A stretch of 64,000 nucleotides of DNA, from assembly GCA_965248265.1 (NCBI GenBank), contig CBDFJF010000002.1, positions 3,616,001 to 3,680,000 of the forward strand, read 5' to 3'. The position numbers and the translations under genes were made by a program. The notes under the pieces were generated by a model, which searched no databases, was not told where the DNA came from, and worked only from the letters and a program-made list of their open reading frames with translations. Numbering within the stretch: position 1 is the stretch's first letter; the number at the start of each line of letters is the position of its first letter. Of this stretch, positions 1-64,000 are shown in pieces. Source of the stretch: Candidatus Latescibacterota bacterium. GTDB taxonomy: Bacteria; Latescibacterota; UBA2968; UBA8231.

Positions 1-33
1 ACGTATTTTATGCCGCTTCGTTGGCTCTATGAC

Positions 34-118
34 GGGGGGATACCGAAGCGGTCAAACGGGGCAGACTGTAAATCTGCTGGCTCAGCCTTCGTAGGTTCGA
101 ATCCTGCTCCCCCCACCA
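34..118 (+). tRNA. tRNA-Tyr (GTA)
   Basis: Acceptor stem GGGGGGA/TCCCCCC, anticodon arm GCAGA-CTGTAAA-TCTGC (GTA at 68-70), long variable arm, GTTCGAATC T-loop, encoded CCA end. Confidence 0.97.
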
Positions 119-151
119 CTTTATTTACTTCTTACTACTCCCTACAAACTG

Positions 152-367
152 CTATTCGAGACCGCGAGTACCGGTCTTGTCTCCCGCACGTCTCGCCTCG
201 TTCGGTTCGATGAAGGCGTCAGCAACGGCTTTCATGATCTGAACGGAATCGTAGTACCCGTCCTCGACCTTGCGTTTTATCCAGAGCAACCGCTCCTCGC
301 GGCTGCGCGGCAGGCCACGGTCGTTCTCCATGTGCTCTGGAAGAGTGTATTCGGCTTTGAAGTTCAT
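152..367 (-). CDS. Small protein resembling the C-terminal sigma-binding segment of FlgM anti-sigma-28 factors
   Basis: 71 aa; REERLLWIKRKVEDGYYDSVQIMKAVADAF fits the FlgM pattern R-x-[ED]-[RK]-h-x-x-I-[KR]-x-x-h-x-x-G-x-Y...h-A-x-x-h. Confidence 0.5.
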   Translation of the reverse strand: MNFKAEYTLPEHMENDRGLPRSREERLLWIKRKVEDGYYDSVQIMKAVADAFIEPNEARRAGDKTGTRGLE

Positions 368-558
368 CAGAATAGCTACTGCCCGCCTTAGTCGACCAGC
401 TCTGCTGTAAATGATACCCGCTCAATGATATCCGCCCAGGCGGCCCAGCTCGCTCTGAGGAGTTGGAGAACCCATCCGAGGCGTGCCCTCTACTGCTATT
501 AGATGATATCGGCAGGTTGGAGCTACCGGCCAGTCCAAATTCGACATTGTAGCGCTCA

Positions 559-1728
559 TCACCTCAGCAGCTCTCGTATCGATTCGACTCGGGCCCGGTC
601 CGTGCCCTCCAGCCGAGTCCAGGAGTCGAAAACGAAGGCGAGCACAGTGGTGATGATGAGGGTCACAGCGAAGGAGGCCACGACGATGAGTGTTCGCCTG
701 GGGGCGCTGCGCAAGGTCGGGACGACCGCGTGGTCGAGAATCTGAATGGTGGGCGTATTGAGGGCTTCACGGTATTCGGCTTCCTCAAGTTTGGTGCCCA
801 GGAAGCCCAGTATCTCCTCTCGGATTTTGACCTCCAGCGCCAATTCGGTGTAACGCTGCATTACGGTTGGCAATTCCCTCAGGGTCGGTCCAAGACTCTG
901 GAATGAGGAGGCCTGTTCGATGTTTCCAAAAAGGCTTTCCAGCTGGTTTCGCAGCGCCACCACCTCCAGTTCCAGTAACTGCCGTTCCTCGTGGCTGGCG
1001 TTCAGCTGCCCCCTGGCGACGCCGAGCTTGACCTCCAACTCGGCCAGCTGCTGCACGATACTCTTCATCACCTCAACGGAGGCGATCGTCTGCGTCTCCG
1101 GGTCCACCAGTCCGTGCTGGTCCTGAAATCTCTGCAACGCCTGACCGGTTTCCCTCAACTCCCCTAACATCAGGCTCACCCTACCCTGGAGAAACTCCCT
1201 CATCGCAGCGGCGGCCTGTCGTTTGTAGCCGCGATTTACCGTATCCAACCGCGCCGCCAGGGAGTTGGCCAATTGAGCCGAAAAGTCCGGCGTCCCCGCC
1301 GTCGCAAATACGACCAGCGTTCCATCCCGCTCAACGTCAGTCTCGATGTGGTCGCTGAGCATGCTGATGGCTTCGGCCTTGTCACGAGCCTTGTAGGTAT
1401 CTACGAGGTTGAAGCGCTCGACGATCGGTCCCAGCACCTGCCGGCTCGCCAGCATCGTGACCAGTCTATCAGACGGTGTCGTGTTGCCGACGAGTCCCAT
1501 CAGACCCGATGGCACGTTGGCACCAGCCATTGCCGACAAACTGAGTGAGTCGAAGGTGTCCTCCTCAGGCGGCAACAGCTTTACATCTGCCGTCCAGGCC
1601 TTGGGCAATACCAGACTGATTGCGGCCGATGCGACACCAACGACGAGGGCGGAAACAAGGATCAGACGCCGCCACTTGATGACGACGTAGAGATAGTCAA
1701 AAAAACTGCGTTCGTATTCGGCGTTCAC
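559..1728 (-). CDS. Wzz/GumC-like polysaccharide co-polymerase (chain-length determinant), no tyrosine-kinase domain
   Basis: N-terminal TM after DYLYVVIKWRRLIL, LP-x-x-W-T-A..LLPP motif, coiled-coil middle, C-terminal IQILDHAVVP..RSAPRR + TM (GNVR-type). Confidence 0.85.
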   Translation of the reverse strand: MNAEYERSFFDYLYVVIKWRRLILVSALVVGVASAAISLVLPKAWTADVKLLPPEEDTFDSLSLSAMAGANVPSGLMGLVGNTTPSDRLVTMLASRQVLGPIVERFNLVDTYKARDKAEAISMLSDHIETDVERDGTLVVFATAGTPDFSAQLANSLAARLDTVNRGYKRQAAAAMREFLQGRVSLMLGELRETGQALQRFQDQHGLVDPETQTIASVEVMKSIVQQLAELEVKLGVARGQLNASHEERQLLELEVVALRNQLESLFGNIEQASSFQSLGPTLRELPTVMQRYTELALEVKIREEILGFLGTKLEEAEYREALNTPTIQILDHAVVPTLRSAPRRTLIVVASFAVTLIITTVLAFVFDSWTRLEGTDRARVESIRELLR

Positions 1729-1738
1729 GGCCCCGCCC

Positions 1739-3397
1739 TCACTTGGTTATGGTCACATACAGCAGTACGACCGTTGTGACCTGACCGATCACAGCCATCG
1801 ATTGAGCGAAAACCGTCCAGTAATTCCTCTCGGGCTTTTCCTTTATCCAGATGCGGTCACCGGGATCGACGCGATCCACGTCCTCAGCACGTTTGATCTC
1901 CCCCGTGCTCGCCTTGATGACGCGGACTTCCTTCGTCGACCGCCAACCGAAACCACCCGCCTGCTCTATGTAGTCATACACGCCGAACTGCGGGTTGTAG
2001 ATGACGGCCCCAGGCGAGGCGGCCCGGCCACTGACCATGACCGTCTGCTGCTTTCGAGGGATGGTGATGAAGTCGCCGGGTAGAAGACGTACGTTCTGCG
2101 TTTCATCCCCATGCTTGAACAAGGCCTCGAAATCGACGACCAGTTGCCCCGGCTTTTCCCGTACCCTCATTTTGAAGTACTGATTGTCCTCCTCGGTGCG
2201 GTCACCGGCCGGCGTCGTCAGGATGCGCTCGAACTCCGGATCCTCAATCTGCTGTTTTTCCTTCTCGATGCTCAGCCGCGTAATCCGTGCTTGCTGCAAC
2301 GTCGCATACGTGGTAAATCCCCCCGCCCTATTGATCATCTCCTTGAGCGGCGTCCCCGACTTTTCAACAGCGTAGATCCCCGGGACCTTCACCTCGCCGG
2401 TAATTCCGATCGTTCGTGACTCGAGGTAATTCGGATCTCCCCGCAAGACCAGCTGGTCTCCGAGCCTTAGCGTCAGATCGGACGCCTCGTCACCGCGCTG
2501 CACACCCGCGAGATCTATCTGGACCTCGTACATCGTCGTGTTGTCGTCCTTGTAACGCAGTAGAAGAGTGTTTTCTGGGTCGTGCTTCGGGTGTGGCCCC
2601 AGAGCCATGGTCAGCAGGTCGCTGATGCGATCTCCTTCCACGAATTCGTAGAAATTCGCTCGATTCACGGCCTCGAATGCCCCTACATCTCCCAATTTTG
2701 GCGGGATGACGATGACGTCACCGTCCTCCAGGAAGGGGTTATATCTAGGGTCAGCCGTGGCCTCGAACAAGACCAGATCGATACGTTCTGACGGCAGATC
2801 CCGCAACACGGTCCAATCCCCCCTCCGCACTCTGGATTGCAAGGTCGTGAGATCCCTCCGATGCAACCGAGTGTTGAATACCCTGATGTTTCGCCTCGAT
2901 GCCTTATTCGACAACTCTTCGGCCACCGGGATCATCTGGCTCACCCTCTGTACTGCGCTACCCTGGCGGGTACGGGGGATTCGAATCATGCCGAGAACGG
3001 GGACGGGAAAAGCTCTGGGTTTGCTGAGCTCGATATCGATGCGTCCGACCTTGACGGTTTTGCTGAACTCCGCCCTAATCTTGTCGTGCGCTTCACTCAA
3101 GCGCAGGCCGCCGATCCTGACCATGCCAACCATCGGAATGAACAGACTTCCCTCGGCCAGTACCTGGTAGACGACGGGCTCCTCCATTCCCGGCACGTAA
3201 ATGAGGAATTCATCCTGCGGGCCGACGACGTACCTGCCGTTGGCAAGCACTTCCTCGTAGGCCGCCATACCGATCAACACTTCAGTAGCCTTCACCTCCT
3301 CCTTCTCGATCTCCTTCTCTTCATCCTCCTTGGCCACCGCGTCCACCACCGCAAGCATACAGAGGCCGACGACTAGCACTGTGCGAATCCTCATCAT
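1739..3397 (-). CDS. Polysaccharide export protein (Wza/KpsD-like, Poly_export + SLBB repeats)
   Basis: Signal peptide, YVVGPQD..EGSLFIPMVG export motif, SLBB repeats (ITGEVKVPGIY..RAGGF; VSGRAASPG..QAGGF), C-terminal helix. Confidence 0.88.
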   Translation of the reverse strand: MMRIRTVLVVGLCMLAVVDAVAKEDEEKEIEKEEVKATEVLIGMAAYEEVLANGRYVVGPQDEFLIYVPGMEEPVVYQVLAEGSLFIPMVGMVRIGGLRLSEAHDKIRAEFSKTVKVGRIDIELSKPRAFPVPVLGMIRIPRTRQGSAVQRVSQMIPVAEELSNKASRRNIRVFNTRLHRRDLTTLQSRVRRGDWTVLRDLPSERIDLVLFEATADPRYNPFLEDGDVIVIPPKLGDVGAFEAVNRANFYEFVEGDRISDLLTMALGPHPKHDPENTLLLRYKDDNTTMYEVQIDLAGVQRGDEASDLTLRLGDQLVLRGDPNYLESRTIGITGEVKVPGIYAVEKSGTPLKEMINRAGGFTTYATLQQARITRLSIEKEKQQIEDPEFERILTTPAGDRTEEDNQYFKMRVREKPGQLVVDFEALFKHGDETQNVRLLPGDFITIPRKQQTVMVSGRAASPGAVIYNPQFGVYDYIEQAGGFGWRSTKEVRVIKASTGEIKRAEDVDRVDPGDRIWIKEKPERNYWTVFAQSMAVIGQVTTVVLLYVTITK

Positions 3398-3438
3398 TTC
3401 CTATTCCTGTGACAGACACTCCGATTCAATTTTCGGTC

Positions 3439-4356
3439 CTATGACACATCTATTTGAAACTGCAGACCTGCACGATCGATCGGCAGGTCGAACACCCTCG
3501 CCGAAATTCCCTGGCGCGCCCATGCCGCCTGCATCGCAGCACCAGGGGCATGATCTCCCTGACGCACCAAGGCCATCACCGACGGCCCTGAACCGCTGAG
3601 CGCAGCGCCGTGGGCTCCAACGTCGACGGCTGCACGGCATACACCCTCCAATCCGGGCACGAGTCGAGCCCGGTGAGGTTGATGCAACCTGTCCTGCATC
3701 GCCGATTGTATCAACTCTGGACGGGCGTTGGCAAGCGCGGCAACGAGCAGAGCAACCCGAGACACGTTGTAGACGGCATCCGTGAATGGGACAACATTCG
3801 GAAGCGCGTCGCGACTCTCATCCGTGGACACGGTGAAATCCGGGTGTACGACCGTTGCTGCGAGAGACGCCGGAATCGGCAGGTCGATGTGCTCGATCGA
3901 CTCAGAGCCGGTTTGACAAACGACGGCGAAGCCACCGAAAAGCGCCGCGGCCACATTGTCAGGGTGCCCTTCAACGCCGACTGCCAGTCGCATCAACTGG
4001 TTCCGATCCAATTCCTGGTGCGAGAGCAGGAGAGCCGCAGCCATACCGGCGAGTACGGAAGCGGCGCTGCTGCCAAGGCCGGCTGACACAGGAATCTCGT
4101 TCATGGACTCGATGACGAGTCGGCCCGGAGAATAACCGACGCGACCGAACACCTCGGCCATCGCCCTGTAGGTTGCATTGGATTCGTCCACCGGAATGGA
4201 GCCTTCTCCTTCACCGGAGACTCGGATTTCGAAACCATTACCGCTCTGCTCCTCGACGGTCAGCGTGTGATAGAGGCCCAATGCCAGACCCAGACAGTCG
4301 AACCCCGAGCCTAGATTGGCTGACGATGCGGGTACCTTGACCCTGACGCGCGTCAC
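3439..4356 (-). CDS. thrB: Homoserine kinase
   Basis: VPASSANLGSGFDCLGLAL, GHMP motif IPVSAGLGSSAA, EGHPDN, DRLHQP, LSGSGPS; GTG start at 4356 chosen just after the hemW stop. Confidence 0.95.
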   Translation of the reverse strand: MTRVRVKVPASSANLGSGFDCLGLALGLYHTLTVEEQSGNGFEIRVSGEGEGSIPVDESNATYRAMAEVFGRVGYSPGRLVIESMNEIPVSAGLGSSAASVLAGMAAALLLSHQELDRNQLMRLAVGVEGHPDNVAAALFGGFAVVCQTGSESIEHIDLPIPASLAATVVHPDFTVSTDESRDALPNVVPFTDAVYNVSRVALLVAALANARPELIQSAMQDRLHQPHRARLVPGLEGVCRAAVDVGAHGAALSGSGPSVMALVRQGDHAPGAAMQAAWARQGISARVFDLPIDRAGLQFQIDVS

Positions 4357-4363
4357 TTCGCTC

Positions 4364-5500
4364 TCAAGCCCGCTCGAGAATCCGAGCGAGATCGACACTC
4401 ACTGCATCGGCTACTGAAAATCCGGCCGAGGTAAGACGCAGTTGGCTGTGCTCGAATTCCAAGTAGCCGGCCCCCAGCATGTCCTGAGTACGCGAATCCG
4501 AGGCGAGCGCGGTCAGTTCATGAGGTGACAACTCTACGCCCTCTGATGTTCGCAGCGACAACCATAAAGTCTCCTGCCTCGCCTCGGACTTCGTGATGTG
4601 TTCCTCGCCAGCTCGCGGCAGGCGCCCCGCTTCGACCGACTCCATGTAGGCGGTGAGGTCGCGTTCATTCCAGCTGCGGCATCCATTCCTGAAACTGTGG
4701 GCGGAAACACCTGCGCCAAGGTACTCGCCGCCACTCCAGCAGGCCCAGTTGTGGTGGCACCGATGACCTGGCAGACAGAAGTTCGAGACTTCGTAATGCT
4801 CGTAACCTGCGGCACTCAGCAACTGTATGGCCAGTTCGAACTCGTCAGCTGATTCGTCCTCCGGGCGCAGGCTTAATTGGCCCGCACTGACTCTGCTCGC
4901 GAAGGGGGTCTCCGGCTCGATTGTCAACGAATACGTCGATACGTGCTCCGGCCGCAGAGCGATGACGGCCTCGAGGCTACGACACCAGGAGTCGTCATCG
5001 ACGCCCGGGACGCTGAACATCAAATCGAGGTTGATGTTGTCGAAGCCAGCATCACGGGCACTGCCAAAGGCATGTCTCACATCGTCGGCCGTGTGGACTC
5101 GGCCCAATCGCTTGAGGCTGTCATCGACGAATGACTGCGCTCCGATGCTGATGCGGTTGAAACCAAGCGAGCAAAGTGCATCGTACGCGGCTGCGTCCGT
5201 GGAGCCCGGGTTAGCCTCCACCGTGATCTCGGCGTCGGGGGTGAAGCCGAAGATGCGGCGGGCAGTTGCTAAAACGGACCCCAGAAGAGCCGTCTGCACT
5301 CGACTCGGAGTCCCGCCGCCGAAGAAGACCGAGTCGAATGCAGTCAGTGACTCGCTGCTGCCGACCATTTCGAGTTCCGCGCACACAGCCTCGATGTAAC
5401 GCTCCTGAAGGTGGTCGCGCCCGGTAACGACGGCAAAGCCACAGTACGGGCATCGCTGCGGGCAAAACGGGCTATGAACGTAGAGGCCGAAGAATGCCAT
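4364..5500 (-). CDS. hemW: Radical SAM heme chaperone HemW (HemN-like)
   Basis: YVHSPFCPQRCPYCGF (HxPFCxxxCxYC), FFGGGTPS, EANP, HYEVSNF; canonical position downstream of lepA. Confidence 0.9.
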   Translation of the reverse strand: MAFFGLYVHSPFCPQRCPYCGFAVVTGRDHLQERYIEAVCAELEMVGSSESLTAFDSVFFGGGTPSRVQTALLGSVLATARRIFGFTPDAEITVEANPGSTDAAAYDALCSLGFNRISIGAQSFVDDSLKRLGRVHTADDVRHAFGSARDAGFDNINLDLMFSVPGVDDDSWCRSLEAVIALRPEHVSTYSLTIEPETPFASRVSAGQLSLRPEDESADEFELAIQLLSAAGYEHYEVSNFCLPGHRCHHNWACWSGGEYLGAGVSAHSFRNGCRSWNERDLTAYMESVEAGRLPRAGEEHITKSEARQETLWLSLRTSEGVELSPHELTALASDSRTQDMLGAGYLEFEHSQLRLTSAGFSVADAVSVDLARILERA

Positions 5501-5521
5501 CGAAATCTGGAGTCGTTCTCC

Positions 5522-7324
5522 CTACTCTTCAATCTTGAGTGCGGCCAGGAAGGCTTCTTGCGGAATCTCTACGTTGGCAAACTGTTTCATTCGCTTCTTG
5601 CCCTCTTTCTGGCGCTCGAGCAGCTTGCGTTTGCGTGTGACGTCGCCGCCGTAACACTTGGCAATAACGTTCTTTCGGAAGGGTCTGACCGTCTCGCGGG
5701 CGATGATCTTGCTGCCGATGGCGGCCTGGATGATGACCTCGAACATCTGCCGGGGGATGAGCTCCTTCAATTTCGAACACAAGCGCTTCCCCCACTCATA
5801 GGCTCGGTCACGGTGAATGATGGCGGCCAGTGCGTCGAGGCCCTCGCCGTTGATGAGAATGTCCAGACGTACCAGCGGGGCGGCCATCATGCCCTTATGA
5901 TCGTAATCGAACGAAGCGTAGCCACGTGAGACCGATTTCAGCTTGTCGTAGAAATCGATGACGACTTCGGCCAGTGGCAGTTCGTAATGCAGAATGGCGC
6001 GCGTACCCGGAGCCAGGTATTCGGTGTTGATGTAGGTCCCTCTGCGTTCGTTGCATACCTGCATGACGCTGCCGATGTACTCGCTCGGCACCAAAATCTG
6101 CGTATCCAGGATGGGTTCGCGAACCTCTTCAATCTCGACAACAGTCGGCAGGTGCGACGGGTTCTCAACTTCGATGATCTCGCCGCTTTTCTTGACCACT
6201 TCATATCGCACATTCGGTAACGTCGTGATGATGTCGACATGATGCTCGCGGTCGAGTCGCTCCTGGACGATCTCCATGTGCAGGAGTCCCAGGAAGCCGC
6301 ATCGAAAACCGAAGCCGAGAGCCGGTGAGCTTTCCGGCTCGTAGTTGAATGCCGCGTCGTTCAATCGCAGTCGATCGAGTGCCTCCCGCACCGAATCGTG
6401 TTCGTCGGCGATTACGGGGTATAGTCCACTGAACACCATCGGCTTGAGGGGCTGATAGCCGGGTAACGCCTCCACGGGGGCGTTGCCCGATTCCACCACG
6501 GTGTCGCCGACGCCGGCCTCGGAGAGATCCTTGATACCGGCAATCAGGTAGCCGACTTCGCCAGCGGTGAGCGATTCGCAGGGGACTCGCTCAAGGCGCA
6601 GAACGCCAATCTCCTCTACCTCGTACTCCAATCCAGTGGAGTGAAAGCGGATCTTCTGGCCCTTGGTGATACGGCCGTCGACGACGCGAATGAAGCAGAT
6701 AACACCACGGTACTGGTCGTACAGCGAGTCGAATATCAGTGCACGCAAGGGGCTTGCCGCGACTCCCCGGGGTGCCGGAATATGATCGACGATGGCTTCG
6801 AGCACTGCCTCGACGCCGATCCCGGTCTTGGCGCTGATGTCGAGGATTTGCTCATCCTCCTCCCCGACCAGATCGATAATCTGTTCGTGCACACCAGGCA
6901 CGTCGGCGCCGGGTACATCAATCTTGTTAACGCAGGAAATGATCGATAGATCGCCGTTGAGGGCGAGGAGGAGATTACTGACCGTCTGCGCTTCCACACC
7001 TTGTGTGGCATCAACCACGAGTACGGCCCCTTCGCACGCCGCCAGACTCCGAGAAACTTCGTAGGTGAAGTCGACGTGTCCGGGGGTGTCGATGAGGTTG
7101 AAGATGAACTCCGTTCCGTCTTCGGCCGTGTAGGCCATGCGCACGGCGTGCGCCTTGATGGTGATGCCGCGCTCACGTTCGAGATCCATGTTGTCGAGGA
7201 CCTGCTCCTGCATCTGCATGGCGCCAAGGGTACTCGTCGTTTCGAGCATGCGGTCGGCAAGAGTCGACTTACCATGATCGATGTGAGCGATAATGCAGAA
7301 GTTGCGTATCCGGCTCTGGTCCAT
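5522..7324 (-). CDS. lepA: Elongation factor 4 (LepA)
   Basis: IRNFCIIAHIDHGKSTLADR, ERERGITIK, DTPGHVDF, GFRCGFLGLLH, KCYGGDVTRKRKLLERQKEGKKRMK; start set at MDQSR. Confidence 0.98.
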   Translation of the reverse strand: MDQSRIRNFCIIAHIDHGKSTLADRMLETTSTLGAMQMQEQVLDNMDLERERGITIKAHAVRMAYTAEDGTEFIFNLIDTPGHVDFTYEVSRSLAACEGAVLVVDATQGVEAQTVSNLLLALNGDLSIISCVNKIDVPGADVPGVHEQIIDLVGEEDEQILDISAKTGIGVEAVLEAIVDHIPAPRGVAASPLRALIFDSLYDQYRGVICFIRVVDGRITKGQKIRFHSTGLEYEVEEIGVLRLERVPCESLTAGEVGYLIAGIKDLSEAGVGDTVVESGNAPVEALPGYQPLKPMVFSGLYPVIADEHDSVREALDRLRLNDAAFNYEPESSPALGFGFRCGFLGLLHMEIVQERLDREHHVDIITTLPNVRYEVVKKSGEIIEVENPSHLPTVVEIEEVREPILDTQILVPSEYIGSVMQVCNERRGTYINTEYLAPGTRAILHYELPLAEVVIDFYDKLKSVSRGYASFDYDHKGMMAAPLVRLDILINGEGLDALAAIIHRDRAYEWGKRLCSKLKELIPRQMFEVIIQAAIGSKIIARETVRPFRKNVIAKCYGGDVTRKRKLLERQKEGKKRMKQFANVEIPQEAFLAALKIEE

Positions 7325-7431
7325 TGAAGCTGGGTCTTTTCTGTTTTGTTGAATGGATCGGGCGTCAGGTGTGCCGTATGGCTGTGGCTGACGCAATGAG
7401 GAAGCTGGTTCTGTTCGGCGGGAATAGGAGA

Positions 7432-7460
7432 AAATTAAATGTGCTGCATGTTGTTGTCAA
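7432..7460 (-). promoter_or_regulatory. sigma70-type promoter for lepA-hemW-thrB-wza-wzz
   Basis: Minus strand reads TTGACA-N17-TAATTT, about 110 nt upstream of the lepA start. Confidence 0.7.
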
Positions 7461-7469
7461 ACCGGGCAC

Positions 7470-9703
7470 TTAGGGCGATTCTCCAGGGCGCTCTGGAGGG
7501 TTGTCGGCCGATGGCGTTACACGCATCAACTTGGCCAGATTCGCTTGGGCCCTGTCGTCAGCGGGATCCAGCCGCAGAGCCTGCCGGGTCACGCGCAGAG
7601 CCGATTCGAAGTCTCCTTTGGCGGCGAAGGCCGACGCGAGATTGTTGTAAATCCGGATGCTTCCCGCTTCAAGCAAGAGGGCTTTTTCGTATGAAGTGAT
7701 TGCCTTCACGATGCGTCCGGCATTTCGGTATGCCGTTGCCAGGTTTTCATGCGCGTCCGCGTCGGTCGAATCACGCTGCACCACCTCCTCATATGCCACT
7801 GCAGCCTCGCTCCAGTTAAGAGACCTTAACTCACTCTCTGCCAATGCTTTCCATATAGTAACCTGCTGCGGAAAATCGCTCAAAACCCGGCGATAAGCAG
7901 CGGTTGTTCCCACACCTTCATCGACCAACTCGTGAAGTTTGAGATTGACCGCCGCTTCGGTGTAGGTTGGATCGATCTCGACGGCTCTCTGCAGAGCCAG
8001 GCGAGCTTCCTCTCGTCGACCGAGTTCGCCCAATAGCAGTCCCAGATTGTTGAATGACGGAGCGTAGCCGGAATCCAAGCTGGCGGCTAGCCGATAAGAC
8101 TTCTCGGCTGCCGACAGACGCTCCTGTTGTTGATAGGCCCTGCCAAGATTGACCCATGCCTCAAGGTTGTGGGAATCCAGTCGTACAGCGCTCTCCAATA
8201 GTGCTACCGCTTGACTATTGCGTCCCAGCCGTGAGTAGAGTCTTCCCAGGTTGTTGTAGCTGCCGGACAACCCCGGGCTCAACCGACGCGCCTGCTCAAA
8301 GGCCTGTTCCGCCCGCTGCAGCAGGCCAAGATCCTCGTAAACCAATCCCACATTGCTCCATGACTTGCCGTAGCGAGGATTGATCTCGATAGATCGCTCG
8401 AAGGCCTCACGCGCGGCGGTCGACTCACCGCGCTCATACAGAGCGAGGCCGAGATTGCTCTGTACACGGAACATCCCCGGGGCTTTGGTGACAGCATCCG
8501 TCCACAAGGCGTGCTCGTCTACCCAGACCGCATTCCGTGCATGGGTATGCGCTGCACAAGTCAACAGCAGCACCACAGCAAGCGCGGCCGAGACGGGACT
8601 CGGGATCCTTGCAGATGAGCGGACCGCTGTACTCCTCCTCTTCCCTATCACTGCGCCGACGAGGATGAGCACACCCACGAAAGGCAGGTACAAGCGGTGC
8701 TCGTTGACGAGCACATTCAAGGGGAAGATGAAGGTCAGCAGCAGGCCGGCGAAGAACCAGAGTGTACCTATGGTCACCCATGGCAACGAGCCCGAGGACC
8801 TGGGCAACGAACCCGAGGACCTGATCGTCAGACCAAGCACGGTCACCACCAGCAAGGCGCTGGCCAGCACGGTCCCATCGGTGAGACTGGTGGCCTCCGT
8901 GAAGGCATGCTCGACGCTGAGACCGACTGGAACGGCAATCAGCTTCAAGTAAAAGACGATCGCTTTTGTCTGAGTAAACAGCTGTACGTCGAGTGGACGT
9001 ACATCCTGTCCAAGAGATCGCGGCAGGAAACCGTCGATCGTGATGACGACCAAGTAGACTACCGTCATCACGGCATATGGCAACACCACAAGCATCACCC
9101 GTTTCAGGTCCCTACCCCGGACAAGCTCAATCACAAAAACCAGGGGCAGGAGAACGACGGCCGCTGATTTGCACAGCAGTGCGAGTGTGTACAGGATACA
9201 GGCGGTTCCCCGCGCGCTCTTGAATCGATGGAAGTAGAGGGCACCCAACACTCCCAGTACGTACAAGAGCTCCGAACGGCTGCTGATATAGTTGACCAGC
9301 TGGGAATTAATAGGGTGAAGGGCAAACGTGGCCCCGACAACCAAGGCTTGAAAGCTGGACAAACCCAGCTCCGGGCAAAGGCAAACACGATGACGGCACA
9401 CATCGCATGGACGAGCAGATTGACCAGACGATAGCCGATGACCTCGTAACCGCCCAGGGCATGATTGACCGCGTAGGTGGCTTGAAGCAGCGGACGGTAC
9501 ATGGCCATGGAGGCTTCGTTTGAAAAAGTGCTGGAATCGAGGAAGAACGAGGGAACTGTAGCCAGCTCTCGGATGTGGTGGTTATCGACGATGGAATGTG
9601 AATCGTCGTAGTGGAACGAATTGGAGAGAGAGCCAGCGTAGCAGATGAAGGTGACGACTACCAGAGCGGCTGCTCCCGTCCAGAACGAGTCGAATCTCCT
9701 CAT
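7470..9703 (-). CDS. TMTC-like GT-C/TPR protein, copy 9 (frameshift near 9371, probably a sequencing error)
   Basis: ORF 9131-9727 carries FHYDDSHSIVDN..MYRPLL; ORF 7470-9401 carries HPINSQLVNYISSRSE, SVEH, PLNVLVNEHRLY and many TPRs; adding one G (CGGAG to CGGGAG) fuses them into ~744 aa. Confidence 0.82.
8782..8823. repeat. 21-nt tandem duplication (2 copies, 1 mismatch)
   Basis: GGCAACGAGCCCGAGGACCTG / GGCAACGAACCCGAGGACCTG encodes RSSGSLP twice. Confidence 0.85.
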
Positions 9704-9716
9704 CGATCGGACCCTG

Positions 9717-11618
9717 TCATGGTGCATTCAACCGCTCGAGCTGTTCCTCGACCCGCGACAAGGCCGTACGCGCGGGTTGGTACCTCGGCGCTGACCGGAC
9801 GGCTCGCTGGAGATAGCTGTGTGCCTTCGTCAGATGCTGCCTGGCATCATCCTCGCCTTTCTCAGAAGCAGCCATCTGTGCATGCAGGACGGCCAGGTTC
9901 TTGAGAGTCTTGGCGTCGTCGCCCTTGAGAGCAACTGCCTGCTCGTAGGCTTGGCGTGCTCTCTCCATATCACCAAGGTCCTGAAAGGCGACGCCGAGAT
10001 TTCCGTACGCCTGATAGTGATAGGGCCTCAGTGATACTGCTCGTTCCAGAGAGCTGATACTACGGCGCAAGAGCAGCATCCGCTCTCCCCCTCTCCGAGC
10101 TCGGCTCTGCTCAAGATAGATGACACCCAAATTGACACGCGCGTCGACGTAGTCAGGATTGAGATCCGTGGCCTGGCGGAACATGGCCTCTGCATCCGCA
10201 AGTTTTCCGCGCGTCAACAGAATGCTGCCGAGGTTGTTGAGGGCTCTCAACGACAAAGCACGATCACTTTGAATCTCGATGACCCGCTCGTACGCCCCGG
10301 CAGCTTCACGCCAATGCTGCCTCGCGGTCAGCTCATCGGTTGCTTGCAGGGCGGCATCCTTATGCGCGTTACCCAGGTACAGGTGTCCGCGTGGCATCAA
10401 CGGCGCCTTGTCCACGACATCCCCCCACAGACTGAAATCATCTGCCCACGCACGATTGCGCTGGACGCAGATCGCTGACAGAAAGAGTATTCCTAGAATG
10501 GGAACCAGTCTCCGGTGCCGCATACAATACCTGGACAGTAAGGTCCCCAGTAGTAGACAGAACAGAGCCGTCGGCAGGTACAGCCGTCGCTCGTTCACCA
10601 AAACGTTCAGGGGCATCGCCATCACCGGCAGCATGATCAGAGCGGACCAACCGAGGCCCACCAGAGCGATCTTGAAGGTGCCCCGGTGGCGGATGAGCCA
10701 CAGCAACCACAAGCCACTCAGGATCAATACCAGGGATACTATGATGAGTGGACTCAGCTGCTTCTGAACGAAGAACTGGTGCTCGACATTGAGGCGAACG
10801 GGGAAGACCGTCAGGTAGAGGTAGTAGCCGATCGCCTTCGTCTGGGTCAGTAGCTGTGCTGAAAAGTCACGCACGGGTGCTCCCAGAGAACGGGTCAGAT
10901 AGTCGTTGTGGGTTACCACTGCGAAGTGAATGATCATCAGTATCCAGAAGGGCACCTGGCGTCGAAAGAGTTGCGAGGCGGCTCGAAGTCCATGCCCGGG
11001 GACACGCTGCGTTAAACAAATCCAATCGTGTAACAGCAAAACCAGCGGTGCGGTCACCAGCGTCATCTTGGTCAGCAGACCGAGCTCGAACGTGATCCAG
11101 GCACCGTAAGGATGCCGCTCGACGTCACGCCTGCTGGCACGGATGTACAGGGCGAGCGTCAACAAATAGAGCGCGGCTGCCAGACTCTCGCTCCGACTGC
11201 TTATGTAGTTTACCGGCTCGGTCGCCAGCGGGTGCGTGACGAAGAGCAGGCCAGCGATAAGAGCGGCGTCCCGACGCCGGGGGTACAGCAGCATCGTCAA
11301 CCAGGCCACAACGCAAGCATTCACGGCGTGGATGAGGATGTTGATCAGCCGATACCCCAGGACATCGTAATCCCCCAACGAATGATTCAGCGCATAGGAG
11401 ACCAGCAGCAGCGGCCGGAACATGCCTCTGTCGACGTCGGCTGAAAAGGTCCCGAGGTCGGTGAAGAACAAGGGCACATTTGCCAGGCTTCGAACGCTGG
11501 GGTTTTCCACGATGGAATGGATGTCGTCATAGTGAAATCCATTGCCGAGCGCATTCCAATAGATGGCCAGGCAGACCGTCACGACCGCGACATACAGGAG
11601 CAGATAGTCTCTCTTCAT
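9717..11618 (-). CDS. TMTC-like GT-C/TPR protein, copy 8
   Basis: FHYDDIHSIVEN, MFRPLL, HPLATEPVNYISSRSE, NVEHQF, PLNVLVNERRLY, C-terminal TPRs; ATG at 11618 overlaps the upstream stop (ATGA). Confidence 0.88.
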   Translation of the reverse strand: MKRDYLLLYVAVVTVCLAIYWNALGNGFHYDDIHSIVENPSVRSLANVPLFFTDLGTFSADVDRGMFRPLLLVSYALNHSLGDYDVLGYRLINILIHAVNACVVAWLTMLLYPRRRDAALIAGLLFVTHPLATEPVNYISSRSESLAAALYLLTLALYIRASRRDVERHPYGAWITFELGLLTKMTLVTAPLVLLLHDWICLTQRVPGHGLRAASQLFRRQVPFWILMIIHFAVVTHNDYLTRSLGAPVRDFSAQLLTQTKAIGYYLYLTVFPVRLNVEHQFFVQKQLSPLIIVSLVLILSGLWLLWLIRHRGTFKIALVGLGWSALIMLPVMAMPLNVLVNERRLYLPTALFCLLLGTLLSRYCMRHRRLVPILGILFLSAICVQRNRAWADDFSLWGDVVDKAPLMPRGHLYLGNAHKDAALQATDELTARQHWREAAGAYERVIEIQSDRALSLRALNNLGSILLTRGKLADAEAMFRQATDLNPDYVDARVNLGVIYLEQSRARRGGERMLLLRRSISSLERAVSLRPYHYQAYGNLGVAFQDLGDMERARQAYEQAVALKGDDAKTLKNLAVLHAQMAASEKGEDDARQHLTKAHSYLQRAVRSAPRYQPARTALSRVEEQLERLNAP

Positions 11619-13665
11619 GAGCCTGATCTGGCCTGCAGCCGGCGGTAGCGGGAGATGGCGGCGGTACGGATATCCTCGTCGCTGCAATTGGTAATCAACC
11701 GCCGGTAAACCTGGGCAGCGGCCTCGAGATCCTTCGCCGTTTCCAACGCGTTGGCCAGTTGGAGGGCCCCGCTCCAATGGTTGGGATGGACTCGGACCAA
11801 TTCCTTGTTGACGGCCAAACTCTGCGCGTAGGCACCGGTCTCCCACAAGGTCGTGGTCAGACCCCAGAGAGCCTCAGGGCTGCGAGGGTCCACCATCAAT
11901 AACTGACGGCAAAGCTCGATGACCAACCCGTGCCGACCGTTTGCCTTCATCGAGCGGGTCATTGATGGCAGCTTGCCGTGGAGGCGAGTCAGATTGGCGC
12001 GTGCATCGGCGTTGGTGGGCTTTTGATCCAGGGCAGCCCGGTAGTAGAACGCAGCGCTGTCCGGCCTGCCGGATTCCTCGAATAAGGTCCCGAGGTTGTT
12101 GAGCGCCAGATCGAAATGTAGCTCGTCGAATCCACCAGTAGATAGTGGGTACGCGCTGAGTGCAGGTCACCGGCGTCCTGAAAGGTCCGCGCGGCATTGT
12201 AGCGCACGTCCGACCAGGCCGGGTTGGTCTCAAGCACATTCTGGTATATGGCCAGGGCCGTCTTCCACTGGCCCAGGTCACGGTGTGCACTCGCCAGGTT
12301 GTTGCTGGCTACGACATTGTCCGGATCCAATGCCAGCGCATCTTCGAAATGCACGATCGCCTGCCGGGGCCTGTCCTGTGCCCTGGCATAGTTCCCCAGG
12401 TAGACGTGAGGCTCTATCGCGGACGGGGATTGTCTCTTCGCGTTCGACCAGAGACTTCCCTCGTCGCTCCATACCGTGTTCTGCCGCACAACCAGCACCA
12501 TGAACAGCAGCCCGAGTACCGGTCCCGCCCAGAGTATCCCTCTGAGCGATTCAAACCGGCTCATTCCGAGTACCGCCAGCAACGCTCCAACCAGCGCGAG
12601 ATAGAGACGATGTTCGTTGACGAGCACGTTGAGCGGGACCACGAAGGTCGGCATCAGAACCACCCCGATCCAGGCCAGCCCGAAGCCGAGGAGCGCATGT
12701 TCGCTGCGGGTGTCGGCGCTGGTCCGCCTTCCTGCATACCACGCTATCACCACGAGCGTTCCGACACCGGCCAGAGCCAGCAGTACCGTTATATCCGCCA
12801 GGGATGACACGGTGAACGCGTGGTGAACGGACAGACGCGCCGGCATCACGACAAGCTTCAGATAGTACGGGAGGGCCTTGAGTTGGGTGCCGAGTTGTTC
12901 ACTCATCGAGCGCACCGGTTCCTCGACCAGGGCCGTGTTGACGAGTGACCGGATGTAGAGGAGGTAGGCGGTGGCCACGACGGCGTACGGCACGTACACC
13001 GACATTTGAGCGCGCAGCCGGCGACCGTCCAGGCGGTCAGTCAGCACGATCAGCAAAGGCAACACGATGCTGATTTCCTTTGAGCCCAGCGCCGCCGCGA
13101 AACAACCTACCGAGGCGATACGCGTCAGCAGCAGACGCCCGTCCGGTACCGATCTGTCCGGCTTTGAGCGCAGGTACAACCACAAGCTGACCATCATCAA
13201 GAAGCCAGCCATCAACTCGGAGCGGCTACTGATATAATTGACCGGCTCAGTGGCCAGTGGATGAACGGCGAACAGCATCCCTCCAAGCAGGGCCAGGCAA
13301 ACACTCACGCGCAGTTCGATGAACAGGAGCCAGACGGTAATACTCGCCAGTGCGTGCAGCAGAATGTTGATCAGATGATAGGACCAGGTCTCATACCCAC
13401 TCCAGGAGTGGTTCAGAGCGAAGGTGGCCAGTAGCAGAGGCCGGTACATCGCCTTCTCCTCATCCCTGGAGAAGTATTCGGGATGGGAGAAGAATTCGGG
13501 AATGCTCTCCAGGCTGCGAATGTGATCGTTCGTGACGATGGAGTGGCGATCGTCATACTGAAAGGCGTTGCCGATAGCGTTCGCATACATCACGGCGCAC
13601 ATCACCAACAAGAGCGCTATGGAAGCCAAGCGACTGCTGACGATGGTGGTGATCAGGGCTCTCAT
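11615..13665 (-). CDS. TMTC-like GT-C/TPR protein, copy 7 (frameshift near 12121, probably a sequencing error)
   Basis: FQYDDRHSIVTN, MYRPLL, HPLATEPVNYISSRSE; the TPR continues in another frame (HFDLALNNLGTLFEESGRPDSAAFYY..) into ORF 11615-11962. Confidence 0.82.
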
Positions 13666-15575
13666 CGCAATCGCCTCGAGAGAAATTGCAGACGCGCTGT
13701 CGCCTTCGCGTCATCCGGTGCGAGTCGGAGCGCGCGCTCGAAGGCGGCGCGTGCCTCCTGCCAGGCTTGAACACATCCGCTCGTATCTCCATTCGCCAGC
13801 CTGGCGCCGCCGACGGCGATCAGTACCTCCCCCAGGTTGCGTGGGTACAGGGCATCGTTCGGCGACAACTCGAGGGCGGCGCGATAGGATTCGGCGGCCT
13901 TCGAGAACTGCTTGGCGCCCGTATAGGCGTTGCCCAATTCGTTGAACACGTCATCCCCGGGTTGCAGCTCGGCCGCGCGTTCAAAGGCCTGCGCGGCGGC
14001 GGAGAAATCGGCTTTGTCGTACAGCAGCAAGCCCATATTGTAGTAGCCATCGGCGAAGTGCGGATGCAGGCGAAGCAATTGCTGGTAGGCTGTGATTGCC
14101 GATTCCCTGCGCCCGAGCTGTGAAAGCACCGTCGCCCTGCCGCTGAGTGCTTCCCTGTAGCTTGAATCAGAACCTAGGACGGTGTCGAACTCAACCATCG
14201 CCCTCTTCAGCACCGAGGAGTGAGTGGGGTCCTGCTGGTGTAAACTCAGGGCGTGCTCGAGGTACAGATTGGCCAGATTGGTGCGGGCAGCACGATGCGT
14301 CGACTCCAGCTTCAGCGCCCGATGAAAGGAGCGCTCGGCCCCGGCACGGTTTCCGGAAACCGCCTGGGCATTGCCCAGATGCACGTGGGGCCGCGCCATC
14401 AACGGGCTCTTGGCGACGGAGTCCTCCCACAGGGTCAATTCGCTTTCCCATACTGTATTGCGTGTTATGGTATGAGCCCCGAGGAGGACCACAAGGACGG
14501 GCCACAGGGCACTGTACCGCCCCTTGCCGATCCAGTGAGGCCACATCTTACCCACCAGCACTGCCAGTCCCGCAAGAGGCAGGTACAGCCGGTGCTCGTT
14601 TATTAGGACGTTCAGTGGCACAACCGTAGCCGGCAGCAATGCGATTAGCGCCCAGAAGAGCCAGAGGCGGGAATCCCCCTTCACGCGCAACCAGGCCAGC
14701 ACGACCACTGTACCTAACATCAGGGCACTGACGATGACGGTGCCGTCCAGTATGGACACCGACTCGGAAAACTGATGCTCAACATTGAGACCGACCGGCA
14801 CCAGCAACAGTTTGGTGTACAGGGTCAGCGCCTTGAGCTGAGTCCAACACTGCTCAGGCAACCCGCGTGGGGATTGGCTCACTGAAGTCGGCAGGAAACG
14901 GTTCCAGATCTGCAATGCAACGTACCCGGCTGACAGCAACCACAGCCAGATCGTGTTTGTCCTGCCTACGGGGTGCGGACCCTCGCGCCATACCCCCTGC
15001 ACCCATACCATGAATGGCAAGGTGATTACCATCTCTTTCGAAAGCAGTCCCAGTACGAAACAGATGGCAGCAGCGATCGAGGCCCGCGAACCGGCCGTGG
15101 CGAGCAAGCGGAAACTGGCCAGGTAGAAGCAGGCACCCAGCAACTCGGATCTGCTGCTGATATAGTTGACAGGCTCCGTCGCCACTGGATGCAGGGCGAA
15201 AAGGCAGGCCGCCCATTGCGCCCCCCTTGTAGTGCAACCGTTCTGGCGGGAGATACTCCACACCAGCAGTGAACACACAAAATGGATGATGGTATTGAGG
15301 ATGTGGTACCCGCTCACTCCATACTCGCCCAGGGCGTAGTTGACGGCGTAGCTCAACAACAGGACCGGTCGGTACATGGCCTTGTCGACGTCGCTGGAGA
15401 ACAGGGCCGGATCCGCGAAGAAGCTGGGAATGTTCGTCAGGCTGCGGATATGAGGGTTGGCGACGAGCGAATGAAAATCATCGTAATGGAAATTGCCGTT
15501 GAGGCTGTTCCCGTATGTGATCGCCACCACGACCCCGAGGAAGAGCGGGAAACGCCAACCGTGCAGCGCGCTCAC
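13662..15575 (-). CDS. TMTC-like GT-C/TPR protein, copy 6
   Basis: FHYDDFHSLVAN, MYRPVL, HPVATEPVNYISSRSE, NVEHQF, PLNVLINEHRLY, TPRs. Confidence 0.88.
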   Translation of the reverse strand: MSALHGWRFPLFLGVVVAITYGNSLNGNFHYDDFHSLVANPHIRSLTNIPSFFADPALFSSDVDKAMYRPVLLLSYAVNYALGEYGVSGYHILNTIIHFVCSLLVWSISRQNGCTTRGAQWAACLFALHPVATEPVNYISSRSELLGACFYLASFRLLATAGSRASIAAAICFVLGLLSKEMVITLPFMVWVQGVWREGPHPVGRTNTIWLWLLSAGYVALQIWNRFLPTSVSQSPRGLPEQCWTQLKALTLYTKLLLVPVGLNVEHQFSESVSILDGTVIVSALMLGTVVVLAWLRVKGDSRLWLFWALIALLPATVVPLNVLINEHRLYLPLAGLAVLVGKMWPHWIGKGRYSALWPVLVVLLGAHTITRNTVWESELTLWEDSVAKSPLMARPHVHLGNAQAVSGNRAGAERSFHRALKLESTHRAARTNLANLYLEHALSLHQQDPTHSSVLKRAMVEFDTVLGSDSSYREALSGRATVLSQLGRRESAITAYQQLLRLHPHFADGYYNMGLLLYDKADFSAAAQAFERAAELQPGDDVFNELGNAYTGAKQFSKAAESYRAALELSPNDALYPRNLGEVLIAVGGARLANGDTSGCVQAWQEARAAFERALRLAPDDAKATARLQFLSRRLR

Positions 15576-17760
15576 GGAGCCAACTCCCGCAGACGTGCAC
15601 GGGCATGATGATGATTGGCATCCCGACGCGGCCAGACTTCCAGAAAGTGGCGGTAAGCCATCGCGGCGGCCTGGCGTTGACCGACGGCATCCAGGCTCCT
15701 GGCAAGACCGGACAACGCACGGGCGTAGGTGGCATCGATGGCCAGTGCGCTTTTATAAGTGGAGATGGCTCTGCGGTGGCGACCGTTTGTTCGGAGCAGG
15801 TCAGCAAGCTCGGCGTAGTTCCTCTTCACTCCAGGTTCGAGTGCAATCGCGCGTTCGAATGACTCTTCCGCCGACGTTTCATCCCCCAACATCTTCCAAG
15901 CACGTCCAAGCGCCAGGTGAAACCGGCCGTTTTCCGGATCGTGCTCCAGAGCATGGTGCAGCGCTGTGCGAGCTTCAGCAGCACGTTCCAGATCCATGTA
16001 GGTGTCGGCCATGTTGGCGTAACATCGCCGACTCCGTTCTCCGGGCCGAGATCGATGGCCTTGCCATACATCTCCAGCGCAGCCTCATCATCCCCTCGAC
16101 TCGAATGGATGTTACCCAGGTTGTTGTAGGGTTCCGCCTGGCGCGGCAACAAGGCGATGGCTCTGCGAGCAGCCCTCTCTGCTCCATCCAGGTCTGCCAG
16201 CTGGAAAAGCAATTCTCCGTAATTTGCCCATATCGAGCCCCGTTGATCGTCGACCATCAAGGCCTTCTCATACCAGACTCTCGCCTGCGCCGGATCTCCC
16301 AGATCGCTGAACGCATCAGCCATGTTCTGGTAAATCTCCTCGTAGTCCGGGTAGCGTTCGAGGGCGCGGTGATACCAGTCGATGGCTTCCCGGGGCCTGC
16401 CTTGCCGATGGTGCAGGATGCCGATGTTGTTGTAGGCATCACCATGTCGCGGATCGATATCGATGGCGCGCTGGTAGGCGGCAAGGGCGTCCGATTCGCC
16501 GCCGCTCAGCTGTAGGGCCTTGCCGAGATTGGTCTGTACTCGGTACATGCGCGGCGCCTTCTGTGCCGCATCCCGCCACAAGGTCAACTCAGAAGCCCAC
16601 ACCTGATTGCGTTGCATGGAAGTGAGACACAACAGCGATAACCAGACGTACGAAAGCCGGCGCATCCTCCGACCCAGATAGAAGGCTGCAAACCAGGCGA
16701 ATGCGACCAGCGCCAGGTACAGACGACGCTCGTTCACGAGTACGTTCAGCGGCATCACCGAAACGGGTAGAATCACGACGGTAGTCCACACAGCCATAAA
16801 GGTCGCTGCGCGTCGCCGGCGTCCGATCCAGCAAACCAGACCGATGGACAGAATGAGCAGTCCTGCCATCCACACAGCGAAGGTAATCGACGTCGATTCC
16901 GCAAACTGATGCTCGACGTTCAGACCCACGGGCATGAACGCGAGCTTGAAGTAGTAGGCGGGAGCCTTGAGCTGCGTCAACAACTGGGTTCCCAATTCGC
17001 GGACGGGATTGGCGAGCGATCGCTCGAGAAACTCCGTGGACCGAAGCAGCATGAGGTAACCGCCCGCGACGAGCCAGTACCCAGCGTGATACCGGAACCA
17101 GGCGGAGCGCTGCTGCCGTTCTCCCTTAGCCGTCTTCATCAACCAGTCGGTAAGCAGTAGAACGGCAGGAAGCGTGACCACCGTCGATTTAGTCAACAGT
17201 CCCAATGCAAAGCAAACCAACGAGGCCAGTTCAAGTGCAGCCCGCAGCCGCGGATCTTCAGTCGCACCGCGCCGCCACAGCAGATGGAGGACCAGCGTTG
17301 CCAGGTAAAAGAACGTGGACATCAAATCCGAGCGGCCACTGATATAGTTTACCGGCTCGGCCGCCAACGGGTGCACGGCGAAGAGCAGGCCGGCGAATGT
17401 CGCCGCTCTCACCCGCTCCGGAACCTCAGTGAACAACAGGCCAAAAGCGACCCAGCACAGCAGCGCACAGCTGGCGTGCAAGAGGATGTTGAGGAGATGA
17501 TATCCGAACACCTGATACTCGCCCAGCGCGTAGTTGATGGCATAACTGACGAGCAAGAGCGGTCGGTACATGCTCTTGTCCGTATCACCGGAGAACATGG
17601 ATGGATCGATGAAGAAGGCCGGCAGGTTGGAAAGCGTCCGGACCGCGGGGTTGTCGACGATTGAATGATAGTCGTCGTAGTGGAAGCTACCCTGAAAAGC
17701 GTTGAAATAACACAGAATAACCACGACGAGAATGAGAAGCGGAATGGCGCGACTACTCAT
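15572..17760 (-). CDS. TMTC-like GT-C/TPR protein, copy 5 (frameshift near 16021, probably a sequencing error)
   Basis: FHYDDYHSIVDN, MYRPLL, HPLAAEPVNYISGRSD, PLNVLVNERRLY; one extra T (GTTAC to GTTTAC) gives DVYANMADTY and joins TPR ORF 15572-16012. Confidence 0.82.
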
Positions 17761-19723
17761 CCTGCTCCCCTGCTTTGAGGGATCTCAGACGCTCGGCGGC
17801 GGCAGCGGCAAACTTTCGATCGAGTTGGGCAGCGAGCGTGTAGGCCTGGATGGCTCCCCGGTTATCGGCTGCCTCCTCTCGCGCCAGGGCCAGATAGAAC
17901 CAGGCAACGGCATAGTCGGGTGCTGCTTCCACGGCACGCGTGTAGGCAGATTTCGCGGCCACTGGATTGCGCAGATACCTGTAATCATTCCCGAGATTGA
18001 ACAGGGTCTCTGGGTCAAGCGGAGCAATCGACACGGCCCGCTTGCGGACGGCGAGGGCGTCATCATATCGCCCGACCACCTGGTACGTATTGCCGAGGTT
18101 GTTGAGCAGGGCTGAATCCTGCGGCTCCAGCATCACCGCACGTTCATAGGCCTTGAGACTGCGCTGCCACCAATTCGGACTGCCGGCGAGCGATGGTTGC
18201 TTTTCTGAGATGGCTCGCGCCCGATAGTTAGACCCCAGGTGGCCCCAGAGTTCGCCGCGATCCGGTTCCAGATCGCAGGCCTTCAAAAAGGCTTTCTCAG
18301 CCTGTTCAAGATCGATTCCCTCACCGTAGAGCTGACCCAGTCTGACGTACCCGGTCGTGAACGTCGAATCATTGGACAGCCCACTCCTGTAAGCCGCGAT
18401 CGCCAACTCCGGCTGTCCTGCCGCCGCGTAATCCTCTGCCAGGAAAAAGTGTGGACGTGCCATCAGCGGAGCGTTAGCAGCCGCATCCCTCCACAAGGTT
18501 CGAGCACTCCCCCAGACTTCATTTCGCGCTGTGGTCATGCAGCCGTAGCTGAGCAGCAGGCATGCGATCAGGGCAAACCCCGTCTTTCGACGGTTGCTGC
18601 CGTGGCCGCCCAGACCTTGACGCAATCTCTCCAGACCCCAACCCAGACCCACGGCAAAGGCGGCGAGGGGGATGTACAGGCGATGCTCGTTGACTATGAC
18701 GTGCAGGGGCACGAGCGAAGCGGGAGCCAGGGCGATAAGGAACCACAGCACCAGAAAAAAATGCACCCGTCCGCTGCCGCGTGCCCGCCAACCGAGAACC
18801 AGGGCTGACACCAGCAGCAGGGTTGAAACGGCGGCAAAGGGATCGATCAGTGAATCAGAAATCAGGAACTGGTGATCTACGCTGAGTCCAGTCGGAACCA
18901 GCAACAACTGCACATAGAGGATGACTGCTTTCACTTGACTCCACAGTTGCTCACCGTATCCCCGCACCGGTGCGCCAACGGTGGCTTTGTGAAATTGTCC
19001 GAGTATCACCCACAGATAAAACCCGCTCATCAGCGCCATGCCCCCGTACAACTTGAGATCTCGCCGGATCATGCGGTGGTGGTGGAGGCTGTCGTAGGCC
19101 AGCAACGTGGCTGGCAGAGCGACGGCCGTCGCCTTCGAGAGCAGGGCGGCGGCGTACGCACCCAGGATTAGGTAGAGTGTCCTGGTATTCGAGGCAGAAC
19201 TCCCCTGCAGCTCCTGACCCGACACAGACTGCCTTCTCTCTAGAAAAGCCCCAATGCCAGCCAGGAGGAAAAACGCGACCAGCAATTCGGAACGGCTGCT
19301 GATATAATTGACAGGCTCTGAGGCGATGGGATGCAGACCGAAGACGAGCGCCGCGAGCACGGCTGAACGATGAGAGCCAAGCAAGCGCAGTGCGATGCGG
19401 TGGACGAGCAGCACACAGCCGATATGCAGCAGTATGGCAACGACGTGATAGCCGACGACTTCGTACTCACCCAACGCGTGGTTGAGGGCAAACGTCGTCA
19501 GCAGCAAAGGCCGGTACATGGCGAACCTGGGCTCCGACGCAAACAACGTCGGATCGACGAAAAACCGCGGAAGATTGCTCAGGTCACGGATGTGCTCATT
19601 ATCGACGATGGAATGGGCGTCATCATAGTGGAATGGGTTGTGCAGGCTGTTCGCGTACACGAGTACTGGCGGAACAGCCAGCAGCAACCACAGACGCCAT
19701 CCAGAGAGCAACCTCGTGTTCAC
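17753..19723 (-). CDS. TMTC-like GT-C/TPR protein, copy 4
   Basis: FHYDDAHSIVDN, MYRPLL, HPIASEPVNYISSRSE, SVDHQF, PLHVIVNEHRLY, TPRs. Confidence 0.88.
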   Translation of the reverse strand: MNTRLLSGWRLWLLLAVPPVLVYANSLHNPFHYDDAHSIVDNEHIRDLSNLPRFFVDPTLFASEPRFAMYRPLLLTTFALNHALGEYEVVGYHVVAILLHIGCVLLVHRIALRLLGSHRSAVLAALVFGLHPIASEPVNYISSRSELLVAFFLLAGIGAFLERRQSVSGQELQGSSASNTRTLYLILGAYAAALLSKATAVALPATLLAYDSLHHHRMIRRDLKLYGGMALMSGFYLWVILGQFHKATVGAPVRGYGEQLWSQVKAVILYVQLLLVPTGLSVDHQFLISDSLIDPFAAVSTLLLVSALVLGWRARGSGRVHFFLVLWFLIALAPASLVPLHVIVNEHRLYIPLAAFAVGLGWGLERLRQGLGGHGSNRRKTGFALIACLLLSYGCMTTARNEVWGSARTLWRDAAANAPLMARPHFFLAEDYAAAGQPELAIAAYRSGLSNDSTFTTGYVRLGQLYGEGIDLEQAEKAFLKACDLEPDRGELWGHLGSNYRARAISEKQPSLAGSPNWWQRSLKAYERAVMLEPQDSALLNNLGNTYQVVGRYDDALAVRKRAVSIAPLDPETLFNLGNDYRYLRNPVAAKSAYTRAVEAAPDYAVAWFYLALAREEAADNRGAIQAYTLAAQLDRKFAAAAAERLRSLKAGEQDE

Positions 19724-21462
19724 GATACCTCCAACACGGTTATCCTCTTGGGATTGGCCTCCGTCCCCCCCACAAATTCAGCCACGATCCGATAGCGCTC
19801 ATCCTGCCCGAGAAACTGCTGGATATAGAGCTTGCTGCGTTCGTGGTAATAATAGGCAGCGGTGCCGGGCGGAGGTGACTGACCGCTGAAAAACCGTGCG
19901 TACCCGGCGCTGGGCAGAATCACGTGCGAGACCTTCCATTCCCTCAACTCCTCGTAATCCATCCAGCGGCGGCGGAAGGTCTCCAGCGTCTTGGGGTCCC
20001 CGAGGTCGACGCCTCGATACGCGGGCGGAACCTGAGCCTGCTCACTGAAGTACTCCAGTGTTAGCTGGGTGTAGATGGGAAGCCGGCGACGGAGTGACTT
20101 GAGCTGCGCGAGGACATCCGGATGGGAGCGATTGGCCTCGATCTGTTGGCTCAGAAAGTTGCGGTGAATGTCCCCCTTCAGCGGTGGTGTATAGTCGATG
20201 CGGTAAACGCCGATGACGGAGCCGTCAGGAATGTTGGCCTCGATCCACTGACGGGCTTGCGAACGGACATCGGAATCTCCCAATCGTGTTCCTTCACCGG
20301 CTCCGGTCCACAATTGAGGTATGGAAATGCAGAGGAACAGGCCGACCCGGACTCGATTCGAGGTGGATGCCGTGATCTCGATCAGCATGCGCACGGCCAG
20401 GACGGCCGCCAGGGGAAACAGGAAGATCGCGTAGTGGATGCTTCCTTTGGGCAGCGAGCCTATGTACATGAAGGCGGGAATGACGACGGCCAGCAACAAC
20501 AGGTCGAGATCGCTCCTGCGATACATGGCAAACAGCACGCCAGCTACCAGCAGCACCCCCCAGATCATCTCGCGCTGTACAAGACCCCACAACGCTACCA
20601 GACGTGGCCACTCAATCGCGTGCATGCTGAACTGAAGATTGGACGTAACATTGAGGACCGCTTGCGAGTACTCGGTGAAGGACATCACCCAGTACGGCGA
20701 TCCGAGTAAGAATCCGGTTAATCCAGCCAGACCGAACACAGCAACGGAGCGCAGGCAGAAGGCGACGGCATCCGCCTCCTCCCGGCGGCGAGCGCGTAGG
20801 ATTGCGGCGGCCAGCATCCCAAACAGGACAAAGCCGGCGTTGTATTTCGTCGACACCGCCAAGCCGAGCAAGAGCCCTGCCAGCACACAGATCGAGCCTC
20901 TTCCCGACCTGAAAAAGACGATCACTGTTGCACAAGATGCCGTAGCCAGCAGTGCCATGGTCATGTCGGGAAGAGCGAAGCGCGAGTGGTTGGCAAGCGT
21001 CAACGACACGGCGGCAAACAGTGCTGCTCCAAGCCCAACTGGGCGTCCATAGGCATGATTGCCGAGAGCGTAGGTCACTGCGATCAATCCCGTGCCGGCA
21101 AGCACATTGACGATGCGCCCGACGAGGGCGAGCTGCGTCGGGACGAACAAATGGGTAAATGTTACCGAAGCGGCCAGGCTACCCACGTCTGGCATCAACT
21201 CAATGAGGTACGCGACGACCAGGGCGGCGCTGTACAGGTAGCTGTACAGCGCAGGGTAGTTGAAATGCTGCGGCTGCAGTGTCACCATATGGATGAACCT
21301 GACAGCATCCCTGGTGACGACACGCTCGTCCCCGGTCACAAAATCCGGGAATCCGTGAGACACCCCAAGGAGCCTGAGCACGAGGCCTGCCGTCAGGACG
21401 AGGCCGATCGCGACCGTAGGATCAATGGTAAATCTGGTGGGTTGTATTTCGCTCGTGCTCAC
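19720..21462 (-). CDS. ArnT/PMT_2-like (GT39/GT83-type) GT-C glycosyltransferase
   Basis: Acidic first loop HGFPDFVTGDE, FNYPALY, SRFALPD, GLAVSTKYN, many TM segments, C-terminal soluble domain (ARQWIEANIPDGS). Confidence 0.8.
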   Translation of the reverse strand: MSTSEIQPTRFTIDPTVAIGLVLTAGLVLRLLGVSHGFPDFVTGDERVVTRDAVRFIHMVTLQPQHFNYPALYSYLYSAALVVAYLIELMPDVGSLAASVTFTHLFVPTQLALVGRIVNVLAGTGLIAVTYALGNHAYGRPVGLGAALFAAVSLTLANHSRFALPDMTMALLATASCATVIVFFRSGRGSICVLAGLLLGLAVSTKYNAGFVLFGMLAAAILRARRREEADAVAFCLRSVAVFGLAGLTGFLLGSPYWVMSFTEYSQAVLNVTSNLQFSMHAIEWPRLVALWGLVQREMIWGVLLVAGVLFAMYRRSDLDLLLLAVVIPAFMYIGSLPKGSIHYAIFLFPLAAVLAVRMLIEITASTSNRVRVGLFLCISIPQLWTGAGEGTRLGDSDVRSQARQWIEANIPDGSVIGVYRIDYTPPLKGDIHRNFLSQQIEANRSHPDVLAQLKSLRRRLPIYTQLTLEYFSEQAQVPPAYRGVDLGDPKTLETFRRRWMDYEELREWKVSHVILPSAGYARFFSGQSPPPGTAAYYYHERSKLYIQQFLGQDERYRIVAEFVGGTEANPKRITVLEVS

Positions 21463-23375
21463 TGCGCCCCCGTCTCCAGAATTGCCAGCCGACGACGCGC
21501 ACTGGCAGCAGACGCCTCATCACCCTGCCACAGGGCTAGGAAACGACGATACGAAGAAGCCGCGGTCTGCTTGCGGCCAAGGCGCTCGTGCAGGAGACCG
21601 AGATTGTAATACGGCTTGGGATAGGTGGCCTCGTGCTTGATGGCATTTTCGTACGCGGCAATCGCTCGCTGCCACTCGCCCTGGCCCTCCAGAGCGCCAC
21701 CCAGATTGAAATGGATCCTTGCGGCTCGCGGTTTCATCACCAGCGCTCTTTCGAAAGAGGCCTCGGCCTGTTCATAGTCACCCAAAGCCAGGTAGGTTGT
21801 TCCAAGGTTGTTCAACAACTCGGCTCGGGAGCCGGCCAGAGTCAGCGCATTACGAAGAAGATCCAGTGCCTCGACATGCTTGCCGGAGCCGTTATACAGA
21901 GTCGCGAGATTGATCATCGCCTCCGGATAGGACGGCAGAATCGCCAGCGCCTGGGTGTACGCCGCCTCGGCACCTGGGGCGTCGCCGAGAAGCTTGCGGA
22001 CGTTGCCAAGATTGTTGAGTGCCGGCGCATTTGCGGGCTTAAGCTCGAGGGCTATCTCGAATTCAGAGCGGGCGGCATCTAGCCGACCCAGCTTGCGGTA
22101 GGCCACACCCAATCGCACGTGGGCCCGATCGGAAGCCGGTGCTTTAACAACCGCATCCTCCCAGAGGGTGAGCTCGGAAGCCCAAACGGTATTGCGCTGG
22201 ACGGTCAAGGTGACGAAGACACACAACGTCAGCGCGACCAGTGACCGAGATCTCCTGACCAGAGGTTTCTGGACCTGCCAGACCACGAAACCCATCAACA
22301 CGGCCACTGCCAGGTAGAGGCGTCTCTCCGTCACCAGAACGTTCAACGGTACGATAACCGTCGGCATCAGCGCCGCGCCGATCCAGGCGAGAAAAAGCAC
22401 CGAACGGTCACGGCGCCGAATCCCGCACCAGACGAGGTAGCCGATGGAAACGATGCAGAGGGCACTGAGCCAGACAACGAGCATTGCTCCGGTACTGGTG
22501 GCACTGAAGGCATGGTCGACCGTCGACGGATGCGGCAGCAGCAGCAGCTTGGCGTAGTAGACGAGGCCCTTACACTGCGTCATCAATTGTGTGCTCAGTG
22601 AGCGCACAGGAAAATCCAGCAAAGCCTCACTGATAAGCCCTCTGACTCCCCAGAGGTAGGCCAAACCGATTGACCAGTATGGCCATTGATTTCTCCAGAT
22701 TTGCGACCACAATGCCATTGAGTGTCGAGCCTGCGGGCTCCCATGGCGTGCTGCTTCGACCAGTGGCAGCATCAGGAGCATGGCTATTGCCGAAGATTTC
22801 GACATCAATGCGCCAACGAAAAAGACCACTGACAACCAGAGATTGCCCCGATGTGAGCTTGGCTTGATCCCGCCGTACAGGATCGCGCTTGCCAGAACGA
22901 AGACGGTAGCCAAAGACTCTGAACGACTGCTGATATAGTTCACGGGCTCGCTCGCCAGCGGGTGGACCCCGAAAAGGCAGCCGACAACAGCGGCGGCGGT
23001 CAGCCCCCATCCCCAGCCAACCAGCAGCCTCATCAGCAAACCAACACAACACAGGTGAATGGCGAGATTGACCAGGTGATAGCCCCGGGGGTTCAGCTCC
23101 CCCAAACTGAAATTGAACGCATAGCTGAGCACGACGAACGGGCGGTACATCTCGCTGCCGGGATTACGCGAAAAGGTCTGCGGATCGGTGAAGAAATTGA
23201 CAACATTGTCGAGTGAGCGAATGTGTGGATTCTCGGTCAGCGAGTGCTCGTCATCGAAGTGGAATGCGTTGTCGAGGGAATTCCAATACGTCAGGGTTAC
23301 TACAGCAAACACGATGGCAAACACGGCAGCCGCGAGACCGAGGGAGCCGATGCCGTTGACGCGTTTCACCCTCAA
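21459..23375 (-). CDS. TMTC-like GT-C/TPR protein, copy 3
   Basis: FHFDDEHSLTEN, MYRPFV, HPLASEPVNYISSRSE, TVDH, PLNVLVTERRLY, TPRs. Confidence 0.88.
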   Translation of the reverse strand: MRVKRVNGIGSLGLAAAVFAIVFAVVTLTYWNSLDNAFHFDDEHSLTENPHIRSLDNVVNFFTDPQTFSRNPGSEMYRPFVVLSYAFNFSLGELNPRGYHLVNLAIHLCCVGLLMRLLVGWGWGLTAAAVVGCLFGVHPLASEPVNYISSRSESLATVFVLASAILYGGIKPSSHRGNLWLSVVFFVGALMSKSSAIAMLLMLPLVEAARHGSPQARHSMALWSQIWRNQWPYWSIGLAYLWGVRGLISEALLDFPVRSLSTQLMTQCKGLVYYAKLLLLPHPSTVDHAFSATSTGAMLVVWLSALCIVSIGYLVWCGIRRRDRSVLFLAWIGAALMPTVIVPLNVLVTERRLYLAVAVLMGFVVWQVQKPLVRRSRSLVALTLCVFVTLTVQRNTVWASELTLWEDAVVKAPASDRAHVRLGVAYRKLGRLDAARSEFEIALELKPANAPALNNLGNVRKLLGDAPGAEAAYTQALAILPSYPEAMINLATLYNGSGKHVEALDLLRNALTLAGSRAELLNNLGTTYLALGDYEQAEASFERALVMKPRAARIHFNLGGALEGQGEWQRAIAAYENAIKHEATYPKPYYNLGLLHERLGRKQTAASSYRRFLALWQGDEASAASARRRLAILETGAQ

Positions 23376-24559
23376 AGCGCCTGTATGCGGCGTGCGAGGG
23401 AAAGAAACTGCGGAGCCGCGGCGTAGTGATCCCTGCGTTCGATTATCCGGTTGTGAAAGGCCTTCCTCCGGTCCCGGTCCACCATCAGAACCATTTTTTC
23501 GAGCAGATCCTCCACGGAAGCGGACTTCGCCACCACCCCGAACTCCTCACGCTCTATCAACCTGCTGGCGGCCCCATCCGGCAGGGCAGCGACGACGGGT
23601 CGTGCATGGGCTATGTACTCGTAGAGCTTGCCTGGTACGGCGTAAGAGAACCTGGAGGAGGCCAGTGAAAGAAAGCCGACATCGGCCTGCTGCAGGGCAG
23701 CGGAAACCTGTCCAGAGCTGAGCAAGCCGCCGTATTCAACACCTCCCCGCTGTAGGTGTTGGCCCAGCGTCTGTTTCAAATAGAAGTTTTCTGGACCAAA
23801 CACGGTAACGCGAACCCTGTTTCGCAACTCGGGATGTCGTTTGCGCAGCTCCCCCGTCGCCGCGCATAACAGTTCCAACCCCTGAGCCGGCGAGATGGCC
23901 CCCGCGTAGACGAAGTGCGTGTCCTCGTGATCGCGAAAGGACAGTGCCTTCGCATCAACCTCATCCCAGTAGCCGTTGGCGGTGACCTGCAGCTTCTCTG
24001 CCGGTAACCCGTAGGTCGCTGACAACGATTGGCCGATCTCCTCGGTGGCCACGGAAACCAGGGCGGCACGGTCGAGGGCTCGCCTTTCCCAGAAGGCTGC
24101 GAGTGGTTTCTGCAACGTGGATTTGAGCCCGAGGTGATCATCGCGGTAATCGAGGACCAGGCGCGCGCCCGTCCGCCGGGAGGCCATGTACCCGGCGATG
24201 TGATCGGTCAAGGGTGGGTACACACTGACGATGGTGTCTTCGCTTGCTGCCGCCACCTTCCCCACACGAGCGGCCGCAGACGACACCCAGTTTACATGCG
24301 GGCAAGGCACCACGCCCGCGCGGTGCAGGAGCTCTCCTCCCAAATGCCAGGGGAAAGCACGTACCCTGTGCACGGGCAAATCCGCATCGTCTCCCAGCAG
24401 GTCCGTATCATCGACGAACGCCCCAAGAGCTCGTGACACGTTACCATGGGTTACAACCTCAACATCCAGACCTCCATCAGCCAACAACCGGGCAAACTTG
24501 TAGCGCCGGTAGGTCCGCGCCAGTGGCGGATAATGACAGGTAATGAAGCACGTCTTCAT
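23372..24559 (-). CDS. GT4 (GT-B) glycosyltransferase
   Basis: FITCHYPP, LVLDYRD, FVYAGAI, VPGKLYEYIAHARPVV. Confidence 0.85.
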   Translation of the reverse strand: MKTCFITCHYPPLARTYRRYKFARLLADGGLDVEVVTHGNVSRALGAFVDDTDLLGDDADLPVHRVRAFPWHLGGELLHRAGVVPCPHVNWVSSAAARVGKVAAASEDTIVSVYPPLTDHIAGYMASRRTGARLVLDYRDDHLGLKSTLQKPLAAFWERRALDRAALVSVATEEIGQSLSATYGLPAEKLQVTANGYWDEVDAKALSFRDHEDTHFVYAGAISPAQGLELLCAATGELRKRHPELRNRVRVTVFGPENFYLKQTLGQHLQRGGVEYGGLLSSGQVSAALQQADVGFLSLASSRFSYAVPGKLYEYIAHARPVVAALPDGAASRLIEREEFGVVAKSASVEDLLEKMVLMVDRDRRKAFHNRIIERRDHYAAAPQFLSLARRIQAL

Positions 24560-26394
24560 GGTACCTTCACGCCTGATCGTGACAAGCGCTCAATAGCCTT
24601 TGCAGCCCGGTCGCCGAATCCGGCGTACTCCTCGTGGCCCTGCAGCAAGTCACGGGCCCGAGCAAATCCGTGCACGGCTCCATCGGTGTCACCGAGGCGC
24701 TCTCTGATACTCGCCAGGTTGAACCACGCCCCACCTAACTCCGGATCGCGTTCGTCCTTCCAGTACAGAGAATCACGGACAGCTTGTTCGTACTGCTTCG
24801 CCGCCTCGTCGTATCGCTGGGACGCTTCAAACGCCTGGCCGAGATTGTTGCGCGCCAGGACGAAATGAGGGTCGAGTTCGAGAGCGCGTTCGAAGAAGCT
24901 TACCGCCTCGGTGAGGTCACCGGAGCGCTGTCTGAGATTACCCAGATTGTAATAGACTCCTGGGAAGCTCGAACTGTGCTTGAGCGCTTTGCGGTAGGCA
25001 TCCTCGGCTCCCGTCATGTCACCTTGGCTCTTGTAAAGGTTGCCGACGGCATTCCAGGCCTCGGCATTGTCAGGTTTCAAGCGCAACCCCTGGTTGAGCT
25101 CTCGCAGAGCCTCCTCCATCCTTCCAGCACGATCGTAGGCCAAGCCAAGATTCATTCGCGCCCGATGCATTGCCGGAGCCTTCGCCACCGCGTCCTCCCA
25201 CAGGCTCACGTCATCCGCCCACACCTGGTTGCGTTGAAGATTCAGCAGGCAAAACACGGCAACGACGGCAATGCCCATGGCGTGTACTCGCCTGCTCGCA
25301 GGCGCAATCCGTGTGGCCCATCGCTGCCACAACCAGCATGCGCCCAACAGCAAGCCTGCACTCGCCAGGTACATGCGACGTTCACTGACCAGAATGTTGA
25401 GCGGCATGACGGACGCCGGTGCCAGGGTGGCGATGAACCAAGCCCAACAGAAAAACAGCACCCTGCGGCAAGCAAGGACAGTGACGATGGAGATGGAAAC
25501 AAGGAAAGCAAACGCCAGCAGCACTTCCGGCGAGAATGGGCTCTTCGCCACCGAAAACTGGTGCTCGATGCTGCCGTCCACGGGAACCATCGTCAGCTTG
25601 AGGTAGTAGACGAAGCCTTTGAGCTGAGTCCAGGCTTGTGTCACGAACGAGCGTGGCCGGCCCTCGAGTGAACTACCCAAAAAGCGGTTGGCCGAAATCA
25701 GTGCGAGATAGAGGCCGGCTGCCAACCACAGGTACCAGTACCGCCACATCCCGGAGGCAGCCTGCCGCACACCATACCTGCAAAAGTCAAGCAAGGCAAC
25801 GACGAACGGCAGGGTTATGGCGATCGACTTGGCCAATAGGCCCAGCACGTAGGCCGTGGTTGTGATTGCGGCATGAGGACGTGACCTGGCGTTCCCGATG
25901 AGCGTGGCGAATCCAACCAGAAAACAGGTGGCGGCCAACAATCCCGACCGGCTACTGATATAATGAATGAGCTCCGAGTGCATGGGATGGCACAGGAACA
26001 CGAAGCCAGCACCGACCGCGATGGTAAGAGAGGCGAAGAGGCGGCGGGCAATCAGACACACCGCAAAACTGGCGATTACGTGCAGGAAGAGGTTGATGAT
26101 CCGAAATCCCAATACTTGCTGCCCTGAAACAGAGTAGTTGAGGGCATACGTGGTCAGCAGGACAGGTCTGTACATAAAACCGGAAGGATGGGACGAGAAC
26201 GTGCCCGGATCGACGAAGAAGCTGGGGACGTTGGCCAGCGACCGAATGTGAGGGTTGTACTGGACAGAATGGTGATCGTCATAGTGAAATGGATCATTGA
26301 GCGCCTGGAAGTATAGCACGGCGGCGAGCGCGCTGAGTGCAATGAATACGAGGATCGGACGGTCGACTTCCCCATTGCGCGTGCGGTCAGTCAT
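24556..26394 (-). CDS. TMTC-like GT-C/TPR protein, copy 2
   Basis: FHYDDHHSVQYN, MYRPVL, HPMHSELIHYISSRSG, SIEHQF, PLNILVSERRMY, TPRs. Confidence 0.87.
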   Translation of the reverse strand: MTDRTRNGEVDRPILVFIALSALAAVLYFQALNDPFHYDDHHSVQYNPHIRSLANVPSFFVDPGTFSSHPSGFMYRPVLLTTYALNYSVSGQQVLGFRIINLFLHVIASFAVCLIARRLFASLTIAVGAGFVFLCHPMHSELIHYISSRSGLLAATCFLVGFATLIGNARSRPHAAITTTAYVLGLLAKSIAITLPFVVALLDFCRYGVRQAASGMWRYWYLWLAAGLYLALISANRFLGSSLEGRPRSFVTQAWTQLKGFVYYLKLTMVPVDGSIEHQFSVAKSPFSPEVLLAFAFLVSISIVTVLACRRVLFFCWAWFIATLAPASVMPLNILVSERRMYLASAGLLLGACWLWQRWATRIAPASRRVHAMGIAVVAVFCLLNLQRNQVWADDVSLWEDAVAKAPAMHRARMNLGLAYDRAGRMEEALRELNQGLRLKPDNAEAWNAVGNLYKSQGDMTGAEDAYRKALKHSSSFPGVYYNLGNLRQRSGDLTEAVSFFERALELDPHFVLARNNLGQAFEASQRYDEAAKQYEQAVRDSLYWKDERDPELGGAWFNLASIRERLGDTDGAVHGFARARDLLQGHEEYAGFGDRAAKAIERLSRSGVKVP

Positions 26395-28201
26395 TGCTGT
26401 TCCCCAATGCATTCAGGGAATCAGCCTTGCGCGCCGCTGTGCCGGCGTATATTGCGCCGCTAAAGCCTGTCGCTATTTCGCGATAGGCATCCACCGCCCC
26501 GCTGACGTTGCCTTCACGCTCATACGCGATCCCCAGGGCCATCAGAGTCTCAGCAGTGCGTTCAACCTCAAGCGCACCTTGTAGACAGGTGATAGCGAAA
26601 TCGACCTGGCCATTCAATAACGCCAACAGCCCCTGATTGTGCAGGGACTTCGCATCCTCCCCTAACTTCGGCTGGAAGGCAAGGAGACCCTCCAAAGCCT
26701 CCCGCGCCTTGACGTACGTCGAGTCAAACCGAAGGGCGGTCTGATAGGCCTGGATGGCCTCTTGCGACCGTCCCATCGTCAACAGGGTGGAACCGATGTT
26801 GTTGTAAGTGACGACCCGGTCGAGACCGCTGATTAGGGAGGGATTCACCTGCAGGGCGGTGTAATAGGATTGCAGAGCCTCTGCGTACTTACCGCTCTTC
26901 TTCAGACCATCACCCAGATAGATGTGAGGCCGCGGCATGCCCGATCCCTTCTTGACCGCGTCCGCCCAGAGGGTCTGGCTGCTCTGCCAGATGCTTACCC
27001 GCACCCTGTCGTGCAGGGTGAACGAGACGGCCAACAGGATGACGATCGACCCAACCAGAAGAGTGTGCTCCCGGCTGTGCCGTGCGACCAAGAGAGCCGC
27101 GACCATCGCCAGCGCGATCGAGGGCAGGTACAGTCTGTGCTCGTTGACGAGCACGTTCAGCGGTATGATCAGCGTCGGCAGCAGAGTCACGAATGGCCAC
27201 AATATCCAGAACACACCGGAGGAATCCCCGGTCCTAACCACACCTATCCAGAGCAGAGTGCCGATCGATAGCAGCAGCAAGACTCCCCCTATCACCGCAT
27301 TCTCCGTGAAGGCGTGGCTGAGATCGAACTGATGCTCCACGGAAAGCGGGTACGGTATCATCAGCAGTTTCAGGTAGTATGTCAGAGCCTTGATCTGAGT
27401 CCACAGCTGTGTCCCCATTCCACGCACCGGTGCGTCGACGACAGCCTGATGCAGCATCTGGCGCACTAGCAAAAGATACACCAGTGAGACAACCCAGTAG
27501 GGCCACTGAACACGCCACAGGTGGCTGATCCGTGTGCGGAGATCCGCCACCGAGCGCATCAGCTCGTACAGGAAAAGGGCCGCAGGCAAGGTGATGCCGA
27601 CAGCCTTGGACAGCAGCGCCGCTGCGTAGGCGGCGACGGAGATCATCATCCACAAACTCCGAGGCGAATTCGCCACGCTCGTGCGCAGATACGCGTGGAA
27701 CGCGATCAAAAAAAAGACCGCGCACATCGACTCCGAGCGGCTGCTGACATAGGCGACTGCTTCGGCGTTGACAGGATGCAGACCGAAGACGATTCCGGCC
27801 GCCACTGCGCCCCAATTACTATGCGTAACGAACAGCGCCAGTAGCGCAACCAGACAGGTGGCCGCCGCGTGCAAGACGAGATTGGTCCAATGAAACCCGC
27901 CGCCATCCTGTCCATGAAGCTGGTAGTCGACGGCATGAGAGAGCAACACCAAAGGCCGGTACATGGCACTGCGTGGATCTTCGCTGAACATCTCGGGGTG
28001 CGAGAAATAAGCGGGCACATTGCTCAAAGAGCGGATATGGGGGTTCTCAACGATTGAGTGGAAATCATCGTATTGAAACGGGACATCTGAGACGCCAGAG
28101 TACACAAGAAGAACCACCGCGGTGAGAGACAAACAAACGAGAAACCGCCCGCCGTGGGAGTCTAGCACCAGCCCTGATCCGTAGCTCTTGAATGACTGCA
28201 T
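26387..28201 (-). CDS. TMTC-like GT-C/TPR protein, copy 1
   Basis: FQYDDFHSIVEN, MYRPLV, HPVNAEAVAYVSSRSE, SVEHQF, PLNVLVNEHRLY, TPRs. Confidence 0.88.
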   Translation of the reverse strand: MQSFKSYGSGLVLDSHGGRFLVCLSLTAVVLLVYSGVSDVPFQYDDFHSIVENPHIRSLSNVPAYFSHPEMFSEDPRSAMYRPLVLLSHAVDYQLHGQDGGGFHWTNLVLHAAATCLVALLALFVTHSNWGAVAAGIVFGLHPVNAEAVAYVSSRSESMCAVFFLIAFHAYLRTSVANSPRSLWMMISVAAYAAALLSKAVGITLPAALFLYELMRSVADLRTRISHLWRVQWPYWVVSLVYLLLVRQMLHQAVVDAPVRGMGTQLWTQIKALTYYLKLLMIPYPLSVEHQFDLSHAFTENAVIGGVLLLLSIGTLLWIGVVRTGDSSGVFWILWPFVTLLPTLIIPLNVLVNEHRLYLPSIALAMVAALLVARHSREHTLLVGSIVILLAVSFTLHDRVRVSIWQSSQTLWADAVKKGSGMPRPHIYLGDGLKKSGKYAEALQSYYTALQVNPSLISGLDRVVTYNNIGSTLLTMGRSQEAIQAYQTALRFDSTYVKAREALEGLLAFQPKLGEDAKSLHNQGLLALLNGQVDFAITCLQGALEVERTAETLMALGIAYEREGNVSGAVDAYREIATGFSGAIYAGTAARKADSLNALGNSND

Positions 28202-28211
28202 GGCGAGGGCA

Positions 28212-29188
28212 TCAAGTCCTGCTCGAGTGCATCAGTTCGAGTATCAGGTCTCGCTCTCTCTCCTCCATCTTTTCTCCGCTGAATTCTTCGATGCGCAATC
28301 TGCAACGCGCTCCGAGTTGCTCGACGAGAGATGGCTCCCCGATAAGCTTCTGGAAAGCGACTCGGTAGCTGTCAGATGATCCGTCCACGACCCATGCGCA
28401 TCCACCACTTCGGGTTCGGCATCCCATCTCGGTCGGTTAATCACGACTGGAAGCCCCAAAGCCATCGCTTCCATCACGGGCATACACACTCCGGGTTGCG
28501 ATATATTGATGGCGAAGACATGGTGGCCGACGAATACACCCGGTAGTTCGTGGTTGGGTACGGAATCGATGAAGGTCACTCGGCCAGCGACTCCAAAGCG
28601 GGCGGCCACACGCTCTAGCTGATCTCGCATGGGACCGGTACCCACCAGAGTCAACTCGGCGTCAATTTCTGCGAGCGCCTCTATCAGAGGACGCTGGTCC
28701 TTACCCGCAAACTGCCTGCCGACATTGATAATCTTCAATCGCTCTCCGGTCGCCATACGCGGCTTCAGATCGACGAACTTCTCCAGGAAAATCTGATTGT
28801 AGATGACTCGCACCTTGCAGCCGTATCCTGATTTTCTAACCAGTCGAGCGGCTGCTTCGTACTTCGGCACAATTCGATCGGCGTTGCGGTACGTGTACTT
28901 CTCCCAACCCAGCAACTTGAGTGCGATTTGATAAACAGTGATCTTGGCATAGCCCTTGCCATAGGGCATGACTGACCCCACCGGATGAATACATAGTTCA
29001 GCTCTACCGGCCACTCGCTGGACCTTCTTGGGCTCGGTGTCATCATCGGCAAGAACGAGGACATGAACGCGTTTGAACATCCCGCAAGGGTTCCAGTAGC
29101 GATCCTTGATCTCGCCTTTTTCGTAGGCCGTCCGCAGGTTGCCATCTGCCACGACGCCGTAGATGGCCACTACTGACCTCTCATTCAT
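28212..29188 (-). CDS. GT4 glycosyltransferase (frameshift near 28403)
   Basis: INVGRQFAGKDQ, LVGTGP, GVCMPVMEAMALGLPVV; the natural C-terminus GCAWVVDGSSDSYRVAFQKLI.. lies in ORF 28212-28427 and is restored by one extra G. Confidence 0.75.
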
Positions 29189-29197
29189 CGAGCCCTC

Positions 29198-30171
29198 TCA
29201 ATCAACCTGTCTCTCGTTCATGGCGAGCATCCGAAAGGCGCTGCCATAGTCATGCAGACTCATCGTCAGCATCAACGTCTGCATACAGAAGCGCCGCGGC
29301 CATGTCCACCGGCGCGACAGATTTTCATCAGGGGTCAGCGCATGGAGAAAGCGAGCCAGTCGGCCCTTTCCAGTATTCGGCCACTCGCCGTCGGGCAGTC
29401 GCGACCGGTAGGAATCCAGCATGTCGCGGAGGTACATCGGGAAGGAATTCACGGGGACCAGGCCTCCTCTTTGTGCCACGTCAATAGTCTCGACAGCGTG
29501 AATGAATCTCTGTAAAGGACCCCGTACATGTCGTACAACTTGGCCTCGAACGAAATCGCCACTCCCTCTCGAGTGGAGGGTAACTCTGATCCTCGCGCGA
29601 ACAACCGTCGAGCCCAGGCGATGCGCCTCTCGACATCATCTCCGGCCAGACGGTCGAGCAGATCGCACTGCAGGTTGTAGACGAAATGACCGTAGGAGTT
29701 GTAGATGAACGTGCACAGGTAACCGCCCGGTTTCAGGGCTCGCGACAGATTGCGAAAGGCGTGACGGGTGTCGGGCGTATGGTGAATACAACCCAGGCTT
29801 GACACGTAGTCGAACTCCCGATCCGGCATGGCATCGTCATCCAACACCGACTCAACTCGGAATTCGACATTGTCGATTCCGGCATCCATGGCAGCCTGGC
29901 GTGCGTACTCGATCGAACCTTCGCTGGAGTCCACTCCGACGACTCTTTCCGCACCGAGTTGCGCCAGGAACAGCGTCTCTTCCCCTGTCCCACAACCGAC
30001 ATCCAACACCGATTTGCCTCGAAAGAACTCATCTACATCGAGTCCCAGGCGGCCGTAAACGTAGCGGCGATGGCGCACGTACGTGGCCATGTCGTCCGGA
30101 TCCAGGCGAGGATAGCGCAAACGCGTGTACATCTGCCGCGTACGATCCTCGCGGATATTCCGCTCGCTCAT
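29198..30171 (-). CDS. Class I SAM-dependent methyltransferase (frameshift near 29462)
   Basis: VLDVGCGTG, FDYVSSLGCIHH, LKPGG; C-terminus GLVPVNSFPMY.. in ORF 29198-29479 restored by one extra G. Confidence 0.78.
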
Positions 30172-30172
30172 T

Positions 30173-31312
30173 TTAATCCTCCCCACGACCGGCCACAATT
30201 TCCTTCAGACTCCGGCGTATCGAATTCATGTTCTTCGCACCCAGCGAAGACAGTCGTGCCAGACCACCCCACCAACCAGCGTCGAACACTTCCGTCCGCA
30301 GCACTCTGCGCAACCGGCGAATCTCATGCGCACGCACCTGGGCAGCCCAAAAGCGGTCATAGCGATCGGCATGCAGTTGGCGGGAATACTCATCAAGGCG
30401 ATCCAGTACGTTCTGCTTCGACGTCCCACGCACCTCCTGCACGATACAATCATCCGCCATCGTCACTGGAATGACGTGCTCGATGCGTGCCTTGCCAGAA
30501 CTCACTTCAAAGGTAAGCAACAACGATTCACGAGATTCCTCGTCGAATGCCAGTTGCTGGTCCTCGTAATCGGGAAACAGAAAGTTGCCCAGACTGTAGC
30601 AGATCACACCGTCATTCCACTCCTCGATGCCCTGAATGGCATGGGGATGATGACCGATAATGATCCGCGCCCCCCAGTCCACGATATCGTGGGCAAGATC
30701 GAGGTGCGAGGGTGGCGGAAAGTGGATGTACTCTTTTCCCCAATGCAGGGATACGATGATACAATCCACTCGCTCGGCCAGCTCCTTCACATCCTGTTCA
30801 ATCATCACGCTCTCCAGCGGAGCCACGCCGGCATTCGTCGCCGATGCCGGTAAGGCCCCGACCCACGGATGAGTGGAGGCGTAGGACAGAAACCCGAGAT
30901 CGAGTCCGTTTCGCTGGATCACGACCGCCTCGCGGGCGCTGTTGATATCTTCGCCGGCTCCGACTGCTGCTATCTCCAGGCGGCTGAGCTCTGATTGTGC
31001 CAGTGCGAGCCCCTCGGCTCCAAAGTCGAGACTGTGGTTGTTGGCCTGAGATACGATCTGGATGCCCATCTGCTCCAGCAACTTCAACTGGCCGGCAGAG
31101 GCGCTGACCAGATACTCAGCAGGATTTGGCGGTACGCCATCCGTGCCGGAGCAAGTGCAATCCAGGTTGGCAATCGCGAGATCGCTCTGGCGCAGATGTT
31201 CGAGAACTTCTCTCGAACCGGACACGAAGCCATCGCCATGGCTCTCGAGACTCCCACCCAGGGCCAGGTCGCCGACGGCGCACAAACGAACCGATGTTGT
31301 GGTTTCGTCCAT
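30173..31312 (-). CDS. CapA/PGA_cap-family metallophosphoesterase-like protein
   Basis: AVGDL, ANNHSLDFG, VSLHWGKEY, IIGHHPH, YSLGNF; start overlaps upstream stop (TAATG). Confidence 0.88.
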   Translation of the reverse strand: MDETTTSVRLCAVGDLALGGSLESHGDGFVSGSREVLEHLRQSDLAIANLDCTCSGTDGVPPNPAEYLVSASAGQLKLLEQMGIQIVSQANNHSLDFGAEGLALAQSELSRLEIAAVGAGEDINSAREAVVIQRNGLDLGFLSYASTHPWVGALPASATNAGVAPLESVMIEQDVKELAERVDCIIVSLHWGKEYIHFPPPSHLDLAHDIVDWGARIIIGHHPHAIQGIEEWNDGVICYSLGNFLFPDYEDQQLAFDEESRESLLLTFEVSSGKARIEHVIPVTMADDCIVQEVRGTSKQNVLDRLDEYSRQLHADRYDRFWAAQVRAHEIRRLRRVLRTEVFDAGWWGGLARLSSLGAKNMNSIRRSLKEIVAGRGED

Positions 31313-33201
31313 TAGTCCATGAAGCGCCTGAACCACAACTCGGTGGTCACCAGTGACTGAATAACGGTGAATAGCGGAGCACCTCGATCGACAAAGCCGA
31401 TCAGGCGATCGACGCCTTTGCGGTCGATCAAACCGCGACTCGAAGTGCGTGGATCTCGCAACACGCCTTCATAGACGGCTCGGTACTGTGCATCCTTTCT
31501 GAAACGCCGGTTGAGGTCACCGTGATGCCCGCGGTCAAGCCGCCCACCGCTGATCTTGAACAGGGAGTACTGTCCCAGGGTCCGCAGAGCCAGTTTCTCT
31601 GAGAGCTGGTCCCTCAAGCGCTTTCCCTTTCGAAGAGGGCGGTCGGTCTTCGCCCAAGGAACCGATGCCGCCTCGGGGTAGCGCTGCTCGATCAGGGCAC
31701 GCAGAAAAGCGGCCTCTCCCTTGTACCGTGGAGGCAGGCGCAGGCAGAAGTCGACGAGGTCGTAGTCGAGCCCCGGATAGGCGTACTCGACGAACTGACG
31801 CTGCACGTTCGGCAGAGCGGCCGAGTATCGGTTGCTGCGGTTCTTCAATGAGAAGCGGTAGATGAAGCTGCTGATGTCGTCGTCAGGGGCCAGGTGCTGC
31901 ATTCCGGCCTCAATGCTGGCGAGATTGGCCTCTTCGTACTCTTGATAGAACTCCGGCAGAAACGCCGACTTGATGAAGAACGGTCGGGCCCGGCGCCAAA
32001 TACCGTTGATGATTCCCACCCTGTCCGAGGTCCGGTAGCGCTTGCCGCCCTGTGGCATGACCAGGAACGTATCCCCGAGCAAGACGTCGAGCAGGTAACC
32101 GTCGAGCAGTCGGTCGGCCAGTCCCTGGCGTTGAATCTCCTGCACCAGCGGCAGAAACCAGAACTGGTGGCAGTGAACATTACCGTCGCTGATCTCGAAT
32201 CCATCGTGTAGCGTCGCAGCGTCGTCGGTTGCCAGTGGATCGAAGGCGTGCCAGGCGGCATCATGTCGTTCACACAGCTGCCGAGCGTAGCGTGCCTCCC
32301 TCTCGTACCAGCTGCAATGCACGACGGGCAGTCCGGGTTGATTCTGCGAGGCCGCCGCAAGGAGAGTACGGGAATCCAAACCACCACTGAGCGGCACGCC
32401 GATCTTCTCGACGCCATCCATGCAACGGTCGACTGCCCCCTGCAGCAAACTTCCCCCCTCTTCCAGCAGTTGATCCCTGGGCGTATCACTCGATGAAACG
32501 AAATCAAAGTGATAGTCCCAGTACTGACGTTGCTGAAATCCGTTCGGCGACACCTCGATCACGCTGGCGTTGCCGACAAGGGTGATCCCTTCGAACAGTG
32601 ACCGTGTGCCACTGACATAGGCGAAATTGAACAGGTCGCACAAGGCGATGCGGTCCGCCCGAATCACGTACCCCTCGGTCGCGACCAGGGCTTTGACCTC
32701 GGTAGCAAAGGCCAGCATGTCATCCGTGCGCCGGATGTAGAGATGCCGGGCACCGTTGCGGCAGTTGAACAGCTTCAGCAACCTGCTGTCTTCATCATAG
32801 AGACAAATGTTGAACAGCCCCTTGAGCTCAGAGACCAGGTCATCGCTCCGGCTTTGGTAGGACGCACGCACCAGCTCCTCATCACGCCAGGAGCCGTCGA
32901 CAGAACCAGAACTCCCAAGTCGTGCAGCGATCTCCCGGCCATTGGTCAGGTACCCGTCGATGACGACCCTTATTCGCTCCGAGCCAGCGGACCTGTCACC
33001 GTCTGTGGTCTTGGCTTGACAGCATTCCGTCGTCGGTGCAAAGCGATAGTGGGTCACGCCAAAATGCTCGTCGGCGAAGGAAGTGCTGGTGTGCGGGTGA
33101 CGTACCTGGATGGTCGCGGTCATGGCCCCGACCGCCTCGCCGACGCGCTCCACGCTCCTGGGTGAGTGAAAATAGCAGCCGTAAAGTCCAGGCATCCTCA
33201 T
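31312..33201 (-). CDS. Asparagine synthetase-related ATP-dependent amide ligase with degenerate glutaminase domain
   Basis: Ntn-like N-domain (DGYLTN, LKGLF, FATEVKAL) and synthetase PP-loop PLSGGLDSR; N-terminus is MPGLYG, not MCG. Confidence 0.8.
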   Translation of the reverse strand: MRMPGLYGCYFHSPRSVERVGEAVGAMTATIQVRHPHTSTSFADEHFGVTHYRFAPTTECCQAKTTDGDRSAGSERIRVVIDGYLTNGREIAARLGSSGSVDGSWRDEELVRASYQSRSDDLVSELKGLFNICLYDEDSRLLKLFNCRNGARHLYIRRTDDMLAFATEVKALVATEGYVIRADRIALCDLFNFAYVSGTRSLFEGITLVGNASVIEVSPNGFQQRQYWDYHFDFVSSSDTPRDQLLEEGGSLLQGAVDRCMDGVEKIGVPLSGGLDSRTLLAAASQNQPGLPVVHCSWYEREARYARQLCERHDAAWHAFDPLATDDAATLHDGFEISDGNVHCHQFWFLPLVQEIQRQGLADRLLDGYLLDVLLGDTFLVMPQGGKRYRTSDRVGIINGIWRRARPFFIKSAFLPEFYQEYEEANLASIEAGMQHLAPDDDISSFIYRFSLKNRSNRYSAALPNVQRQFVEYAYPGLDYDLVDFCLRLPPRYKGEAAFLRALIEQRYPEAASVPWAKTDRPLRKGKRLRDQLSEKLALRTLGQYSLFKISGGRLDRGHHGDLNRRFRKDAQYRAVYEGVLRDPRTSSRGLIDRKGVDRLIGFVDRGAPLFTVIQSLVTTELWFRRFMD

Positions 33202-34028
33202 CCGGCTCCGATGAACTCATTCCACAGCGATGCCAGATCAGCTCCGCTCAGAACCGTTCTCCTGAGTCCGCGCACTCGTACCTGCCGTCGGCGTCGGCGG
33301 CGCAGCAAGCGCTTGAGAGGAACGCGCCAGGAGTATCTGAAGTAGTATTCCACTTCGAGAACAACGGGAGTGCTCAACGACAGGGCACTGATTTCTCCGA
33401 TTCTTCCCAGGCTCTGGCGCACTCCGCTCTCGATCGCGGTGCAGGCTTCAGTCGCCGGCATGCTCAGGCAGGACTGGCGTGACAGCCCCTGCTTGACCGC
33501 GACCGTCGTGACCTGCGGCAGCCAGTCTTCGGCCTCTGCCACGGCGGCATCGTCGCCGCTGACGAAAACTGAGGGAACGCCGAAACTGGATGCCATGCCC
33601 GCAACCAGCGCGATCTCCCCTGCATCGCGGCCATTGATCGCAACCCGCTTGATACGCTGCCGGCTGTAGGTGTGACACAGGTGACCTGCTGGCGTGGCCA
33701 CCATCGCATGCTGCCCGACCATGACTACGGCCGCGAAGCCATCATCCAACATCGGCAACCACGAAGTCCGGCCTTTGCCATGGATGACGCGTGCCGGAGG
33801 ATCCAACAGATCCATGGGGAGCGATTCTCCACTGCTGTGATTGTCCAGTACGACGACCTCCTCGGCTCCGGCGCTCACGGCGCCGCGCACGGCCGCATTC
33901 ACCTCACCTGCCCACAAGCGCAGAAAACGATTCCGGCGCTCAACATCCCCTGGAATGTCAGGAGAGAACACGTCGAAACCGCTGACACCGCTGACGCCTT
34001 CGAGATCGGCTACGACATAGACCTTCAC
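33198..34028 (-). CDS. M55-family metallopeptidase (D-aminopeptidase DppA-like)
   Basis: MKVYVVADLEGVSGV, EVNAA, LDNH, GQHA, HT, GEI, FVSGDD, VAVK; the Zn-ligand pattern D-x-E/H/H/E is present. Confidence 0.9.
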   Translation of the reverse strand: MKVYVVADLEGVSGVSGFDVFSPDIPGDVERRNRFLRLWAGEVNAAVRGAVSAGAEEVVVLDNHSSGESLPMDLLDPPARVIHGKGRTSWLPMLDDGFAAVVMVGQHAMVATPAGHLCHTYSRQRIKRVAINGRDAGEIALVAGMASSFGVPSVFVSGDDAAVAEAEDWLPQVTTVAVKQGLSRQSCLSMPATEACTAIESGVRQSLGRIGEISALSLSTPVVLEVEYYFRYSWRVPLKRLLRRRRRRQVRVRGLRRTVLSGADLASLWNEFIGAG

Positions 34029-34999
34029 GACGACGCCGGCTCGCCTTCAGGAGGATAGGTGTGTCCGTACCATTCCGTGAACTGGGAATAGGTCGGAGAC
34101 CAGCAATCGTCGCTCAGTTCAGCGACGAAGGAGATGAAACGTTCGAACTGGATCGGTTCGATATCCTTGGGGTCGAGGTAAATGTTGGTGATGGCACCAA
34201 ATTCCACAGCGCGGAGGAGCCGGTCCTGCAACAGGTCGAAAAAATCGTCGCGGTGCCAACCTCCTCTGGCATACTTTGCGTGCCAGGTGTCGAGGGAGGC
34301 AAAGGGATGCTGCGGACAGGTGGTAACGGGAATCTCCAGGACTCCCCCTTTCCATACAGGCAGTCCGAATTGCTCACCCCGGGCCGCCAACATGGAAGTA
34401 GAATATTTCAGTTGCTCGGATTCGAGAATGTCGTACAGATCCGCTGGATCAACGTTGCCGAAGTGGGGGGCACGAAACCCGCGAGCCTGTTGTCCAAGCA
34501 CTTCGAGGATGACGCGCTGACATTCAACCACCTCGTGTGCTTTCTCCTCCAGCGTCAACTCGCTCCAGCGTCTCTCTGTCAGATCATCTCGCACTGACAC
34601 GAACCGACCTGGGGCATTGACCAACTCCGGATGCGAGAACGAGTGGTTGAGTATCTCCTGATCATGTTCGAGTATCACACGATGTTCATCCGGATAGTCC
34701 GCCACCCACCTGCCGATACAGGCAAAACTGCCGCCTACCTCGTAGTCATGCATTAGTTCCAGCAGAGCGGGTAAAGCGAACACGTCTTCCGGAAAGTCGC
34801 AGTCGAATGACAGCAGCAGGCAGGAAGCACGGCCGTTCCAGCTGATACCGCTGTCCCGAAATGCACGATCCATCGTCGTGGCGAGCGGCCTGGCGACGAC
34901 CTGCCCCAGGAGTTGTACCGGGCGCGAACGCGATGCGAGCACTCTGTGCAGGATACGATCGATTACCATGCGACCGGGCTCACGCTCCTCGCTCTTCAA
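34025..34999 (-). CDS. Polysaccharide deacetylase (NodB/CE4-like)
   Basis: LSFDCD, EILNHSFSHP, GFRAPHF, YSTS, LEIPVT. Confidence 0.85.
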   Translation of the reverse strand: MKSEEREPGRMVIDRILHRVLASRSRPVQLLGQVVARPLATTMDRAFRDSGISWNGRASCLLLSFDCDFPEDVFALPALLELMHDYEVGGSFACIGRWVADYPDEHRVILEHDQEILNHSFSHPELVNAPGRFVSVRDDLTERRWSELTLEEKAHEVVECQRVILEVLGQQARGFRAPHFGNVDPADLYDILESEQLKYSTSMLAARGEQFGLPVWKGGVLEIPVTTCPQHPFASLDTWHAKYARGGWHRDDFFDLLQDRLLRAVEFGAITNIYLDPKDIEPIQFERFISFVAELSDDCWSPTYSQFTEWYGHTYPPEGEPASS

Positions 35000-36909
35000 T
35001 CCACTTCACTCAGAGGAGTGTCTGGCTGAAGTGGATCTCCATCGTCTAGGTACATACGGCACCACAACTCAAGACACATCAAACTCCAGACCTGTTGCGC
35101 CTGTCGCGATCCGAAATGTTTCCAGTGTTCCAGCAAGCCGGACACGTACGCCGGCTCGAACCACCCACGGTGGCGCACACTCTGCGGGGACAGAATGCGT
35201 CGGATATCGTCTTCGATTCCAGAACGGGTCCAGTAGGCGAACGGAACAGCCAGGCCCTGCTTGGTCCGCGACACGATCTGCTGCGGGACATATTTGCCCA
35301 GTGCCCGCTTCAACAGCCACTTCTCGTTGCCGCCTCGAATTTTCAATCGATGACTGACCGACAAGGCGAGCTCTGAAACCCGATGATCAAGAAAGGGTGT
35401 GCGCCCCTCCAGCGATACGGCCATCGTCATGCGATCTGTGCGGGCCAACATGCACTCTGGGAGTCGCAGCTTGGCATCGCACAGGAGCATCCTGTCCATG
35501 TCGCTGCCATTGCCTCGTCCGGCAACACGAGAATACAGTTCGACAGCTGCCCCGGACCTGCTCAAATCGCGAAACTCGGCTGCGTACAGGCGCTCTCGTT
35601 CCCCATCATCGAACGAACTCACCCAGCGAACCAGTCGTTCGGGAAAGCTGACCTGCCCCATCTCACTGGCTCGAAGGAAGTTCTCTCCGAGCAGGCGCTG
35701 CGGCAGCATCGCTGTGACGGAGTGTGCAAACCGGCGGATAGACAACGGCACCTTCGCGTATCGCTGGAAATAGCGATCGGTGCGAAACCGGGTGTATCCG
35801 CCGAACAGCTCATCAGCCCCTTCGCCCGTCAGCACGACCTTCACGTGACGGCGGGCCAGTTGGGAAACCTCGTAGGTCGGCACGATAATGGGATCGGCAA
35901 AGGGTTCGTCGAAATGGTGCAGCAGACGTGGCAACGCCTGGACACTGCTCGCCGTGCAATCCACTTCGTAGTGCTCGGTGTCGTGAGCTTCAGCGACCTG
36001 GCGCGCGAACCCTGTCTCATCTACCCGCTCCTCCTCGCTGAAGCCGATAGAGAACGTCTTCACTGGTTGCTCAGAGACGCTGCGCATCAGTCCGACGATC
36101 GCACTCGAATCCAGGCCGCCACTCAGAAACGCTCCCAGGGGAACTTCGCTCATCAACCGCATGCGCACGGCATCCCTGAGAAGATCTTGCAGTTGCGCCT
36201 CGATCTCATCAGTGGAACCGAGATCTTGTGGTTGCGGCTGCCAGTACTCGTCGATCACCGGGGCATCGCCGCTCAGAGAGAACCTCAAACGATGTCCCGG
36301 AAGAAGCTTTCCAATCCCCTCGAACATGGTCGTATCGGCCGGCAGATATCTCAGACTGAGGAAGAGGTCGAGTCCGCGGGTGTTCAGCTTCTTCGGAATC
36401 ATGTCCACGGCAAGTATCGATTTGAGCTCCGAGCCGAATATCAGCGTGCCCTCGTGAATCCCGTAGTACAACGGCTTGATTCCCATCCGGTCCCGCGCCA
36501 GCATGGCAATCTGCGCCCGTCGATCCCAGATCGCGAACGCAAACATGCCGTTGAGATGATCCACACAGGCCTCTCCGTACTCTTCATACAGATGAGCAAT
36601 GACCTCGGTGTCGGACGAAGTGCTGAAGGAGTGTCCTCGCTGTTCCAGACCTGATCTCAACTCCGAGTGGTTGTAGATCTCGCCGTTGAAAACGACGCCG
36701 ACAGATCCGTCCTCGTTGTAGATCGGCTGGTGGCCACCTGCCAGGTCGATAATGCTGAGACGGACGTTGAACAACCCGACTCCCGCCTCAACATGGTACC
36801 CCACGTCGTCGGGTCCTCGGTGACGCAGGACATGGGCCATGCGCTCAAGGAGATCCCTACCGCTTTCGGGTGCTATGTGCGCGCCGATGATGCCGCCGAT
36901 TCCACACAT
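34996..36909 (-). CDS. asnB: Glutamine-dependent amidotransferase, AsnB family (probably sugar amidation)
   Basis: MCGIGG, HRGPD, RLSIID, FNGEIYN, RDRMGIKPLY, FLSGGLDS, LTGEGADELFGGY, PFLDH. Confidence 0.92.
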   Translation of the reverse strand: MCGIGGIIGAHIAPESGRDLLERMAHVLRHRGPDDVGYHVEAGVGLFNVRLSIIDLAGGHQPIYNEDGSVGVVFNGEIYNHSELRSGLEQRGHSFSTSSDTEVIAHLYEEYGEACVDHLNGMFAFAIWDRRAQIAMLARDRMGIKPLYYGIHEGTLIFGSELKSILAVDMIPKKLNTRGLDLFLSLRYLPADTTMFEGIGKLLPGHRLRFSLSGDAPVIDEYWQPQPQDLGSTDEIEAQLQDLLRDAVRMRLMSEVPLGAFLSGGLDSSAIVGLMRSVSEQPVKTFSIGFSEEERVDETGFARQVAEAHDTEHYEVDCTASSVQALPRLLHHFDEPFADPIIVPTYEVSQLARRHVKVVLTGEGADELFGGYTRFRTDRYFQRYAKVPLSIRRFAHSVTAMLPQRLLGENFLRASEMGQVSFPERLVRWVSSFDDGERERLYAAEFRDLSRSGAAVELYSRVAGRGNGSDMDRMLLCDAKLRLPECMLARTDRMTMAVSLEGRTPFLDHRVSELALSVSHRLKIRGGNEKWLLKRALGKYVPQQIVSRTKQGLAVPFAYWTRSGIEDDIRRILSPQSVRHRGWFEPAYVSGLLEHWKHFGSRQAQQVWSLMCLELWCRMYLDDGDPLQPDTPLSEVD

Positions 36910-36963
36910 GCTATGAGACCCTTTCACTGTGGCCGGAATTGGCGCCTGCCATGCACGTGGTGC

Positions 36964-38841
36964 TCACGCGTCGCCACGCTTGCGCAGCGAAAACAAGGCA
37001 TAGTAGCGGTCGTGGTACTCCAATTTGAGGAATCGCTTCCTGAACTCTTCGTGCAGAGGATCCTGGAAGTACTGCGGGTATCCGAGCCGTTGTCGGGACC
37101 CAGGGATATTGATCATCCGGGCGATGTGAGTGATCTCCAATTCTTGCAAATTGAGAAAGAGGCTCTGGGCATCCTGCCCGTCATAGGAGAGAACCGATTG
37201 ATGAGGGTGATCCCATAAGTATTCCCGATCGCAATAGTAGCCCTTGACGATCCCCTGAAGGAGCACGGTGGCGGTTTCGGGCAGGTTGTTGTTGATGTGC
37301 TGAAAAAGGCGGTAGTTGCTCTCATTGGTGCTGAGGAAATCATCTCTTGACTGAGAGCCAAAGACGACATCCGAAAACGCACTCGCGTGCAGATAACTCC
37401 CTGTCATATTCAAGACACACGAGGCCACGAATACAACCTTGAACAGGGCGCCCACGACTCGGATCCTATGGGAGGCCAGATGCTCTGCCACCAGGCCGCA
37501 CAAAACAGCCGCAAAGGCCAGCAGAGCGATACCATATCGAGGATTCATGTGCAGGAAGCGAATCAGAATCAGGTAATAGACGCAACAGAAACCGAGGAGG
37601 ACCATGACCCTTCTATCACGAGCGCACAGCACCAGGCCTGGTAATAGAGCCAGGAAGTAGCCCCCTACCGCGCGCTGAAGCGATGGCGGCTCGAAGGTCC
37701 ATCTCCACAGAGACAGAGAATGCCAATGTGATTGGAGCCATTCTACCGGCAGGAAGAGCGCGGAGAGGTAGTTCCCGACCGTAGATTGTTTCGGCCCGCC
37801 TGCCAGTAACCTGGGCGCGGTTCTGAACGGCTCCCCGTCGAAAAAACCATTCGCGAGGGGCCACACCGGATTGCTGGCAAAATAGAGTGCCCTCGCGTAC
37901 CACGGGGCGATCAGCAAACACGACAGACCCGTATACACACCAAGATCGACCATGCCTTGGCGAACGCCGTGCGTGCGGATGCCGACGAATCCGACCACGG
38001 CTGCACCCATCATCAAGGTTACCAGCCCCTGATGCTTGACCCCCATCGCCAACCCAGTCAGGATGGCAGCCAGCACGAGAGCACCGTGGGTCCGCGAACG
38101 CGTCCAGCGCAGGACCGCCCACAGGGCACAGAACTGAAAAAAACACAATCCCAGATCGACGTAGGCCTGCCTTCCGAATCCCACGACCAACGGAACGAAA
38201 CTGAAGATGGAGGCCGCCCACACACCCGCCTTCGCGCAAAAGAAGCTGCGGCCGAACCCAACGATGGCGACGCATGTCAGAACGGCCATCGTCAGGTGTA
38301 TCGTCTGCGCCACGGTGCCGTTGCCGAGGGCGATAGCGACTGCGTAGAGCAAGCCCATGTTGTTAGGATAGAGCGTGCCGTTGACAGTCGGCGCGAAACT
38401 CAATGCGTGCTCACGCAGGAAAATCTTCGGCAACGCGAGGTGGTACGCCAGCGGGTCCGTGGCGCCATGCGGGGGCGCCAATGCACCAACCCAATTCAGA
38501 ATCATCGCCAACATGGCGACGACGATGACCCAGAAATAGACAGAGGACGAAAAGACAGGCTGGGTCTTCAGCCAGGAAATGAACTCCAGCAAGGCTCGAT
38601 AGAATACCGGGACTCCGGTTACAAACCAGAGAATCGTCGCGGCGGCCACGACCTGCGGGTACAACAGCGACGACAACCCCAACATCAATATGATGAGGAT
38701 CAGCGCCCCGAATCCTAGAGCCACTGAGAAACAACCGGCTTCCAATCGATCACTGCTGCCCTTGTCGATCAAGCCCAGCAGACGCGAACCTGCGCCAAAG
38801 GCGCCGACCACCAGCAACAGTGTGATAATGGTCTCCGTCAC
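36964..38841 (-). CDS. Polytopic GT-C-like membrane glycosyltransferase
   Basis: Many TM segments, APPHGATDPLAYHLALPK loop, AYVDL, GLAMGVKH, APWY, NPVWP, NPRY; GTG start after a purine-rich RBS. Confidence 0.72.
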   Translation of the reverse strand: MTETIITLLLVVGAFGAGSRLLGLIDKGSSDRLEAGCFSVALGFGALILIILMLGLSSLLYPQVVAAATILWFVTGVPVFYRALLEFISWLKTQPVFSSSVYFWVIVVAMLAMILNWVGALAPPHGATDPLAYHLALPKIFLREHALSFAPTVNGTLYPNNMGLLYAVAIALGNGTVAQTIHLTMAVLTCVAIVGFGRSFFCAKAGVWAASIFSFVPLVVGFGRQAYVDLGLCFFQFCALWAVLRWTRSRTHGALVLAAILTGLAMGVKHQGLVTLMMGAAVVGFVGIRTHGVRQGMVDLGVYTGLSCLLIAPWYARALYFASNPVWPLANGFFDGEPFRTAPRLLAGGPKQSTVGNYLSALFLPVEWLQSHWHSLSLWRWTFEPPSLQRAVGGYFLALLPGLVLCARDRRVMVLLGFCCVYYLILIRFLHMNPRYGIALLAFAAVLCGLVAEHLASHRIRVVGALFKVVFVASCVLNMTGSYLHASAFSDVVFGSQSRDDFLSTNESNYRLFQHINNNLPETATVLLQGIVKGYYCDREYLWDHPHQSVLSYDGQDAQSLFLNLQELEITHIARMINIPGSRQRLGYPQYFQDPLHEEFRKRFLKLEYHDRYYALFSLRKRGDA

Positions 38842-38990
38842 GCTTCCCCTCCCCTCACCCAACTCCAGATCAACGCGAAAAACCCCATCTCTGCGTAGAA
38901 CAGATACAGAATAGCGATGCTCCAAAGCAAGACGGTGACGCTGGCTGTAAAACTCGCCATCTGGCGACCCGACGGAGGCATACTTGTCAC
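38838..38990 (-). CDS. Small (50 aa) membrane protein
   Basis: Its GTG start overlaps the asnB stop and its stop overlaps the next start (GTGA at both ends); hydrophobic FTASVTVLLWSIAILYLFY..FFALIWSW. Confidence 0.6.
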   Translation of the reverse strand: MTSMPPSGRQMASFTASVTVLLWSIAILYLFYAEMGFFALIWSWVRGGEA

Positions 38991-40870
38991 CCCTTGTCCG
39001 TCTGCTGGAGCCACATCTCCAGCACCAGCAACGCCCACAGCTGTTGGCTGTAGTCCCGTTTACCCGACATATGTCCGCTCACCATCATGGCTACGTATGC
39101 AGGGTTGAAAAGTCCCCTCTCCTTGAAGGTCTGTCCCAGAAGCAGATCTTCCATCCAGGGTCGCAACTCGTTCTTCAACCAGCTAGCAACGGGGACTGCA
39201 AACCCGTGCTTTCGGCGGTCGACGATGCTATCGGGCAGGTATCGGCGAGCAACGCTTCGCAACAGGTTCTTTCCACTCAAGCCGGTGAATTTTCGCTTGC
39301 GCGGAATTGTTGACATGAATTCAACCACGTCCTTATCCAGGAATGGCGCTCGCACTTCCAGGGAACACGCCATGCTCATGCGATCGACCTTGGTGAGGAT
39401 GTCATCGGGCAGGTAGGTCATCAGATCCAGCCACAGCATCGCTTGCGACCCGGCATGCTGTTGGCGCTCGTAGTAATCCTGGTAACTCGGCTTGAGATCC
39501 ACGCTCAACGAGGATCGGAATCCCGCATCGTAAAGCTGGCTCTTCTCATCTTCGGTGAAAAAGAAGGCCCAGCTTGTCGAAGGACTCTCACCCACCTTCT
39601 GCGCGAACTCCATGAAGCGGCGGACCTTCTTCCTCTTGCTGGCCCCGTAATACCCTGCTGGTTCGCCGATATGGCCCATGACAGACTCGAAACAGCGACG
39701 CCCCAGCCACGGCGGCCAACCGTTGTACAGGTTGACCCATTGTCGTGCCCGATAACGCCGGTATCCCCCGAACACTTCGTCTGCCCCATCGCCGCTTAGC
39801 GCGACCGTGACATGCTCTCGGGTCACTTTCGAAAGCTGGTACATCGGAATCGCTGAGGAATCCGCGAACGGTTCCCCGAAATGCCGGAGCATGGAGGGCA
39901 ATACCTGCTGGGCATCGTAGGTCACCCTCACCTCCGAGTGCTCCGTGTCGAGTTGATCCGCCACCTGGCGCGCGTACTGCAGCTCGTCGTACGAGGAGTC
40001 TTCGAAGCCAACGGACACGGTGCGAATGCGCTCGCCAGACATCTTCCTCATCAGCGCGACAACGAGGCTGGAATCGAGACCACCGCTGAGAAAAGCCCCC
40101 AACGGTACGTCAGCCACCAATCGCTTCTCCACGGCTTGCTGCAGCAATGCGTCGACGGCGTCCTCGGCATCTCCCCCATCCATTTCCCGTGGGACATACT
40201 CGACAGACCAGTAGCGAGTGCTCTCCAACCGGCCATTGCGATACAACGCCCAAGATCCAGCAGGGAGCTTTTTTGCTCCTTGATAAATTGTTCTTGGATG
40301 TGGGACGAACAAATAAGAGAGGTACTCGTCGATCGCGTTGTGATCGAGCGTGTCATCGACTGCTGGATCGCACAGCAAGGCTTGCAGCTCAGACCCGAAC
40401 GTCAACCCCTCGCCGGTCACAGCATAATACAGCGGCTTCTTGCCAACGGGGTCGCGGGCGAGGAAGAGTGTGCGCTCCCGGGTATTCCAGATGGCCACCG
40501 CAAACATACCCTGTAGCTGCCCTAGACACTTCGCACCCATTTCTTCAAAAAGATGGAGAACAACCTCTGTGTCGGAGGCGCTCTCAAGAGTGTGCCCACG
40601 ACTCAACAGTTGCTTGCGTAGCTCGCGATAGTTGTAAATCTCACCGTTGAAGACAATCCACAGGGTTCGGTCTTCATTGCACATCGGTTGATGCCCGCCG
40701 GCCAAATCGATGACTTTGAGCCGCCGCATACAGAGTCCCGCCTGACCCGAGGCAAAAAATCCCTCATCGTCGGGGCCCCGGTGAGCGATGCTCGCACACA
40801 TGCTCCGCAGCAACGCCTCGTCGACTTCGCACTCGGCGTTCGAATGAACCTTCCCAGCAATGCCACACAC
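38987..40870 (-). CDS. asnB: Glutamine-dependent amidotransferase, AsnB family, second copy
   Basis: (M)CGIAG after an AAGGAGG RBS, HRGPD, FNGEIYN, RDPVGKKPLY, FLSGGLDS, LSGDGADEVFGGY, KVDRMSMACSLEVRAPFLD. Confidence 0.92.
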   Translation of the reverse strand: MCGIAGKVHSNAECEVDEALLRSMCASIAHRGPDDEGFFASGQAGLCMRRLKVIDLAGGHQPMCNEDRTLWIVFNGEIYNYRELRKQLLSRGHTLESASDTEVVLHLFEEMGAKCLGQLQGMFAVAIWNTRERTLFLARDPVGKKPLYYAVTGEGLTFGSELQALLCDPAVDDTLDHNAIDEYLSYLFVPHPRTIYQGAKKLPAGSWALYRNGRLESTRYWSVEYVPREMDGGDAEDAVDALLQQAVEKRLVADVPLGAFLSGGLDSSLVVALMRKMSGERIRTVSVGFEDSSYDELQYARQVADQLDTEHSEVRVTYDAQQVLPSMLRHFGEPFADSSAIPMYQLSKVTREHVTVALSGDGADEVFGGYRRYRARQWVNLYNGWPPWLGRRCFESVMGHIGEPAGYYGASKRKKVRRFMEFAQKVGESPSTSWAFFFTEDEKSQLYDAGFRSSLSVDLKPSYQDYYERQQHAGSQAMLWLDLMTYLPDDILTKVDRMSMACSLEVRAPFLDKDVVEFMSTIPRKRKFTGLSGKNLLRSVARRYLPDSIVDRRKHGFAVPVASWLKNELRPWMEDLLLGQTFKERGLFNPAYVAMMVSGHMSGKRDYSQQLWALLVLEMWLQQTDKG

Positions 40871-40886
40871 CGCCGACGCAGCCTCC

Positions 40887-42104
40887 TTAAACCCTGGCCG
40901 TGACTTCGGCGTAGATACGGTCGGTCGCCTCTGCGGCAGCCTCCCATGTCCATCCCGATGTCTCGACACGCTCGCGCGCCGCCTTACCCATAGCCAGGAG
41001 CCGGTCTTTATCTCCCATCAGATCACGAATGGCCTCGGACAACCCGGCGCTGTCACCGGCGGCGACCAGGCGTCCGGTGATGCCGTCGGTGACGAGTTCA
41101 GGCACCCCTCCGACGCGGGAGGCGATTACGGGTCGCCCGCACGCCATAGCTTCAAGTACCACATTCGGACGCCCCTCGGAATGACTGGGCAGCACCAGCA
41201 GATCAGCCGCGTTAAGCCAATCAACCATCTCTTCACGAGGGCGTTGTCCGGCAAAGTGGACTCTTCTCAAGATCCCCCTTTCCCGAACCTGTTGCTCCAG
41301 CGACTCGCGCAGTGGGCCACCCCCGACCAGTACACACAACAGTTCCGGATCCTCTATCGTCTCGACCGCATTTAGCAGATTATCAACCCCCTTTACGGGG
41401 GCCAGCAAACCCAGAAACAGCACGATGAATCGGGCCTCCGGCAGGTCGAGCTTCAACCTCGCAGCCTCCTTCTCAAGCGGTCGGAATTCCTCTCCGACCC
41501 CATTGTAAACGACTCGAATCTTGGTGCTTTCGACCCCATGGGATTCCAACACACGCGCCAGGTCCTCGCTGACCGCAATGATGACATCCATCGAGCGCCA
41601 GATTCTACGACTTACCATCCCCATCAAACCACTGCTGAACAAGTGCACATCGCTGCCACGCACACTCAACACCACTGGCCGGCGGCAAACACGCGTCGCC
41701 AAGTATCCAATCAGCCCACAGATGGTCCAGTGACAATGGACGATCTGGGAGCGGCCAATTATCCGCAACGCGCGCAATAGGAAGCCCATCAGAAAGAACG
41801 GCACCAGTATTCGTGCCCAGAGACTGGATTTCAGATTGCTTGGGATACCGCCACCATATGCAAGGAGTTCGAGCCGGGCCGGCATTGCGTAGCGGAAACG
41901 CCGCACGACCACATCTCCCATCTGCTCCTGCACCGCCACTCCACTCGCGTGCGGCGCGATTACTTCCACTCCGAGACCACGCCGCGTGAGGTGTACGGCG
42001 AGGTCGAATATGAAACTGCCGAAAAGGTCGCCCCTGTAACGGGGAAACCCGGACGTCAACATGCACACCTTCAACCCGGCGTCGCCGACCTTGGGCATCG
42101 CCAC
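40887..42104 (-). CDS. GT4 glycosyltransferase
   Basis: MLTSGFPR, VYNGV, KGVDNLL, LPSHSEGRPNVVLEAMACGRPVIASRVGG. Confidence 0.92.
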   Translation of the reverse strand: MAMPKVGDAGLKVCMLTSGFPRYRGDLFGSFIFDLAVHLTRRGLGVEVIAPHASGVAVQEQMGDVVVRRFRYAMPARLELLAYGGGIPSNLKSSLWARILVPFFLMGFLLRALRIIGRSQIVHCHWTICGLIGYLATRVCRRPVVLSVRGSDVHLFSSGLMGMVSRRIWRSMDVIIAVSEDLARVLESHGVESTKIRVVYNGVGEEFRPLEKEAARLKLDLPEARFIVLFLGLLAPVKGVDNLLNAVETIEDPELLCVLVGGGPLRESLEQQVRERGILRRVHFAGQRPREEMVDWLNAADLLVLPSHSEGRPNVVLEAMACGRPVIASRVGGVPELVTDGITGRLVAAGDSAGLSEAIRDLMGDKDRLLAMGKAARERVETSGWTWEAAAEATDRIYAEVTARV

Positions 42105-42106
42105 TC

Positions 42107-43051
42107 TTACTCGCTCTCCTGCATGTCATACAGTATGGCGAACAGAAGGAACTGAAGCCCCATCATTATCATCAGCGCGCAGACAACGGACCGTGGGCCG
42201 GAAACCCCGACACCCGTCCACTGCTGATAGATCAGGAAGCCGCCAAATATCACGCCCAACGGCAGAAAAATCAGGCCGAACAAATAGAAGAAATACAGAG
42301 GGTGAAAATCTCGCACCAGGTACTTCAGGTGGAGACGCCAGAAAAACCCCCTGATCATCATCGGGCTGACCCGAATGGCATAACGGAGTCCCTTGATCTG
42401 AGACTGCCGCTCCCCCTCGAGATAGATGGCCCGTCGCGGGATGTCCCTGACCCGCATTCCGTAGGCATTCAAGCGCACGAGGAAATCCATGGGATAACCA
42501 TATCCCTTCCAAGCGCTGTCCCAATCCACGAGATCGATGGCGCGTTTGGAGATGGCCGTGAACCCATCGACGACGTCGTAGATTTTGTAGAACCCGGACG
42601 CGACCTTCGTCATCAGCGAGATCAAGGCGTTGCCGAAAAACCGAGTCCAGGGCATGTCATCCAGACCCGTGTCAGGCATCAAAAAGCGGTTCCCCTTGGT
42701 GTAATCAGCCTGGCCGTCGATGACCGGGTCGACCAGATCGGCGATCGCCTCCAATGGCATCTGGTGATCGCCCCCGGCAACGACGGTGACATCGCAATTC
42801 TCTTTACTCGCCTGGCGATAACCAGTGATGATGGCCTGCCCGACTCCGCGATTGGTACCGTGTTCGATCAACTCAATGCGCGCGTCTATCCTGGCAAGTC
42901 CTCTGACAACATCACACGTGGTGTCGCTGCTGCCGTCATCGACAACGAAGATGCGGTCCACGTAGTCGGGCACCGATTCCAGCGTCGGCGTGATCAGGCG
43001 CTCTTCGTTGTGAGCGGGAATGGCCAGGGCGATTTTCTTGTCTCGGTACAC
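42107..43051 (-). CDS. GT2 glycosyltransferase, DPM1/GtrB-like polyprenyl-phosphate sugar synthase
   Basis: IPAHNEE, VVDDGSSD, NRGVGQA, GGDHQMP, KGNRF, two C-terminal TM helices. Confidence 0.88.
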   Translation of the reverse strand: MYRDKKIALAIPAHNEERLITPTLESVPDYVDRIFVVDDGSSDTTCDVVRGLARIDARIELIEHGTNRGVGQAIITGYRQASKENCDVTVVAGGDHQMPLEAIADLVDPVIDGQADYTKGNRFLMPDTGLDDMPWTRFFGNALISLMTKVASGFYKIYDVVDGFTAISKRAIDLVDWDSAWKGYGYPMDFLVRLNAYGMRVRDIPRRAIYLEGERQSQIKGLRYAIRVSPMMIRGFFWRLHLKYLVRDFHPLYFFYLFGLIFLPLGVIFGGFLIYQQWTGVGVSGPRSVVCALMIMMGLQFLLFAILYDMQESE

Positions 43052-43104
43052 GTATTCGATCCTTGTTTCTGTGGTGTGGAGATAAATACTCCGCTCTCTT
43101 CTCC

Positions 43105-44130
43105 CTACACTTCCACGCTCTCGCCGCCTTGTTTCAGCGACTGACTGGCAGCCTCCAGCACCCGCACGACGCGCAACCCATTCTCGCCATCGGTGGTGGC
43201 TCGTTCTCCGCTCCCAACACAGCGGATGAAATGATCGCACTCACGCCTCAACGGCTCGCGGAAATCGATCCTCGGAATCAACACGTCGCCAGCTCGTTGC
43301 GTCAGCTGGAACTTGCCAAATGAATCGAACTCTCCCAACGAACCATCGATGTGCTCCCGGTCGATACCTTTGTCGAAGATCTGGATCTTGGCTTCAGTGC
43401 TGACATCGTCATACACGATCATCTTGCTGCTGCCGACGACGGTGGTGCGGCGAACCTTGCTCGGGTCCAGCCAGCTGACATGGATGTGAACGGTTACCCC
43501 GTCGGCAAACTCGAGCGTCAAGTAGACGACATCCTCGATGCCTTCCTGCAAATAGGTGTACCCGCGCGCGTTGACGGCGCGAGGCATCTGCTTCAACCAG
43601 CGCAGGGCGATCGAAACATCGTGAGGGGCCAGGTTCCACATGGCGTTCACATCCTGCCGTACCACTCCCAGATTGAGCCGCTGACTGTAGATGTAGTAGA
43701 CCTCTCCGAGCGCGCTTTCCTCGATCATGGTTTCGACGTACTCGACAGCGGCATTGAATTCGAAGGTATGGCCGACCATCAACACCAAATCCTGCCGCTG
43801 CGCCAGATCGATAAGCGCCTGACACTCTGACACCGTGCGGGCAAGCGGCTTCTCCACGAAGGCGCTCTTACCACCCTGCAGACATGCGCTTGCCAATTCG
43901 TAGTGGCTACCCGCGGGTGTTGCTATCGCTATGGCGTCGATATCGTCGTTACGCAGCAGGTCCTCCACTCGATTGACGCGCTTCGCCAGCGGATAACCAC
44001 GCTCGATTACGGCCAATCTCTCCTGTGACTGATCGCACACGGCAACCAATGAGCAGTCATCGGCGGCAGCGAAGTTGCGAATCAGATTAGGACCCCAGTA
44101 GCCTGCACCTATGACGCCGATGCCAATCAT
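43105..44130 (-). CDS. Gfo/Idh/MocA-family oxidoreductase (probably nucleotide-sugar dehydrogenase)
   Basis: GVIGAGYWG, IATP, FVEKPLA, MVGH, WNLAPHD, SWLDPSKVR. Confidence 0.92.
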   Translation of the reverse strand: MIGIGVIGAGYWGPNLIRNFAAADDCSLVAVCDQSQERLAVIERGYPLAKRVNRVEDLLRNDDIDAIAIATPAGSHYELASACLQGGKSAFVEKPLARTVSECQALIDLAQRQDLVLMVGHTFEFNAAVEYVETMIEESALGEVYYIYSQRLNLGVVRQDVNAMWNLAPHDVSIALRWLKQMPRAVNARGYTYLQEGIEDVVYLTLEFADGVTVHIHVSWLDPSKVRRTTVVGSSKMIVYDDVSTEAKIQIFDKGIDREHIDGSLGEFDSFGKFQLTQRAGDVLIPRIDFREPLRRECDHFIRCVGSGERATTDGENGLRVVRVLEAASQSLKQGGESVEV

Positions 44131-44158
44131 GAACGATCTCCCGAGTTCATATGTCGCT

Positions 44159-45229
44159 CTACCGCTTCCCAAGAGCCCGCCAACCGATCCCATCACGGCT
44201 GACGATCTCGACTCCCTGCAGATCAGCTGCGCGGAACCACTCTTCGACGTCATCACACGAAAAGTACGCCGTCAGGGGCACCGAAAGCCGGTCAAACCAG
44301 TCGGCGTGTCCTACACGCAATGGCAGGTCGGCGTAGCGCGTGAACGGTAGCTCTCGAGCAACGCTCCCCAGGCCGGGAATCGCCCGCAGGATCTTGTACG
44401 GTAGCGAAAAAACCAAATGACAAAGCAGATTCAGCACGTAGGTGGCACGGTACAGAATTCCCATCGGAGTCCGCGTGGTGATGTGACGCATTGCATCGAC
44501 AAGGCGATACAGCCCCTGTCGCTTGCCATACACCCATACGAACAACTCGCCGGCCTCGTTCAATAACGTCGACAGTGAACGAAAGCTGGCTGCAGGGTCC
44601 GGGGTATGCTGGATAACGCCGACACAGTAGATGAGGTCGAAGGCAGGACGCAGAGGAGGGCTGTAGAGATCACCCTGTATTACGTGCACATCCTCGAGCT
44701 TGCGGGTGTTGGTGAAGGCGGCGTTCACTGCTTCACTCAGATCCATCGCGACAACCTCGGCACCGAACTTCTCTGAATAGTAGGCGTGCCGGCCGAAGCC
44801 ACAGCCAGCGTCCAACACGAGACGGCCACGAAACTCGGTGGGCTCGATCAAGGGCTCGAAATAACTGCGGAAGTTGTCTTCCCAATGGGTGTACATCTCT
44901 GAAAACGTGTTCCACTGAAAACTGAAGCTGCTCAGTGTTCTCTTTTTCGCATCCCCCACGGTTTCAACGATTTCAGCGCCTGCCTGCTGCAAACGGGAGG
45001 CGTAGCGGTCGTAGACCTCTGGGTGGTAGTCACGCAGTGCCTGTGAGAGCAATTGCGGCAACAACAGCCGGGGCACTCCACAGATGATGGGATAGAAATG
45101 GCCCTTGTCACAGGCGAGCTCGCCGTCGATGATCTCACCATCCTCATCCTGCACCACACACTCTGGCACCAGAGTCACGGCATGCTTGCAAGCAGGGCAC
45201 GCGAGAATGTCCAGCAAGCGGTGCTTCAT
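44159..45229 (-). CDS. Trm112-like domain fused to class I SAM methyltransferase
   Basis: LLDILACPACK..GELAC..YPIICGVPRLL, then SFSFQW, VLDAGCGFGR, GVIQHTPD. Confidence 0.88.
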   Translation of the reverse strand: MKHRLLDILACPACKHAVTLVPECVVQDEDGEIIDGELACDKGHFYPIICGVPRLLLPQLLSQALRDYHPEVYDRYASRLQQAGAEIVETVGDAKKRTLSSFSFQWNTFSEMYTHWEDNFRSYFEPLIEPTEFRGRLVLDAGCGFGRHAYYSEKFGAEVVAMDLSEAVNAAFTNTRKLEDVHVIQGDLYSPPLRPAFDLIYCVGVIQHTPDPAASFRSLSTLLNEAGELFVWVYGKRQGLYRLVDAMRHITTRTPMGILYRATYVLNLLCHLVFSLPYKILRAIPGLGSVARELPFTRYADLPLRVGHADWFDRLSVPLTAYFSCDDVEEWFRAADLQGVEIVSRDGIGWRALGKR

Positions 45230-46008
45230 CGTCGTCGAGCGCTGATGATGACGCCCCTCCCCCATGACCACCTCGAGAACAGTTCATCGAACCGCAACAC
45301 ACACGCAACGGTTTCAACCAGAGCCCGATTTCCAGCAGCCCTGGTATCCAACCCGCCGTCCACTGCTGCCTTGTCCTTTGATGAGGCCCGATGGATCCAC
45401 GGGGCGAAGAGGAAACGGTGATAGAGCCGCCCCAGCGGGAACCCCCACGTGGTTACTTGATCTACATCGAAACCGTTGCTCTCGAACAAGCCGACAAACT
45501 CCTCACGCCGATAGCGCTTCACATGGCCGGCCCATTCATCGCTGGCATCCCACAGCTTTGGGTTCAACGGCACGCTGGCAACGCAGGCGGCACCGGGACG
45601 CAATACTCTATGAAGCTCTCTCACTGCCATCACGTCACCGCCATGGTCTTCGGTGACATGCTCGAGGACCTCGCCAGAGACTCCGCCGTCGAAGCTCTCA
45701 TCTTCAAACGGCAACTCCGTGACCGAGCTTTGCTGTACGGTGAGCCGACTCTCGTTGCCGAAGCGCGATATTTTGTGGTTGACCAATTCGACGAAGGCCT
45801 CCGACAGTTCGACTGCATGCACGCGATATCCGGCTTTGCACATATCGAAAGAGAAACTGCCACTGCCGCAACCGGCGTCGACGACGACGCCCGTCTCCAA
45901 CTTGGGCCGCAGCAACCGCATCATGATGCGCTCGCGAAACAGATGCACCGGGCCCCGGATCTCACGCTCGCCCCAGGGTGTCGGGTTGATGACAGTGGCC
46001 TGGCTCAC
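45226..46008 (-). CDS. Class I SAM-dependent methyltransferase
   Basis: VVDAGCGSG, LPFEDESFD, EVLEHV, LRPG, SVP..W..SDEWAGHVKRY. Confidence 0.88.
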   Translation of the reverse strand: MSQATVINPTPWGEREIRGPVHLFRERIMMRLLRPKLETGVVVDAGCGSGSFSFDMCKAGYRVHAVELSEAFVELVNHKISRFGNESRLTVQQSSVTELPFEDESFDGGVSGEVLEHVTEDHGGDVMAVRELHRVLRPGAACVASVPLNPKLWDASDEWAGHVKRYRREEFVGLFESNGFDVDQVTTWGFPLGRLYHRFLFAPWIHRASSKDKAAVDGGLDTRAAGNRALVETVACVLRFDELFSRWSWGRGVIISARRR

Positions 46009-47174
46009 GCGGCAGCCACTTCCAGCGAATTCGCCAGCGTGCGACCGACCGCCTCCGGGCTTCCGTGTTGCCGATAGCATTCATACCCATTGTCGGCAAG
46101 CCTCGACGCCAGGCCGGACTCATCTCTCAGCCGCAGCAAGGCGCCAGCGAGTGACTGCCCCTCGGGGGCGCACAACAGCGCCGACTCATCATGCACGAGC
46201 AACTCGCGCACGGCTGGGGAATCCCGCGTGATGACAGGCTTCCGCATGGCCAGCGCATCGAACACCTTGTATGGGATAACCCGGGCAGCCTTCGGAGTGC
46301 TTCCAAAGATTCCAAGGCACACCTGTGCGCGTTCGATGTGGGCGATCAGCTCATCGGTCGCCACCCAGCGATCGATGAAGACGACGTTGTTGACGTCCCG
46401 GCGCTTCGCATCCTGTCTGATCTGCGGAAACAGTTGACCGGTGCCGATCAGGGTAATACTGATATCCTTCTCCTGTGAAAGCAGATCGGCGGCGTCCACG
46501 ATCACCTCGATTCCATGTAGGGGCACATAGGTGCCGAAGAAGAGCGCTTCGAATGCAGGCAGGTCAGCTCCCGCCTCGGCAAGGCCCCTCGGCTTGAACT
46601 CATCGTCATCTTCGCCCACGAAGGAGCGGACGAACTTGTGTCTGGGCAGTCCGAACAGCTCCGCATAGTGTTTGCCATGCGCATCGGTATCGACGAGGAC
46701 GACATCCGCGGCCGCGAAGGAGATCCGGTCCAGCGCTTTGAGCAGTTTCCCCTTCCAGGATGAGGCAGACGCCTGGGCACGATCAAGGACCGCCGTGTCA
46801 TACAGCGAGATGAATGCCACGAGAGCGATACGCCGGCGACGACGCCAGTTCAATGCGCGCGCGACCAGGACGTCGACGTAGCCGGGATATCCCACGGCAA
46901 CCCACTGATGGTCCTTCGCAAGCAAATACTTGATCAGCAGGCGTCCGTAGCACCACGGCAACCGCCAGCACAACGACAACAGCGCGCTCAGCTTGAGATG
47001 GGTGAACAGCTCGTGTAGAAATCCTCCCCACAATTCCTGACGGCACTCGTCGACGGCGATCCCGGCACGCTGCAACCCCTTCAGGATGACCCGGTTTACC
47101 GGATATCCTTGTGCCGTCGTATAGGTGCCGAAGAAACAGATCCGCCTTGCCCGAACTCGATCGCCCATGCTCAC
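46005..47174 (-). CDS. GT4 glycosyltransferase
   Basis: AADVVLVDT, LFFGTYVPLHG, CLGIFG..KAARVIPYKVFDALAMRKPVIT. Confidence 0.88.
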   Translation of the reverse strand: MSMGDRVRARRICFFGTYTTAQGYPVNRVILKGLQRAGIAVDECRQELWGGFLHELFTHLKLSALLSLCWRLPWCYGRLLIKYLLAKDHQWVAVGYPGYVDVLVARALNWRRRRRIALVAFISLYDTAVLDRAQASASSWKGKLLKALDRISFAAADVVLVDTDAHGKHYAELFGLPRHKFVRSFVGEDDDEFKPRGLAEAGADLPAFEALFFGTYVPLHGIEVIVDAADLLSQEKDISITLIGTGQLFPQIRQDAKRRDVNNVVFIDRWVATDELIAHIERAQVCLGIFGSTPKAARVIPYKVFDALAMRKPVITRDSPAVRELLVHDESALLCAPEGQSLAGALLRLRDESGLASRLADNGYECYRQHGSPEAVGRTLANSLEVAAA

Positions 47175-48143
47175 TCAGACGTCTTCGGTGCGCTCGAAAC
47201 GCATTTGCGCAATTTGCTCGGCCACCAGGCCCATCATGAACACGATCACGGCAGTCGTGAACAGGAGCATGGACATGTTGGTGAAACGGTGTGCGGTGGT
47301 GAAGGTGTAGATGTAGTAGCCCATCCCCATCAATGAGAGGTACACACTCACGGGCAGGAAAATCTTGAACGGTGAAAACAGCATACAAATCTTCATGATC
47401 ACGAGGAGAAACTTGGCGCCATCGGAGAACAGACTGATCTTGCTCTTGCCTGCTCTGGGAGCAACCTCGATAGGCATGTAGTGGACGCTGTAGCCACCCC
47501 GCATCAGGCACAGCGTGGACGTCGTTGGATAGGAAAACCCATTCGGGAGCAGCCCTGCAAAACGGCGCACGACATCTCTCCTGAAGGCTCTGAAGCCGGA
47601 AGTCAGATCACCGACCGAGCGCCCGGTGACGTAGCTGGCAAACTGATTGTAGACCCAGTTCGCCATGCGGCGGTGGAGTCCAGCCTGCGACTGGCCGCTG
47701 CGTGCACCGACCACCATATCATAGCGCTGACAGGCCTTCAGGAATTGCGGGATGTAGGCGGGGTCATGCTGGCCATCAGCGTCCATCATCACCAGCACCT
47801 CACCACGGGCATGGCGGATTCCCGTTTTGATGGAAGCGCCGTTTCCCATGTTGTACGGGTGTTGCCTCAGCGTCACCGGGAGCTGGGCCGACGCAATGGC
47901 TTCGGCGATGAAATCGGCGATGACATCGGCCGTGGCATCGGTGGAACCGTCATCGACGACGATGACCTCGTAGCGATCTCGCAAGTCGACGATCTGCTCG
48001 AGTTGCTCGAAAAGGCGCTCCAATACCTGCCGGATCGATTCAGCTTCGTTGTACACCGGAATGATCACACTCAGCGCAGTGGCCTGCTCGCCTGCGCCAG
48101 CTGAAGATTCTTCCTGTGCTTCCGCAACCAATTCAGTTGCCAC
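47175..48143 (-). CDS. GT2 glycosyltransferase, DPM1/GtrB-like polyprenyl-phosphate sugar synthase
   Basis: SVIIPVYNE, VVDDGSTD, NMGNGAS, MDADGQH, VVGAR, DLTSGFRAF, RAGKSK, two C-terminal TMs; AGGAGG RBS before GTG 48143. Confidence 0.9.
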   Translation of the reverse strand: MATELVAEAQEESSAGAGEQATALSVIIPVYNEAESIRQVLERLFEQLEQIVDLRDRYEVIVVDDGSTDATADVIADFIAEAIASAQLPVTLRQHPYNMGNGASIKTGIRHARGEVLVMMDADGQHDPAYIPQFLKACQRYDMVVGARSGQSQAGLHRRMANWVYNQFASYVTGRSVGDLTSGFRAFRRDVVRRFAGLLPNGFSYPTTSTLCLMRGGYSVHYMPIEVAPRAGKSKISLFSDGAKFLLVIMKICMLFSPFKIFLPVSVYLSLMGMGYYIYTFTTAHRFTNMSMLLFTTAVIVFMMGLVAEQIAQMRFERTEDV

Positions 48144-48777
48144 CCAGTACCTGCCTCCTGTCATCCCCGTGATCAGCGGGATCCCCGCCATCGGCGTGAT
48201 GCTCATGAGTGGATTCGATGTCTGCGAACAACGGTAGATCCCTCCGCAGCTGTGCTTCCACCTGACCGTGACAGGAAGGGCAGACGGAGACCAGGTAATC
48301 CAGTCTGTTGGCCTCGATGTTTGATTTGAAGCGGGTGTATGGAATGGTGTGATGGACGTGCAGTCTCTTACCGAGCTCTTCTTCCGTGACGCCGCAGACT
48401 CGGCAGGTATAACGATCACGCTCCCTGGCAGCTTTCGACTGTACACCCCAATTTGCCCCGCGCTGGCGCCAGCTCGCCGCCTTCGTGCTCACGAGCGTAC
48501 GGCGTTTGTCACCCTGCACATCCTCCCTCGCCCACTCGCGCCTGCACTCAGCGTTGCAGTAGTAGTTCTCAAGCTCCTGGGCAAGAAGCCATTGCGGCAC
48601 CTTCACGGGCGCTCCACAGTGGCGACAACGCGGCGCGGTTGCGACTGAAGAACCCGATGACCTGCGCCCCCGCTTCTTGCGGGACGCAGCAATACCTCTG
48701 AGCGCAGCCGATCCCCTATCCCCACTGAGCGGCAGACACAGCTGTGACCCCGCAGGATCATGTTGGGTGATGTCCAT
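48133..48777 (-). CDS. HNH endonuclease with N-terminal Cys4 zinc-binding motif
   Basis: CRHC..YYCNAEC; GANW..ARERDRYTCRVCG..LHVHHTIP..EANRLDYLVSVCPSCH. Confidence 0.85.
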   Translation of the reverse strand: MDITQHDPAGSQLCLPLSGDRGSAALRGIAASRKKRGRRSSGSSVATAPRCRHCGAPVKVPQWLLAQELENYYCNAECRREWAREDVQGDKRRTLVSTKAASWRQRGANWGVQSKAARERDRYTCRVCGVTEEELGKRLHVHHTIPYTRFKSNIEANRLDYLVSVCPSCHGQVEAQLRRDLPLFADIESTHEHHADGGDPADHGDDRRQVLGGN

Positions 48778-48947
48778 TATATAGATCCTGCCAGACACCG
48801 GAATCTCGAACAGGCGCTGGCACTACTTTGTATTAGGGAGTAACTCGTCGAGACCCTGTAACGGTGGGCTATAGGCTCATCGGGAGGGGAAATCGGTGGG
48901 AGGAATGTTTCCTAATGTACTGATTATCCAACGCATTAGGCAAGTTT

Positions 48948-49349
48948 TCATTGCTGGTCGGAAAGGATAAAGTCGACCTCAAGGGTGTCCCTGATGGCGA
49001 TCGCCTGCGCGATAATCTGGGCCCTTCTGGGACGGCCGTCTCCCGGGCTGGTCAGCAGGGCGACAGCCAGACCGTCCTGGGTCTCCTTGGAGTCCTCGAT
49101 CGTGCCAACGGTCGTAGCGAAAACGACGCGGGTGCTGTCAGCAACCGGCTGTCCCCCTCGTTTGATGGTCGCCCAGACCTCGGCGGTTGCCGTGCTGTCT
49201 TCGATGGAGATGCGATCTGGAAAAGCGGACAGTTCCAACGTCAGCAGTGACTCGTCGTCGGAAGACGAGGTTACCGAGAAGGCGCAACTCCAGGCCCATG
49301 TCAGGGCTGCCAGAGCGGCCATTGATGTCATGGAGAATCGGGTCATCAC
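48948..49349 (-). CDS. Small putative lipoprotein with invasin/Big_1-like Ig domain
   Basis: Hydrophobic leader ending AWSC; ATAEVWATI..GQPVADSTRVVFATTVG..TQDGLAVALLTS resembles Big_1. Confidence 0.6.
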   Translation of the reverse strand: MMTRFSMTSMAALAALTWAWSCAFSVTSSSDDESLLTLELSAFPDRISIEDSTATAEVWATIKRGGQPVADSTRVVFATTVGTIEDSKETQDGLAVALLTSPGDGRPRRAQIIAQAIAIRDTLEVDFILSDQQ

Positions 49350-49359
49350 TCACACACCA

Positions 49360-50883
49360 TTATTCACGGGCAAAATCCGGCGGAATCCAGGTAAACTGAG
49401 TCGCCATGGAAGCCAGTAGATTGCCAACCAGATTGTCCAGGGCCTTTTCGTGTACAGACTCTATTTCTGCCGCGGAGCGCCGTACCGTGATGTCGGGACG
49501 ATCCGCAGGCAACAACCTCATCCTTTTGCGGGCGTGCCCGGCAGCCGATACCTGTTGGGTAAAGGCTTCCATTTCGGTCTTGGTCGGGCTCGTGAACCAC
49601 ATCACCCGATAGCGCATCTCCAGAGACACGGCGGTCTCCGGAATCTCGAGGATATAGGGGATCTTGATCCCAGCAAACCTGTCAGTGTTGTAGCGTGACA
49701 CTTCTCCGGAAATGACCACGTCAACGCCGAGCTTGCGGCCCAGTTCGATGGCCTCTGGCGGGGAAAGCATGCCGTGGGTCCGCACCCCACTGAACAACTT
49801 CGGATCGACCACCTCGAGGCTGTCGTGTGGCGCCAGCAGGGTCTTTATCCTGTCGGTCAGTCGTTCACCGGCCCGATAATCCTCGAACCCTTCGAAATCC
49901 AGGATGGCAATCCTCAGGACCTGCTCGGGCTCGTATATGCGTTTGGGCTTTGGCACGGGCTGGTACAGGCTCATTCGGCTCTCCAAGCGGCGCCGACCGG
50001 TCAAATAGCCATGCATGCGGATTCCAAGGGTCGTGGCCGAATTGGTCGGATAATCTTGAAAGCCGAATTCCCTATTCATCTCCAATTCCAGGCCGCGGTA
50101 GATCTGCACCCGGGTGCCCAGCTTGAAAACGGTTTCCGCGCTCGACTGTTCGGACGTCACGACCCGCGTTTCGTACTCCGCATTCAGACTGTACCAGCGA
50201 TTGCGACGACCGTGTTCGAGTCCTATTCCGTAGACCAACTGCGACGGGACGTCAAGGTTGCCGGAGCGGAACAGACCACCGTTGAGGTACACCGAGACGG
50301 GCGAAAAGTGAAGGTCCATCAAAAACAGCAACCCGATATCGACCGCCTCGTTACTGAACGGCCTCACGCCGCCGACCTTGTCGATGCCGGTCTCCCCTTT
50401 GTACCCCAAAGGCAAACCGATGGACATCTGAAACGCCCGGTACACGCCTGACGGAATCTTCGACGGCGTCGCATACTTTATAGCCACCACTGGATCACTG
50501 GTCCCATACTTCGACAGGCCCGCCACCGAGTCCAGGAAAAACGGCACGGTCAAGCCGATATCGATGCTATTCGAAAACCCGTAGCCCAGACCGTACAGAC
50601 CGGTATAGGTACTGCCGTCGCCCAGCTCTGGAACAGAAATCCGCTGTGTTCGATTAACCGCCCGCAAACGGAAGCGCGACTTGCCCAGGGGCTCGGCACT
50701 GTGGACGAAATTCAGTCCCTGGCCGGCTGGCATGGCAAACGCCGAGTTCCTCGGTTGCTGAAGCAGACTCAGATCCTGAGCCTGGGTCCCCCCGGCAAGG
50801 CAACCGAGGGCGACGATGATCAGCAGCGGCACTGAACCGTAGCGCATTCGTTGGGCCGATTGGATGAGATCGGATAGACGCAT
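49360..50883 (-). CDS. Secreted/outer-membrane protein: predicted beta-barrel plus C-terminal CsgG/TolB-N-like domain
   Basis: Signal peptide ending TQA-Q, alternating amphipathic strands (YGLGYG, VYLNGG, YGIGLE, FKLGTRV), then RIAILDFE..AIELGRKLGVDVVISGEV. Confidence 0.55.
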   Translation of the reverse strand: MRLSDLIQSAQRMRYGSVPLLIIVALGCLAGGTQAQDLSLLQQPRNSAFAMPAGQGLNFVHSAEPLGKSRFRLRAVNRTQRISVPELGDGSTYTGLYGLGYGFSNSIDIGLTVPFFLDSVAGLSKYGTSDPVVAIKYATPSKIPSGVYRAFQMSIGLPLGYKGETGIDKVGGVRPFSNEAVDIGLLFLMDLHFSPVSVYLNGGLFRSGNLDVPSQLVYGIGLEHGRRNRWYSLNAEYETRVVTSEQSSAETVFKLGTRVQIYRGLELEMNREFGFQDYPTNSATTLGIRMHGYLTGRRRLESRMSLYQPVPKPKRIYEPEQVLRIAILDFEGFEDYRAGERLTDRIKTLLAPHDSLEVVDPKLFSGVRTHGMLSPPEAIELGRKLGVDVVISGEVSRYNTDRFAGIKIPYILEIPETAVSLEMRYRVMWFTSPTKTEMEAFTQQVSAAGHARKRMRLLPADRPDITVRRSAAEIESVHEKALDNLVGNLLASMATQFTWIPPDFARE

Positions 50884-50890
50884 GGCAAGA

Positions 50891-51619
50891 TTACAATCCG
50901 CTCGAAACGGTCTCCTGCAAGTTGATCGAGGCGACACTCAAGCTGTCCAACAACTGCCCCGGGTTCGAAAACTTGTAGTTCCTGTTGACCAGGCGCAGTT
51001 GAGCAGCCGAGTTGTTCGGGTCCGGTCGATCGACGGCACTGTAGCGCCCCAGATGAAAGTAGGCCTCCGACAACATCAACCTGACATGCCTGTCGTCGAG
51101 GTTGTCATGGCCGAGTTGGCGGCCTTGAGAATCAAGACGTGTGGCCGAGTCGTAGTCAGGCTCCGCCTCCAAGGCGTCGATGGAGTACTGCACCACATCA
51201 CCGAAATCGCCCTGTGCCAGCGAAACACCTGCCCGTCCGACCCAGGCATCGGCGTTGCGACGATCCAGGGTGGTCGCGATGTCGAATGCAAGCTCTGCAG
51301 CATCGAGATTCTGCATGGTCATGAACGACCAGCCAATTCCGTTCTGGGCCTCTGACTTCACCTCATTCTTGACGGCATCGACACCCTCAAGACCGTCGGC
51401 CTCATCAAGTGTGGCCGTGAAAAAGTCGATGGCCCCTTCCAGGTCGCCATCGTTGTACTGGGTCCAGTCGATGGGCAATCGATCCTTCAGCCGCTCCTCA
51501 CGCTTCTGTATTTCTCCGGGCCCGATCCCACTACCACCACCACAGGAGAGCAGAAACGCGCCTGCCAGGCACGCTACTCCCGATCGGATCACTGTCTTTT
51601 TTAGAATCTTCTTCTGCAT
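50891..51619 (-). CDS. TPR-containing lipoprotein
   Basis: Lipobox FLLSC after a basic N-terminus; TPR-like AQNGIGWSF, NADAWVGRAGV, LSEAYFHLGRY. Confidence 0.75.
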   Translation of the reverse strand: MQKKILKKTVIRSGVACLAGAFLLSCGGGSGIGPGEIQKREERLKDRLPIDWTQYNDGDLEGAIDFFTATLDEADGLEGVDAVKNEVKSEAQNGIGWSFMTMQNLDAAELAFDIATTLDRRNADAWVGRAGVSLAQGDFGDVVQYSIDALEAEPDYDSATRLDSQGRQLGHDNLDDRHVRLMLSEAYFHLGRYSAVDRPDPNNSAAQLRLVNRNYKFSNPGQLLDSLSVASINLQETVSSGL

Positions 51620-51653
51620 CCCGCTTTCCTCCAGCTCCTGTTTCGGTCTTCTA

Positions 51654-54600
51654 CTACTTCAACAACGTCATCCTCTTCGTGATTCCAGCACCAGCGCCTC
51701 CTTCTACCCGGTACAGATAGACACCACTGGCCGCCTTTCTGCCATCTGCATCGCGCCCGTCCCATAGGACTTCGTGGCTGCCGGAGCGCACCTCCTGATC
51801 ATCAAGCAAGAGTCGGACCATCTGGCCTGCCGTGTTGTAGATGGCGAGTCGTATCCGCGCACCGGAGGCGCTGCCCTCACCGGACTCAAACAGATTCCAG
51901 TCAGGAACAATGAACGGTATGGTGGTCTCTGGGTTGAATGGATTCGGGTAGTTGTTTCCCAGTTCCAGCATCGTGGGGAGGGTGTTTCCTCCTCCCTCTA
52001 CTTTGATCCCATGCGTCGTCCTGTTCGCCGCCCGATCCTGAACGGTGATCTCCAGGTAGTGATCGCCTGCGCCTACCGGGTCCGTCGGAGTCCATTCCAA
52101 CAGGCCGCCATCGATCGTCACGTCACCGACCCGCACGCCATCCAGGCTTACGGATATCGTTTCCAGGTCGACGCCACTGCCTCCATCCGTCAGCATCGCC
52201 TGCAACATCGAGCGTTGTGCGGTCGGTGCACTGATAATCTGGATCTCGGGACCGCGACCATCTCGCATGATGGCATAGCGGCCAAAGCGACTGAAACTCA
52301 TGACCTCGGTGGACCCGGCCACGTAGACCCACTTGCCACTCTCCTGCCGGTACAAGCCGTCTGCAGCGTCGTACTTTGCCGAGACCAACCTGAGGGCCGC
52401 CGCTTGCTTGAGATCTAGCTGTACGGGAAACAGATTCACGGCGGCACGCATGGTGAGTTCGGGGTGCAGTCCATCATTCGACCCGCCAGCCCCGCTCACC
52501 ACCATCTGCTGGTCTGAAACTCTCTCACTGTCCCGCTGCAACAGAACCTTGGTATCGCGCTCGACCGCACCAGCAGGTACCGTTACTTCGACATCACCCT
52601 GGCGGAGTGCAATCGCTTTGCCGGCAGTCGCCGTGCCAATGACGACGGAGGCAGAAGCCTGAACGTCAGTTCCTAGTTGGGTCTTGGCCTGCGCGGAAAC
52701 CGTCACTTCGCCTGCCTGGCCGGGCGGAATGACTGCACGGCCCGACCAGATCAGAATGCCCCTGCTTTCCAGTTGGGTCTCAATCTGAGTCACCGCAACG
52801 GTCGTATCGGTTGTGCCAAAGGAGAACACGACCGATGGAATACTCGCCAGTTCAGCCCTCGACATCACGAACAGGTTGAGGAACTCGACGTTGGTGGCAT
52901 TCGGTATGACGCGGACGGAGAACGAGATCTCGTCGGGCGACTCCACGACACGAACGACCATGTCCCCGAGCGCCCGGAATCCTCCACCCAGCTCAACGGA
53001 GAACGACAGCGTGTCCGAGCCTATTCGGTTGCCGAGAGCCGTGAGCGTGAGCTTGTGAGGCGGTAGCGGATCTATGAACGGTATCGTTATGGTCTGTCCT
53101 GACACCGACCAGATTGCCGTATTGGCCTCAGTGCCGTCCGGAAGGAAATCATTCAATGTGATGGTGCTGTCGGCGTCCCCCGCTGCAATGACAATCTCAG
53201 TAAACTCCTTCAGCGGCAGCGTGGCCAGTGATGGGTCTTGAGCGATGACGTTGATCGTGTCTCGGCCGGTCACGCCGATGGCAGTGTTCGTGGCGATGAA
53301 GACGACCTCCGTCTTCAAAGTATCAGATGAGAAGGCGGTTACCGTGTTGTCATCATTCACTTTGATGAAGAGGCCCTGTCCATCACCGACGATTTTTGCG
53401 CTCCATTCGATAACCGAATCCGGATGGGCTTCCGAGTCAAAGATGAAATCATTCAGCTGGAGACCACTGAATGCACCGCCGGCGATAAAGGATATGTCTG
53501 GTATGGAACGCAACGTAAGAATGTCACTCAGCCCAAAGTAGCGGACGGTCGTACTCGCTTTCTCAGTGCGCCCGAGGGAATCCGTGGCGACGAATTCCAC
53601 CGTATCAGTACCGGCGCTGTCGCTGAACGCGATCACCTTGGTGTCCCCACTCAGCAGGATGAAACCGACAGAGCCCGGCCTGGTGATATTCCACGTTATG
53701 CTGCTGCGAGAAATCAGCGGGGAAATCGTCAGATGATCATCCAGATCCAGTATTTCCGTCGGGATCAACCCCACCTCCGCCTGCAATGGCCCGATAGCGG
53801 GCTTGATCTCGAACAACCCCTCGCCCCCCTTCCCACCAGACTTAACGGTCACCAGCACCGTATCCTGCCAGGAGCGCCCACCGGGATCGATTACCTGAAA
53901 AATCACCGTTTCAGTCCGAAAAATAGCGCTTTCGGGGGCAAAAAAGGTCACCAGATTCGACAGCGGCGCGACACCAACCTGAAGATTGTCGCGATCGAAG
54001 TCACCGAGCACCTGCCAGGTCAACTCCTGCGGAGTATTGTCCGCGTCATGCGAGTAGTCGTCGAGGTCTATGTCCTTGTTCTGGTCGCCCCGATCCAGGA
54101 CGATATCCGGAATGCCGCCGACGACAGGACGGCCATCGGAGGAGTAAATCCGCAGCGTCAATTTGTCCGTCTGGTTACCCGGATCGGATACCGTCAGATC
54201 GACGGACTCGTAGCCGACGAAATCGGGAGGCGACTGTACGCTTAGCTGGCGTGCCTCATTGACGCTGATGTCCGTCGTATGCAACGGCGGGACAGCCCAT
54301 CCCAGCTCATTGTCAGCGTTGTCGGGGTCCTCGACGAAATCGTCCAGGTTCTGCAGGTCGCGCCCGCCTCCGGAAGAGAGCCGAATTGGAAAATCACTCG
54401 GAAAGACATCTGGAGGCAGGGCCTCGGCTGCCTCGAAAAAGATGATCATCGTGTCCTTGAGACTGTCGGGATCGGCTACTTCGAAGCTGACGCGACCATC
54501 GCCGACGAAAAGGGCGTCGCCCGTAACCTGCACGAGCTTGCTACCGTCTCCGCTGCGCGTCGTGTCGGCGAAAAAATGTCCTTCAGGGTCATCTACCCAT

Positions 54601-56075
54601 CTGAAAACGAGGCTGTCCAGCGGTGTGTCTACATCCCTGACGATCTCGTCGAAGCGGAAATTCCTGGTGCTGCCCCGGCTGATACGCGGATTGCGCTCGC
54701 TTTCGGGCAGAATGAACTCGGGCGCATCGGCCACACCTTCGACCTCGACGATGACTCGCAGCGTATCTCGCCCACGGGCTTCATCCTGAACCAGCACCCG
54801 CAACGAGTCCACGCCGGAAAAATCCGGCAGCGCCCACACCAGCAACTGGTGCGTAAGCTGATCGTCATCCCCTCTGATTCGCGCGTTCGTAGCGTTGGTC
54901 CCAACCGGGAGCGAGACCGCGTACACAAGGCCGTCATCCGGGTCCGCCAAATCCGGATCATCGACCATCCTGTCGAGATCGACTCCCTTGAACGCTATTC
55001 GTGCATCGAGTGAAAAACCTTCGGCGATAAAGGTGTGCTCGTCTTCCCTGAAGCGCACAGTGTCTCGTTTGACCCCGTCCGGTCCTCTTTCCAACGGACG
55101 ACCCAGAAAATCTCGGACAAATACAGGCGGATTATTGACGATTATATCAGAGAACTCGAACGAAGAAGGCACCGGTCCGGGAAAACGAACTCCGGCAATC
55201 GAATCCTGTGCTGTCCATATGACTCGTGTCCGTCCCGACCAACCCAGAAGAGGACGCACCTTGACGATGTTGCCATTGGGATCGATTTCGATCTCGAGGC
55301 TGTCAGTGGAGACCGGCGGTGTCAGTGAAAAGCTCCACTTCAGAGAGTCGATCGGTGACAGAACATTCGAGACGTAGGTGTTGAGTGAACCGATCTGTAC
55401 CGAGTCGGCCTCGCCAGGAAGCAGGATTACGTCTGGTATGTCAAAGAGTTCGAGGCCAAGGATATTGATCTCCATCCCCTGCGGAGCCGATCGAAACTGC
55501 CGCTCGCCCCCATCTGCAAGGATGACGCGTGTTTCGCTGATGGGATTTGAGTGGATACGTATTTGTGAGTTTTCCGCCGGCCGAATGGCTCGGAGTTGAA
55601 ACGTAGCGACCACGCCCTGGCCCGAACGACTTCGCTGTGCACCCACGCCTGGCCCCAACACGACCCGGTAATCGAGCAACATCAGATCGTCAGTGACCCC
55701 AAGGGCGTCATCGGACGAAACGAGCAGGTTGCGCTGCTCACCAGCTCCTTCAAACAACGGCCCGGGCACGAACGGCTGGTGCCCGGCGTTCGCCTGTCTC
55801 GATGTGTCGGCACCAGCGGTTATGTCGACGGGCCTCTGATCGGTTACAATGAAATTGTCCCTGGGAACGGTGACGAAGACGGCGATGCCGGAGGCTTCGA
55901 TGTTGCCCAGATCAGCCAGAATCTCAATGGTAACCGACTGGCCTATCTGGAGCTGGACCTGATCCCTGTTGGTGCCAGCCTCTCGCAAGCGGATGCTGTT
56001 CTGAGCGGTCGCCTGACTGGCGCCAATGACGACGAAGCACAGAACGACAAGGCATAATGTTCCGGCTACTTTCAT
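51654..56075 (-). CDS. Large secreted surface protein: cohesin-like N-domain, tandem cadherin-like repeats, C-terminal FlgD-Ig/T9SS-like sorting domain
   Basis: Signal peptide (ATA-Q); repeats with IPD..LDD[FY]..D[PA]DN..EL.W..V.DP; linkers VNNPP and VADAP; C-terminal NNYPNPFNPET..IYN..WDGRD..ASGVYLY..KRMTLLK. Confidence 0.85.
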   Translation of the reverse strand: MKVAGTLCLVVLCFVVIGASQATAQNSIRLREAGTNRDQVQLQIGQSVTIEILADLGNIEASGIAVFVTVPRDNFIVTDQRPVDITAGADTSRQANAGHQPFVPGPLFEGAGEQRNLLVSSDDALGVTDDLMLLDYRVVLGPGVGAQRSRSGQGVVATFQLRAIRPAENSQIRIHSNPISETRVILADGGERQFRSAPQGMEINILGLELFDIPDVILLPGEADSVQIGSLNTYVSNVLSPIDSLKWSFSLTPPVSTDSLEIEIDPNGNIVKVRPLLGWSGRTRVIWTAQDSIAGVRFPGPVPSSFEFSDIIVNNPPVFVRDFLGRPLERGPDGVKRDTVRFREDEHTFIAEGFSLDARIAFKGVDLDRMVDDPDLADPDDGLVYAVSLPVGTNATNARIRGDDDQLTHQLLVWALPDFSGVDSLRVLVQDEARGRDTLRVIVEVEGVADAPEFILPESERNPRISRGSTRNFRFDEIVRDVDTPLDSLVFRWVDDPEGHFFADTTRSGDGSKLVQVTGDALFVGDGRVSFEVADPDSLKDTMIIFFEAAEALPPDVFPSDFPIRLSSGGGRDLQNLDDFVEDPDNADNELGWAVPPLHTTDISVNEARQLSVQSPPDFVGYESVDLTVSDPGNQTDKLTLRIYSSDGRPVVGGIPDIVLDRGDQNKDIDLDDYSHDADNTPQELTWQVLGDFDRDNLQVGVAPLSNLVTFFAPESAIFRTETVIFQVIDPGGRSWQDTVLVTVKSGGKGGEGLFEIKPAIGPLQAEVGLIPTEILDLDDHLTISPLISRSSITWNITRPGSVGFILLSGDTKVIAFSDSAGTDTVEFVATDSLGRTEKASTTVRYFGLSDILTLRSIPDISFIAGGAFSGLQLNDFIFDSEAHPDSVIEWSAKIVGDGQGLFIKVNDDNTVTAFSSDTLKTEVVFIATNTAIGVTGRDTINVIAQDPSLATLPLKEFTEIVIAAGDADSTITLNDFLPDGTEANTAIWSVSGQTITIPFIDPLPPHKLTLTALGNRIGSDTLSFSVELGGGFRALGDMVVRVVESPDEISFSVRVIPNATNVEFLNLFVMSRAELASIPSVVFSFGTTDTTVAVTQIETQLESRGILIWSGRAVIPPGQAGEVTVSAQAKTQLGTDVQASASVVIGTATAGKAIALRQGDVEVTVPAGAVERDTKVLLQRDSERVSDQQMVVSGAGGSNDGLHPELTMRAAVNLFPVQLDLKQAAALRLVSAKYDAADGLYRQESGKWVYVAGSTEVMSFSRFGRYAIMRDGRGPEIQIISAPTAQRSMLQAMLTDGGSGVDLETISVSLDGVRVGDVTIDGGLLEWTPTDPVGAGDHYLEITVQDRAANRTTHGIKVEGGGNTLPTMLELGNNYPNPFNPETTIPFIVPDWNLFESGEGSASGARIRLAIYNTAGQMVRLLLDDQEVRSGSHEVLWDGRDADGRKAASGVYLYRVEGGAGAGITKRMTLLK

Positions 56076-56132
56076 TTTTCCCCTAAAAAACTCCGCAAAA
56101 TACACATGATGGACCCCTTCACACGGTTAAAG

Positions 56133-56148
56133 GGCAAAATGCGTGCCT
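56133..56148 (-). promoter_or_regulatory. sigma54 (-24/-12) promoter for the cadherin-like protein gene
   Basis: Minus strand AGGCACG-CATT-TTGC has exact GG-N10-GC spacing, about 60 nt upstream of the ATG. Confidence 0.65.
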
Positions 56149-56279
56149 GCGGACGAACGTCGATTCCATCGACGTTTTATGCCTTAGCGCTCTGCTGTAT
56201 TCGACCTCCTTTTCGCTATCAATAAATATAACAGTCTGGTGATCGAGCGGTTCCCTGGCCGCCATGGTGGGTGTTACGC

Positions 56280-56326
56280 AAAAAAAAGAGAGGCGCACCC
56301 GGGACAATCCCGAGTACGCCTCTTTT
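56280..56326 (-). terminator. Rho-independent terminator of the 2135-aa gene
   Basis: Minus strand AGAGGCGTACTCGGGA-TTG-TCCCGGGTGCGCCTCT followed by C and T8; the stem pairs fully with G-U only on this strand. Confidence 0.9.
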
Positions 56327-56358
56327 CAACTACTACCTCATGTAGTCGCCCAAGGCGG

Positions 56359-59300
56359 CTACTTGACCAGCATCATCTTGCGGATCTGCGAGAATTCACC
56401 GGCTTCCAGGTTGTAGAAGTAGACGCCGCTGGCGACGGCCCTACCCTGGGTGTCGGCACCATCCCACTTGAGGTTGTAGGTCCCCGCCTTCATCCTGTTG
56501 TCCACCAGCGTGCGAACGGTCTGTCCGAGCTGGTTGTAGATGCGCAGCTTGACGTCCCTTGCCGTGGGGATGTCGAACTTGATCTCCGTGGACGGATTGA
56601 AGGGGTTCGGGTAGTTCTGGTGCAGAGCCGCTATCGTGGGCAGTGCCGGTGCGCTGTCAACCTGCATCTGCACGCCTTGATAGTTGCTGTTCACCAGGTT
56701 ACCCGAGGCGATGTCGATGACACCGGGCTCATCGCCGAGCGTTACGAAATGCACGGTAACGAGATCAGCATCACCCCTCGCCGACCAACCCCGGCCGATA
56801 CGTGAACCAGTAACCTCGATCACGCCCGGCTGGACCCGCTGGAAGAAGAGCGAGCCGGCGGAGTTCTCGTCGAAGATGTCGCCCTGCTCCACGGCCTGAT
56901 CGGCTTCCAACGGCCTGACTAACTCAGGATCGTAGGTCATCGTCATACCGTAAGCAGTGACATCGTTCATACCCTCGACCGTCGCCGTCAGCTCGAAGAC
57001 CTTACCAGGCCACCAGGCTTCGACGTCTTCCATGCCCTCTACGCGGGCGATGGCACCGGCATTGTCTCCACCCACCACCGGCTTGAAGACCGGAGGTGCG
57101 CCGAACTTGTTGAAGTTCGTTGAGACGAACCCGATGTCGAGGGAGTTGATCACTCCGTCATTGTTGATGTCGGCGTCGCGGACGAAACCCGCATCAGCCG
57201 GTGTGAGGTTCCACACCGCGAAGATCTGGTTGGCGTCGGCGATGTCGACCTGATTGTCGCCTGTGGCGTCACCACCGAGCAGGAAGCCCAATGGGGTCGC
57301 CGGTGACAGGTCGCCGAGGGCGTCAGAGCCAAACGTCGGCTCGATAGCCTGCGTCAACCCGTTGAACAGGTTCAGCGTGTCGGTGCGACCCGTGACATAG
57401 CCAGGAGCCTTCACCGTCAACTCATAGATTCCTGGTGGAATCTGGATGAGCTGGAAGGTGCCGAAGCTGCTCGTGGGCACGTTGACGGAGTCCTCGAGGA
57501 CGCCGCCACCCAGATCCACTGGCGTACTGTCGTTGGATGCGATGTAGGCCTGGTCGGTGACGTCCTTGGTGCTACCGACCTCGCGCAAATGCACATCCAT
57601 CGTGTCAGCGTAATCCGAACGACCCTCCAACGGTACCGTCACCAGCAGGCGAGCCCGCGGTGTCAATATAACATTGGCGTCACGTGTCGGAGCTGCCAGT
57701 TGATTGATACCTCGATACAGCGCGGTGGTGCGCCCACTCTCCGTCGACCACTGCAACAGCGTGTCGAGCGGGGCGCCGCCGTCGAACTGCTTGACCAGCA
57801 GTCGTAGCGTCGCCGACACCTGAGAGCTGTCGAACGGCGTCGTCACGCGGCCGATAACCTCACCGGTCACGGAGAACTCGACGAAGTTCAGTTTCAGGAA
57901 CTGGGCATCACCCGTTGAGGTGTCGTTCTGGGCGATCGTGCTCGGCGCCTGGAAGGCCCCGACCGAGTCCACAAACGGCTGCACACCGGCTGTCACCGTG
58001 TCCTGATCGATCACCTCGAAGTACCTACGTGGCACGTCGAGATGAAGGGCGAACAGGTCAGTACTGCTACCCTGGGAGTTGATGAGGATGTCGAAGTCCA
58101 GGGTATCTCCGGAACTGGCAGTCAGCGCAGCCGGACCCATCTCAATGCTGTAGAGCGGATCCGTGCCGACCACGGACAGCGTTCCAGGTGCTTTCGACAG
58201 CACGGCTCTCTGTGCCTGCGAGCCGATACCGGTCGCGACCGAGTCGATCACTTCACTGATGTAGATATTCTCACCAAACCGTGGATTCGAACTGCCAGCG
58301 ATGAAAATATCGAACGTGGAGCCGCCCGCCAGCGCCGGGAACGAGGTCGTCTTCGTGTCCCAGTTGAAGAACTTGGGATCGCTCTCACGAATCGTCTGGA
58401 CGTGCGCGTTGGTCGTATCCGCACCAGTGATACTGTTGATGAGCAGCACGTCGGCATTACCGGTGCCGAGGCCGTTCATGTTACCTTCCAGCTGCGTCAG
58501 CGTGGAGTACTTGTTCGCTGGCGCGGCGTAGAGACGCAGGTAGGCATCGTCGGTGCCGGTGCCGTCATCGATCAGGAAAGCATCGTATTCCAGACGAATG
58601 ACATCACCGTTGATGAGGGTCTGTCCACCCGACGGCGGCGTCTTCATCGTCACCTTCGGTGCGCTGGAGGCGGGGCTCTCCTGTGTGCCGACCAGGAGCA
58701 CAGCGCCGCCCAACGATACACGGACGTTACCTGAGGAGCCGTCGTTGACGACCGCGTAGACCCACGCGGTATCAGTCGTGGCACCAACCTGGTAGGCGAA
58801 CGGGTTGGCCGAGTTGCCCGGCAAAGCAGCAACCGGAGCTGGGTTCTGCCGGAACACCTTCGGCAGGACACCCGGAGGATTGGCAAGATCCCAGACGAAC
58901 TGGTCTCCGCCCCCTTCGTCGTCCTCGGACAAACCGCTGATGATGAGCACGGCAGCACCCGAGTCAGTCCCCGTCGTAGCTACCAGGTCGGTCGAGTCCG
59001 TGCCAGAGAAGTCCTTGACGGCCGGATCGAGACCTGTGTAGTAGAGGGAGATCGTGGCGTTGTCATCGATGTCGACATCGGATCGACCACGCTGCCACTG
59101 GAACGTGTACTGCGTCTGCCCCTGCGTTGTGTTGATCTTGCGAGTTTCACCCGCGAGTGGTGCCGTGAATTCGAAGGCCGGCGAGTGGCGGATTGCGAGC
59201 GTCTGGGTAGACTTGCCCACTATCGTGCTGTCGCCGTCGGTCACCACAGCGTAGATGAAATAATTGCCCTGGGCAATCACCGAATCACCGGCGGCGCCCT

Positions 59301-62300
59301 GCGCGGTGACATCGAAGTCGAACTCGAAGTCGTCGTCCGTGCGCAGAGAGTCGGACAGCTGGACCGGTGTAGCACCAGCCAGTTCCAACGTCGCGTTCGG
59401 GAATATGCCGGCAGATATCGACGCATTGCTGTCGACCAAAGCGCTGGAGGTCGAAACAAAGAGCCGCACCTGGGCGTTGTCGTTGAAGTCGACGATCGTG
59501 AACAAGACCTTGAACGGATTCGTCTTCGACAGATCATCGAACTCACCGGTGTCGACGGTGTCGGTACCGGTCGGCGTGATCTGCTTGACCAGCGGAATAT
59601 GCCGGATGGTCAAGGGACCTTCACTGACGTCGAACACCGGGGGGTTGGCCCCGTCGTCGGCGACAGCGTAGATGAAGAAGGTTCCGTCCAGGATCTTGGT
59701 GATCGACTGGAAACCGTAGGCCGTCTGCAAGGTCAGGCCCGGGTTGTCCCAGGAGTAATCCTGGATATTGGTGTTGGATGTGCTTTCGGTCAGATCACCA
59801 CTACCGTCGGCGGCCAGTGATCCACTGGTAAAACCGGCGGTAAAGGCGTCGTTCTCATCGACGATGAGATTGCCGAAGGTGCGGATGTCGAGGACGCTCG
59901 TCAGACCGTTGTCCGGATAAGCGTACAGCTCCATCTGCAGTGAGTCGGCTCCCGTCGGACCTGTGGTAGCACCGACGTCGTCGTCATCGTCAAAGATCAC
60001 GTAACGGATCGTGAACGACTCATTGGCGAAACCGCTTGTGCTCGCACTCGGCGCCACAACTCGGACCACCGGTGCCACGTTGGCAGCGACGATGGCGATG
60101 TTGGCACCCATCTGGAAATAACTGCCAACCGGTGCCTCGCGTTCATCGCCTTGAGCCGCGTTCACGCCGACGTCGGCGACACCCGGGCGGGCGGCATCCA
60201 CACGGACCCCCTTGACGTAGGTGCCTGCGTGAGAACCTGCCGCGACGGCTCCGGGCCTTAGACTAATGCTCTGCGACACGCTCTGTTGCCCCGTGCCGCT
60301 AGGTCGCGCAGCCGAGCTCTGACTGATCACGAACAGGTTGTCAGCGGAGTCGGATGCCAGCACGTTGAGCTTGACCAGCAAGCCCACCTTGTCGGTATCG
60401 TCACCCCACTCGCCAAGGCCGACAGAGCCATCCTCGTCGTTCTGGCCCTGCCACACACCGTTGTCGTTCGTCGCCTCGACATCGTTGGCGATGCCTTTAG
60501 CGACGAAGGTGAGCGGAAAGTTTGCCGGGTCCAGGCTAGCAACGCCCATCGATGAGAACTGGATACTACGCCACTGCCCGGTCAGGAACCCACCCGGCGC
60601 ACTTGACGTCGACGGCGTTGTCGCACCGATACCAGCCCCGTTGGCGTTGTCGCCGACGGTGATGTGGACCAGGTTTCTGGACGACGTGGCCTGCGGGTTC
60701 ACAGGATTATAAACCAGGTTGTAGGCGAACCCGCCGACTGGCGTGGACTTGTCCTCATCCGTGATCACACGGCCGAGGATCTTGAAGTACGGAAGCGGAG
60801 CGATATTAGAATTGCTCAGCGCTGCCGAACCGCGTCCAGCCTGGTCCTGTCCCTGTGCAACTGCCAGGGGTCCCGTAGCGAGACCGGCGGCTATCGGCGA
60901 CCCACCCACGAAGGTCAGGTAAACGTTCGAATCCCCGGAAATCATGGCGATGTCGGGCTCGAACAGTTCCGGGTGCTTCTCGAGCACGCCGTCGTCATGG
61001 ATTGCCCCGTTGTTGGCAGCCGAGGCCACCACCTGAGGCAACTCCCACTCCTGCCCGTTGAAGCGGCTGTACAAGATTTTGACAGCCTGGCCGGTACCCC
61101 CAGTTACATCTCTCGAAACAGCGTCATTGCTGCCGGCGCCGGAGAAGACGATGTGCAGATCTCCCTGGTCGGCGCGGCGGTCGTCGACGACGGCTCCGAT
61201 GCGGTCAGAGAAAGCCCAGTGGTTCTCTATCTGGTAGCCACGCATGTTCTGGAACAGCGGGGCCGGATTACCCGTGGTGTATGTTGCAGCGGCGGCCACG
61301 TTGGTCGGGAACGCCTGGGTGGGCGTGCCGTCGAACGAGCCAGGACCGATGCCACCGTCGTAGCTGTAGAAATCGTAGTTGATGTTCTCGTCGTTGCCGT
61401 CAGTACCGGCGGCGGCGTCCGTGTGTTTCCACAGCACGTAGATCCGGTCCGGACTGCGCTGCCTGTCGACGACGACGGTGGAAAAGATATGTACTGCGCT
61501 ATTGCCCACAGCTTGCGCTGCAAAGGTGCGGTCACTCGATAGTCCGCCACCAGCAGTATTGGCTGCAATTATAGCAGCCGTGGGCCCCAAGCCGAGGTTG
61601 GCGGGCTCGTCATCGAGTGACCCGACGACATCTCCGCCCACACCTTGGTTCCAACCCGCCGCGGACACGTCATCCCACACGCTGGCTGGAACGGTCTTGT
61701 GCACGATAGACTCTACACCGGCTCCGTTTTCGTCATACCAGGAAACGTGAAGAACATCGTCATCCCCCACGGCGATGTCCGGAGCCCGACCACTGGATCC
61801 GTCTAGATCGACGCGCACGCCACCGCGACTGGCCGTATTGCCGGTCGAACCGATCTGCACGGCTTGCGCGCTGCCACCCGTGAGGCTGTCAGCGTCCATC
61901 TTGGCCACGATGACATCCTCAAAATTGGCCGTAGCGTTATTGAGCTGCCGCTCGTAGACGATGAAACAGTCGTCCGTCAAGGTGATGGCCATACGCGGGA
62001 ACGCATTGCTGCGCCCCTGGACAGTGGCCGTGTCGTTGACGACAACCGCATCGTTCGCCGGCAACCAGGAACTGCCGCCGTCATTGGAGTAGTTGAAGTA
62101 GATATTGTCGTACCCCTTACGGTCATTACCGGTACCAGTGGTAGTCTGGTTTTCGGTTATGCCTCCGGTCACGCCATCCGGAGAATGGTCCATCGCGTAC
62201 ACCACACGCGGATTTCCTCTGCCGTCAACGACGATATCGACGGTCGAGAAACCAGAGTCCATCGTCATGCTGGAGGTGATCAGATCAAAGCGCAGAGTTC

Positions 62301-62766
62301 CAGATACGGAGACCGTATCCAGAAAACTCTCGCCGCCATTCACGCTCTTGGCGTACACGACGCCATAAACCGGTGTAGCGAAAGCGCCATTGTCGGTGTT
62401 GATGGTTCCGCGCTGCTGGACCCAGGCCCGGTGAATGAAACCGAACTGGTCAATGCTAATGGCCTGGGACATGTAGGCAGCGTTCCCGGCCTGCGCGGCG
62501 GGAAAGAACGGAACACTCTTTTCGAGCTTCTGGAAATTCCCGATGACGGGAAAATCCGCATTGGCCGCCTCGTTCAAGTCGACTCGCACCGTCACGTCCT
62601 TGTCCGTTACGAACGTGCTGGTGGTCGAACTGTCAGCGGCATTGAATCCAACAGGCGTCTGGTTCTCAAACACCGGCTGGGCATCGGCATCACCGCCGAA
62701 CCCGAAGCCAGCTATCAGAACCGCGACAGCCGTTCGGAAAATTTCACGCCTAAGACTCATAATCAA
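56359..62766 (-). CDS. Giant secreted surface protein: BNR/Asp-box region, four Ig-like repeats, cohesin-like, dockerin, cohesin-like, FlgD-Ig/T9SS-like C-terminal domain
   Basis: Signal peptide (ADA-Q), Asp-boxes SVNGGESF and SNDGGSSW, dockerin pair GDATGDNQVDIAD / DINNDGVINSLD, QNYPNPFNPST..WDG..ASGVYFY..RKMMLVK; GGAAGGAG RBS. Confidence 0.88.
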   Translation of the reverse strand: MIMSLRREIFRTAVAVLIAGFGFGGDADAQPVFENQTPVGFNAADSSTTSTFVTDKDVTVRVDLNEAANADFPVIGNFQKLEKSVPFFPAAQAGNAAYMSQAISIDQFGFIHRAWVQQRGTINTDNGAFATPVYGVVYAKSVNGGESFLDTVSVSGTLRFDLITSSMTMDSGFSTVDIVVDGRGNPRVVYAMDHSPDGVTGGITENQTTTGTGNDRKGYDNIYFNYSNDGGSSWLPANDAVVVNDTATVQGRSNAFPRMAITLTDDCFIVYERQLNNATANFEDVIVAKMDADSLTGGSAQAVQIGSTGNTASRGGVRVDLDGSSGRAPDIAVGDDDVLHVSWYDENGAGVESIVHKTVPASVWDDVSAAGWNQGVGGDVVGSLDDEPANLGLGPTAAIIAANTAGGGLSSDRTFAAQAVGNSAVHIFSTVVVDRQRSPDRIYVLWKHTDAAAGTDGNDENINYDFYSYDGGIGPGSFDGTPTQAFPTNVAAAATYTTGNPAPLFQNMRGYQIENHWAFSDRIGAVVDDRRADQGDLHIVFSGAGSNDAVSRDVTGGTGQAVKILYSRFNGQEWELPQVVASAANNGAIHDDGVLEKHPELFEPDIAMISGDSNVYLTFVGGSPIAAGLATGPLAVAQGQDQAGRGSAALSNSNIAPLPYFKILGRVITDEDKSTPVGGFAYNLVYNPVNPQATSSRNLVHITVGDNANGAGIGATTPSTSSAPGGFLTGQWRSIQFSSMGVASLDPANFPLTFVAKGIANDVEATNDNGVWQGQNDEDGSVGLGEWGDDTDKVGLLVKLNVLASDSADNLFVISQSSAARPSGTGQQSVSQSISLRPGAVAAGSHAGTYVKGVRVDAARPGVADVGVNAAQGDEREAPVGSYFQMGANIAIVAANVAPVVRVVAPSASTSGFANESFTIRYVIFDDDDDVGATTGPTGADSLQMELYAYPDNGLTSVLDIRTFGNLIVDENDAFTAGFTSGSLAADGSGDLTESTSNTNIQDYSWDNPGLTLQTAYGFQSITKILDGTFFIYAVADDGANPPVFDVSEGPLTIRHIPLVKQITPTGTDTVDTGEFDDLSKTNPFKVLFTIVDFNDNAQVRLFVSTSSALVDSNASISAGIFPNATLELAGATPVQLSDSLRTDDDFEFDFDVTAQGAAGDSVIAQGNYFIYAVVTDGDSTIVGKSTQTLAIRHSPAFEFTAPLAGETRKINTTQGQTQYTFQWQRGRSDVDIDDNATISLYYTGLDPAVKDFSGTDSTDLVATTGTDSGAAVLIISGLSEDDEGGGDQFVWDLANPPGVLPKVFRQNPAPVAALPGNSANPFAYQVGATTDTAWVYAVVNDGSSGNVRVSLGGAVLLVGTQESPASSAPKVTMKTPPSGGQTLINGDVIRLEYDAFLIDDGTGTDDAYLRLYAAPANKYSTLTQLEGNMNGLGTGNADVLLINSITGADTTNAHVQTIRESDPKFFNWDTKTTSFPALAGGSTFDIFIAGSSNPRFGENIYISEVIDSVATGIGSQAQRAVLSKAPGTLSVVGTDPLYSIEMGPAALTASSGDTLDFDILINSQGSSTDLFALHLDVPRRYFEVIDQDTVTAGVQPFVDSVGAFQAPSTIAQNDTSTGDAQFLKLNFVEFSVTGEVIGRVTTPFDSSQVSATLRLLVKQFDGGAPLDTLLQWSTESGRTTALYRGINQLAAPTRDANVILTPRARLLVTVPLEGRSDYADTMDVHLREVGSTKDVTDQAYIASNDSTPVDLGGGVLEDSVNVPTSSFGTFQLIQIPPGIYELTVKAPGYVTGRTDTLNLFNGLTQAIEPTFGSDALGDLSPATPLGFLLGGDATGDNQVDIADANQIFAVWNLTPADAGFVRDADINNDGVINSLDIGFVSTNFNKFGAPPVFKPVVGGDNAGAIARVEGMEDVEAWWPGKVFELTATVEGMNDVTAYGMTMTYDPELVRPLEADQAVEQGDIFDENSAGSLFFQRVQPGVIEVTGSRIGRGWSARGDADLVTVHFVTLGDEPGVIDIASGNLVNSNYQGVQMQVDSAPALPTIAALHQNYPNPFNPSTEIKFDIPTARDVKLRIYNQLGQTVRTLVDNRMKAGTYNLKWDGADTQGRAVASGVYFYNLEAGEFSQIRKMMLVK

Positions 62767-62853
62767 ACACTCCTTCCATGGACACAGCTATTTTGCTGAA
62801 AGCGAACTAGCGCGATTGGCCGCAACCCATTTCCCTATGGACCGCCTACCAAC

Positions 62854-63430
62854 CTCAAACAGACCTGAGGTCCGCCCCCACGGGCCTTCAGTCTGACGGT
62901 TGAGCTTAAGTGTTCAGTGAATCTGATGGTTGTTCTCTCCTTAACGTTCCTCGTGCGTTTCATGCGTTGCTAGTGCTGGTACATCTGTTCATGCTTCCAC
63001 TTCTTTGGATCTTACTGCCTACAGCTTTGCTCGATCGAAACTGTTGGGGAACAGTACGCGGAACTACGGACACCCCTACATAGAAAGTCCCCGGGTTCCT
63101 TACCCCGTTTATCGGCATCTGCAGTACGAACTTCAGGATATTTTTCATCAGGGTAGTAGTCGACGAACCCGGAGGCACTCCCTACGTTGCGCGTTGCCCG
63201 GTGAATTCGGCCGCGTACATTATTATATAGACGCTTACCAGCATCCCCCCTTCCCCTAAAAGGACCAGGAGTGAGTGGCACATCCACAGGCGCCAGAAGC
63301 ATAGTGCTCAAAAGTTCACCAATACTTGTCTTGCTCAGGCCAGATCCTTGCCTGTTCGAGTTTGCCCCCATATATTCGAAAGCCAGGGAGCCGGCCCATC
63401 GGTGAGGACGGGCGGCTCCGCTTCGCTTTC
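62854..63430 (-). other. Structured non-coding region, probable long 5' leader with several hairpins
   Basis: Inverted repeats at 63378-63430, 63091-63172, 63021-63044 and 62854-62904; no convincing ORF. Confidence 0.45.
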
Positions 63431-63548
63431 AGACAAAGCTGTGCCCCTTATGGTTAGGATCGGCCTCCGTCAGCACTTGCAGATGTGGGGGAGCTCGCGC
63501 TGAAGCGAGGGCACGGTATGGGACATAAACTTTGGTCAGTCCCAGTTA

Positions 63549-63564
63549 AGCAAGTGCCATGCCA
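63549..63564 (-). promoter_or_regulatory. sigma54 (-24/-12) promoter for the 2135-aa gene
   Basis: Minus strand TGGCAT-GGCAC-TTGCT matches TGGCA[CT]-N5-TTGCW. Confidence 0.65.
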
Positions 63565-63715
63565 TCACCTAATCAGGTTCGTCTGACGATTGTATCATGC
63601 ACTTGCACAAACAGTAACGTCCTCTATTTAAGCGGACTAGTCAGGGTCTGCTGAGGAAGTTTTTACCTAGACGAACGGTTCATCGCGACGTGGCTTGAAT
63701 GTAGGAGAAGACCTT

Positions 63716-63970
63716 TTGCCGAAGCCCAGATCATCAAAGAAGCGATTGAAACAATCCCTTGTACGGCGCGACCGCAATCGTGCCGTTATGTCGACGATGC
63801 GGACTGCTGTCAAAGCCGTGCGGCAGGCAGCTGACAAGGAAAGTGCGACTGCCGCCCTGGCCACGGCGATCGGAACAATCGATCACACGGCTCAAAAGGG
63901 TGTGATCCACCCCAACAAAGCCGCTCGCTACAAATCCCGTCTTACCAGGCAGGTACAGGCTCTTAACTGA
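63716..63970 (+). CDS. rpsT: 30S ribosomal protein S20
   Basis: SSKKRLKQSLVRRDRNRAVMSTMRTAVK..KGVIHPNKAARYKSRL; AGGAG RBS and TTG start. Confidence 0.96.
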   Translation: MPKPRSSKKRLKQSLVRRDRNRAVMSTMRTAVKAVRQAADKESATAALATAIGTIDHTAQKGVIHPNKAARYKSRLTRQVQALN

Positions 63971-64000
63971 ATCTGGCCTCACACTGAAGCAACTACGATC

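Follow-up and report, generated by a model that had tools for sequence, protein, structure and literature searches.

A conserved array of TMTC-like GT-C genes and its giant secreted-protein neighbors in Latescibacterota and Gemmatimonadota

Described systems closest to the locus

The animal TMTC1-4 proteins are protein O-mannosyltransferases of the GT-C/PMT clan, and they are the closest described counterparts of an array of genes that we analyzed in a 64,000-nucleotide stretch of Candidatus Latescibacterota DNA (hereafter the window). The bacterial and animal enzymes share an architecture in which TPR repeats, predicted to be non-cytoplasmic, come after a multi-pass GT-C domain; DD, YRP, Rx(D/E), K(E)..T, and E.R.Y motifs in matching loops; and multiple paralogs in one genome. 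They differ in that the 9-13 bacterial paralogs keep a fixed chromosomal order, whereas the four animal genes are dispersed; in that Pfam TMTC_DUF1736 matches none of eight array members at E ≤ 10 and VEHQF occupies the loop where TMTCs have the DW motif; and in that the candidate acceptors here have no cadherin match. PMC7801869 places TMTC motifs M1 (DD), M2 (SHKSYRP), M3 (RxD), M4 (KE(T/Q)xxT), and M7 (ERxxY) by loop and credits many uncharacterised prokaryotes with full-length TMTC homologs.

A second point of comparison is the pairing of a donor synthase with a GT-C enzyme, as in DPM1-PMT, ArnC-ArnT, and GtrB-GtrC. The window likewise contains GT2 enzymes with C-terminal membrane helices (best matches ArnC, DPMS, and GtrB) in the same strand-cluster as its GT-C genes. 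Unlike these pairs, it has no GtrA- or ArnE/F-type flippase gene, and its GT2 genes lie 14-20 kb from the array; across 59 loci, the 10 kb flanking TMTC-like genes contain no homolog of either enzyme.

Glycosylation of type IX secretion system (T9SS) cargo in Bacteroidota provides a third. Tannerella TfsA and TfsB, an S-layer glycoprotein pair, are T9SS cargo, and the window also encodes two neighboring proteins of very large size whose C-terminal domains are of T9SS type. To our knowledge, Bacteroidota T9SS cargo is modified by block transfer or C-terminal amide linkage, and no TMTC-like enzymes are used. Genes resembling AsnB/TIGR03108, CE4, and GFO/IDH/MocA families lie nearby in the window, a likeness to the linking-sugar (Wbp/Vim) pathway of T9SS cargo, for which PMC7468200 assigns WbpS to TIGR03108 and VimE to CE4 and includes WbpB as a member. 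The window differs in belonging to another phylum and in having no PorU, VimA, or Wbp aminotransferase gene.

Gene content and the GT-C array

Between positions 62766 and 559, all ORFs that we took as genes run on the minus strand, as do all features below, and the first plus-strand gene is rpsT (63695-63970). The single strand claimed by the sequence-only reading from 62766 to 7470 therefore holds. In the direction of transcription, Pfam and NCBIfam searches gave genes for a 2135-aa and a 1483-aa protein, a TPR lipoprotein-like protein, a 525-aa protein of no known family, an HNH-domain protein, glycan genes, and GT-C genes. This order agrees with the earlier description, except that one PMT_2-type gene sits among the tailoring genes and a GT4 gene sits inside the array. 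Beyond the array lie lepA (5522-7396), hemW (4364-5500), thrB (3439-4398), a Wza-like exporter gene (1739-3397), and a Wzz-like chain-length protein gene (559-1728), all assigned by Pfam and NCBIfam. The 221-aa HNH ORF (48133-48798; Pfam HNH, 27.3 bits) and a gap of ~560 nt form the boundary between the surface-protein and glycan genes. A single operon spanning the cluster was considered and rejected, given this boundary and an intrinsic-terminator-like hairpin 3' of the 2135-aa gene (56289-56323; a 16-pair stem with 10 G-C pairs, then T8), the only strong site of its kind across 7-64 kb.

The earlier count of 11 GT-C genes was correct, but only nine are TMTC-like with TPR repeats. These nine form an array at 7470-28201: A (26387-28201), B (24556-26412), C (21459-23375), D (17753-19723), E (15578-17760), F (13662-15575), G (11621-13665), H (9717-11594), and I (7470-9727), with one frame break each in E (near 16036), G (near 12120), and I (9335-9386). 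A GT4 gene (23372-24559) and a PMT_2-type GT-C gene without TPR (19720-21462) are embedded among them, and a further PMT_2-type gene (36964-38925) lies outside the array. While the nine TMTC-like genes are 29-32% identical to one another, the two PMT_2-type genes belong to a different family (17% identity; hhalign recovered no relation).

The assignment of the nine genes as TMTC-like, in agreement with the sequence-only reading, is supported by alignment, a structure model, fold matches, and collinear orthologs. Across 36 family members, 39 alignment columns are invariant, including D32-D33, M67/R69/P70, R142-S143, K180, H267/F269, and E327/R329/Y331, and E144, which follows R142-S143, is present in at least 90% of rows. 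The structure model (pLDDT 89.2, pTM 0.82) has an 11-helix topology, and reading the invariant residues off its helix list places them, in sequence order, in loops 1, 1, 2, 3, 4, and 5. In this model the DD, YRP, RxE, K, and ExRxY motifs occupy the same loops as TMTC M1-M4 and M7. We propose that the C-terminal TPR domain faces the periplasm, as does the catalytic side. A fold search with an N-terminal model (pLDDT 61.6) returned GT-C enzymes or GT-C-containing complexes as all of its best 25 PDB matches, among them AglB, STT3, AftD, Pmt4, ArnT, PglB, Pmt1-Pmt2, DPY19, and AftB, at weak E-values of 3.8e-3 to 0.09. Matches in a protein atlas were to PMT_2 clusters and to a eukaryotic cluster (score 0.94) in which 25% of members carry TMTC_DUF1736. 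The family is large, with 983 proteins at E ≤ 0.001 among 8000 candidates scored.

The two GT2 genes had been described as DPM1-like, and both are indeed most similar to polyprenyl-phosphate sugar synthases, each encoding two C-terminal hydrophobic helices. For the first (47175-48146; the listed ORF extends to 48446, with the GT2 domain beginning at ORF residue 126), the best PDB sequence matches are ArnC (4e-22), DPMS (1.5e-16), and GtrB (7e-14), and its NCBIfam matches to AglJ, ArnC, and PgfS are all below cut-off. The second (42107-43240), of DPMS/AglJ/PpgS type, has a single PDB match, to DPMS 5mlz (3.9e-10). Pfam places around them three GT4 genes (46005-47174, 40887-42104, and a short GT4-like gene at 28244-29188), three methyltransferase genes (45226-46080, 29449-30198, and a Trm112-methyltransferase at 44159-45271), a GFO/IDH/MocA oxidoreductase gene (43105-44256; NCBIfam UDP-GlcNAc 3-dehydrogenase, 160 bits against a cut-off of 450), Peptidase_M55 (33198-34028), PGA_cap (30173-31336), and a divergent AsnB-like gene (31312-33201). 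Pfam and NCBIfam together identify a CE4 deacetylase (34025-34999) and two AsnB/TIGR03108-like genes (38987-40969 and 34996-36927). The TIGR03108 model, with its cut-off of 816.9, gives this AsnB pair scores of 594 and 615 bits.

The two largest proteins had been called cadherin-like, a description that we could not support: no Pfam cadherin family matches either at E ≤ 5, and searches of PDB sequences gave only dockerin/X-module and FlgD matches for the larger and none for the smaller. The 2135-aa protein (giant2135; 56359-62766, likely true start ATG 62760) has an N-terminal signal-like segment, ~1700 aa without a known family, CarboxypepD_reg and Dockerin_1 domains, and a T9SS type A C-terminal domain (NCBIfam TIGR04183, 35.4 bits, above the cut-off of 23). 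The 1483-aa protein (giant1483; 51654-56105) is also secreted and combines Big_9 Ig-like repeats (27.3 bits) with a FlgD_ig C-terminal domain (34.6 bits), its Por_Secre_tail match (21.2 bits) being below cut-off. Both are acidic (pI 4.24 and 4.45), with one and two Cys residues, and their Ser+Thr contents of 16.0% and 14.5% exceed the 11.1% of the remaining window proteins. Next to them are genes for a 242-aa Pfam TPR_16 protein with a lipoprotein-like N-terminus (…LLSCGG; 50891-51619) and for the 525-aa protein (49360-50937), which has a signal-like segment and no Pfam or NCBIfam match.

Linkage across related assemblies

Of 319 confirmed relatives, the best 80 were retained, and these fall in 59 loci of 34 assemblies. 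Among them, arrays ending at lepA and collinear with the window order A-I occur in 17 loci of 17 assemblies, and the run array-lepA-(lepB)-hemW-(Wza-Wzz) recurs in 17, 11, and 5 loci, respectively. On a tree, array positions correspond to ortholog clades that include both Gemmatimonadota and Latescibacterota. At least 13 positional groups recur (m1-m9, B1-B3, and C). All 13 can be placed on the tree with 24 label changes; shuffled labels need 91.3 on average, and 0 of 200 shuffles came as low. Of these groups, 11 form starred or near-pure clades; m7 is a loose group, and m9 contains only window gene A. The nine copies in this bacterium are ancient. In two loci (L048 and L045), array genes A and B adjoin the same neighbors as the tailoring block of the window (28244-42104), and arrays carry an AsnB or GT4 gene at a constant internal position.

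In 10 loci of 10 assemblies (labeled Latescibacterota in five, Gemmatimonadota in four, and Handelsmanbacteria in one), the stretch immediately upstream of a giant2135 homolog is occupied by two or three other TMTC-like genes. The match covers the whole length held by the locus in the nine with room, and L034 stops within the first ~100 aa. In L035, a GDSL-lipase-like ORF occupies the expected place of the giant, with the contig end beyond. The giant-adjoining TMTC-like genes belong to clades B1-B3 and are different paralogs from the window array genes; in the window, rpsT lies upstream of giant2135 and B1-B3 are not visible. All three contigs that hold both a giant2135 homolog and an array have the giant upstream in the orientation of the window, at 56.7, 73.2, and 81.2 kb from giant start to lepA start, compared with 55.4 kb in the window. 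A giant1483 homolog follows that of giant2135 in L033. Overall, giant2135 homologs form 76 clusters, and full-length ones of other lineages are mostly 48-61% identical.

The sequence-only reading had named an absence of linkage in related genomes as grounds for its refutation; linkage is present instead, and these comparative data strengthen the core idea of that reading. Of its wider interpretation, the TMTC-like array, the GT2 type, and this linkage stand, as do the strand, gene order, and GT-C count on which it was built. The cadherin-like nature of the substrates is not supported, and neither is the proposed completeness of the system, because Pfam and NCBIfam searches of the window turned up no gene for a flippase of lipid-linked sugars, for a priming transferase, or for a polymerase.

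Candidate acceptors and alternative readings

Our tentative hypothesis is that the bacterium, of Latescibacterota/Gemmatimonadota type, has a conserved supercluster for envelope glycosylation and that the window covers the greater part of it. The two membrane-anchored GT2s would load polyprenyl phosphate with sugars at the cytoplasmic side, where the oxidoreductase, AsnB-type amidotransferases, CE4 deacetylase, methyltransferases, and GT4s may make or modify those sugars, and a flippase encoded outside the window would carry the lipid-linked sugars across the membrane. The nine TMTC-like and two PMT_2-type enzymes would spend them at the periplasmic face, with the TPR domains possibly selecting acceptors. 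The likeliest acceptors would be Ser/Thr residues of exported proteins in transit, with giant2135 and the adjoining giant1483 as prime candidates that would then leave through the type IX system by means of their C-terminal domains. Since similar TMTC-like copies adjoin the same giant in related bacteria, giant2135 is a good, if unproven, candidate target. Several observations weigh against this hypothesis. Ser and Thr rank near the bottom in conservation within giant2135, with mean identities of 0.48 and 0.46 in 46 orthologs. The TMTC-like genes beside the giant elsewhere are other paralogs, L035 has a different ORF in its place, and GT2 homologs are absent near TMTC-like genes in the 59 loci. 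In the window itself, there is no flippase gene, TMTC_DUF1736 goes unmatched, a strong terminator sets the giant2135 gene apart, three array genes have a frame break, and the fold-search E-values are weak.

The paralogs might instead serve general housekeeping O-glycosylation of envelope proteins, each with its own acceptor class, and neighbor the giants only through a conserved backbone. We consider this rather doubtful, though it accords with the size of the family, with the number of recurring positional groups, and with the settings of the genes. In relatives, Prok-JAB, ThiS, and PALP (mec/cysO/cysM-like) genes are interspersed among the giant-adjoining copies, arrays abut lepA, the signal peptidase gene lepB, and hemW, and a third conserved setting is beside hom, apgM, and asd. 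Adjacency may therefore mirror conserved genome backbone instead of shared function, which weakens guilt by association. Against this, the giant adjoins TMTC-like genes in 10 of the 10 loci where that stretch is readable, and a macro-order held over 57-81 kb in two phyla is unusual for unrelated genes. That the surface-protein, glycan, and array modules share only a strand is highly improbable: the terminator, the HNH boundary, and the housekeeping genes downstream fit such a division, but 10 assemblies repeat the linkage, and all three shared contigs preserve the order.

The acceptor could also be a glycan or glycolipid, either a Wza/Wzz-exported polysaccharide or a glycolipid anchor attached to the C-terminus of T9SS cargo, like the Wbp/Vim linking sugar of Porphyromonas, with GT-C enzymes extending or decorating the polymer in the periplasm. 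Wza and Wzz genes downstream of the array in the window and in five loci, the AsnB, CE4, and GFO/IDH/MocA genes with their Wbp/Vim parallels, the fixed AsnB or GT4 site, and the presence of lipid- or glycan-acting ArnT, AftD, and AftB among the fold matches all suit this explanation. It is nonetheless improbable, as the NCBIfam matches of those three gene types are all below cut-off and the same database and Pfam detect no priming phosphoglycosyltransferase, Wzx, Wzy, WbpA, WbpE, WbpD, or VimA-type gene in the window. Moreover, the only GT-C enzymes known to us that carry a long fused TPR domain are protein-modifying TMTCs.

A promoter-like box (GAAGTTC-N12-GCCGATA, 63134-63110) and a structured leader of ~300 nt precede the giant2135 gene (62767-63134), and no Rfam family reaches its gathering score for the leader. 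Box and leader are conserved in the window and nine other loci, and RNAalifold predicts 29 pairs in the leader, 10 of them with compensatory changes.

TMTC-type features of the array enzymes

The nine array proteins encoded by genes A to I (window 7470-28201, minus strand) are mutually 29-32% identical, and the two PMT_2-type GT-C genes of the window are only 17% identical to them. An hhalign comparison of the array profile with a PMT_2-type paralogue detected no relation (probability 0.1), and we therefore assigned these two PMT_2-type genes to a family of their own; the eleven GT-C genes of the sequence-only reading are correctly counted once they are divided into nine TMTC-like and two PMT_2-type members. 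In an alignment of 36 sequences that includes 27 homologues from other genomes, 39 columns are invariant, among them FHYDD (D32, D33), MYRP, RS, K180, H267/F269, and E327/R329/Y331, while E144 is kept in at least 90% of rows. Set against the TMTC motif definitions in the parts of PMC7801869 covered here, the M1 motif (DD) is present in the first extracytoplasmic loop, with D32-D33 unchanged in all 36 aligned sequences and in each of the 8 window paralogues compared. M2 (SHKSYRP), M3 (RxD), M4 (KE(T/Q)xxT), and M7 (ERxxY) are represented by the related forms MYRP, RSE, K180, and E327-x-R329-x-Y331, where K180 is followed by E in some family members only and the spacing of M7 is off by one residue relative to TMTC.

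A full-length structural model (pLDDT 89.2, pTM 0.82) contains approximately 11 membrane helices and places these motifs in loops 1, 1, 2, 3, 4, and 5. Reading the helices of the model as an 11-helix topology, on which the loop assignment is based, puts the TPR domain on the same, non-cytoplasmic side as the motifs, and the loop positions of M1, M2, M3, M4, and M7 agree with those of TMTC as given in the covered parts of PMC7801869. M5 (DW) and the Pfam domain TMTC_DUF1736 are absent: PF08409 matches 0 of 8 array members at E<=10, and the loop equivalent to the DW site carries an invariant H267 and F269 (VEHQF) instead. Because TPR structures dominated the results of a fold search with the full-length model, the first 400 residues were folded alone, at low confidence (pLDDT 61.6). 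All 25 of the 25 best PDB fold matches are GT-C enzymes or complexes with one, at TM-scores (query) of roughly 0.4-0.57 and weak E-values of 3.8e-3 to 0.09, translocon entries being counted as whole complexes rather than by matching chain. Pfam TPR families occur at the C-termini of 9 of 9 TMTC-like genes, and the best fold matches to the TPR region of the model are OGT, SPY, and consensus-TPR structures. A PDB sequence search with a full-length array protein matched only TPR proteins, and a search with the N-terminal-domain profile returned 0 matches at E<=10 in a 2026 copy of the PDB. Language-model neighbours comprised PMT_2 clusters from bacteria and a single TMTC_DUF1736-carrying cluster from eukaryotes, and several homologues are named 'protein O-mannosyl-transferase' in one data source. 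Judged by motifs and models, the array enzymes would act in the manner of TMTC-type GT-C/TPR transferases and for the most part belong to that class, differing from TMTC in the absent DUF1736/DW feature and in having candidate acceptors that are not cadherins.

Full-length TMTC homologues are noted in many uncharacterised prokaryotes in the covered parts of PMC7801869. In full-text literature searches we found no paper characterising prokaryotic TMTC homologues and none that describes a conserved multi-paralogue TMTC-like array or connects such an array with a T9SS protein; the covered parts of a paper on the Kuenenia S-layer (PMC5088730) mention neither TPR nor GT-C enzymes.

Three of the nine TMTC-like genes, E, G, and I, each contain one frame switch (~16036-16039, ~12120, and 9335-9386, respectively), as judged against orthologues. 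Good similarity resumes in the new frame up to the next gene and the sites are not long homopolymers; the switches are either assembly indels or very recent pseudogenes.

Gene order and transcription units in the window

The large ORFs taken as genes, from 62766 down to 559, are all on the minus strand, with a tRNA-Tyr at 34-118 and the first plus-strand gene, rpsT, at 63695-63970. The order proposed from the sequence holds, with corrections, by ORF strands and Pfam/NCBIfam matches. In the direction of transcription, it begins with the genes for two giant secreted proteins, of 2135 aa (56359-62766) and 1483 aa (51654-56105), followed by a TPR lipoprotein-like gene, a gene for a 525-aa protein, and an HNH ORF. 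A 20-kb sugar-related block comes next, with two GT2s, GT4s, three methyltransferases, a GFO/IDH/MocA oxidoreductase, three AsnB-like genes, a CE4 deacetylase, Peptidase_M55, PGA_cap, and one PMT_2-type GT-C. The 21-kb array then comprises the nine membrane-plus-TPR genes, an embedded GT4, and the second PMT_2-type GT-C, and lepA, hemW, thrB, Wza-like, and Wzz-like genes form the downstream end of the run.

These genes make up more than one operon. A very strong terminator-like hairpin (56289-56323, minus strand; 16 pairs plus a T8 tail) lies directly 3' of the 2135-aa gene, and the surface genes are parted from the glycan genes by the HNH ORF and a gap. Terminator and promoter scans between 7 and 47 kb gave nothing exceeding shuffled expectation and no further strong terminator. 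No terminator was found 3' of the giant homologue in the one locus examined in another genome (L033), so that conservation of the hairpin is unsupported. The HNH ORF (48133-48798, 221 aa) sits exactly between the surface-protein and glycan modules and overlaps an upstream extension of the adjacent GT2 ORF. The 525-aa protein (49360-50937) is without a family match; by eye only, its first half has an alternating, beta-strand-like pattern and its second half resembles small periplasmic lipoprotein domains.

Linkage of TMTC-like genes and the giant gene in related genomes

Searching species-representative genomes once with the N-terminal profile gave 319 confirmed relatives, of which the best 80 define 59 loci in 34 assemblies; the best identity is 49%, and so the window's own genome is not among these loci. 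Locus ORFs were called crudely and then searched with the window proteins. A GT-C domain was present in 223 of 608 ORFs in the 59 loci from these best 80 relatives, in three recurrent settings. In the first, found at 17 loci in 17 assemblies, a long array runs straight into lepA, which is followed by a signal-peptidase gene, then by hemW in 11 loci and Wza/Wzz in 5 loci, all counted among the best 80 of 319. Labelling each array gene by its best-matching window paralogue reproduces the order of the window: B-AsnB-C-D-E-F-G-H-I-lepA in loci L007 and L012, and C to I followed by lepA in a Gemmatimonas MAG. The PMT_2-type GT-C, AsnB, PGA_cap, and methyltransferase genes that precede A and B in the window recur at that position in loci L048 and L045. 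A FastTree phylogeny of 125 N-terminal domains, with SH-like support only and with window gene I omitted because its frame break truncates it, groups the genes by position, in clades that span both phyla. Positional groups m1 (15/15 rows, support 100), m2 (15/16, 99), m3 (13/14, 99), and m6 (11/13, 100) form such clades, and all 13 positional labels together need 24 changes, versus a shuffled mean of 91.3. Since position-wise clades contain both phyla, the paralogues are ancient and their order has been kept.

In the second setting, Prok-JAB, ThiS, and PALP genes have two or three additional TMTC-like genes set among them, and downstream lies approximately 1 kb of non-coding DNA and then a homologue of the 2135-aa protein. 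These TMTC-like genes constitute clades B1-B3, each monophyletic with support of 95-99. Ten loci, each from a different assembly (from the best 80 of 319 relatives), contain the giant homologue; in nine it matches over all of the length that the locus covers, and L034 covers only the first ~100 aa; in L033 a homologue of the 1483-aa protein follows the giant. Seven more loci have the same setting-2 genes, six of them ending before the place of the giant and one (L035) having a GDSL-lipase-like ORF there instead. The JAB-TMTC-ThiS-TMTC-PALP order, an odd interleaving with a mec/cysO/cysM-like sulfur-carrier set, is kept across phyla (L047 6182-14510, also L044, L019, L022, L014, and others). 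The third setting, at 7 loci from the same best 80 relatives, consists of one TMTC-like gene of ~850 aa after a methyltransferase and a MurJ/Polysacc_synt_3-type flippase, beside amino-acid genes and with hom, apgM, and asd as neighbours (L041 7762-12550; L039, L046, L051, L052, L036, and L053). Among the loci from the best 80 of 319, this is the only flippase beside a TMTC-like gene.

Three contigs (CBDAOB010000005.1, OZ244235.1, and CAMAVQ010000001.1) carry both the giant and the lepA array, in the same orientation with the giant upstream. Measured between the starts of the two genes, giant and lepA are 56.7, 73.2, and 81.2 kb apart among these contigs, versus 55.4 kb in the window. An absence of linkage in relatives would have spoken against the proposed pathway; the TMTC-like genes and the giant are linked across phylum-level lineages. 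The weight of this linkage is reduced in that the giant-adjacent genes elsewhere are paralogues other than those of the window array and were not seen in the window. In the 59 loci from the best 80 of 319 relatives, no TMTC-like gene has a homologue of either window GT2 within 10 kb, a limit on the proposed pathway that applies to these loci, outside of which the 35-65 kb interval between giant and array falls.

The giant gene is also preceded by a conserved element (62760-63134, minus strand), consisting of a promoter-like box, GAAGTTC-N12-GCCGATA, and a leader of ~300 nt. Box and leader are conserved in the window and in 9 loci with three phylum labels (L047 15297-15627; L044 13717-14048; L038 14342-14675; and six more). 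The leader contains a CCCGUGGGGGCGGG hairpin, a stem around GAUAGGGAAAU, and UUCCGCUUUCAG, and compensatory changes occur in 10 of 29 predicted pairs. No Rfam family matches the leader, which may be an undescribed cis-regulatory RNA.

Candidate donors, candidate acceptors, and alternative readings

Both GT2s are closest to the polyprenyl-phosphate glycosyltransferase subgroup (DPM1/DPMS, ArnC, GtrB) with C-terminal membrane helices, in agreement with their earlier description as DPM1/GtrB-like. The closest PDB matches of the first (47175-48146, minus strand) are ArnC (4e-22), archaeal DPMS (1.5e-16), and GtrB (7e-14), the second (42107-43240, minus strand) matches DPMS only (3.9e-10), and each has two hydrophobic C-terminal segments. 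No curated NCBIfam equivalog cut-off was reached (AglJ 100.5 versus 325, ArnC 100.2 versus 529, and PgfS 89.6 versus 500 bits), and with all scores far below the cut-offs the sugars cannot be named. Across the window, Pfam and NCBIfam identified neither a flippase of GtrA, ArnE/F, or Wzx type nor a priming transferase or a polymerase; the Bac_transf, Glycos_transf_4, Polysacc_synt, and Wzy families had no match among the 38 window ORFs scanned. For this reason, the proposal of a complete system is unsupported, and the window does not show the gene set of a Wzx/Wzy-dependent polysaccharide locus, Wza-like and Wzz-like genes being present above Pfam and below NCBIfam cut-offs.

The giants were proposed as cadherin-like substrates. 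TMTCs serve cadherins, according to the covered parts of PMC7001481 and PMC11292533. Neither giant matches a cadherin Pfam family at E<=5, PDB sequence searches gave no cadherin-related match (0 for one giant and dockerin/FlgD only for the other), and a protein atlas offered no usable match to residues 1-1750 of the 2135-aa protein. This protein consists of ~1700 residues without a known family, followed by CarboxypepD_reg, dockerin, and a T9SS type A sorting domain (TIGR04183 35.4 bits, cut-off 23; Por_Secre_tail 27.8, cut-off 27). In the 1483-aa protein, Big_9 Ig-like repeats are combined with a C-terminal FlgD_ig domain, the only sorting-type family that it passes (Por_Secre_tail 21.2, below the cut-off of 27). 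No T9SS component genes occur within the window. Both giants are acidic, nearly Cys-free, and somewhat Ser/Thr-rich. The family of the 2135-aa protein comprises 76 clusters at E<=1e-10, with labelled sources in Latescibacterota, Gemmatimonadota, and Handelsmanbacteria; four near relatives are 78-93% identical, other full-length members mostly 48-61% over ~2100 residues, and a distant group of seven 35-36%. Judged from these identities, conservation is high for a surface protein. Ser and Thr show no excess conservation among 46 giant orthologues (S 0.48, T 0.46), with 33% of positions retaining S or T in 90% of rows or more. The dockerin lies in the region of residues ~1760-2050, and some orthologues have a cohesin Pfam domain, a combination that hints at surface assembly of the cohesin-dockerin type. 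Two Latescibacterota assemblies have the giant homologue divided between two ORFs (L019 15750-21197 and L042 15720-21143), which could be frame errors or real breaks, a disruption akin to that of the window array.

The bacterial TMTC-cadherin-like pathway of the sequence-only reading is thus partly supported: it gains an unexpected comparative linkage and loses its cadherin-like substrates and its completeness. Our main reading, which we infer with some hesitation and consider quite possible, is that the giants are glycosylated. A general protein-glycosylation system would explain the housekeeping neighbours of TMTC-like genes, among which these genes are also embedded; the whole region may be a conserved backbone, which likewise limits what the linkage says about the pathway. 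The presence of Wza/Wzz together with AsnB (TIGR03108-like), CE4, and GFO/IDH/MocA genes has suggested that the acceptor is instead a glycan or glycolipid; the latter three are enzyme classes of the Wbp/Vim pathway, which in Porphyromonas makes the sugar linking T9SS cargo to lipopolysaccharide (covered parts of PMC7468200), whereas several Wbp/Vim enzymes are missing here and all family scores are below cut-offs. Were the acceptor a polysaccharide, it would represent a new role for TPR-fused GT-C enzymes.

Glycosylation of the giants admits a stronger, and in our view unlikely, version, in which some 13 anciently diverged TMTC-like paralogues would jointly write a site- or domain-specific O-glycan pattern on the giant T9SS protein and its partner, each TPR domain recognising its own portion of the acceptor. 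Such a system, conserved in both Gemmatimonadota and Latescibacterota, would stand as a bacterial prototype of domain-specific protein O-mannosylation, with the giant gene having its own conserved structured leader, and it would be open to genetics in cultured Gemmatimonas. TMTC enzymes are important in human development, and how they recognise their acceptors is poorly understood. In a conserved bacterial system, target choice by GT-C/TPR enzymes would become tractable, since it offers numerous paralogues whose order is fixed, putative donor synthases, and one specific protein as candidate acceptor. The system would also represent a major envelope feature, so far unstudied, in two phyla that are widespread in the environment.

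Within the sugar-related block, PGA_cap, divergent AsnB-like, and Peptidase_M55 (D-aminopeptidase-like) genes occur together at 30173-34028. This grouping suggests an amino-acid-bearing sugar or polymer, and PGA_cap and an AsnB-like gene adjoin the array again in L048.

Follow-up and report, generated by a model that had tools for sequence, protein, structure and literature searches.

A conserved bacterial array of nine TPR-bearing GT-C proteins, putative protein O-glycosyltransferases, in the Latescibacterota

To our knowledge, the only functionally characterised GT-C glycosyltransferases bearing TPR repeats are those of animals, TMTC1-4 and TMEM260. These animal enzymes glycosylate particular protein folds, and their loss leads to disease. 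Fungal and actinobacterial PMT/POMT enzymes (GT39) perform protein O-mannosylation with polyprenyl-phosphate mannose as the donor, and ArnT transfers aminoarabinose from undecaprenyl-phosphate aminoarabinose to lipid A. TMTC1-4 (CAZy GT105, TMTC_DUF1736) are protein O-mannosyltransferases of cadherin domains, and TMEM260 (GT117, DUF2723) is an IPT-domain protein O-mannosyltransferase, of which distant bacterial homologues are noted in PMC10214176.

The stretch of DNA analysed here, referred to as the window, comprises 64,000 nucleotides from a Candidatus Latescibacterota bacterium. Its minus strand was found to carry, from 7470 to 28201, nine paralogues (c1 to c6, c8, c10 and c11), each consisting of an N-terminal membrane domain followed by TPR repeats (Table 1). 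Identity to the first copy ranges from 28 to 37% over the full length and from 36 to 44% over the membrane domain, and the C-terminal part of all nine matches TPR families of Pfam above cutoff. Neighbours in the array overlap by 4 to 26 nt, and the array would form one long operon. The nine paralogues described in the first-pass annotation are indeed present, but only six are whole ORFs as sequenced, and the run is interrupted by a GT4 glycosyltransferase and a PMT_2-type GT-C. The maximum length of 745 aa given there, like the overlapping stop and start codons of c3/c2 and c5/c4, arises only by reading through frame breaks. Nor is the set complete within these limits: the membrane-domain profile returned 16 matches in the genome, namely the nine array members (c1 giving two matches, one per piece), three extra copies located 0.1-9 kb past the window end and three more elsewhere.

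Table 1. Features of the array and of the surrounding locus within the window.
Feature	Position	Strand	Remarks
Copy c11, GT-C membrane domain + TPR	26387..28201	-	604 aa, intact; FQYDDFHS, MYRP, SVEHQF, NEHRLY
Copy c10, GT-C + TPR	24556..26412	-	618 aa, intact; orthogroup support 100
GT4 (GT-B) glycosyltransferase inside array	23372..24559	-	Glyco_trans_4_4, Glyco_trans_1_4; 4-nt overlap each side
Copy c8, GT-C + TPR	21459..23375	-	638 aa, intact; orthogroup support 99
PMT_2-type GT-C without TPR, outside the nine	19720..21462	-	580 aa; PF13231 39.5 bits (cutoff 26.1)
Copy c6, GT-C + TPR	17753..19723	-	656 aa, intact; orthogroup support 100
Copy c5, GT-C + TPR, frame broken near 16023	15572..17760	-	Sequenced ORF 15826-17760; TPR runs on in other frame to stop at 15572
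Copy c4, GT-C + TPR	13662..15575	-	637 aa, intact; modelled copy
Copy c3, GT-C + TPR, frame broken near 12118	11615..13665	-	Sequenced ORF 11989-13665; TPR runs on in other frame to stop at 11615
Copy c2, GT-C + TPR	9717..11618	-	633 aa from ATG at 11618, intact; orthogroup support 99
Copy c1, GT-C + TPR, broken within membrane domain near 9369	7470..9727	-	Pieces 9131-9727 and 7470-9401
lepA, conserved array boundary adjoining c1	5522..7396	-	Pfam
GT2, candidate polyprenyl-phosphate sugar synthase	42107..43240	-	NCBIfam AglJ 4e-23, PpgS 1e-13, below curated cutoffs
GT2, candidate polyprenyl-phosphate sugar synthase	47175..48446	-	Best NCBIfam AglJ 1e-28, ArnC-type 1e-28, PgfS 2e-25, Dol-P-hexose transferase 6e-24, all below cutoffs
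PMT_2-like multi-pass membrane protein	36964..38925	-	653 aa; PF13231 26.0 bits (cutoff 26.1)
Giant secreted protein, T9SS type A sorting domain	56359..62766	-	2135 aa; Por_Secre_tail, FlgD_ig; candidate acceptor
Second giant secreted protein, T9SS sorting domain	51654..56105	-	1483 aa
Polysaccharide chain-length determinant	559..1728	-	Wzz/GNVR
Polysaccharide export protein	1739..3397	-	Poly_export/SLBB

With regard to the membrane domain, the copies share the motifs FHYDDxHS, MYRP, HPxxxEPVNYISSRSE and NE(H/R)RLY. Across the eight intact domains 44 columns are invariant, including D32, D33, H35, S36, M67, R69, P70, H129, P130, E134, Y138, S140, R142, S143, K180, H267, F269, P320, L321, E327, R329 and Y331. 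The DD dyad (D32, D33) is invariant in all eight domains and in 66 of 66 homologues, and it is present in the N-terminal piece of c1, in agreement with the earlier claim that all nine copies keep it. The [VI][ED]H motif proposed for all copies holds in eight of the nine, but c3 reads VHH. The (M/F)(Y/F)RP motif is kept, and six of the nine copies have a K or R three residues upstream of its Y. K180 lies in the consensus LLSKSxxITLP; the E that comes next in the TMTC motif M4, KE(T/Q)xxT, is present in c3 and c4 only. The motif of E327, R329 and Y331 reads ERRLY or ERRMY in c2, c5, c8 and c10, and EHRLY in the other copies.

The proposed motif likeness to animal TMTC1-4 is supported by comparison with the motif table (Table 4) of PMC7801869: of the seven TMTC motifs published there, six have positional counterparts in the array. 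Set against that table, the array proteins have DD and YRP-L..(S/T)(Y/F)..N in loop 1, LLFAVHP in TM3, the basic-x-acidic motif of loop 2 (R-S-E in the array), K....T in loop 3, an acid-plus-His pair in the TM7-TM8 loop, and E(R/H)R.Y before TM10 (loop 5). The corresponding residues are invariant or nearly so among the 66 homologues. In contrast, the DW of the TMTC TM7-TM8 loop is (E/D)H in the array and HH in c3, the S-H-K of the TMTC motif M2, SHKSYRP, is absent, and PxxP is replaced by PxxxxP. For ArnT, an acid-plus-His metal site, HEH, is quoted in the loop that corresponds to that of the (E/D)H (PMC7801869). The overall architecture is also TMTC-like: a GT-C domain with some 11 helices makes up the N-terminal part, and TPR repeats come after it. 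However, the array is bacterial and putatively periplasmic and has 9 to about 15 tandem copies per genome, whereas vertebrate TMTCs are four dispersed genes.

The GT-C fold and TPR architecture put forward in the first-pass annotation was corroborated by structure prediction. The AF2 model of c4 (pLDDT 93.6, pTM 0.88) consists of a GT-C fold and a C-terminal TPR superhelix, TPR repeats being present in all nine copies. Residues 1 to ~405 matched ArnT (5f15; Z 20.9, rmsd 4.3, 327 aligned residues, 10% identity), AglB (3waj; Z 20.9), ALG12 (19.4), STT3 (18.6), Pmt4 (18.5), Pmt1 (18.4) and PglB (16.7), Z-scores that do not separate ALG12 from ArnT, AglB or PMT. These GT-C matches come from a wide structure comparison; Foldseek of the whole model against the PDB returned TPR proteins only. 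In the DSSP string of the c4 model some 11 long helices lie before residue 379, and crude hydropathy gives a noisy 5-10 per copy. As judged from helix counting in the model, the TPR domain would lie on the non-cytoplasmic side, as would loop 1, an odd number of membrane helices (11) being expected for this in TMTC.

At the sequence level, neither Pfam nor NCBIfam yielded a model covering the membrane domain. The DUF1736 search that had been suggested gave no support for formal membership of the TMTC family: PF08409 matches none of the eight membrane domains even at E up to 10. PF11028 (TMEM260-like, DUF2723) likewise gave no match in the membrane domains at E up to 10, PMT_2 gave none in eight, PMT matched one of the eight at E 0.0015, below cutoff, and the MIR-domain model was absent among the Pfam matches of the array proteins. 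Searching PDB sequences with the full-length profile returned TPR chains only, and the membrane-domain profile retrieved no chain at E up to 10. By protein-language-model search, TMTC is the closest named family: the eukaryotic DUF1736 cluster scored 0.92 (187/256 features) and other named GT-C families at most 0.86. Among metagenome-derived proteins, 86,503 representative clusters of the membrane domain were found at E 1e-10 or better; among the matches listed, only bacterial-type members occurred, with no direct sequence tie to animal TMTC. In a separate homologue search, 4 of the 120 homologues listed bore the JGI name 'protein O-mannosyl-transferase'.

TMEM260 resembles the array proteins in that its GT-C module precedes a C-terminal module of variable type, but the Pfam match is missing and its language-model score is 0.81. 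PMT/POMT enzymes share the GT-C fold; they differ in that the array proteins have TPR repeats and no MIR match. Like ArnT (GT83), the array proteins would be bacterial, periplasm-facing GT-Cs using a lipid-phosphate donor, the donor being an assumption in their case. ArnT differs in its low identity, the lack of an HMM-level match, the absence of TPR repeats and its lipid acceptor.

The array is not peculiar to this genome. It proved to be a conserved feature of one bacterial family, to which this subfamily is confined within the phylum sample. A quick IQ-TREE run resolved nine orthogroups (support 86-100), in eight of which each of 8 genomes is represented exactly once; the c11 group has members from 6. 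Gene order is identical in all seven other genomes and ends at lepA, which follows c1 in each of the five other genomes whose flank was examined. At the position of the GT4 gene inside the array, G008, G021 and G011 likewise carry a GT4, whereas G023, G024, G012 and G014 carry an AsnB-type amidotransferase; in none of the seven other genomes do c8 and c6 leave a gap that could house the PMT_2-type GT-C. Active-site residues vary from one orthogroup to another and are constant within each, examples being HP...Q (Q in place of E) in c1, VHH in c3, VDH in c6 and SERR in c10. The nine copies are thus old and diverged, with orthologues in the related genomes, and they stand in conserved order. As the first-pass annotation had supposed, a published description of such a bacterial array was not found in the literature.

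Copies c1, c3 and c5 each carry one 1-nt frameshift in the assembly, and none of the three sites is a homopolymer. Relative to the window, a related strain is one base longer at each of 9369, 12118 and 16023. A short GT4 gene at 28244-29188 was checked for a further frameshift and gave a single-frame match only. The suggestion that all nine copies may be active fails for the present strain as sequenced. It could be argued that the array is decaying or redundant, the frameshifted copies being pseudogenes of a relic without collective function. Logan contigs from two sequencing runs of what is probably the source sample show no difference from the window between 7452 and 16400, and other strains have different indels, in c4 and c3, including a 97%-identical strain with a truncated c4 (P0001) that also bears H267Y. 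However, the source-sample contigs share their origin with the assembly, so a sequencing error is possible, and in a strain of about 95% identity the base is intact at each of the three positions. Furthermore, one-to-one orthologues occur in the same order in 8 genomes, which represent at least 6 genera, and they retain every catalytic motif; this indicates long purifying selection. We therefore consider decay of the whole array improbable. The three frameshifted copies here and the truncated c4 elsewhere indicate that the nine are not all needed in every strain.

Our preferred reading, to which we assign a probability of roughly one half, is that the nine array genes code for GT-Cs of ancient divergence, each with its own specialisation and facing the periplasm, that O-glycosylate secreted or surface proteins. 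Each enzyme would span the membrane with about 11 helices. The DD dyad in the first outer loop may act as a catalytic base or metal site, and the R of MYRP, K180, H267 and E327/R329/Y331 would form a ring around a polyprenyl-phosphate sugar. Such a donor could be made on the cytoplasmic face by the two ArnC/DPM1-like GT2s of the locus and then flipped. The periplasmic TPR superhelix would present the acceptor, a secreted or surface protein O-glycosylated as by animal TMTC1-4, and each paralogue would be dedicated to one site, one class of domain or one sugar. The use of a lipid-linked donor, the placing of the TPR domain in the periplasm and the division of labour are all inferred, and a protein acceptor is most likely by analogy and from the gene neighbourhood.

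This neighbourhood is an accessory glycan locus of ~75 kb, which also includes the three extra copies past the window end, and its giant T9SS-sorted proteins would be the leading candidate acceptors. In G008, G021, G012 and G023, TMTC-like genes adjoin orthologues of the 2135-aa giant (59-61% identity), and in its own genome this giant is likewise next to further TMTC-like genes. Within the family, 21 of the 23 genomes that carry close TMTC-like genes also have a relative of it, versus 0 of the 11 that lack them, a co-occurrence that may only reflect one island gained or lost as a block among related, non-independent genomes.

The many polysaccharide genes of the locus make a glycan acceptor a serious alternative, which we regard as a reasonable possibility. 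The same lipid-donor GT-Cs would then each perform one side-branch or extension step on a periplasmic exopolysaccharide or lipid-linked oligosaccharide, with the TPR domain holding the polymer or docking to the export machinery. Models for such a pathway are the ER-luminal ALG3/9/12/6/8/10 series and the mycobacterial Emb/Aft arabinosyltransferases, and TPR domains are also found in polysaccharide secretion proteins. This possibility is in keeping with the chain-length determinant and export protein, with the two GT2s, five GT4-type genes, three AsnB-type amidotransferases, polysaccharide deacetylase and methyltransferases of the locus, and with the DegT aminotransferase and GT4s that flank the array in other genomes, besides the AsnB or GT4 within it. 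Nine fixed, ordered steps would suit an assembly line, and ALG12 is among the best structural matches. Nevertheless, the Z-scores fail to set ALG12 apart, and the glycan-extending GT-Cs known to us are without TPR. The TPR-bearing GT-Cs that have been studied, TMTC1-4 and TMEM260, act on proteins according to PMC7801869 and PMC10214176. The chain-length determinant and the Wza-like export protein additionally gave weak matches to XrtA-system models.

An envelope lipid, either lipid A or another glycolipid, could also be the acceptor as for ArnT, with the TPR domain serving as a scaffold only. ArnT is the joint best structural match and one of the GT2s has an ArnC-type model among its best matches, but nine conserved, specialised paralogues are hard to square with a single lipid substrate. 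Given also that ArnT has no TPR domain and no sequence-level match to the array, we find a lipid acceptor very unlikely.

A bolder extension of the protein-acceptor reading, which we advance as speculation and consider rather doubtful, is that the nine copies, the three extra copies and three PMT_2-type GT-Cs represent a bacterial counterpart, and possibly the evolutionary source, of animal domain-specific O-mannosylation. Each TPR domain would read a different fold or site on the giant, adhesin-like T9SS proteins, each enzyme adding its own sugar, and single-copy losses would reshuffle the surface glycan coat. If true, losses such as those of c1, c3 and c5 here, and of c4 or c3 elsewhere, would vary the coat, for example under phage or grazer pressure.

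The membrane domain is widespread yet has no matching family model, and many entries labelled only 'tetratricopeptide repeat protein' are predicted to be membrane glycosyltransferases. With nine genes in an order that several genera share, the array provides a tractable bacterial system in which to study acceptor choice by TPR-bearing GT-Cs, and it points to a large system of periplasmic glycosylation, so far unrecognised, in this uncultured lineage.

This study revealed that eleven closely packed genes lie on the minus strand (7470-28201), nine of which are paralogues (c1, c2, c3, c4, c5, c6, c8, c10 and c11). The genes form one translationally coupled operon, and the nine paralogues are GT-C-fold proteins with C-terminal TPRs, whose catalytic-site motifs are intact apart from frameshifts. 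Aligned translations comprise a membrane domain of ~390 residues followed by TPR repeats, and each of the nine copies has TPR families scoring above the Pfam cutoff; compared with the first copy, the others are 28-37% identical in full length and 36-44% identical in the membrane domain. In the eight intact membrane domains, 44 columns are invariant, including D32, D33, H35 and S36 (FHYDDxHS), M67, R69 and P70 (MYRP), H129, P130, E134, Y138, S140, R142 and S143 (HPxxxEPVNYISSRSE), K180, H267 and F269, as well as P320, L321, E327, R329 and Y331 (PLNVLVNE(H/R)RLY). The invariant residues are also invariant or nearly so when 60 homologues from other organisms are aligned.

Given the alignment, the shared columns and the TPRs, the nine-paralogue array described in the first-pass annotation is real, but four corrections are needed. 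A GT4 and a PMT_2-type GT-C sit inside the array. Further paralogues lie beyond it, as the membrane-domain profile has 16 matches in the genome, namely the nine copies (c1 as two pieces), three just past the window end and three elsewhere. The [VI][ED]H motif, attributed to all nine, is present in eight, c3 having VHH. Finally, the copies were described as about 600-745 aa long and mostly joined by stop/start overlaps, but c1, c3 and c5 are broken as assembled. In this assembly, c1 is split within its membrane domain near 9369 into pieces at 9131-9727 and 7470-9401, whereas the TPR frame is lost near 12118 in c3 and near 16023 in c5, TPR sequence resuming in another frame to 11615 and 15572, respectively. 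Reading through the breaks restores the ATGA/GTGA overlaps of c3 with c2 and of c5 with c4, with lengths near 683-752 aa.

The breaks may be real frameshifts or consensus errors. Logan contigs from two runs of one sample (depths 10.8 and 4.9) match the window exactly from 7452 to 16400, but they are not independent evidence, since this sample is probably the source of the assembly. Contigs from another sample represent a strain differing at about 1 base in 20 (about 95% identical), which carries an additional base at each of 9369, 12118 and 16023, exactly the three break points; c1, c3 and c5 are therefore read through in that strain. None of these positions lies in a homopolymer run, and ORFs of 4.5 kb and 6.4 kb elsewhere in the window are uninterrupted. 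This simple account is complicated by the same low-depth contigs, in which c3 lacks 2 nt at 12374 (one run, depth 3.1) and c4 lacks 1 nt at 14675 (one run, depth 4). A 97% identical relative of c4 from another assembly ends after ~439 residues and carries Tyr at the otherwise invariant His267 (H267Y). Single-copy, strain-variable inactivation appears somewhat more likely than consensus error as the cause of the frameshifts. Decay of the array, at which such breaks could hint, is given little weight.

With regard to family placement, scans found no Pfam or NCBIfam model covering the membrane domain (residues 1 to ~390) in any of the nine copies. The DUF1736 profile to which the first-pass annotation had looked, PF08409 (TMTC_DUF1736), matched none of eight membrane domains at E up to 10; in the same Pfam scan PMT matched one of the eight, below its cutoff, and a sequence search with the membrane-domain profile found no PDB chain. 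An AlphaFold2 model of c4 built from 66 sequences (mean pLDDT 93.6, pTM 0.88) exhibits about eleven long helices as far as residue 376, followed by a TPR superhelix. Foldseek matched this model in its TPR part only. An exhaustive VIA search yielded, over residues 1 to ~405, matches to ArnT (Z 20.9, 327 aligned), archaeal AglB (20.9), ALG12 (19.4), human STT3 (18.6), Pmt4 (18.5), Pmt1 (18.4) and PglB (16.7), scores that do not separate the GT-C families from one another. These matches establish the GT-C fold for the modelled membrane domain.

Closer comparison with animal TMTCs relies on the seven motifs tabulated in PMC7801869, which also quotes the segments KSSVIASLLFAVHPIHT of TMTC3 and SHKSYRPLCVLTSFRLN of TMTC1 and mentions, but does not study, TMTC homologues "even among prokaryotes". 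Six of the seven motifs have positional counterparts in the window copies, whereas the DUF1736 loop itself is different. The DD of loop 1 is present; LLFAVHP in TM3 corresponds to LLFAVHPLA(T/A)E, the loop 2 motif to R-S-E, and ERxxY to E(R/H)RLY, which precedes the tenth helix. SHKSYRP and the segment after it correspond in part to (K/R)xxMYRPLLLxSYAxN, as does KE(T/Q)xxT of loop 3 to SK(E/S)xxIT. The loop joining TM7 and TM8 has (E/D)H (HH in c3) instead of DW, and PxxP becomes PxxxxP. Two other leads agree: a protein-language-model search scored the eukaryotic DUF1736 cluster at 0.92 (187/256 shared features) and other named GT-C families at 0.86 or less, and 4 among 120 homologues listed bear the JGI name "protein O-mannosyl-transferase". 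The copies appear TMTC-like in looks and predicted working. The TMTC-like part of the original claim stands on motif counterparts and architecture, that is, as a likeness short of formal family membership.

The membrane domain is widespread, matching 111,143 clusters at E ≤0.001, 86,503 at 1e-10 and 26,360 at 1e-30 among 1.84 billion representatives; most members are named only "tetratricopeptide repeat protein". Close relatives in public databases are titled as MAGs of Latescibacterota, Gemmatimonadetes/Gemmatimonadota or Handelsmanbacteria. A match at 1e-20 was found in 39 of 41 genomes (40 relatives and this one), and many genomes of the same family have 12-23 matches arranged head to tail. 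Sampling across the phylum gave close matches (1e-60) in 20 of the 29 genomes from this family vs 1 of 71 from twelve other families.

A quick IQ-TREE of 73 domains from the window and the arrays of seven same-family genomes resolved nine orthogroups, with SH-aLRT supports of 100 (c1), 99 (c2), 99 (c3), 91 (c4), 93 (c5), 100 (c6), 99 (c8), 100 (c10) and 86 (c11). Eight have exactly one member in each of the eight genomes; that of c11 has six, because two copies fell beyond, or right at the limit of, the DNA retrieved. The order c11-c10-[GT4 or AsnB]-c8-c6-c5-c4-c3-c2-c1 is identical in all seven other genomes, and lepA follows c1 in all five whose flank was fetched. Only in the window did a PMT_2-type gene lie between c8 and c6. 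In genome G011, a Mutator-family transposase (L074:2222-3556, on a fetched stretch) lies between c10 and the GT4 of the array. Residues beside the catalytic motifs vary between orthogroups and are constant within each, for example Q for E in HP...Q (c1), FQYDDRHS and VHH (c3), VDH (c6) and SERR (c10). One-to-one orthogroups, fixed order and orthogroup-specific residues place the duplications before the split of the genera. On these sequences, each copy appears to have been retained for its own role, indicating ancient specialisation.

Genes interleaved with, flanking and further upstream of the array, with the giant proteins and the second cluster (L064, a fetched stretch past the window end)
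Feature	Position	Strand	Source
GT4, interleaved in array	23372-24559	minus	Pfam
PMT_2-type GT-C without TPR, interleaved in array	19720-21462	minus	Pfam
lepA, then hemW, thrB, polysaccharide export protein, chain-length determinant	downstream of array		
GT4-type gene, methyltransferase, PGA_cap protein, three AsnB-type amidotransferases, M55 peptidase, polysaccharide deacetylase	upstream of array		
PMT_2-like membrane protein	36964-38925, further upstream of array	minus	
Additional GT4s, methyltransferases, oxidoreductase, two GT2s	further upstream of array		
Giant protein, 1483 aa, T9SS type A sorting domain	51654-56105	minus	
Giant protein, 2135 aa, T9SS type A sorting domain	56359-62766	minus	
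Second cluster (three TMTC-like genes and PMT_2-type GT-C)	L064:3-1766, 4772-6859, 7340-9247, 1747-3831	+, -, -, -	

The best NCBIfam matches of the two upstream GT2s, all below curated cutoffs, are polyprenyl-phosphate sugar synthases (AglJ, ArnC-type, Dol-P-hexose transferase, PpgS and PgfS), which makes them candidate donor synthases within the locus; the donor would be a polyprenyl-monophosphate sugar. An HNH-endonuclease-like ORF (48133-48798) overlaps the GT2 ORF 47175-48446 in its long N-terminal extension; the GT2 start is probably further downstream.

Both giants have hardly any recognisable domain besides the sorting domain, and dozens of proteins in relatives share their C-terminal domain. 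The second cluster contains the third PMT_2-type GT-C, and its first gene is divergent from the gene of the 2135-aa giant. Orthologues of this giant (59-61% identical) adjoin two or three TMTC-like genes in four related genomes (G008, G021, G012 and G023). Among 34 family genomes scored for both, close TMTC-like genes are accompanied by a relative of the giant in 21 of 23 genomes, and none of the 11 genomes lacking such genes has one. The presence of both splits within three genera, and several genomes lacking both are single contigs; the pattern resembles that of an accessory island acquired or lost as one unit. Owing to kinship and physical linkage, this co-occurrence falls short of proof of an enzyme-substrate pair.

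We put the probability that the acceptors are secreted proteins, i.e. that the array would carry out protein O-glycosylation, at about one half. This reading draws its weight from the conserved proximity to giant T9SS cargo and from TMTC1-4 and TMEM260, the GT-Cs with TPRs that have been characterised, which are protein-specific according to PMC7801869 and PMC10214176. The eleven modelled helices and the analogy with TMTC suggest that the TPRs would be periplasmic. The locus content favours a glycan acceptor, with an exopolysaccharide or lipid-linked glycan being decorated or extended, a plausible though less probable reading; a lipid acceptor is given little weight. The gene set at 30173-40969 (PGA_cap, three AsnB-type amidotransferases, an M55 D-aminopeptidase-like protein and the polysaccharide deacetylase) would fit a glycan bearing amide-linked or amino-acid groups.

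In the full text of articles available without subscription, we found no paper on arrays of TPR-bearing GT-C enzymes in bacteria and no functional study of bacterial TMTC-like proteins, and the first-pass view that no such locus had been characterised held within that scope. Papers on related lineages call abundant TPR proteins just "eukaryotic-like" or hypothetical. The architecture, that of TMTC, is already known; what is new is the bacterial setting, the absence of a curated model, the arrangement of nine genes in an ordered array and its island context.

Follow-up and report, generated by a model that had tools for sequence, protein, structure and literature searches.

Introduction

The general O-glycosylation system of Bacteroidota, with Bacteroides fragilis, Flavobacterium and Tannerella among its users, acts on the sequon D-(S/T)-(A/I/L/V/M/T), as set out in a review of the field (PMC12871550), and the same source gives mannose as the linking sugar in several species, in agreement with the original prediction for the locus described here. 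The review also notes a similar enrichment of the motif in the sister phylum Fibrobacterota and describes the attaching enzyme, the core-glycan flippase and the ligase of Bacteroidota as still missing (PMC12871550). In Tannerella forsythia, type IX secretion system (T9SS) cargo proteins are reported to be heavily O-glycosylated at the sequon, with 19 and 11 sites in TfsA and TfsB and 90 more in 16 further cargo proteins (PMC8729774). Our literature search returned no identified Bacteroidota transferase, and nothing on glycosylation in Latescibacteria.

In eukaryotes, TMTC1-4 are O-mannosyltransferases of cadherin domains, and are GT-C enzymes with a TPR tail. Their sites are not known to be defined by a D-S/T-h sequon (where h is the hydrophobic third residue). 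Extracytoplasmic glycosylation can also be carried out by three-component systems (PMC11127046), consisting of a GT2 polyprenyl-phosphate sugar synthase, a flippase and a GT-C transferase. The known examples of these modify glycans, not proteins.

We analysed a 64-kb stretch of DNA (the window), within which D-(S/T)-(A/I/L/V/M/T) is over-represented in exported proteins and not in cytoplasmic ones. The tripeptide, the requirement for Asp and not Glu, the restriction to exported proteins and the third-residue preference are all as in Bacteroidota O-glycosylation. The window differs in that the relatives of its proteins are labelled Latescibacterota or Handelsmanbacteria, in that the bias was seen in some of the clade's protein families and not in others, and in that its sites are predicted.

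Two giant secreted proteins with T9SS sorting domains

The exported proteins that are central to this analysis are encoded by genes on the minus strand. The largest is a secreted protein of 2135 aa (56359..62766) with a signal peptide, cohesin/dockerin-type and Ig-like regions, and a T9SS type A C-terminal sorting domain. It matches FlgD_ig (40 bits), Por_Secre_tail (27.8 bits, cutoff 27) and Dockerin_1 in Pfam, and TIGR04183 in NCBIfam (35.4 bits, cutoff 23). The second giant has 1483 aa (51654..56105), probably starting at Met11, and contains a signal peptide, a tandem array of about ten Ig-like repeats, each roughly 100 aa long, and an FlgD_ig-type C-terminal sorting domain (CTD). Its Pfam matches are FlgD_ig (34.6 bits, cutoff 27) and Big_9 (27.3 bits); it scores below the cutoffs for TIGR04183 (20.6 bits) and Por_Secre_tail (21.2 bits), and its C-terminal domain aligns with other CTDs, with PNPFNP invariant. 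A T9SS type A sorting domain is thus assigned to both giants, to the 2135-aa protein by scores over both cutoffs and to the 1483-aa protein by FlgD_ig and the CTD alignment. When proteins of 330-1050 aa were searched with the sorting domain alone, 33 of the matches were fragments from the same family and 87 were unlabelled cargo proteins. No T9SS machinery was found within the 64-kb window.

The giants resemble the T. forsythia S-layer proteins TfsA and TfsB in large size, richness in repeats, surface location, possession of a T9SS CTD and number of sequons. This likeness is one of architecture, and the TfsA and TfsB sites are glycosylated whereas those in the window are predicted.

Three smaller exported proteins are encoded nearby. 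The first is a TPR protein of 242 aa (50891..51619; Pfam TPR_16) with a lipoprotein-like signal (LLSC), in which two of three D-[ST] dipeptides belong to sequons. The second is an exported protein of 525 aa (49360..50937) that has no Pfam or NCBIfam match. In the protein atlas, its cluster occurs most often in Candidatus Latescibacterota. It has two D-[ST] dipeptides, at residues 136 and 372, and each is a sequon. The third, of 133 aa (48948..49349), has a weak Invasin_D3-like match and a non-canonical lipobox.

The sequon is enriched in the giants and depends on aspartate

The original prediction had reported 21, 22 and 3 sequons in the 1483-, 2135- and 133-aa ORFs, and an exact recount gave the same numbers. 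They make up 21 of the 27 D-[ST] dipeptides in the 1483-aa ORF, 22 of 33 in the 2135-aa ORF (15 of the 22 within residues 1069-1800) and three of four in the 133-aa ORF. The low counts reported for cytoplasmic proteins were also reproduced, with three sequons among five D-[ST] in LepA (5522..7396, minus strand; one of 16 cytoplasmic controls) and 1/5, 2/7 and 0/4 in three AsnB-like proteins, and the four motifs quoted from TPR tails of TMTC-like proteins (RDSTD, NDSTF, QDSAL and FDSTY) were all located.

Counts were compared with 2000 shuffles each of the whole protein, of 60-aa windows and of 20-aa windows. For the 1483-aa protein the shuffle means were 7.9, 7.5 and 7.5, respectively, and 21 or more sequons occurred in 0, 1 and 0 of 2000 shuffles. 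For the 2135-aa protein the means were 12.2, 12.7 and 12.2, and 22 or more occurred in 7, 11 and 7 of 2000. The richness in sequons that had been predicted is therefore upheld by both recount and shuffles. The control motifs were flat, none being enriched at the 5% level in the two giants. Observed/expected counts, for the 1483-aa and then the 2135-aa protein, were 9/7.8 and 8/12.2 for the reversed motif, 5/4.4 and 2/4.4 for E[ST]h, 6/2.9 and 8/7.7 for N[ST]h, and 8/8.1 and 12/14.3 for G[ST]h. In the giants, a hydrophobic third residue follows 43 of 59 Asp-Ser/Thr dipeptides, compared with 189 of 472 Ser/Thr preceded by other residues (Fisher p = 1.5e-6), and among 19 residue types preceding Ser/Thr, Asp has the highest share of hydrophobic third residues. 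The third-residue spectrum in the window favours L (3.4x), V (2.2x) and T (1.5x), with D, G and P depleted. The shuffles, control motifs and Asp-dependence test together indicate that the enrichment survives correction for D/S/T content and local composition. They support a bias that is directional, depends on Asp and not Glu, and favours L, V, T or M in third place, which are properties of the Bacteroidota sequon.

The enrichment could instead be a chance or selection effect arising from two unusual proteins. The finding was picked for looking enriched, and the 133-aa protein does not reach significance by itself (3 sequons against a mean of 1.2, reached by 211 of 2000 shuffles). However, the observed counts in the giants are reached by so few whole-protein shuffles (0 and 7 of 2000), and the Asp dependence is so marked, that chance accounts poorly for them, and the data from relatives given below add to this.

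The bias separates exported from cytoplasmic proteins

We sorted window segments into compartment classes using a simple hydropathy rule, the segments being set after first looks at the data. The two giants together contain 43 sequons against 19.5 expected. A further 14 exported segments, which total 4002 aa and consist largely of helical TPR tails, contain 18 against 10.0 expected (Poisson p = 0.014), and 16 cytoplasmic proteins contain 12 against 16.1. The hydrophobic residue follows 18 of 27 D[ST] in the other exported segments and 12 of 39 in the cytoplasmic proteins, small classes whose size leaves some room for chance, and the contrast between exported and cytoplasmic proteins in the window is significant (Fisher p = 0.004). 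Secreted proteins are thus enriched and cytoplasmic proteins are not, on the 64-kb scale of the window. The TPR tails of the TMTC-like proteins alone have 9 sequons against 4.8 expected, and these sites are independent of one another because they occupy different alignment columns.

Comparison with T9SS cargo of other FCB groups

For calibration we used 78 loci, drawn from the best 80 of 649 stretches in a genome scan. In T9SS cargo from records labelled Bacteroidota, Ignavibacteria or Chlorobi, the hydrophobic residue follows 220 of 353 D[ST] (0.62), while the cytoplasmic ORFs of the same records give 89 of 217. Seven other FCB groups (records labelled Gemmatimonadota, KSB1, Cloacimonadota, Marinimicrobia, Krumholzibacteria, Latescibacterota and Fidelibacterota) are at background, with 88 of 241 (0.37), group labels here being record titles and some groups having only 1-3 cargo proteins. 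In the Bacteroidota-type set, 6 of 14 cargo proteins have a ratio of at least 1.8, compared with 0 of 13 in the seven-group set and both of those in the window. The third-residue spectrum of the window also resembles that of the Bacteroidota-, Ignavibacteria- and Chlorobi-labelled cargo. As the bias is present in Bacteroidota-labelled cargo and absent from the seven other groups, beta-rich cargo composition alone is insufficient to produce it. The calibration hints that Calditrichota and Zixibacteria are users of the system and that Gemmatimonadota, KSB1 and Cloacimonadota are non-users.

The one Latescibacterota-labelled locus among the 78 (L010) has no bias, with 23 sequons against 22.9 expected (1.01x) in its cargo and 5 against 5.2 in its signal-peptide ORFs. 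One L010 protein has seven repeats homologous to those of the window, and these contain 2 sequons against 4.2 expected, from which we conclude that the repeat fold itself needs no motif. Cargo of the Porphyromonas gingivalis T9SS can avoid the motif, and unenriched families are for this reason weak evidence either way.

Sequons are conserved as whole tripeptides across relatives

The named relatives of the window proteins are Candidatus Latescibacterota, Latescibacteria, Handelsmanbacteria or 'Gemmatimonadetes' MAGs, and none is labelled Bacteroidota. In 66 relatives of the 1483-aa protein there are 1168 sequons against 451 expected (2.59x), with the reversed motif at 1.01x and E[ST]h at 0.98x. 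At 13 columns, 80% or more of the 56 aligned sequences keep the full tripeptide; at the same level, there is one column for the reversed motif and none for the E-, N- or G- controls. Ser and Thr swap at these columns (e.g., T33/S23 and S38/T18). In 69 close relatives of the 2135-aa protein the sequon is at 1.63x and the reversed motif at 0.76x, and 80% or more of the 52 aligned sequences keep the sequon at 14 columns. The 525-aa family also shows the bias, with 44 sequons against 26.8 expected in 40 relatives, and both sites of the window protein are retained in its closer relatives.

Every one of the 66 relatives in the 1483-aa family has the bias, as do 68 of the 69 close relatives in the 2135-aa family, in alignments that are not dominated by near-identical sequences (38-87% and 49-93% identity, respectively). 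Together with its recurrence in the 525-aa family, this makes an origin by chance or selection of the finding hardly credible.

The distribution of the sites raises a more substantial alternative, in which the D-S/T-h tripeptides bear no sugar and serve these families structurally or functionally, for example as caps at the strand starts of Ig-like repeats or as residues of a turn or metal site, and their likeness to the sequon is a coincidence. In both giant families the sequon excess lies wholly within deeply conserved columns. In columns held by fewer than 25% of sequences, the sequon is less frequent than the reversed motif (161 against 239 instances in the 1483-aa family, and 104 against 210 in the 2135-aa family), and there is therefore no sign of ongoing site gain. 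Six of the 13 conserved columns in the 1483-aa family correspond to two recurring positions in the Ig-like repeat, at the starts of the last two strands. In seven aligned repeats of the window protein, the first of these reads DSL/DGR/ESV/ETV/DTV/EVV/DTL and the second DTL/DTM/DKL/DTV/AST/DTI/GDM. Tandem cadherin-like/Big_9 repeats of many phyla bear a 'G-x-D-S-F-x-Y' motif, which we also count towards this alternative. Phe is tolerated in third place, where one column of the 1483-aa family has it in 8 of 56 sequences and one column of the 2135-aa family in 36 of 52; in known sites, Phe at this place is rare. Finally, the bias is missing (0.87x) from a sister family of 18 proteins that are distantly related to the 2135-aa protein (33-36% identity), as it is from L010. 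One member of this sister family shares a locus-tag prefix with an enriched relative of the 1483-aa protein. Among PDB sequences, a profile built from the seven window repeats found nothing below E = 0.24. An AlphaFold model of a single repeat, built from the seven-repeat alignment and too poor to rely on (pLDDT 50.2), would put DSL at a strand start and DTL just before the next strand.

Against a purely structural role, seven of the 13 conserved columns are off the recurring positions, no control tripeptide is similarly conserved, and the homologous repeats of L010 do without the motif. Beta-rich cargo of the seven other FCB groups is at background, and the bias in TPR tails and small exported proteins (18/27, compared with 12/39 in cytoplasmic proteins), which is spread over non-homologous sites, is left unexplained. 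Structural elements without a sugar are thus a possibility that we take seriously without considering it probable.

TMTC-like enzymes as candidate transferases

Nine TMTC-like genes form an array on the minus strand (7470..28201), within which there are also a PMT_2-type gene (19720-21462) and one of GT4 type (23372-24559). Each encodes a multi-pass N-terminal domain and a TPR tail, with matches to TPR families in all nine (E = 1e-10 to 1e-47). A loop motif, F-[HQ]-[YF]-D-D, is found at nine sites, directly past the first hydrophobic helix, and D29 and D30 are invariant in all seven aligned paralogs; judging by the predicted sidedness, the acidic D-D motif would sit in the first extracytoplasmic loop. 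The multi-pass N-terminal domain, acidic loop motif and C-terminal TPR tail are shared with eukaryotic TMTC1-4, and Ig/cadherin-like repeat proteins are encoded near the window paralogs. The window differs in having nine bacterial paralogs and in lacking a Pfam TMTC_DUF1736 match, none being found among four N-terminal domains. One of these four matched Pfam PMT at 18.7 bits (E = 0.0014), below the curated cutoff of 22.7. Full-length profiles matched only TPR proteins among PDB sequences, and the N-terminal profile had no match there. A fold model from the seven paralogs was of low confidence (pLDDT 60.8, pTM 0.66), and a Foldseek search of PDB with it gave no match at E <= 0.001. The top sub-threshold matches (TM 0.35-0.43) are nearly all GT-C enzymes (Stt3, AglB, Pmt1/2, Pmt4, ArnT and EmbB), with Pmt2 the best by rmsd (6.0 over 258 columns). 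As a lead only, a protein-atlas look-alike cluster at 0.92 has TMTC_DUF1736 in 85% of its members.

A GT2 glycosyltransferase gene (47175..48446, minus strand; Pfam Glycos_transf_2) has polyprenyl-phosphate sugar synthases (AglJ, ArnC, PgfS and a dolichyl-phosphate hexose transferase) as its best NCBIfam look-alikes, all far below the equivalog cutoffs. Its product may supply the donor to the GT-C enzymes. A second GT2 gene resembling polyprenyl-phosphate sugar synthases is located at 42107-43240. ArnC/AglJ/PgfS-like GT2s and GT-C candidates in a single cluster fit the layout of three-component systems as described (PMC11127046); no flippase was found. An LFG-type locus (metG, a wzx flippase and conserved terminal glycosyltransferases) was not found among the Pfam matches of 40 ORFs in the window, which covers 64 kb of a genome of about 4.1 Mb.

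The original prediction had named the TMTC-like enzymes as candidates for the attaching transferase, and the nine enzymes, fed by the nearby GT2 synthase-like enzymes, might attach the first sugar at D-S/T-h. Their genes share a strand and the 64-kb window with the cargo genes, and the invariant D-D motif, the TPR tails, the PMT match, the atlas cluster, the GT-C enzymes among the top fold matches and the two synthase-like GT2 genes all point in this direction. So does the review, in which the Bacteroidota transferase is still missing and the linking sugar is usually mannose (PMC12871550). However, the paralogs are at least 20 kb from the cargo genes, with polysaccharide-type genes (Wza, Wzz, GT4, AsnB and methyltransferases) between and around them, and a role in exopolysaccharide synthesis is no less likely. 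For a single shared sequon one enzyme would be needed, and not nine diverged paralogs. Look-alike clusters, which also occur in Bacteroidota, are commonest in Pseudomonadota, Gemmatimonadota and Acidobacteriota, where a motif bias has been neither reported nor observed, and the fold evidence is sub-threshold. No TMTC-like gene is present in the 78 calibration loci, an absence that is uninformative because the loci were picked for their cargo genes. The model of the field, as given in the review, is an oligosaccharyltransferase that moves a preassembled core glycan (PMC12871550). What speaks for this part of the original prediction comes down to neighbourhood, and we consider it unlikely. The fuller scheme, in which D-S/T-h sites would be glycosylated and would receive their first sugar directly from a polyprenyl-phosphate sugar through a TMTC/PMT-like GT-C/TPR enzyme, with local GT2s making the donors, strikes us as quite unlikely.

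Discussion

Our preferred reading, to which we give about even odds, is that this organism has a Bacteroidota-type periplasmic O-glycosylation system that recognises Asp-Ser/Thr-hydrophobic tripeptides. The original prediction that the sequon is used in this lineage is borne out in part: Asp dependence, compartment, conservation and calibration speak for it, and the confinement of the excess to conserved columns, the unbiased sister family (0.87x) and L010 (1.01x) speak against it. If the sites are glycosylated, Sec would export the two giants, whose signal peptides are visible in the sequence, and exposed Ser and Thr residues in D-S/T-h tripeptides would be modified in the periplasm. The giants would then be handed to the T9SS via their C-terminal sorting domains, while small exported proteins and the TPR tails in the periplasm would pick up the modification in passing. 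We propose that the sites are conserved as whole tripeptides because selection keeps them.

On this glycosylation reading, the pattern of sequons suggests that the Bacteroidota system may extend beyond Bacteroidota. If the bias marks use of the system, the window adds a lineage outside that phylum, and a patchwork of users and non-users in one superphylum suits phylogenetic profiling for the missing enzymes and dating of the system's origin. If the TMTC/PMT-like scheme were also true, the missing attaching enzyme would be like a protein O-mannosyltransferase and not an oligosaccharyltransferase. Several FCB phyla would then have the system in common as an old trait. For these uncultured bacteria themselves, glycosylation at the sequon would make their giant surface proteins glycoproteins, which would bear on our understanding of their cell surface and of cellulosome-like assemblies.

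Gene content of the window

All large ORFs in the window are located on the minus strand. In window order, Wzz- and Wza-like export proteins are followed by a GHMP kinase, a radical SAM enzyme and LepA, and then by nine TMTC-like genes that form an array (7470-28201), all annotated using Pfam and NCBIfam. After the array is a block of sugar-chemistry genes (GT4, GT2, methyltransferases, three AsnB-like amidotransferases, a deacetylase, PGA_cap and two PMT_2-like genes). An HNH endonuclease domain is encoded by a 221-aa ORF (48133-48798) between this block and the cargo genes, and the genes after this ORF encode exported proteins of 133 aa, 525 aa and 242 aa and two giants of 1483 aa (51654-56105) and 2135 aa (56359-62766). 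Both giants have a signal peptide and a T9SS sorting domain of the FlgD_ig/Por_Secre_tail type. No T9SS machinery was seen in the 64-kb window.

Named relatives of both giants come from Candidatus Latescibacterota, Latescibacteria, Handelsmanbacteria, or MAGs titled Gemmatimonadetes, and Candidatus Latescibacterota is commonest in the protein-atlas cluster of the 525-aa protein. Database relatives of the giants recur as apparently same-genome pairs (P0041/P0122, P0052/P0109, P0055/P0103, P0061/P0106, P0062/P0108 and P0063/P0126), which suggests that the two genes are kept side by side as a conserved pair. The window's own genome also encodes a paralog of the 1483-aa protein (P0003, 66% identical).

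The HNH ORF overlaps a long N-terminal extension of a GT2 ORF (47175-48446) whose Pfam domain begins only at residue 126, so the true GT2 start probably lies further downstream. The three asparagine-synthase-like genes (31312-33201, 34996-36927 and 38987-40969, minus strand) fall in one sugar cluster, one being very divergent (Asn_synthase E = 9e-15, the others 1e-97 and 4e-109). They adjoin PGA_cap, the deacetylase and an M55 D-aminopeptidase-like gene, a neighbourhood that hints at a glycan amidated or decorated with amino acids.

Sequons exceed chance in exported proteins

The original prediction counted the Bacteroidota O-glycosylation sequon, D-[ST] followed by A/I/L/V/M/T (h), in secreted and cytoplasmic proteins of the window. 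Its counts were exact for the 1483-aa (21/27 D-[ST] dipeptides), 2135-aa (22/33) and 133-aa (3/4) proteins, and the cytoplasmic counts were three in LepA and one, two and none in the AsnB-like proteins. We shuffled whole sequences, 60-aa windows and 20-aa windows 2000 times each. The 1483-aa protein has 21 sequons where the shuffles averaged 7.5-7.9 (0, 1 and 0 of 2000 reached 21, respectively), and the 2135-aa protein has 22 where they averaged 12.2-12.7 (7, 11 and 7 of 2000 reached 22). The 133-aa protein, with three against 1.2, is not significant alone (211/2000). Reversed, E-, N- and G- control motifs were not enriched in the shuffle test. In both giants, Asp has the highest share of hydrophobic third residues among all residue types preceding S/T, with h following 43/59 Asp-S/T dipeptides compared to 189/472 for all other residues (p = 1.5e-6). 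The enrichment is therefore real and exceeds composition, persisting after the correction for D/S/T content that had been expected to abolish it if it were spurious.

Window proteins were sorted into three sets by a hydropathy rule. Without signal peptide and sorting domain, the giants have 43 sequons against 19.5 expected (h after 43/59 D[ST]). Fourteen other exported soluble segments (4002 aa: nine TPR tails of the TMTC-like proteins, the Wzz periplasmic part, Wza and three small proteins) have 18 against 10.0 (p = 0.014; 18/27), while 16 proteins without a hydrophobic segment have 12 against 16.1 (12/39). The contrast between exported and cytoplasmic proteins is significant (Fisher p = 0.004), noting that the segments were drawn up after the data were seen and that numbers are small. 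The 525-aa family, which belongs to no known fold family, has 44 sequons against 26.8 expected over 40 relatives, and both sites of the window protein are kept in closer relatives.

Sequons are conserved in both giant families

Enrichment extends to every one of the 66 relatives of the 1483-aa protein (38-87% identity), with 1168 sequons against 451 expected (2.59x; reverse motif 1.01x, E[ST]h 0.98x). We aligned the 56 relatives of at least 1300 aa, leaving out 10 shorter ones. The whole tripeptide is held in at least 80% of these sequences at 13 columns, compared to one column for the reverse motif and none for the E-, N- or G- versions. Asp is nearly invariant at the 13 columns, Ser and Thr swap, and the third residue varies among L, V, I, M and T. 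Among close relatives of the 2135-aa protein, 68/69 are above expectation (1.63x overall, reverse 0.76x), and in an alignment of 52 sequences 14 sequon columns are kept by at least 80%.

Such conservation could also arise if the tripeptides were plain structural elements of these families, free of sugar, an explanation that we consider a serious but lesser possibility. The sequon excess is confined entirely to conserved columns; at columns held by less than a quarter of sequences, sequons are fewer than reversed motifs (161 versus 239 in the 1483-aa family, 104 versus 210 in the 2135-aa family). Approximately 10 Ig-like repeats of roughly 100 aa each make up the 1483-aa protein, and 6/13 of its conserved columns sit at two recurring places in the repeat, the starts of the last two strands. 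The third position is Phe in 8/56 sequences at one column and in 36/52 at another. A G-x-D-S-F-x-Y motif occurs in tandem repeats of this kind from other phyla. No match was found when the repeat profile was searched against PDB sequences. The bias is absent (0.87x) from 18 proteins at 33-36% identity that form a distant sister family of the 2135-aa protein, and one of these has a locus-tag prefix common to an enriched relative of the 1483-aa protein. The cargo of a known user, Porphyromonas gingivalis, can avoid the motif (available text of PMC8729774), so unenriched families weigh little either way. Against a structural role, a Latescibacterota-labelled protein from our genome scan (locus L010) contains seven homologs of the 1483-aa protein's repeats but only two sequons against 4.2 expected, and therefore the repeat fold does not demand the motif. 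In the TPR tails, sequons occupy different alignment columns across paralogs, and are therefore separate events, and they fall within helical repeats, to which a beta-strand explanation does not extend.

The bias follows lineage in T9SS cargo

Scanning genomes with a sorting-domain profile yielded 78 loci from FCB phyla, drawn from the best 80 of 649 stretches. From these loci and the window, 763 ORFs were called, 124 with a sorting domain (two being the window's own). Groups take their names from record titles, and several are very small. Among these loci from the best 80 of 649, observed/expected ratios in cargo were 1.74 for Bacteroidota, 2.02 for Ignavibacteria and 2.08 for Chlorobi, and 0.30 for Gemmatimonadota, 0.83 for KSB1, 1.20 for Cloacimonadota, 0.70 for Marinimicrobia, 0.83 for Krumholzibacteria and 1.01 for Latescibacterota L010; the window's cargo was at 2.19. 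Within the same best 80 of 649, h followed 220/353 D[ST] in cargo and 89/217 in cytoplasmic ORFs of Bacteroidota, Ignavibacteria and Chlorobi combined, and 88/241 in cargo of the pooled negative groups, equal to background. Restricting the comparison to cargo with at least three expected sites, again from the best 80 of 649, a ratio of at least 1.8 was reached by 6/14 Bacteroidota-type, 0/13 negative-group and 2/2 window proteins. The third-residue spectrum of the window resembles that of the Bacteroidota-type set. The sequon measure thus tracks lineage rather than fold, which argues against a purely structural origin and groups the window with known users.

Among loci from the best 80 of 649, cargo labelled Calditrichota (L007, L014, L033, L039, L040, L063, L064, L066 and L077) and Zixibacteria (L001, L020 and L059) had the same Asp-dependent bias as Bacteroidota. 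In Calditrichota, h followed 54/83 D[ST] in 12 cargo proteins, 48/85 in 22 signal-peptide ORFs and 12/30 in cytoplasmic ORFs, and the Zixibacteria fractions were 32/48 versus 13/36 (same best 80 of 649). The reversed motif was also raised (1.54x and 1.65x), making this signal less clean. Eight cargo proteins from Gemmatimonadota-labelled L006, L030 and L038, also among the best 80 of 649, were motif-depleted (7 against 23.7 expected; h after 7/46 D[ST]). The pooled negative groups had a 2.0x excess of Asp as third residue, suggestive of D-S/T-D repeats. Database cargo akin to the giants by sorting domain only included high counts in P0182, P0186, P0199 and P0203 (32 against 12.7, 40 against 8.2, 31 against 12.0 and 22 against 5.6 expected, respectively), one of which is titled Gemmatimonadota, and the opposite extreme of almost no sequons (e.g., P0180, 2 against 10.9). 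This suggests that motif counts are two-humped among lineages or families.

TMTC-like enzymes as candidate transferases

All nine TMTC-like paralogs have a multi-pass N-terminal domain, an invariant F-[HQ]-[YF]-D-D loop motif and a TPR tail. One of four N-terminal domains searched gave a PMT match, below threshold, and the N-terminal profile had no match in PDB sequences. When a paralog-based model (pLDDT 60.8, pTM 0.66) was used in a fold search, the leading hits were almost all GT-C enzymes, none at E <= 0.001. In a protein atlas, a TMTC_DUF1736 cluster resembled the paralogs at 0.92, and the bacterial clusters that resembled them were commonest in Pseudomonadota, Gemmatimonadota, Bacteroidota and Acidobacteriota. 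The best NCBIfam look-alikes of two GT2 genes (47175-48446 and 42107-43240, minus strand) are polyprenyl-phosphate sugar synthases (AglJ, ArnC, PgfS, dolichyl-phosphate hexose transferase and PpgS), all scoring far below cutoffs; these genes may supply donors to the many GT-C candidates. Such an arrangement fits GT-C enzymes that transfer sugars outside the cytoplasm. The proposal that TMTC-like enzymes attach the sugar to D-S/T-h sites is nevertheless a guess that we regard as improbable: the family is far more widespread than the motif bias, nine paralogs fit one sequon poorly, and the acceptor could as well be a polysaccharide made by the surrounding genes.

One TMTC-like gene (7470-9727, minus strand) is split. 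ORF 9131-9727 (198 aa) encodes the N-terminal part, including the FHYDD motif, and ORF 7470-9401, which overlaps it by approximately 270 bases in a different frame, encodes the remainder, including the TPR tail. This is an apparent frameshift, either real or a sequencing error.

Implications for possible O-glycosylation

We judge the chances to be evenly balanced that the D-S/T-h sites are used for Bacteroidota-type periplasmic O-glycosylation before T9SS export. The giants, with their evident signal peptides, would leave via Sec, be O-glycosylated at D-S/T-h in the periplasm, and then be exported by T9SS by way of the sorting domain. Of the original claim that the sequon is used in this lineage, the bias stands as beyond composition, export-linked and conserved, while use itself is plausible rather than proven, and now better founded than on counts alone. 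The closest parallel is Tannerella forsythia, whose T9SS cargo, including S-layer proteins, bears many occupied sequons (available text of PMC8729774), whereas the window sites are predicted. According to the available part of a 2025 review (PMC12871550), Fibrobacterota have similar motif enrichment, the common reducing-end core is mannose, rhamnose and glucuronic acid, and the transferase, ligase and core flippase of the Bacteroidota system are undiscovered. Foreign proteins that carry the sequon are glycosylated by Bacteroides fragilis and Flavobacterium johnsoniae. In the literature searched, including passages of PMC12632263, we found no later identification of the transferase and nothing on Latescibacteria. 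If the sites are used, Bacteroidota-type sequon glycosylation would gain another lineage, and its chief use would be to help track down the missing enzymes through comparison of FCB lineages with and without the bias.
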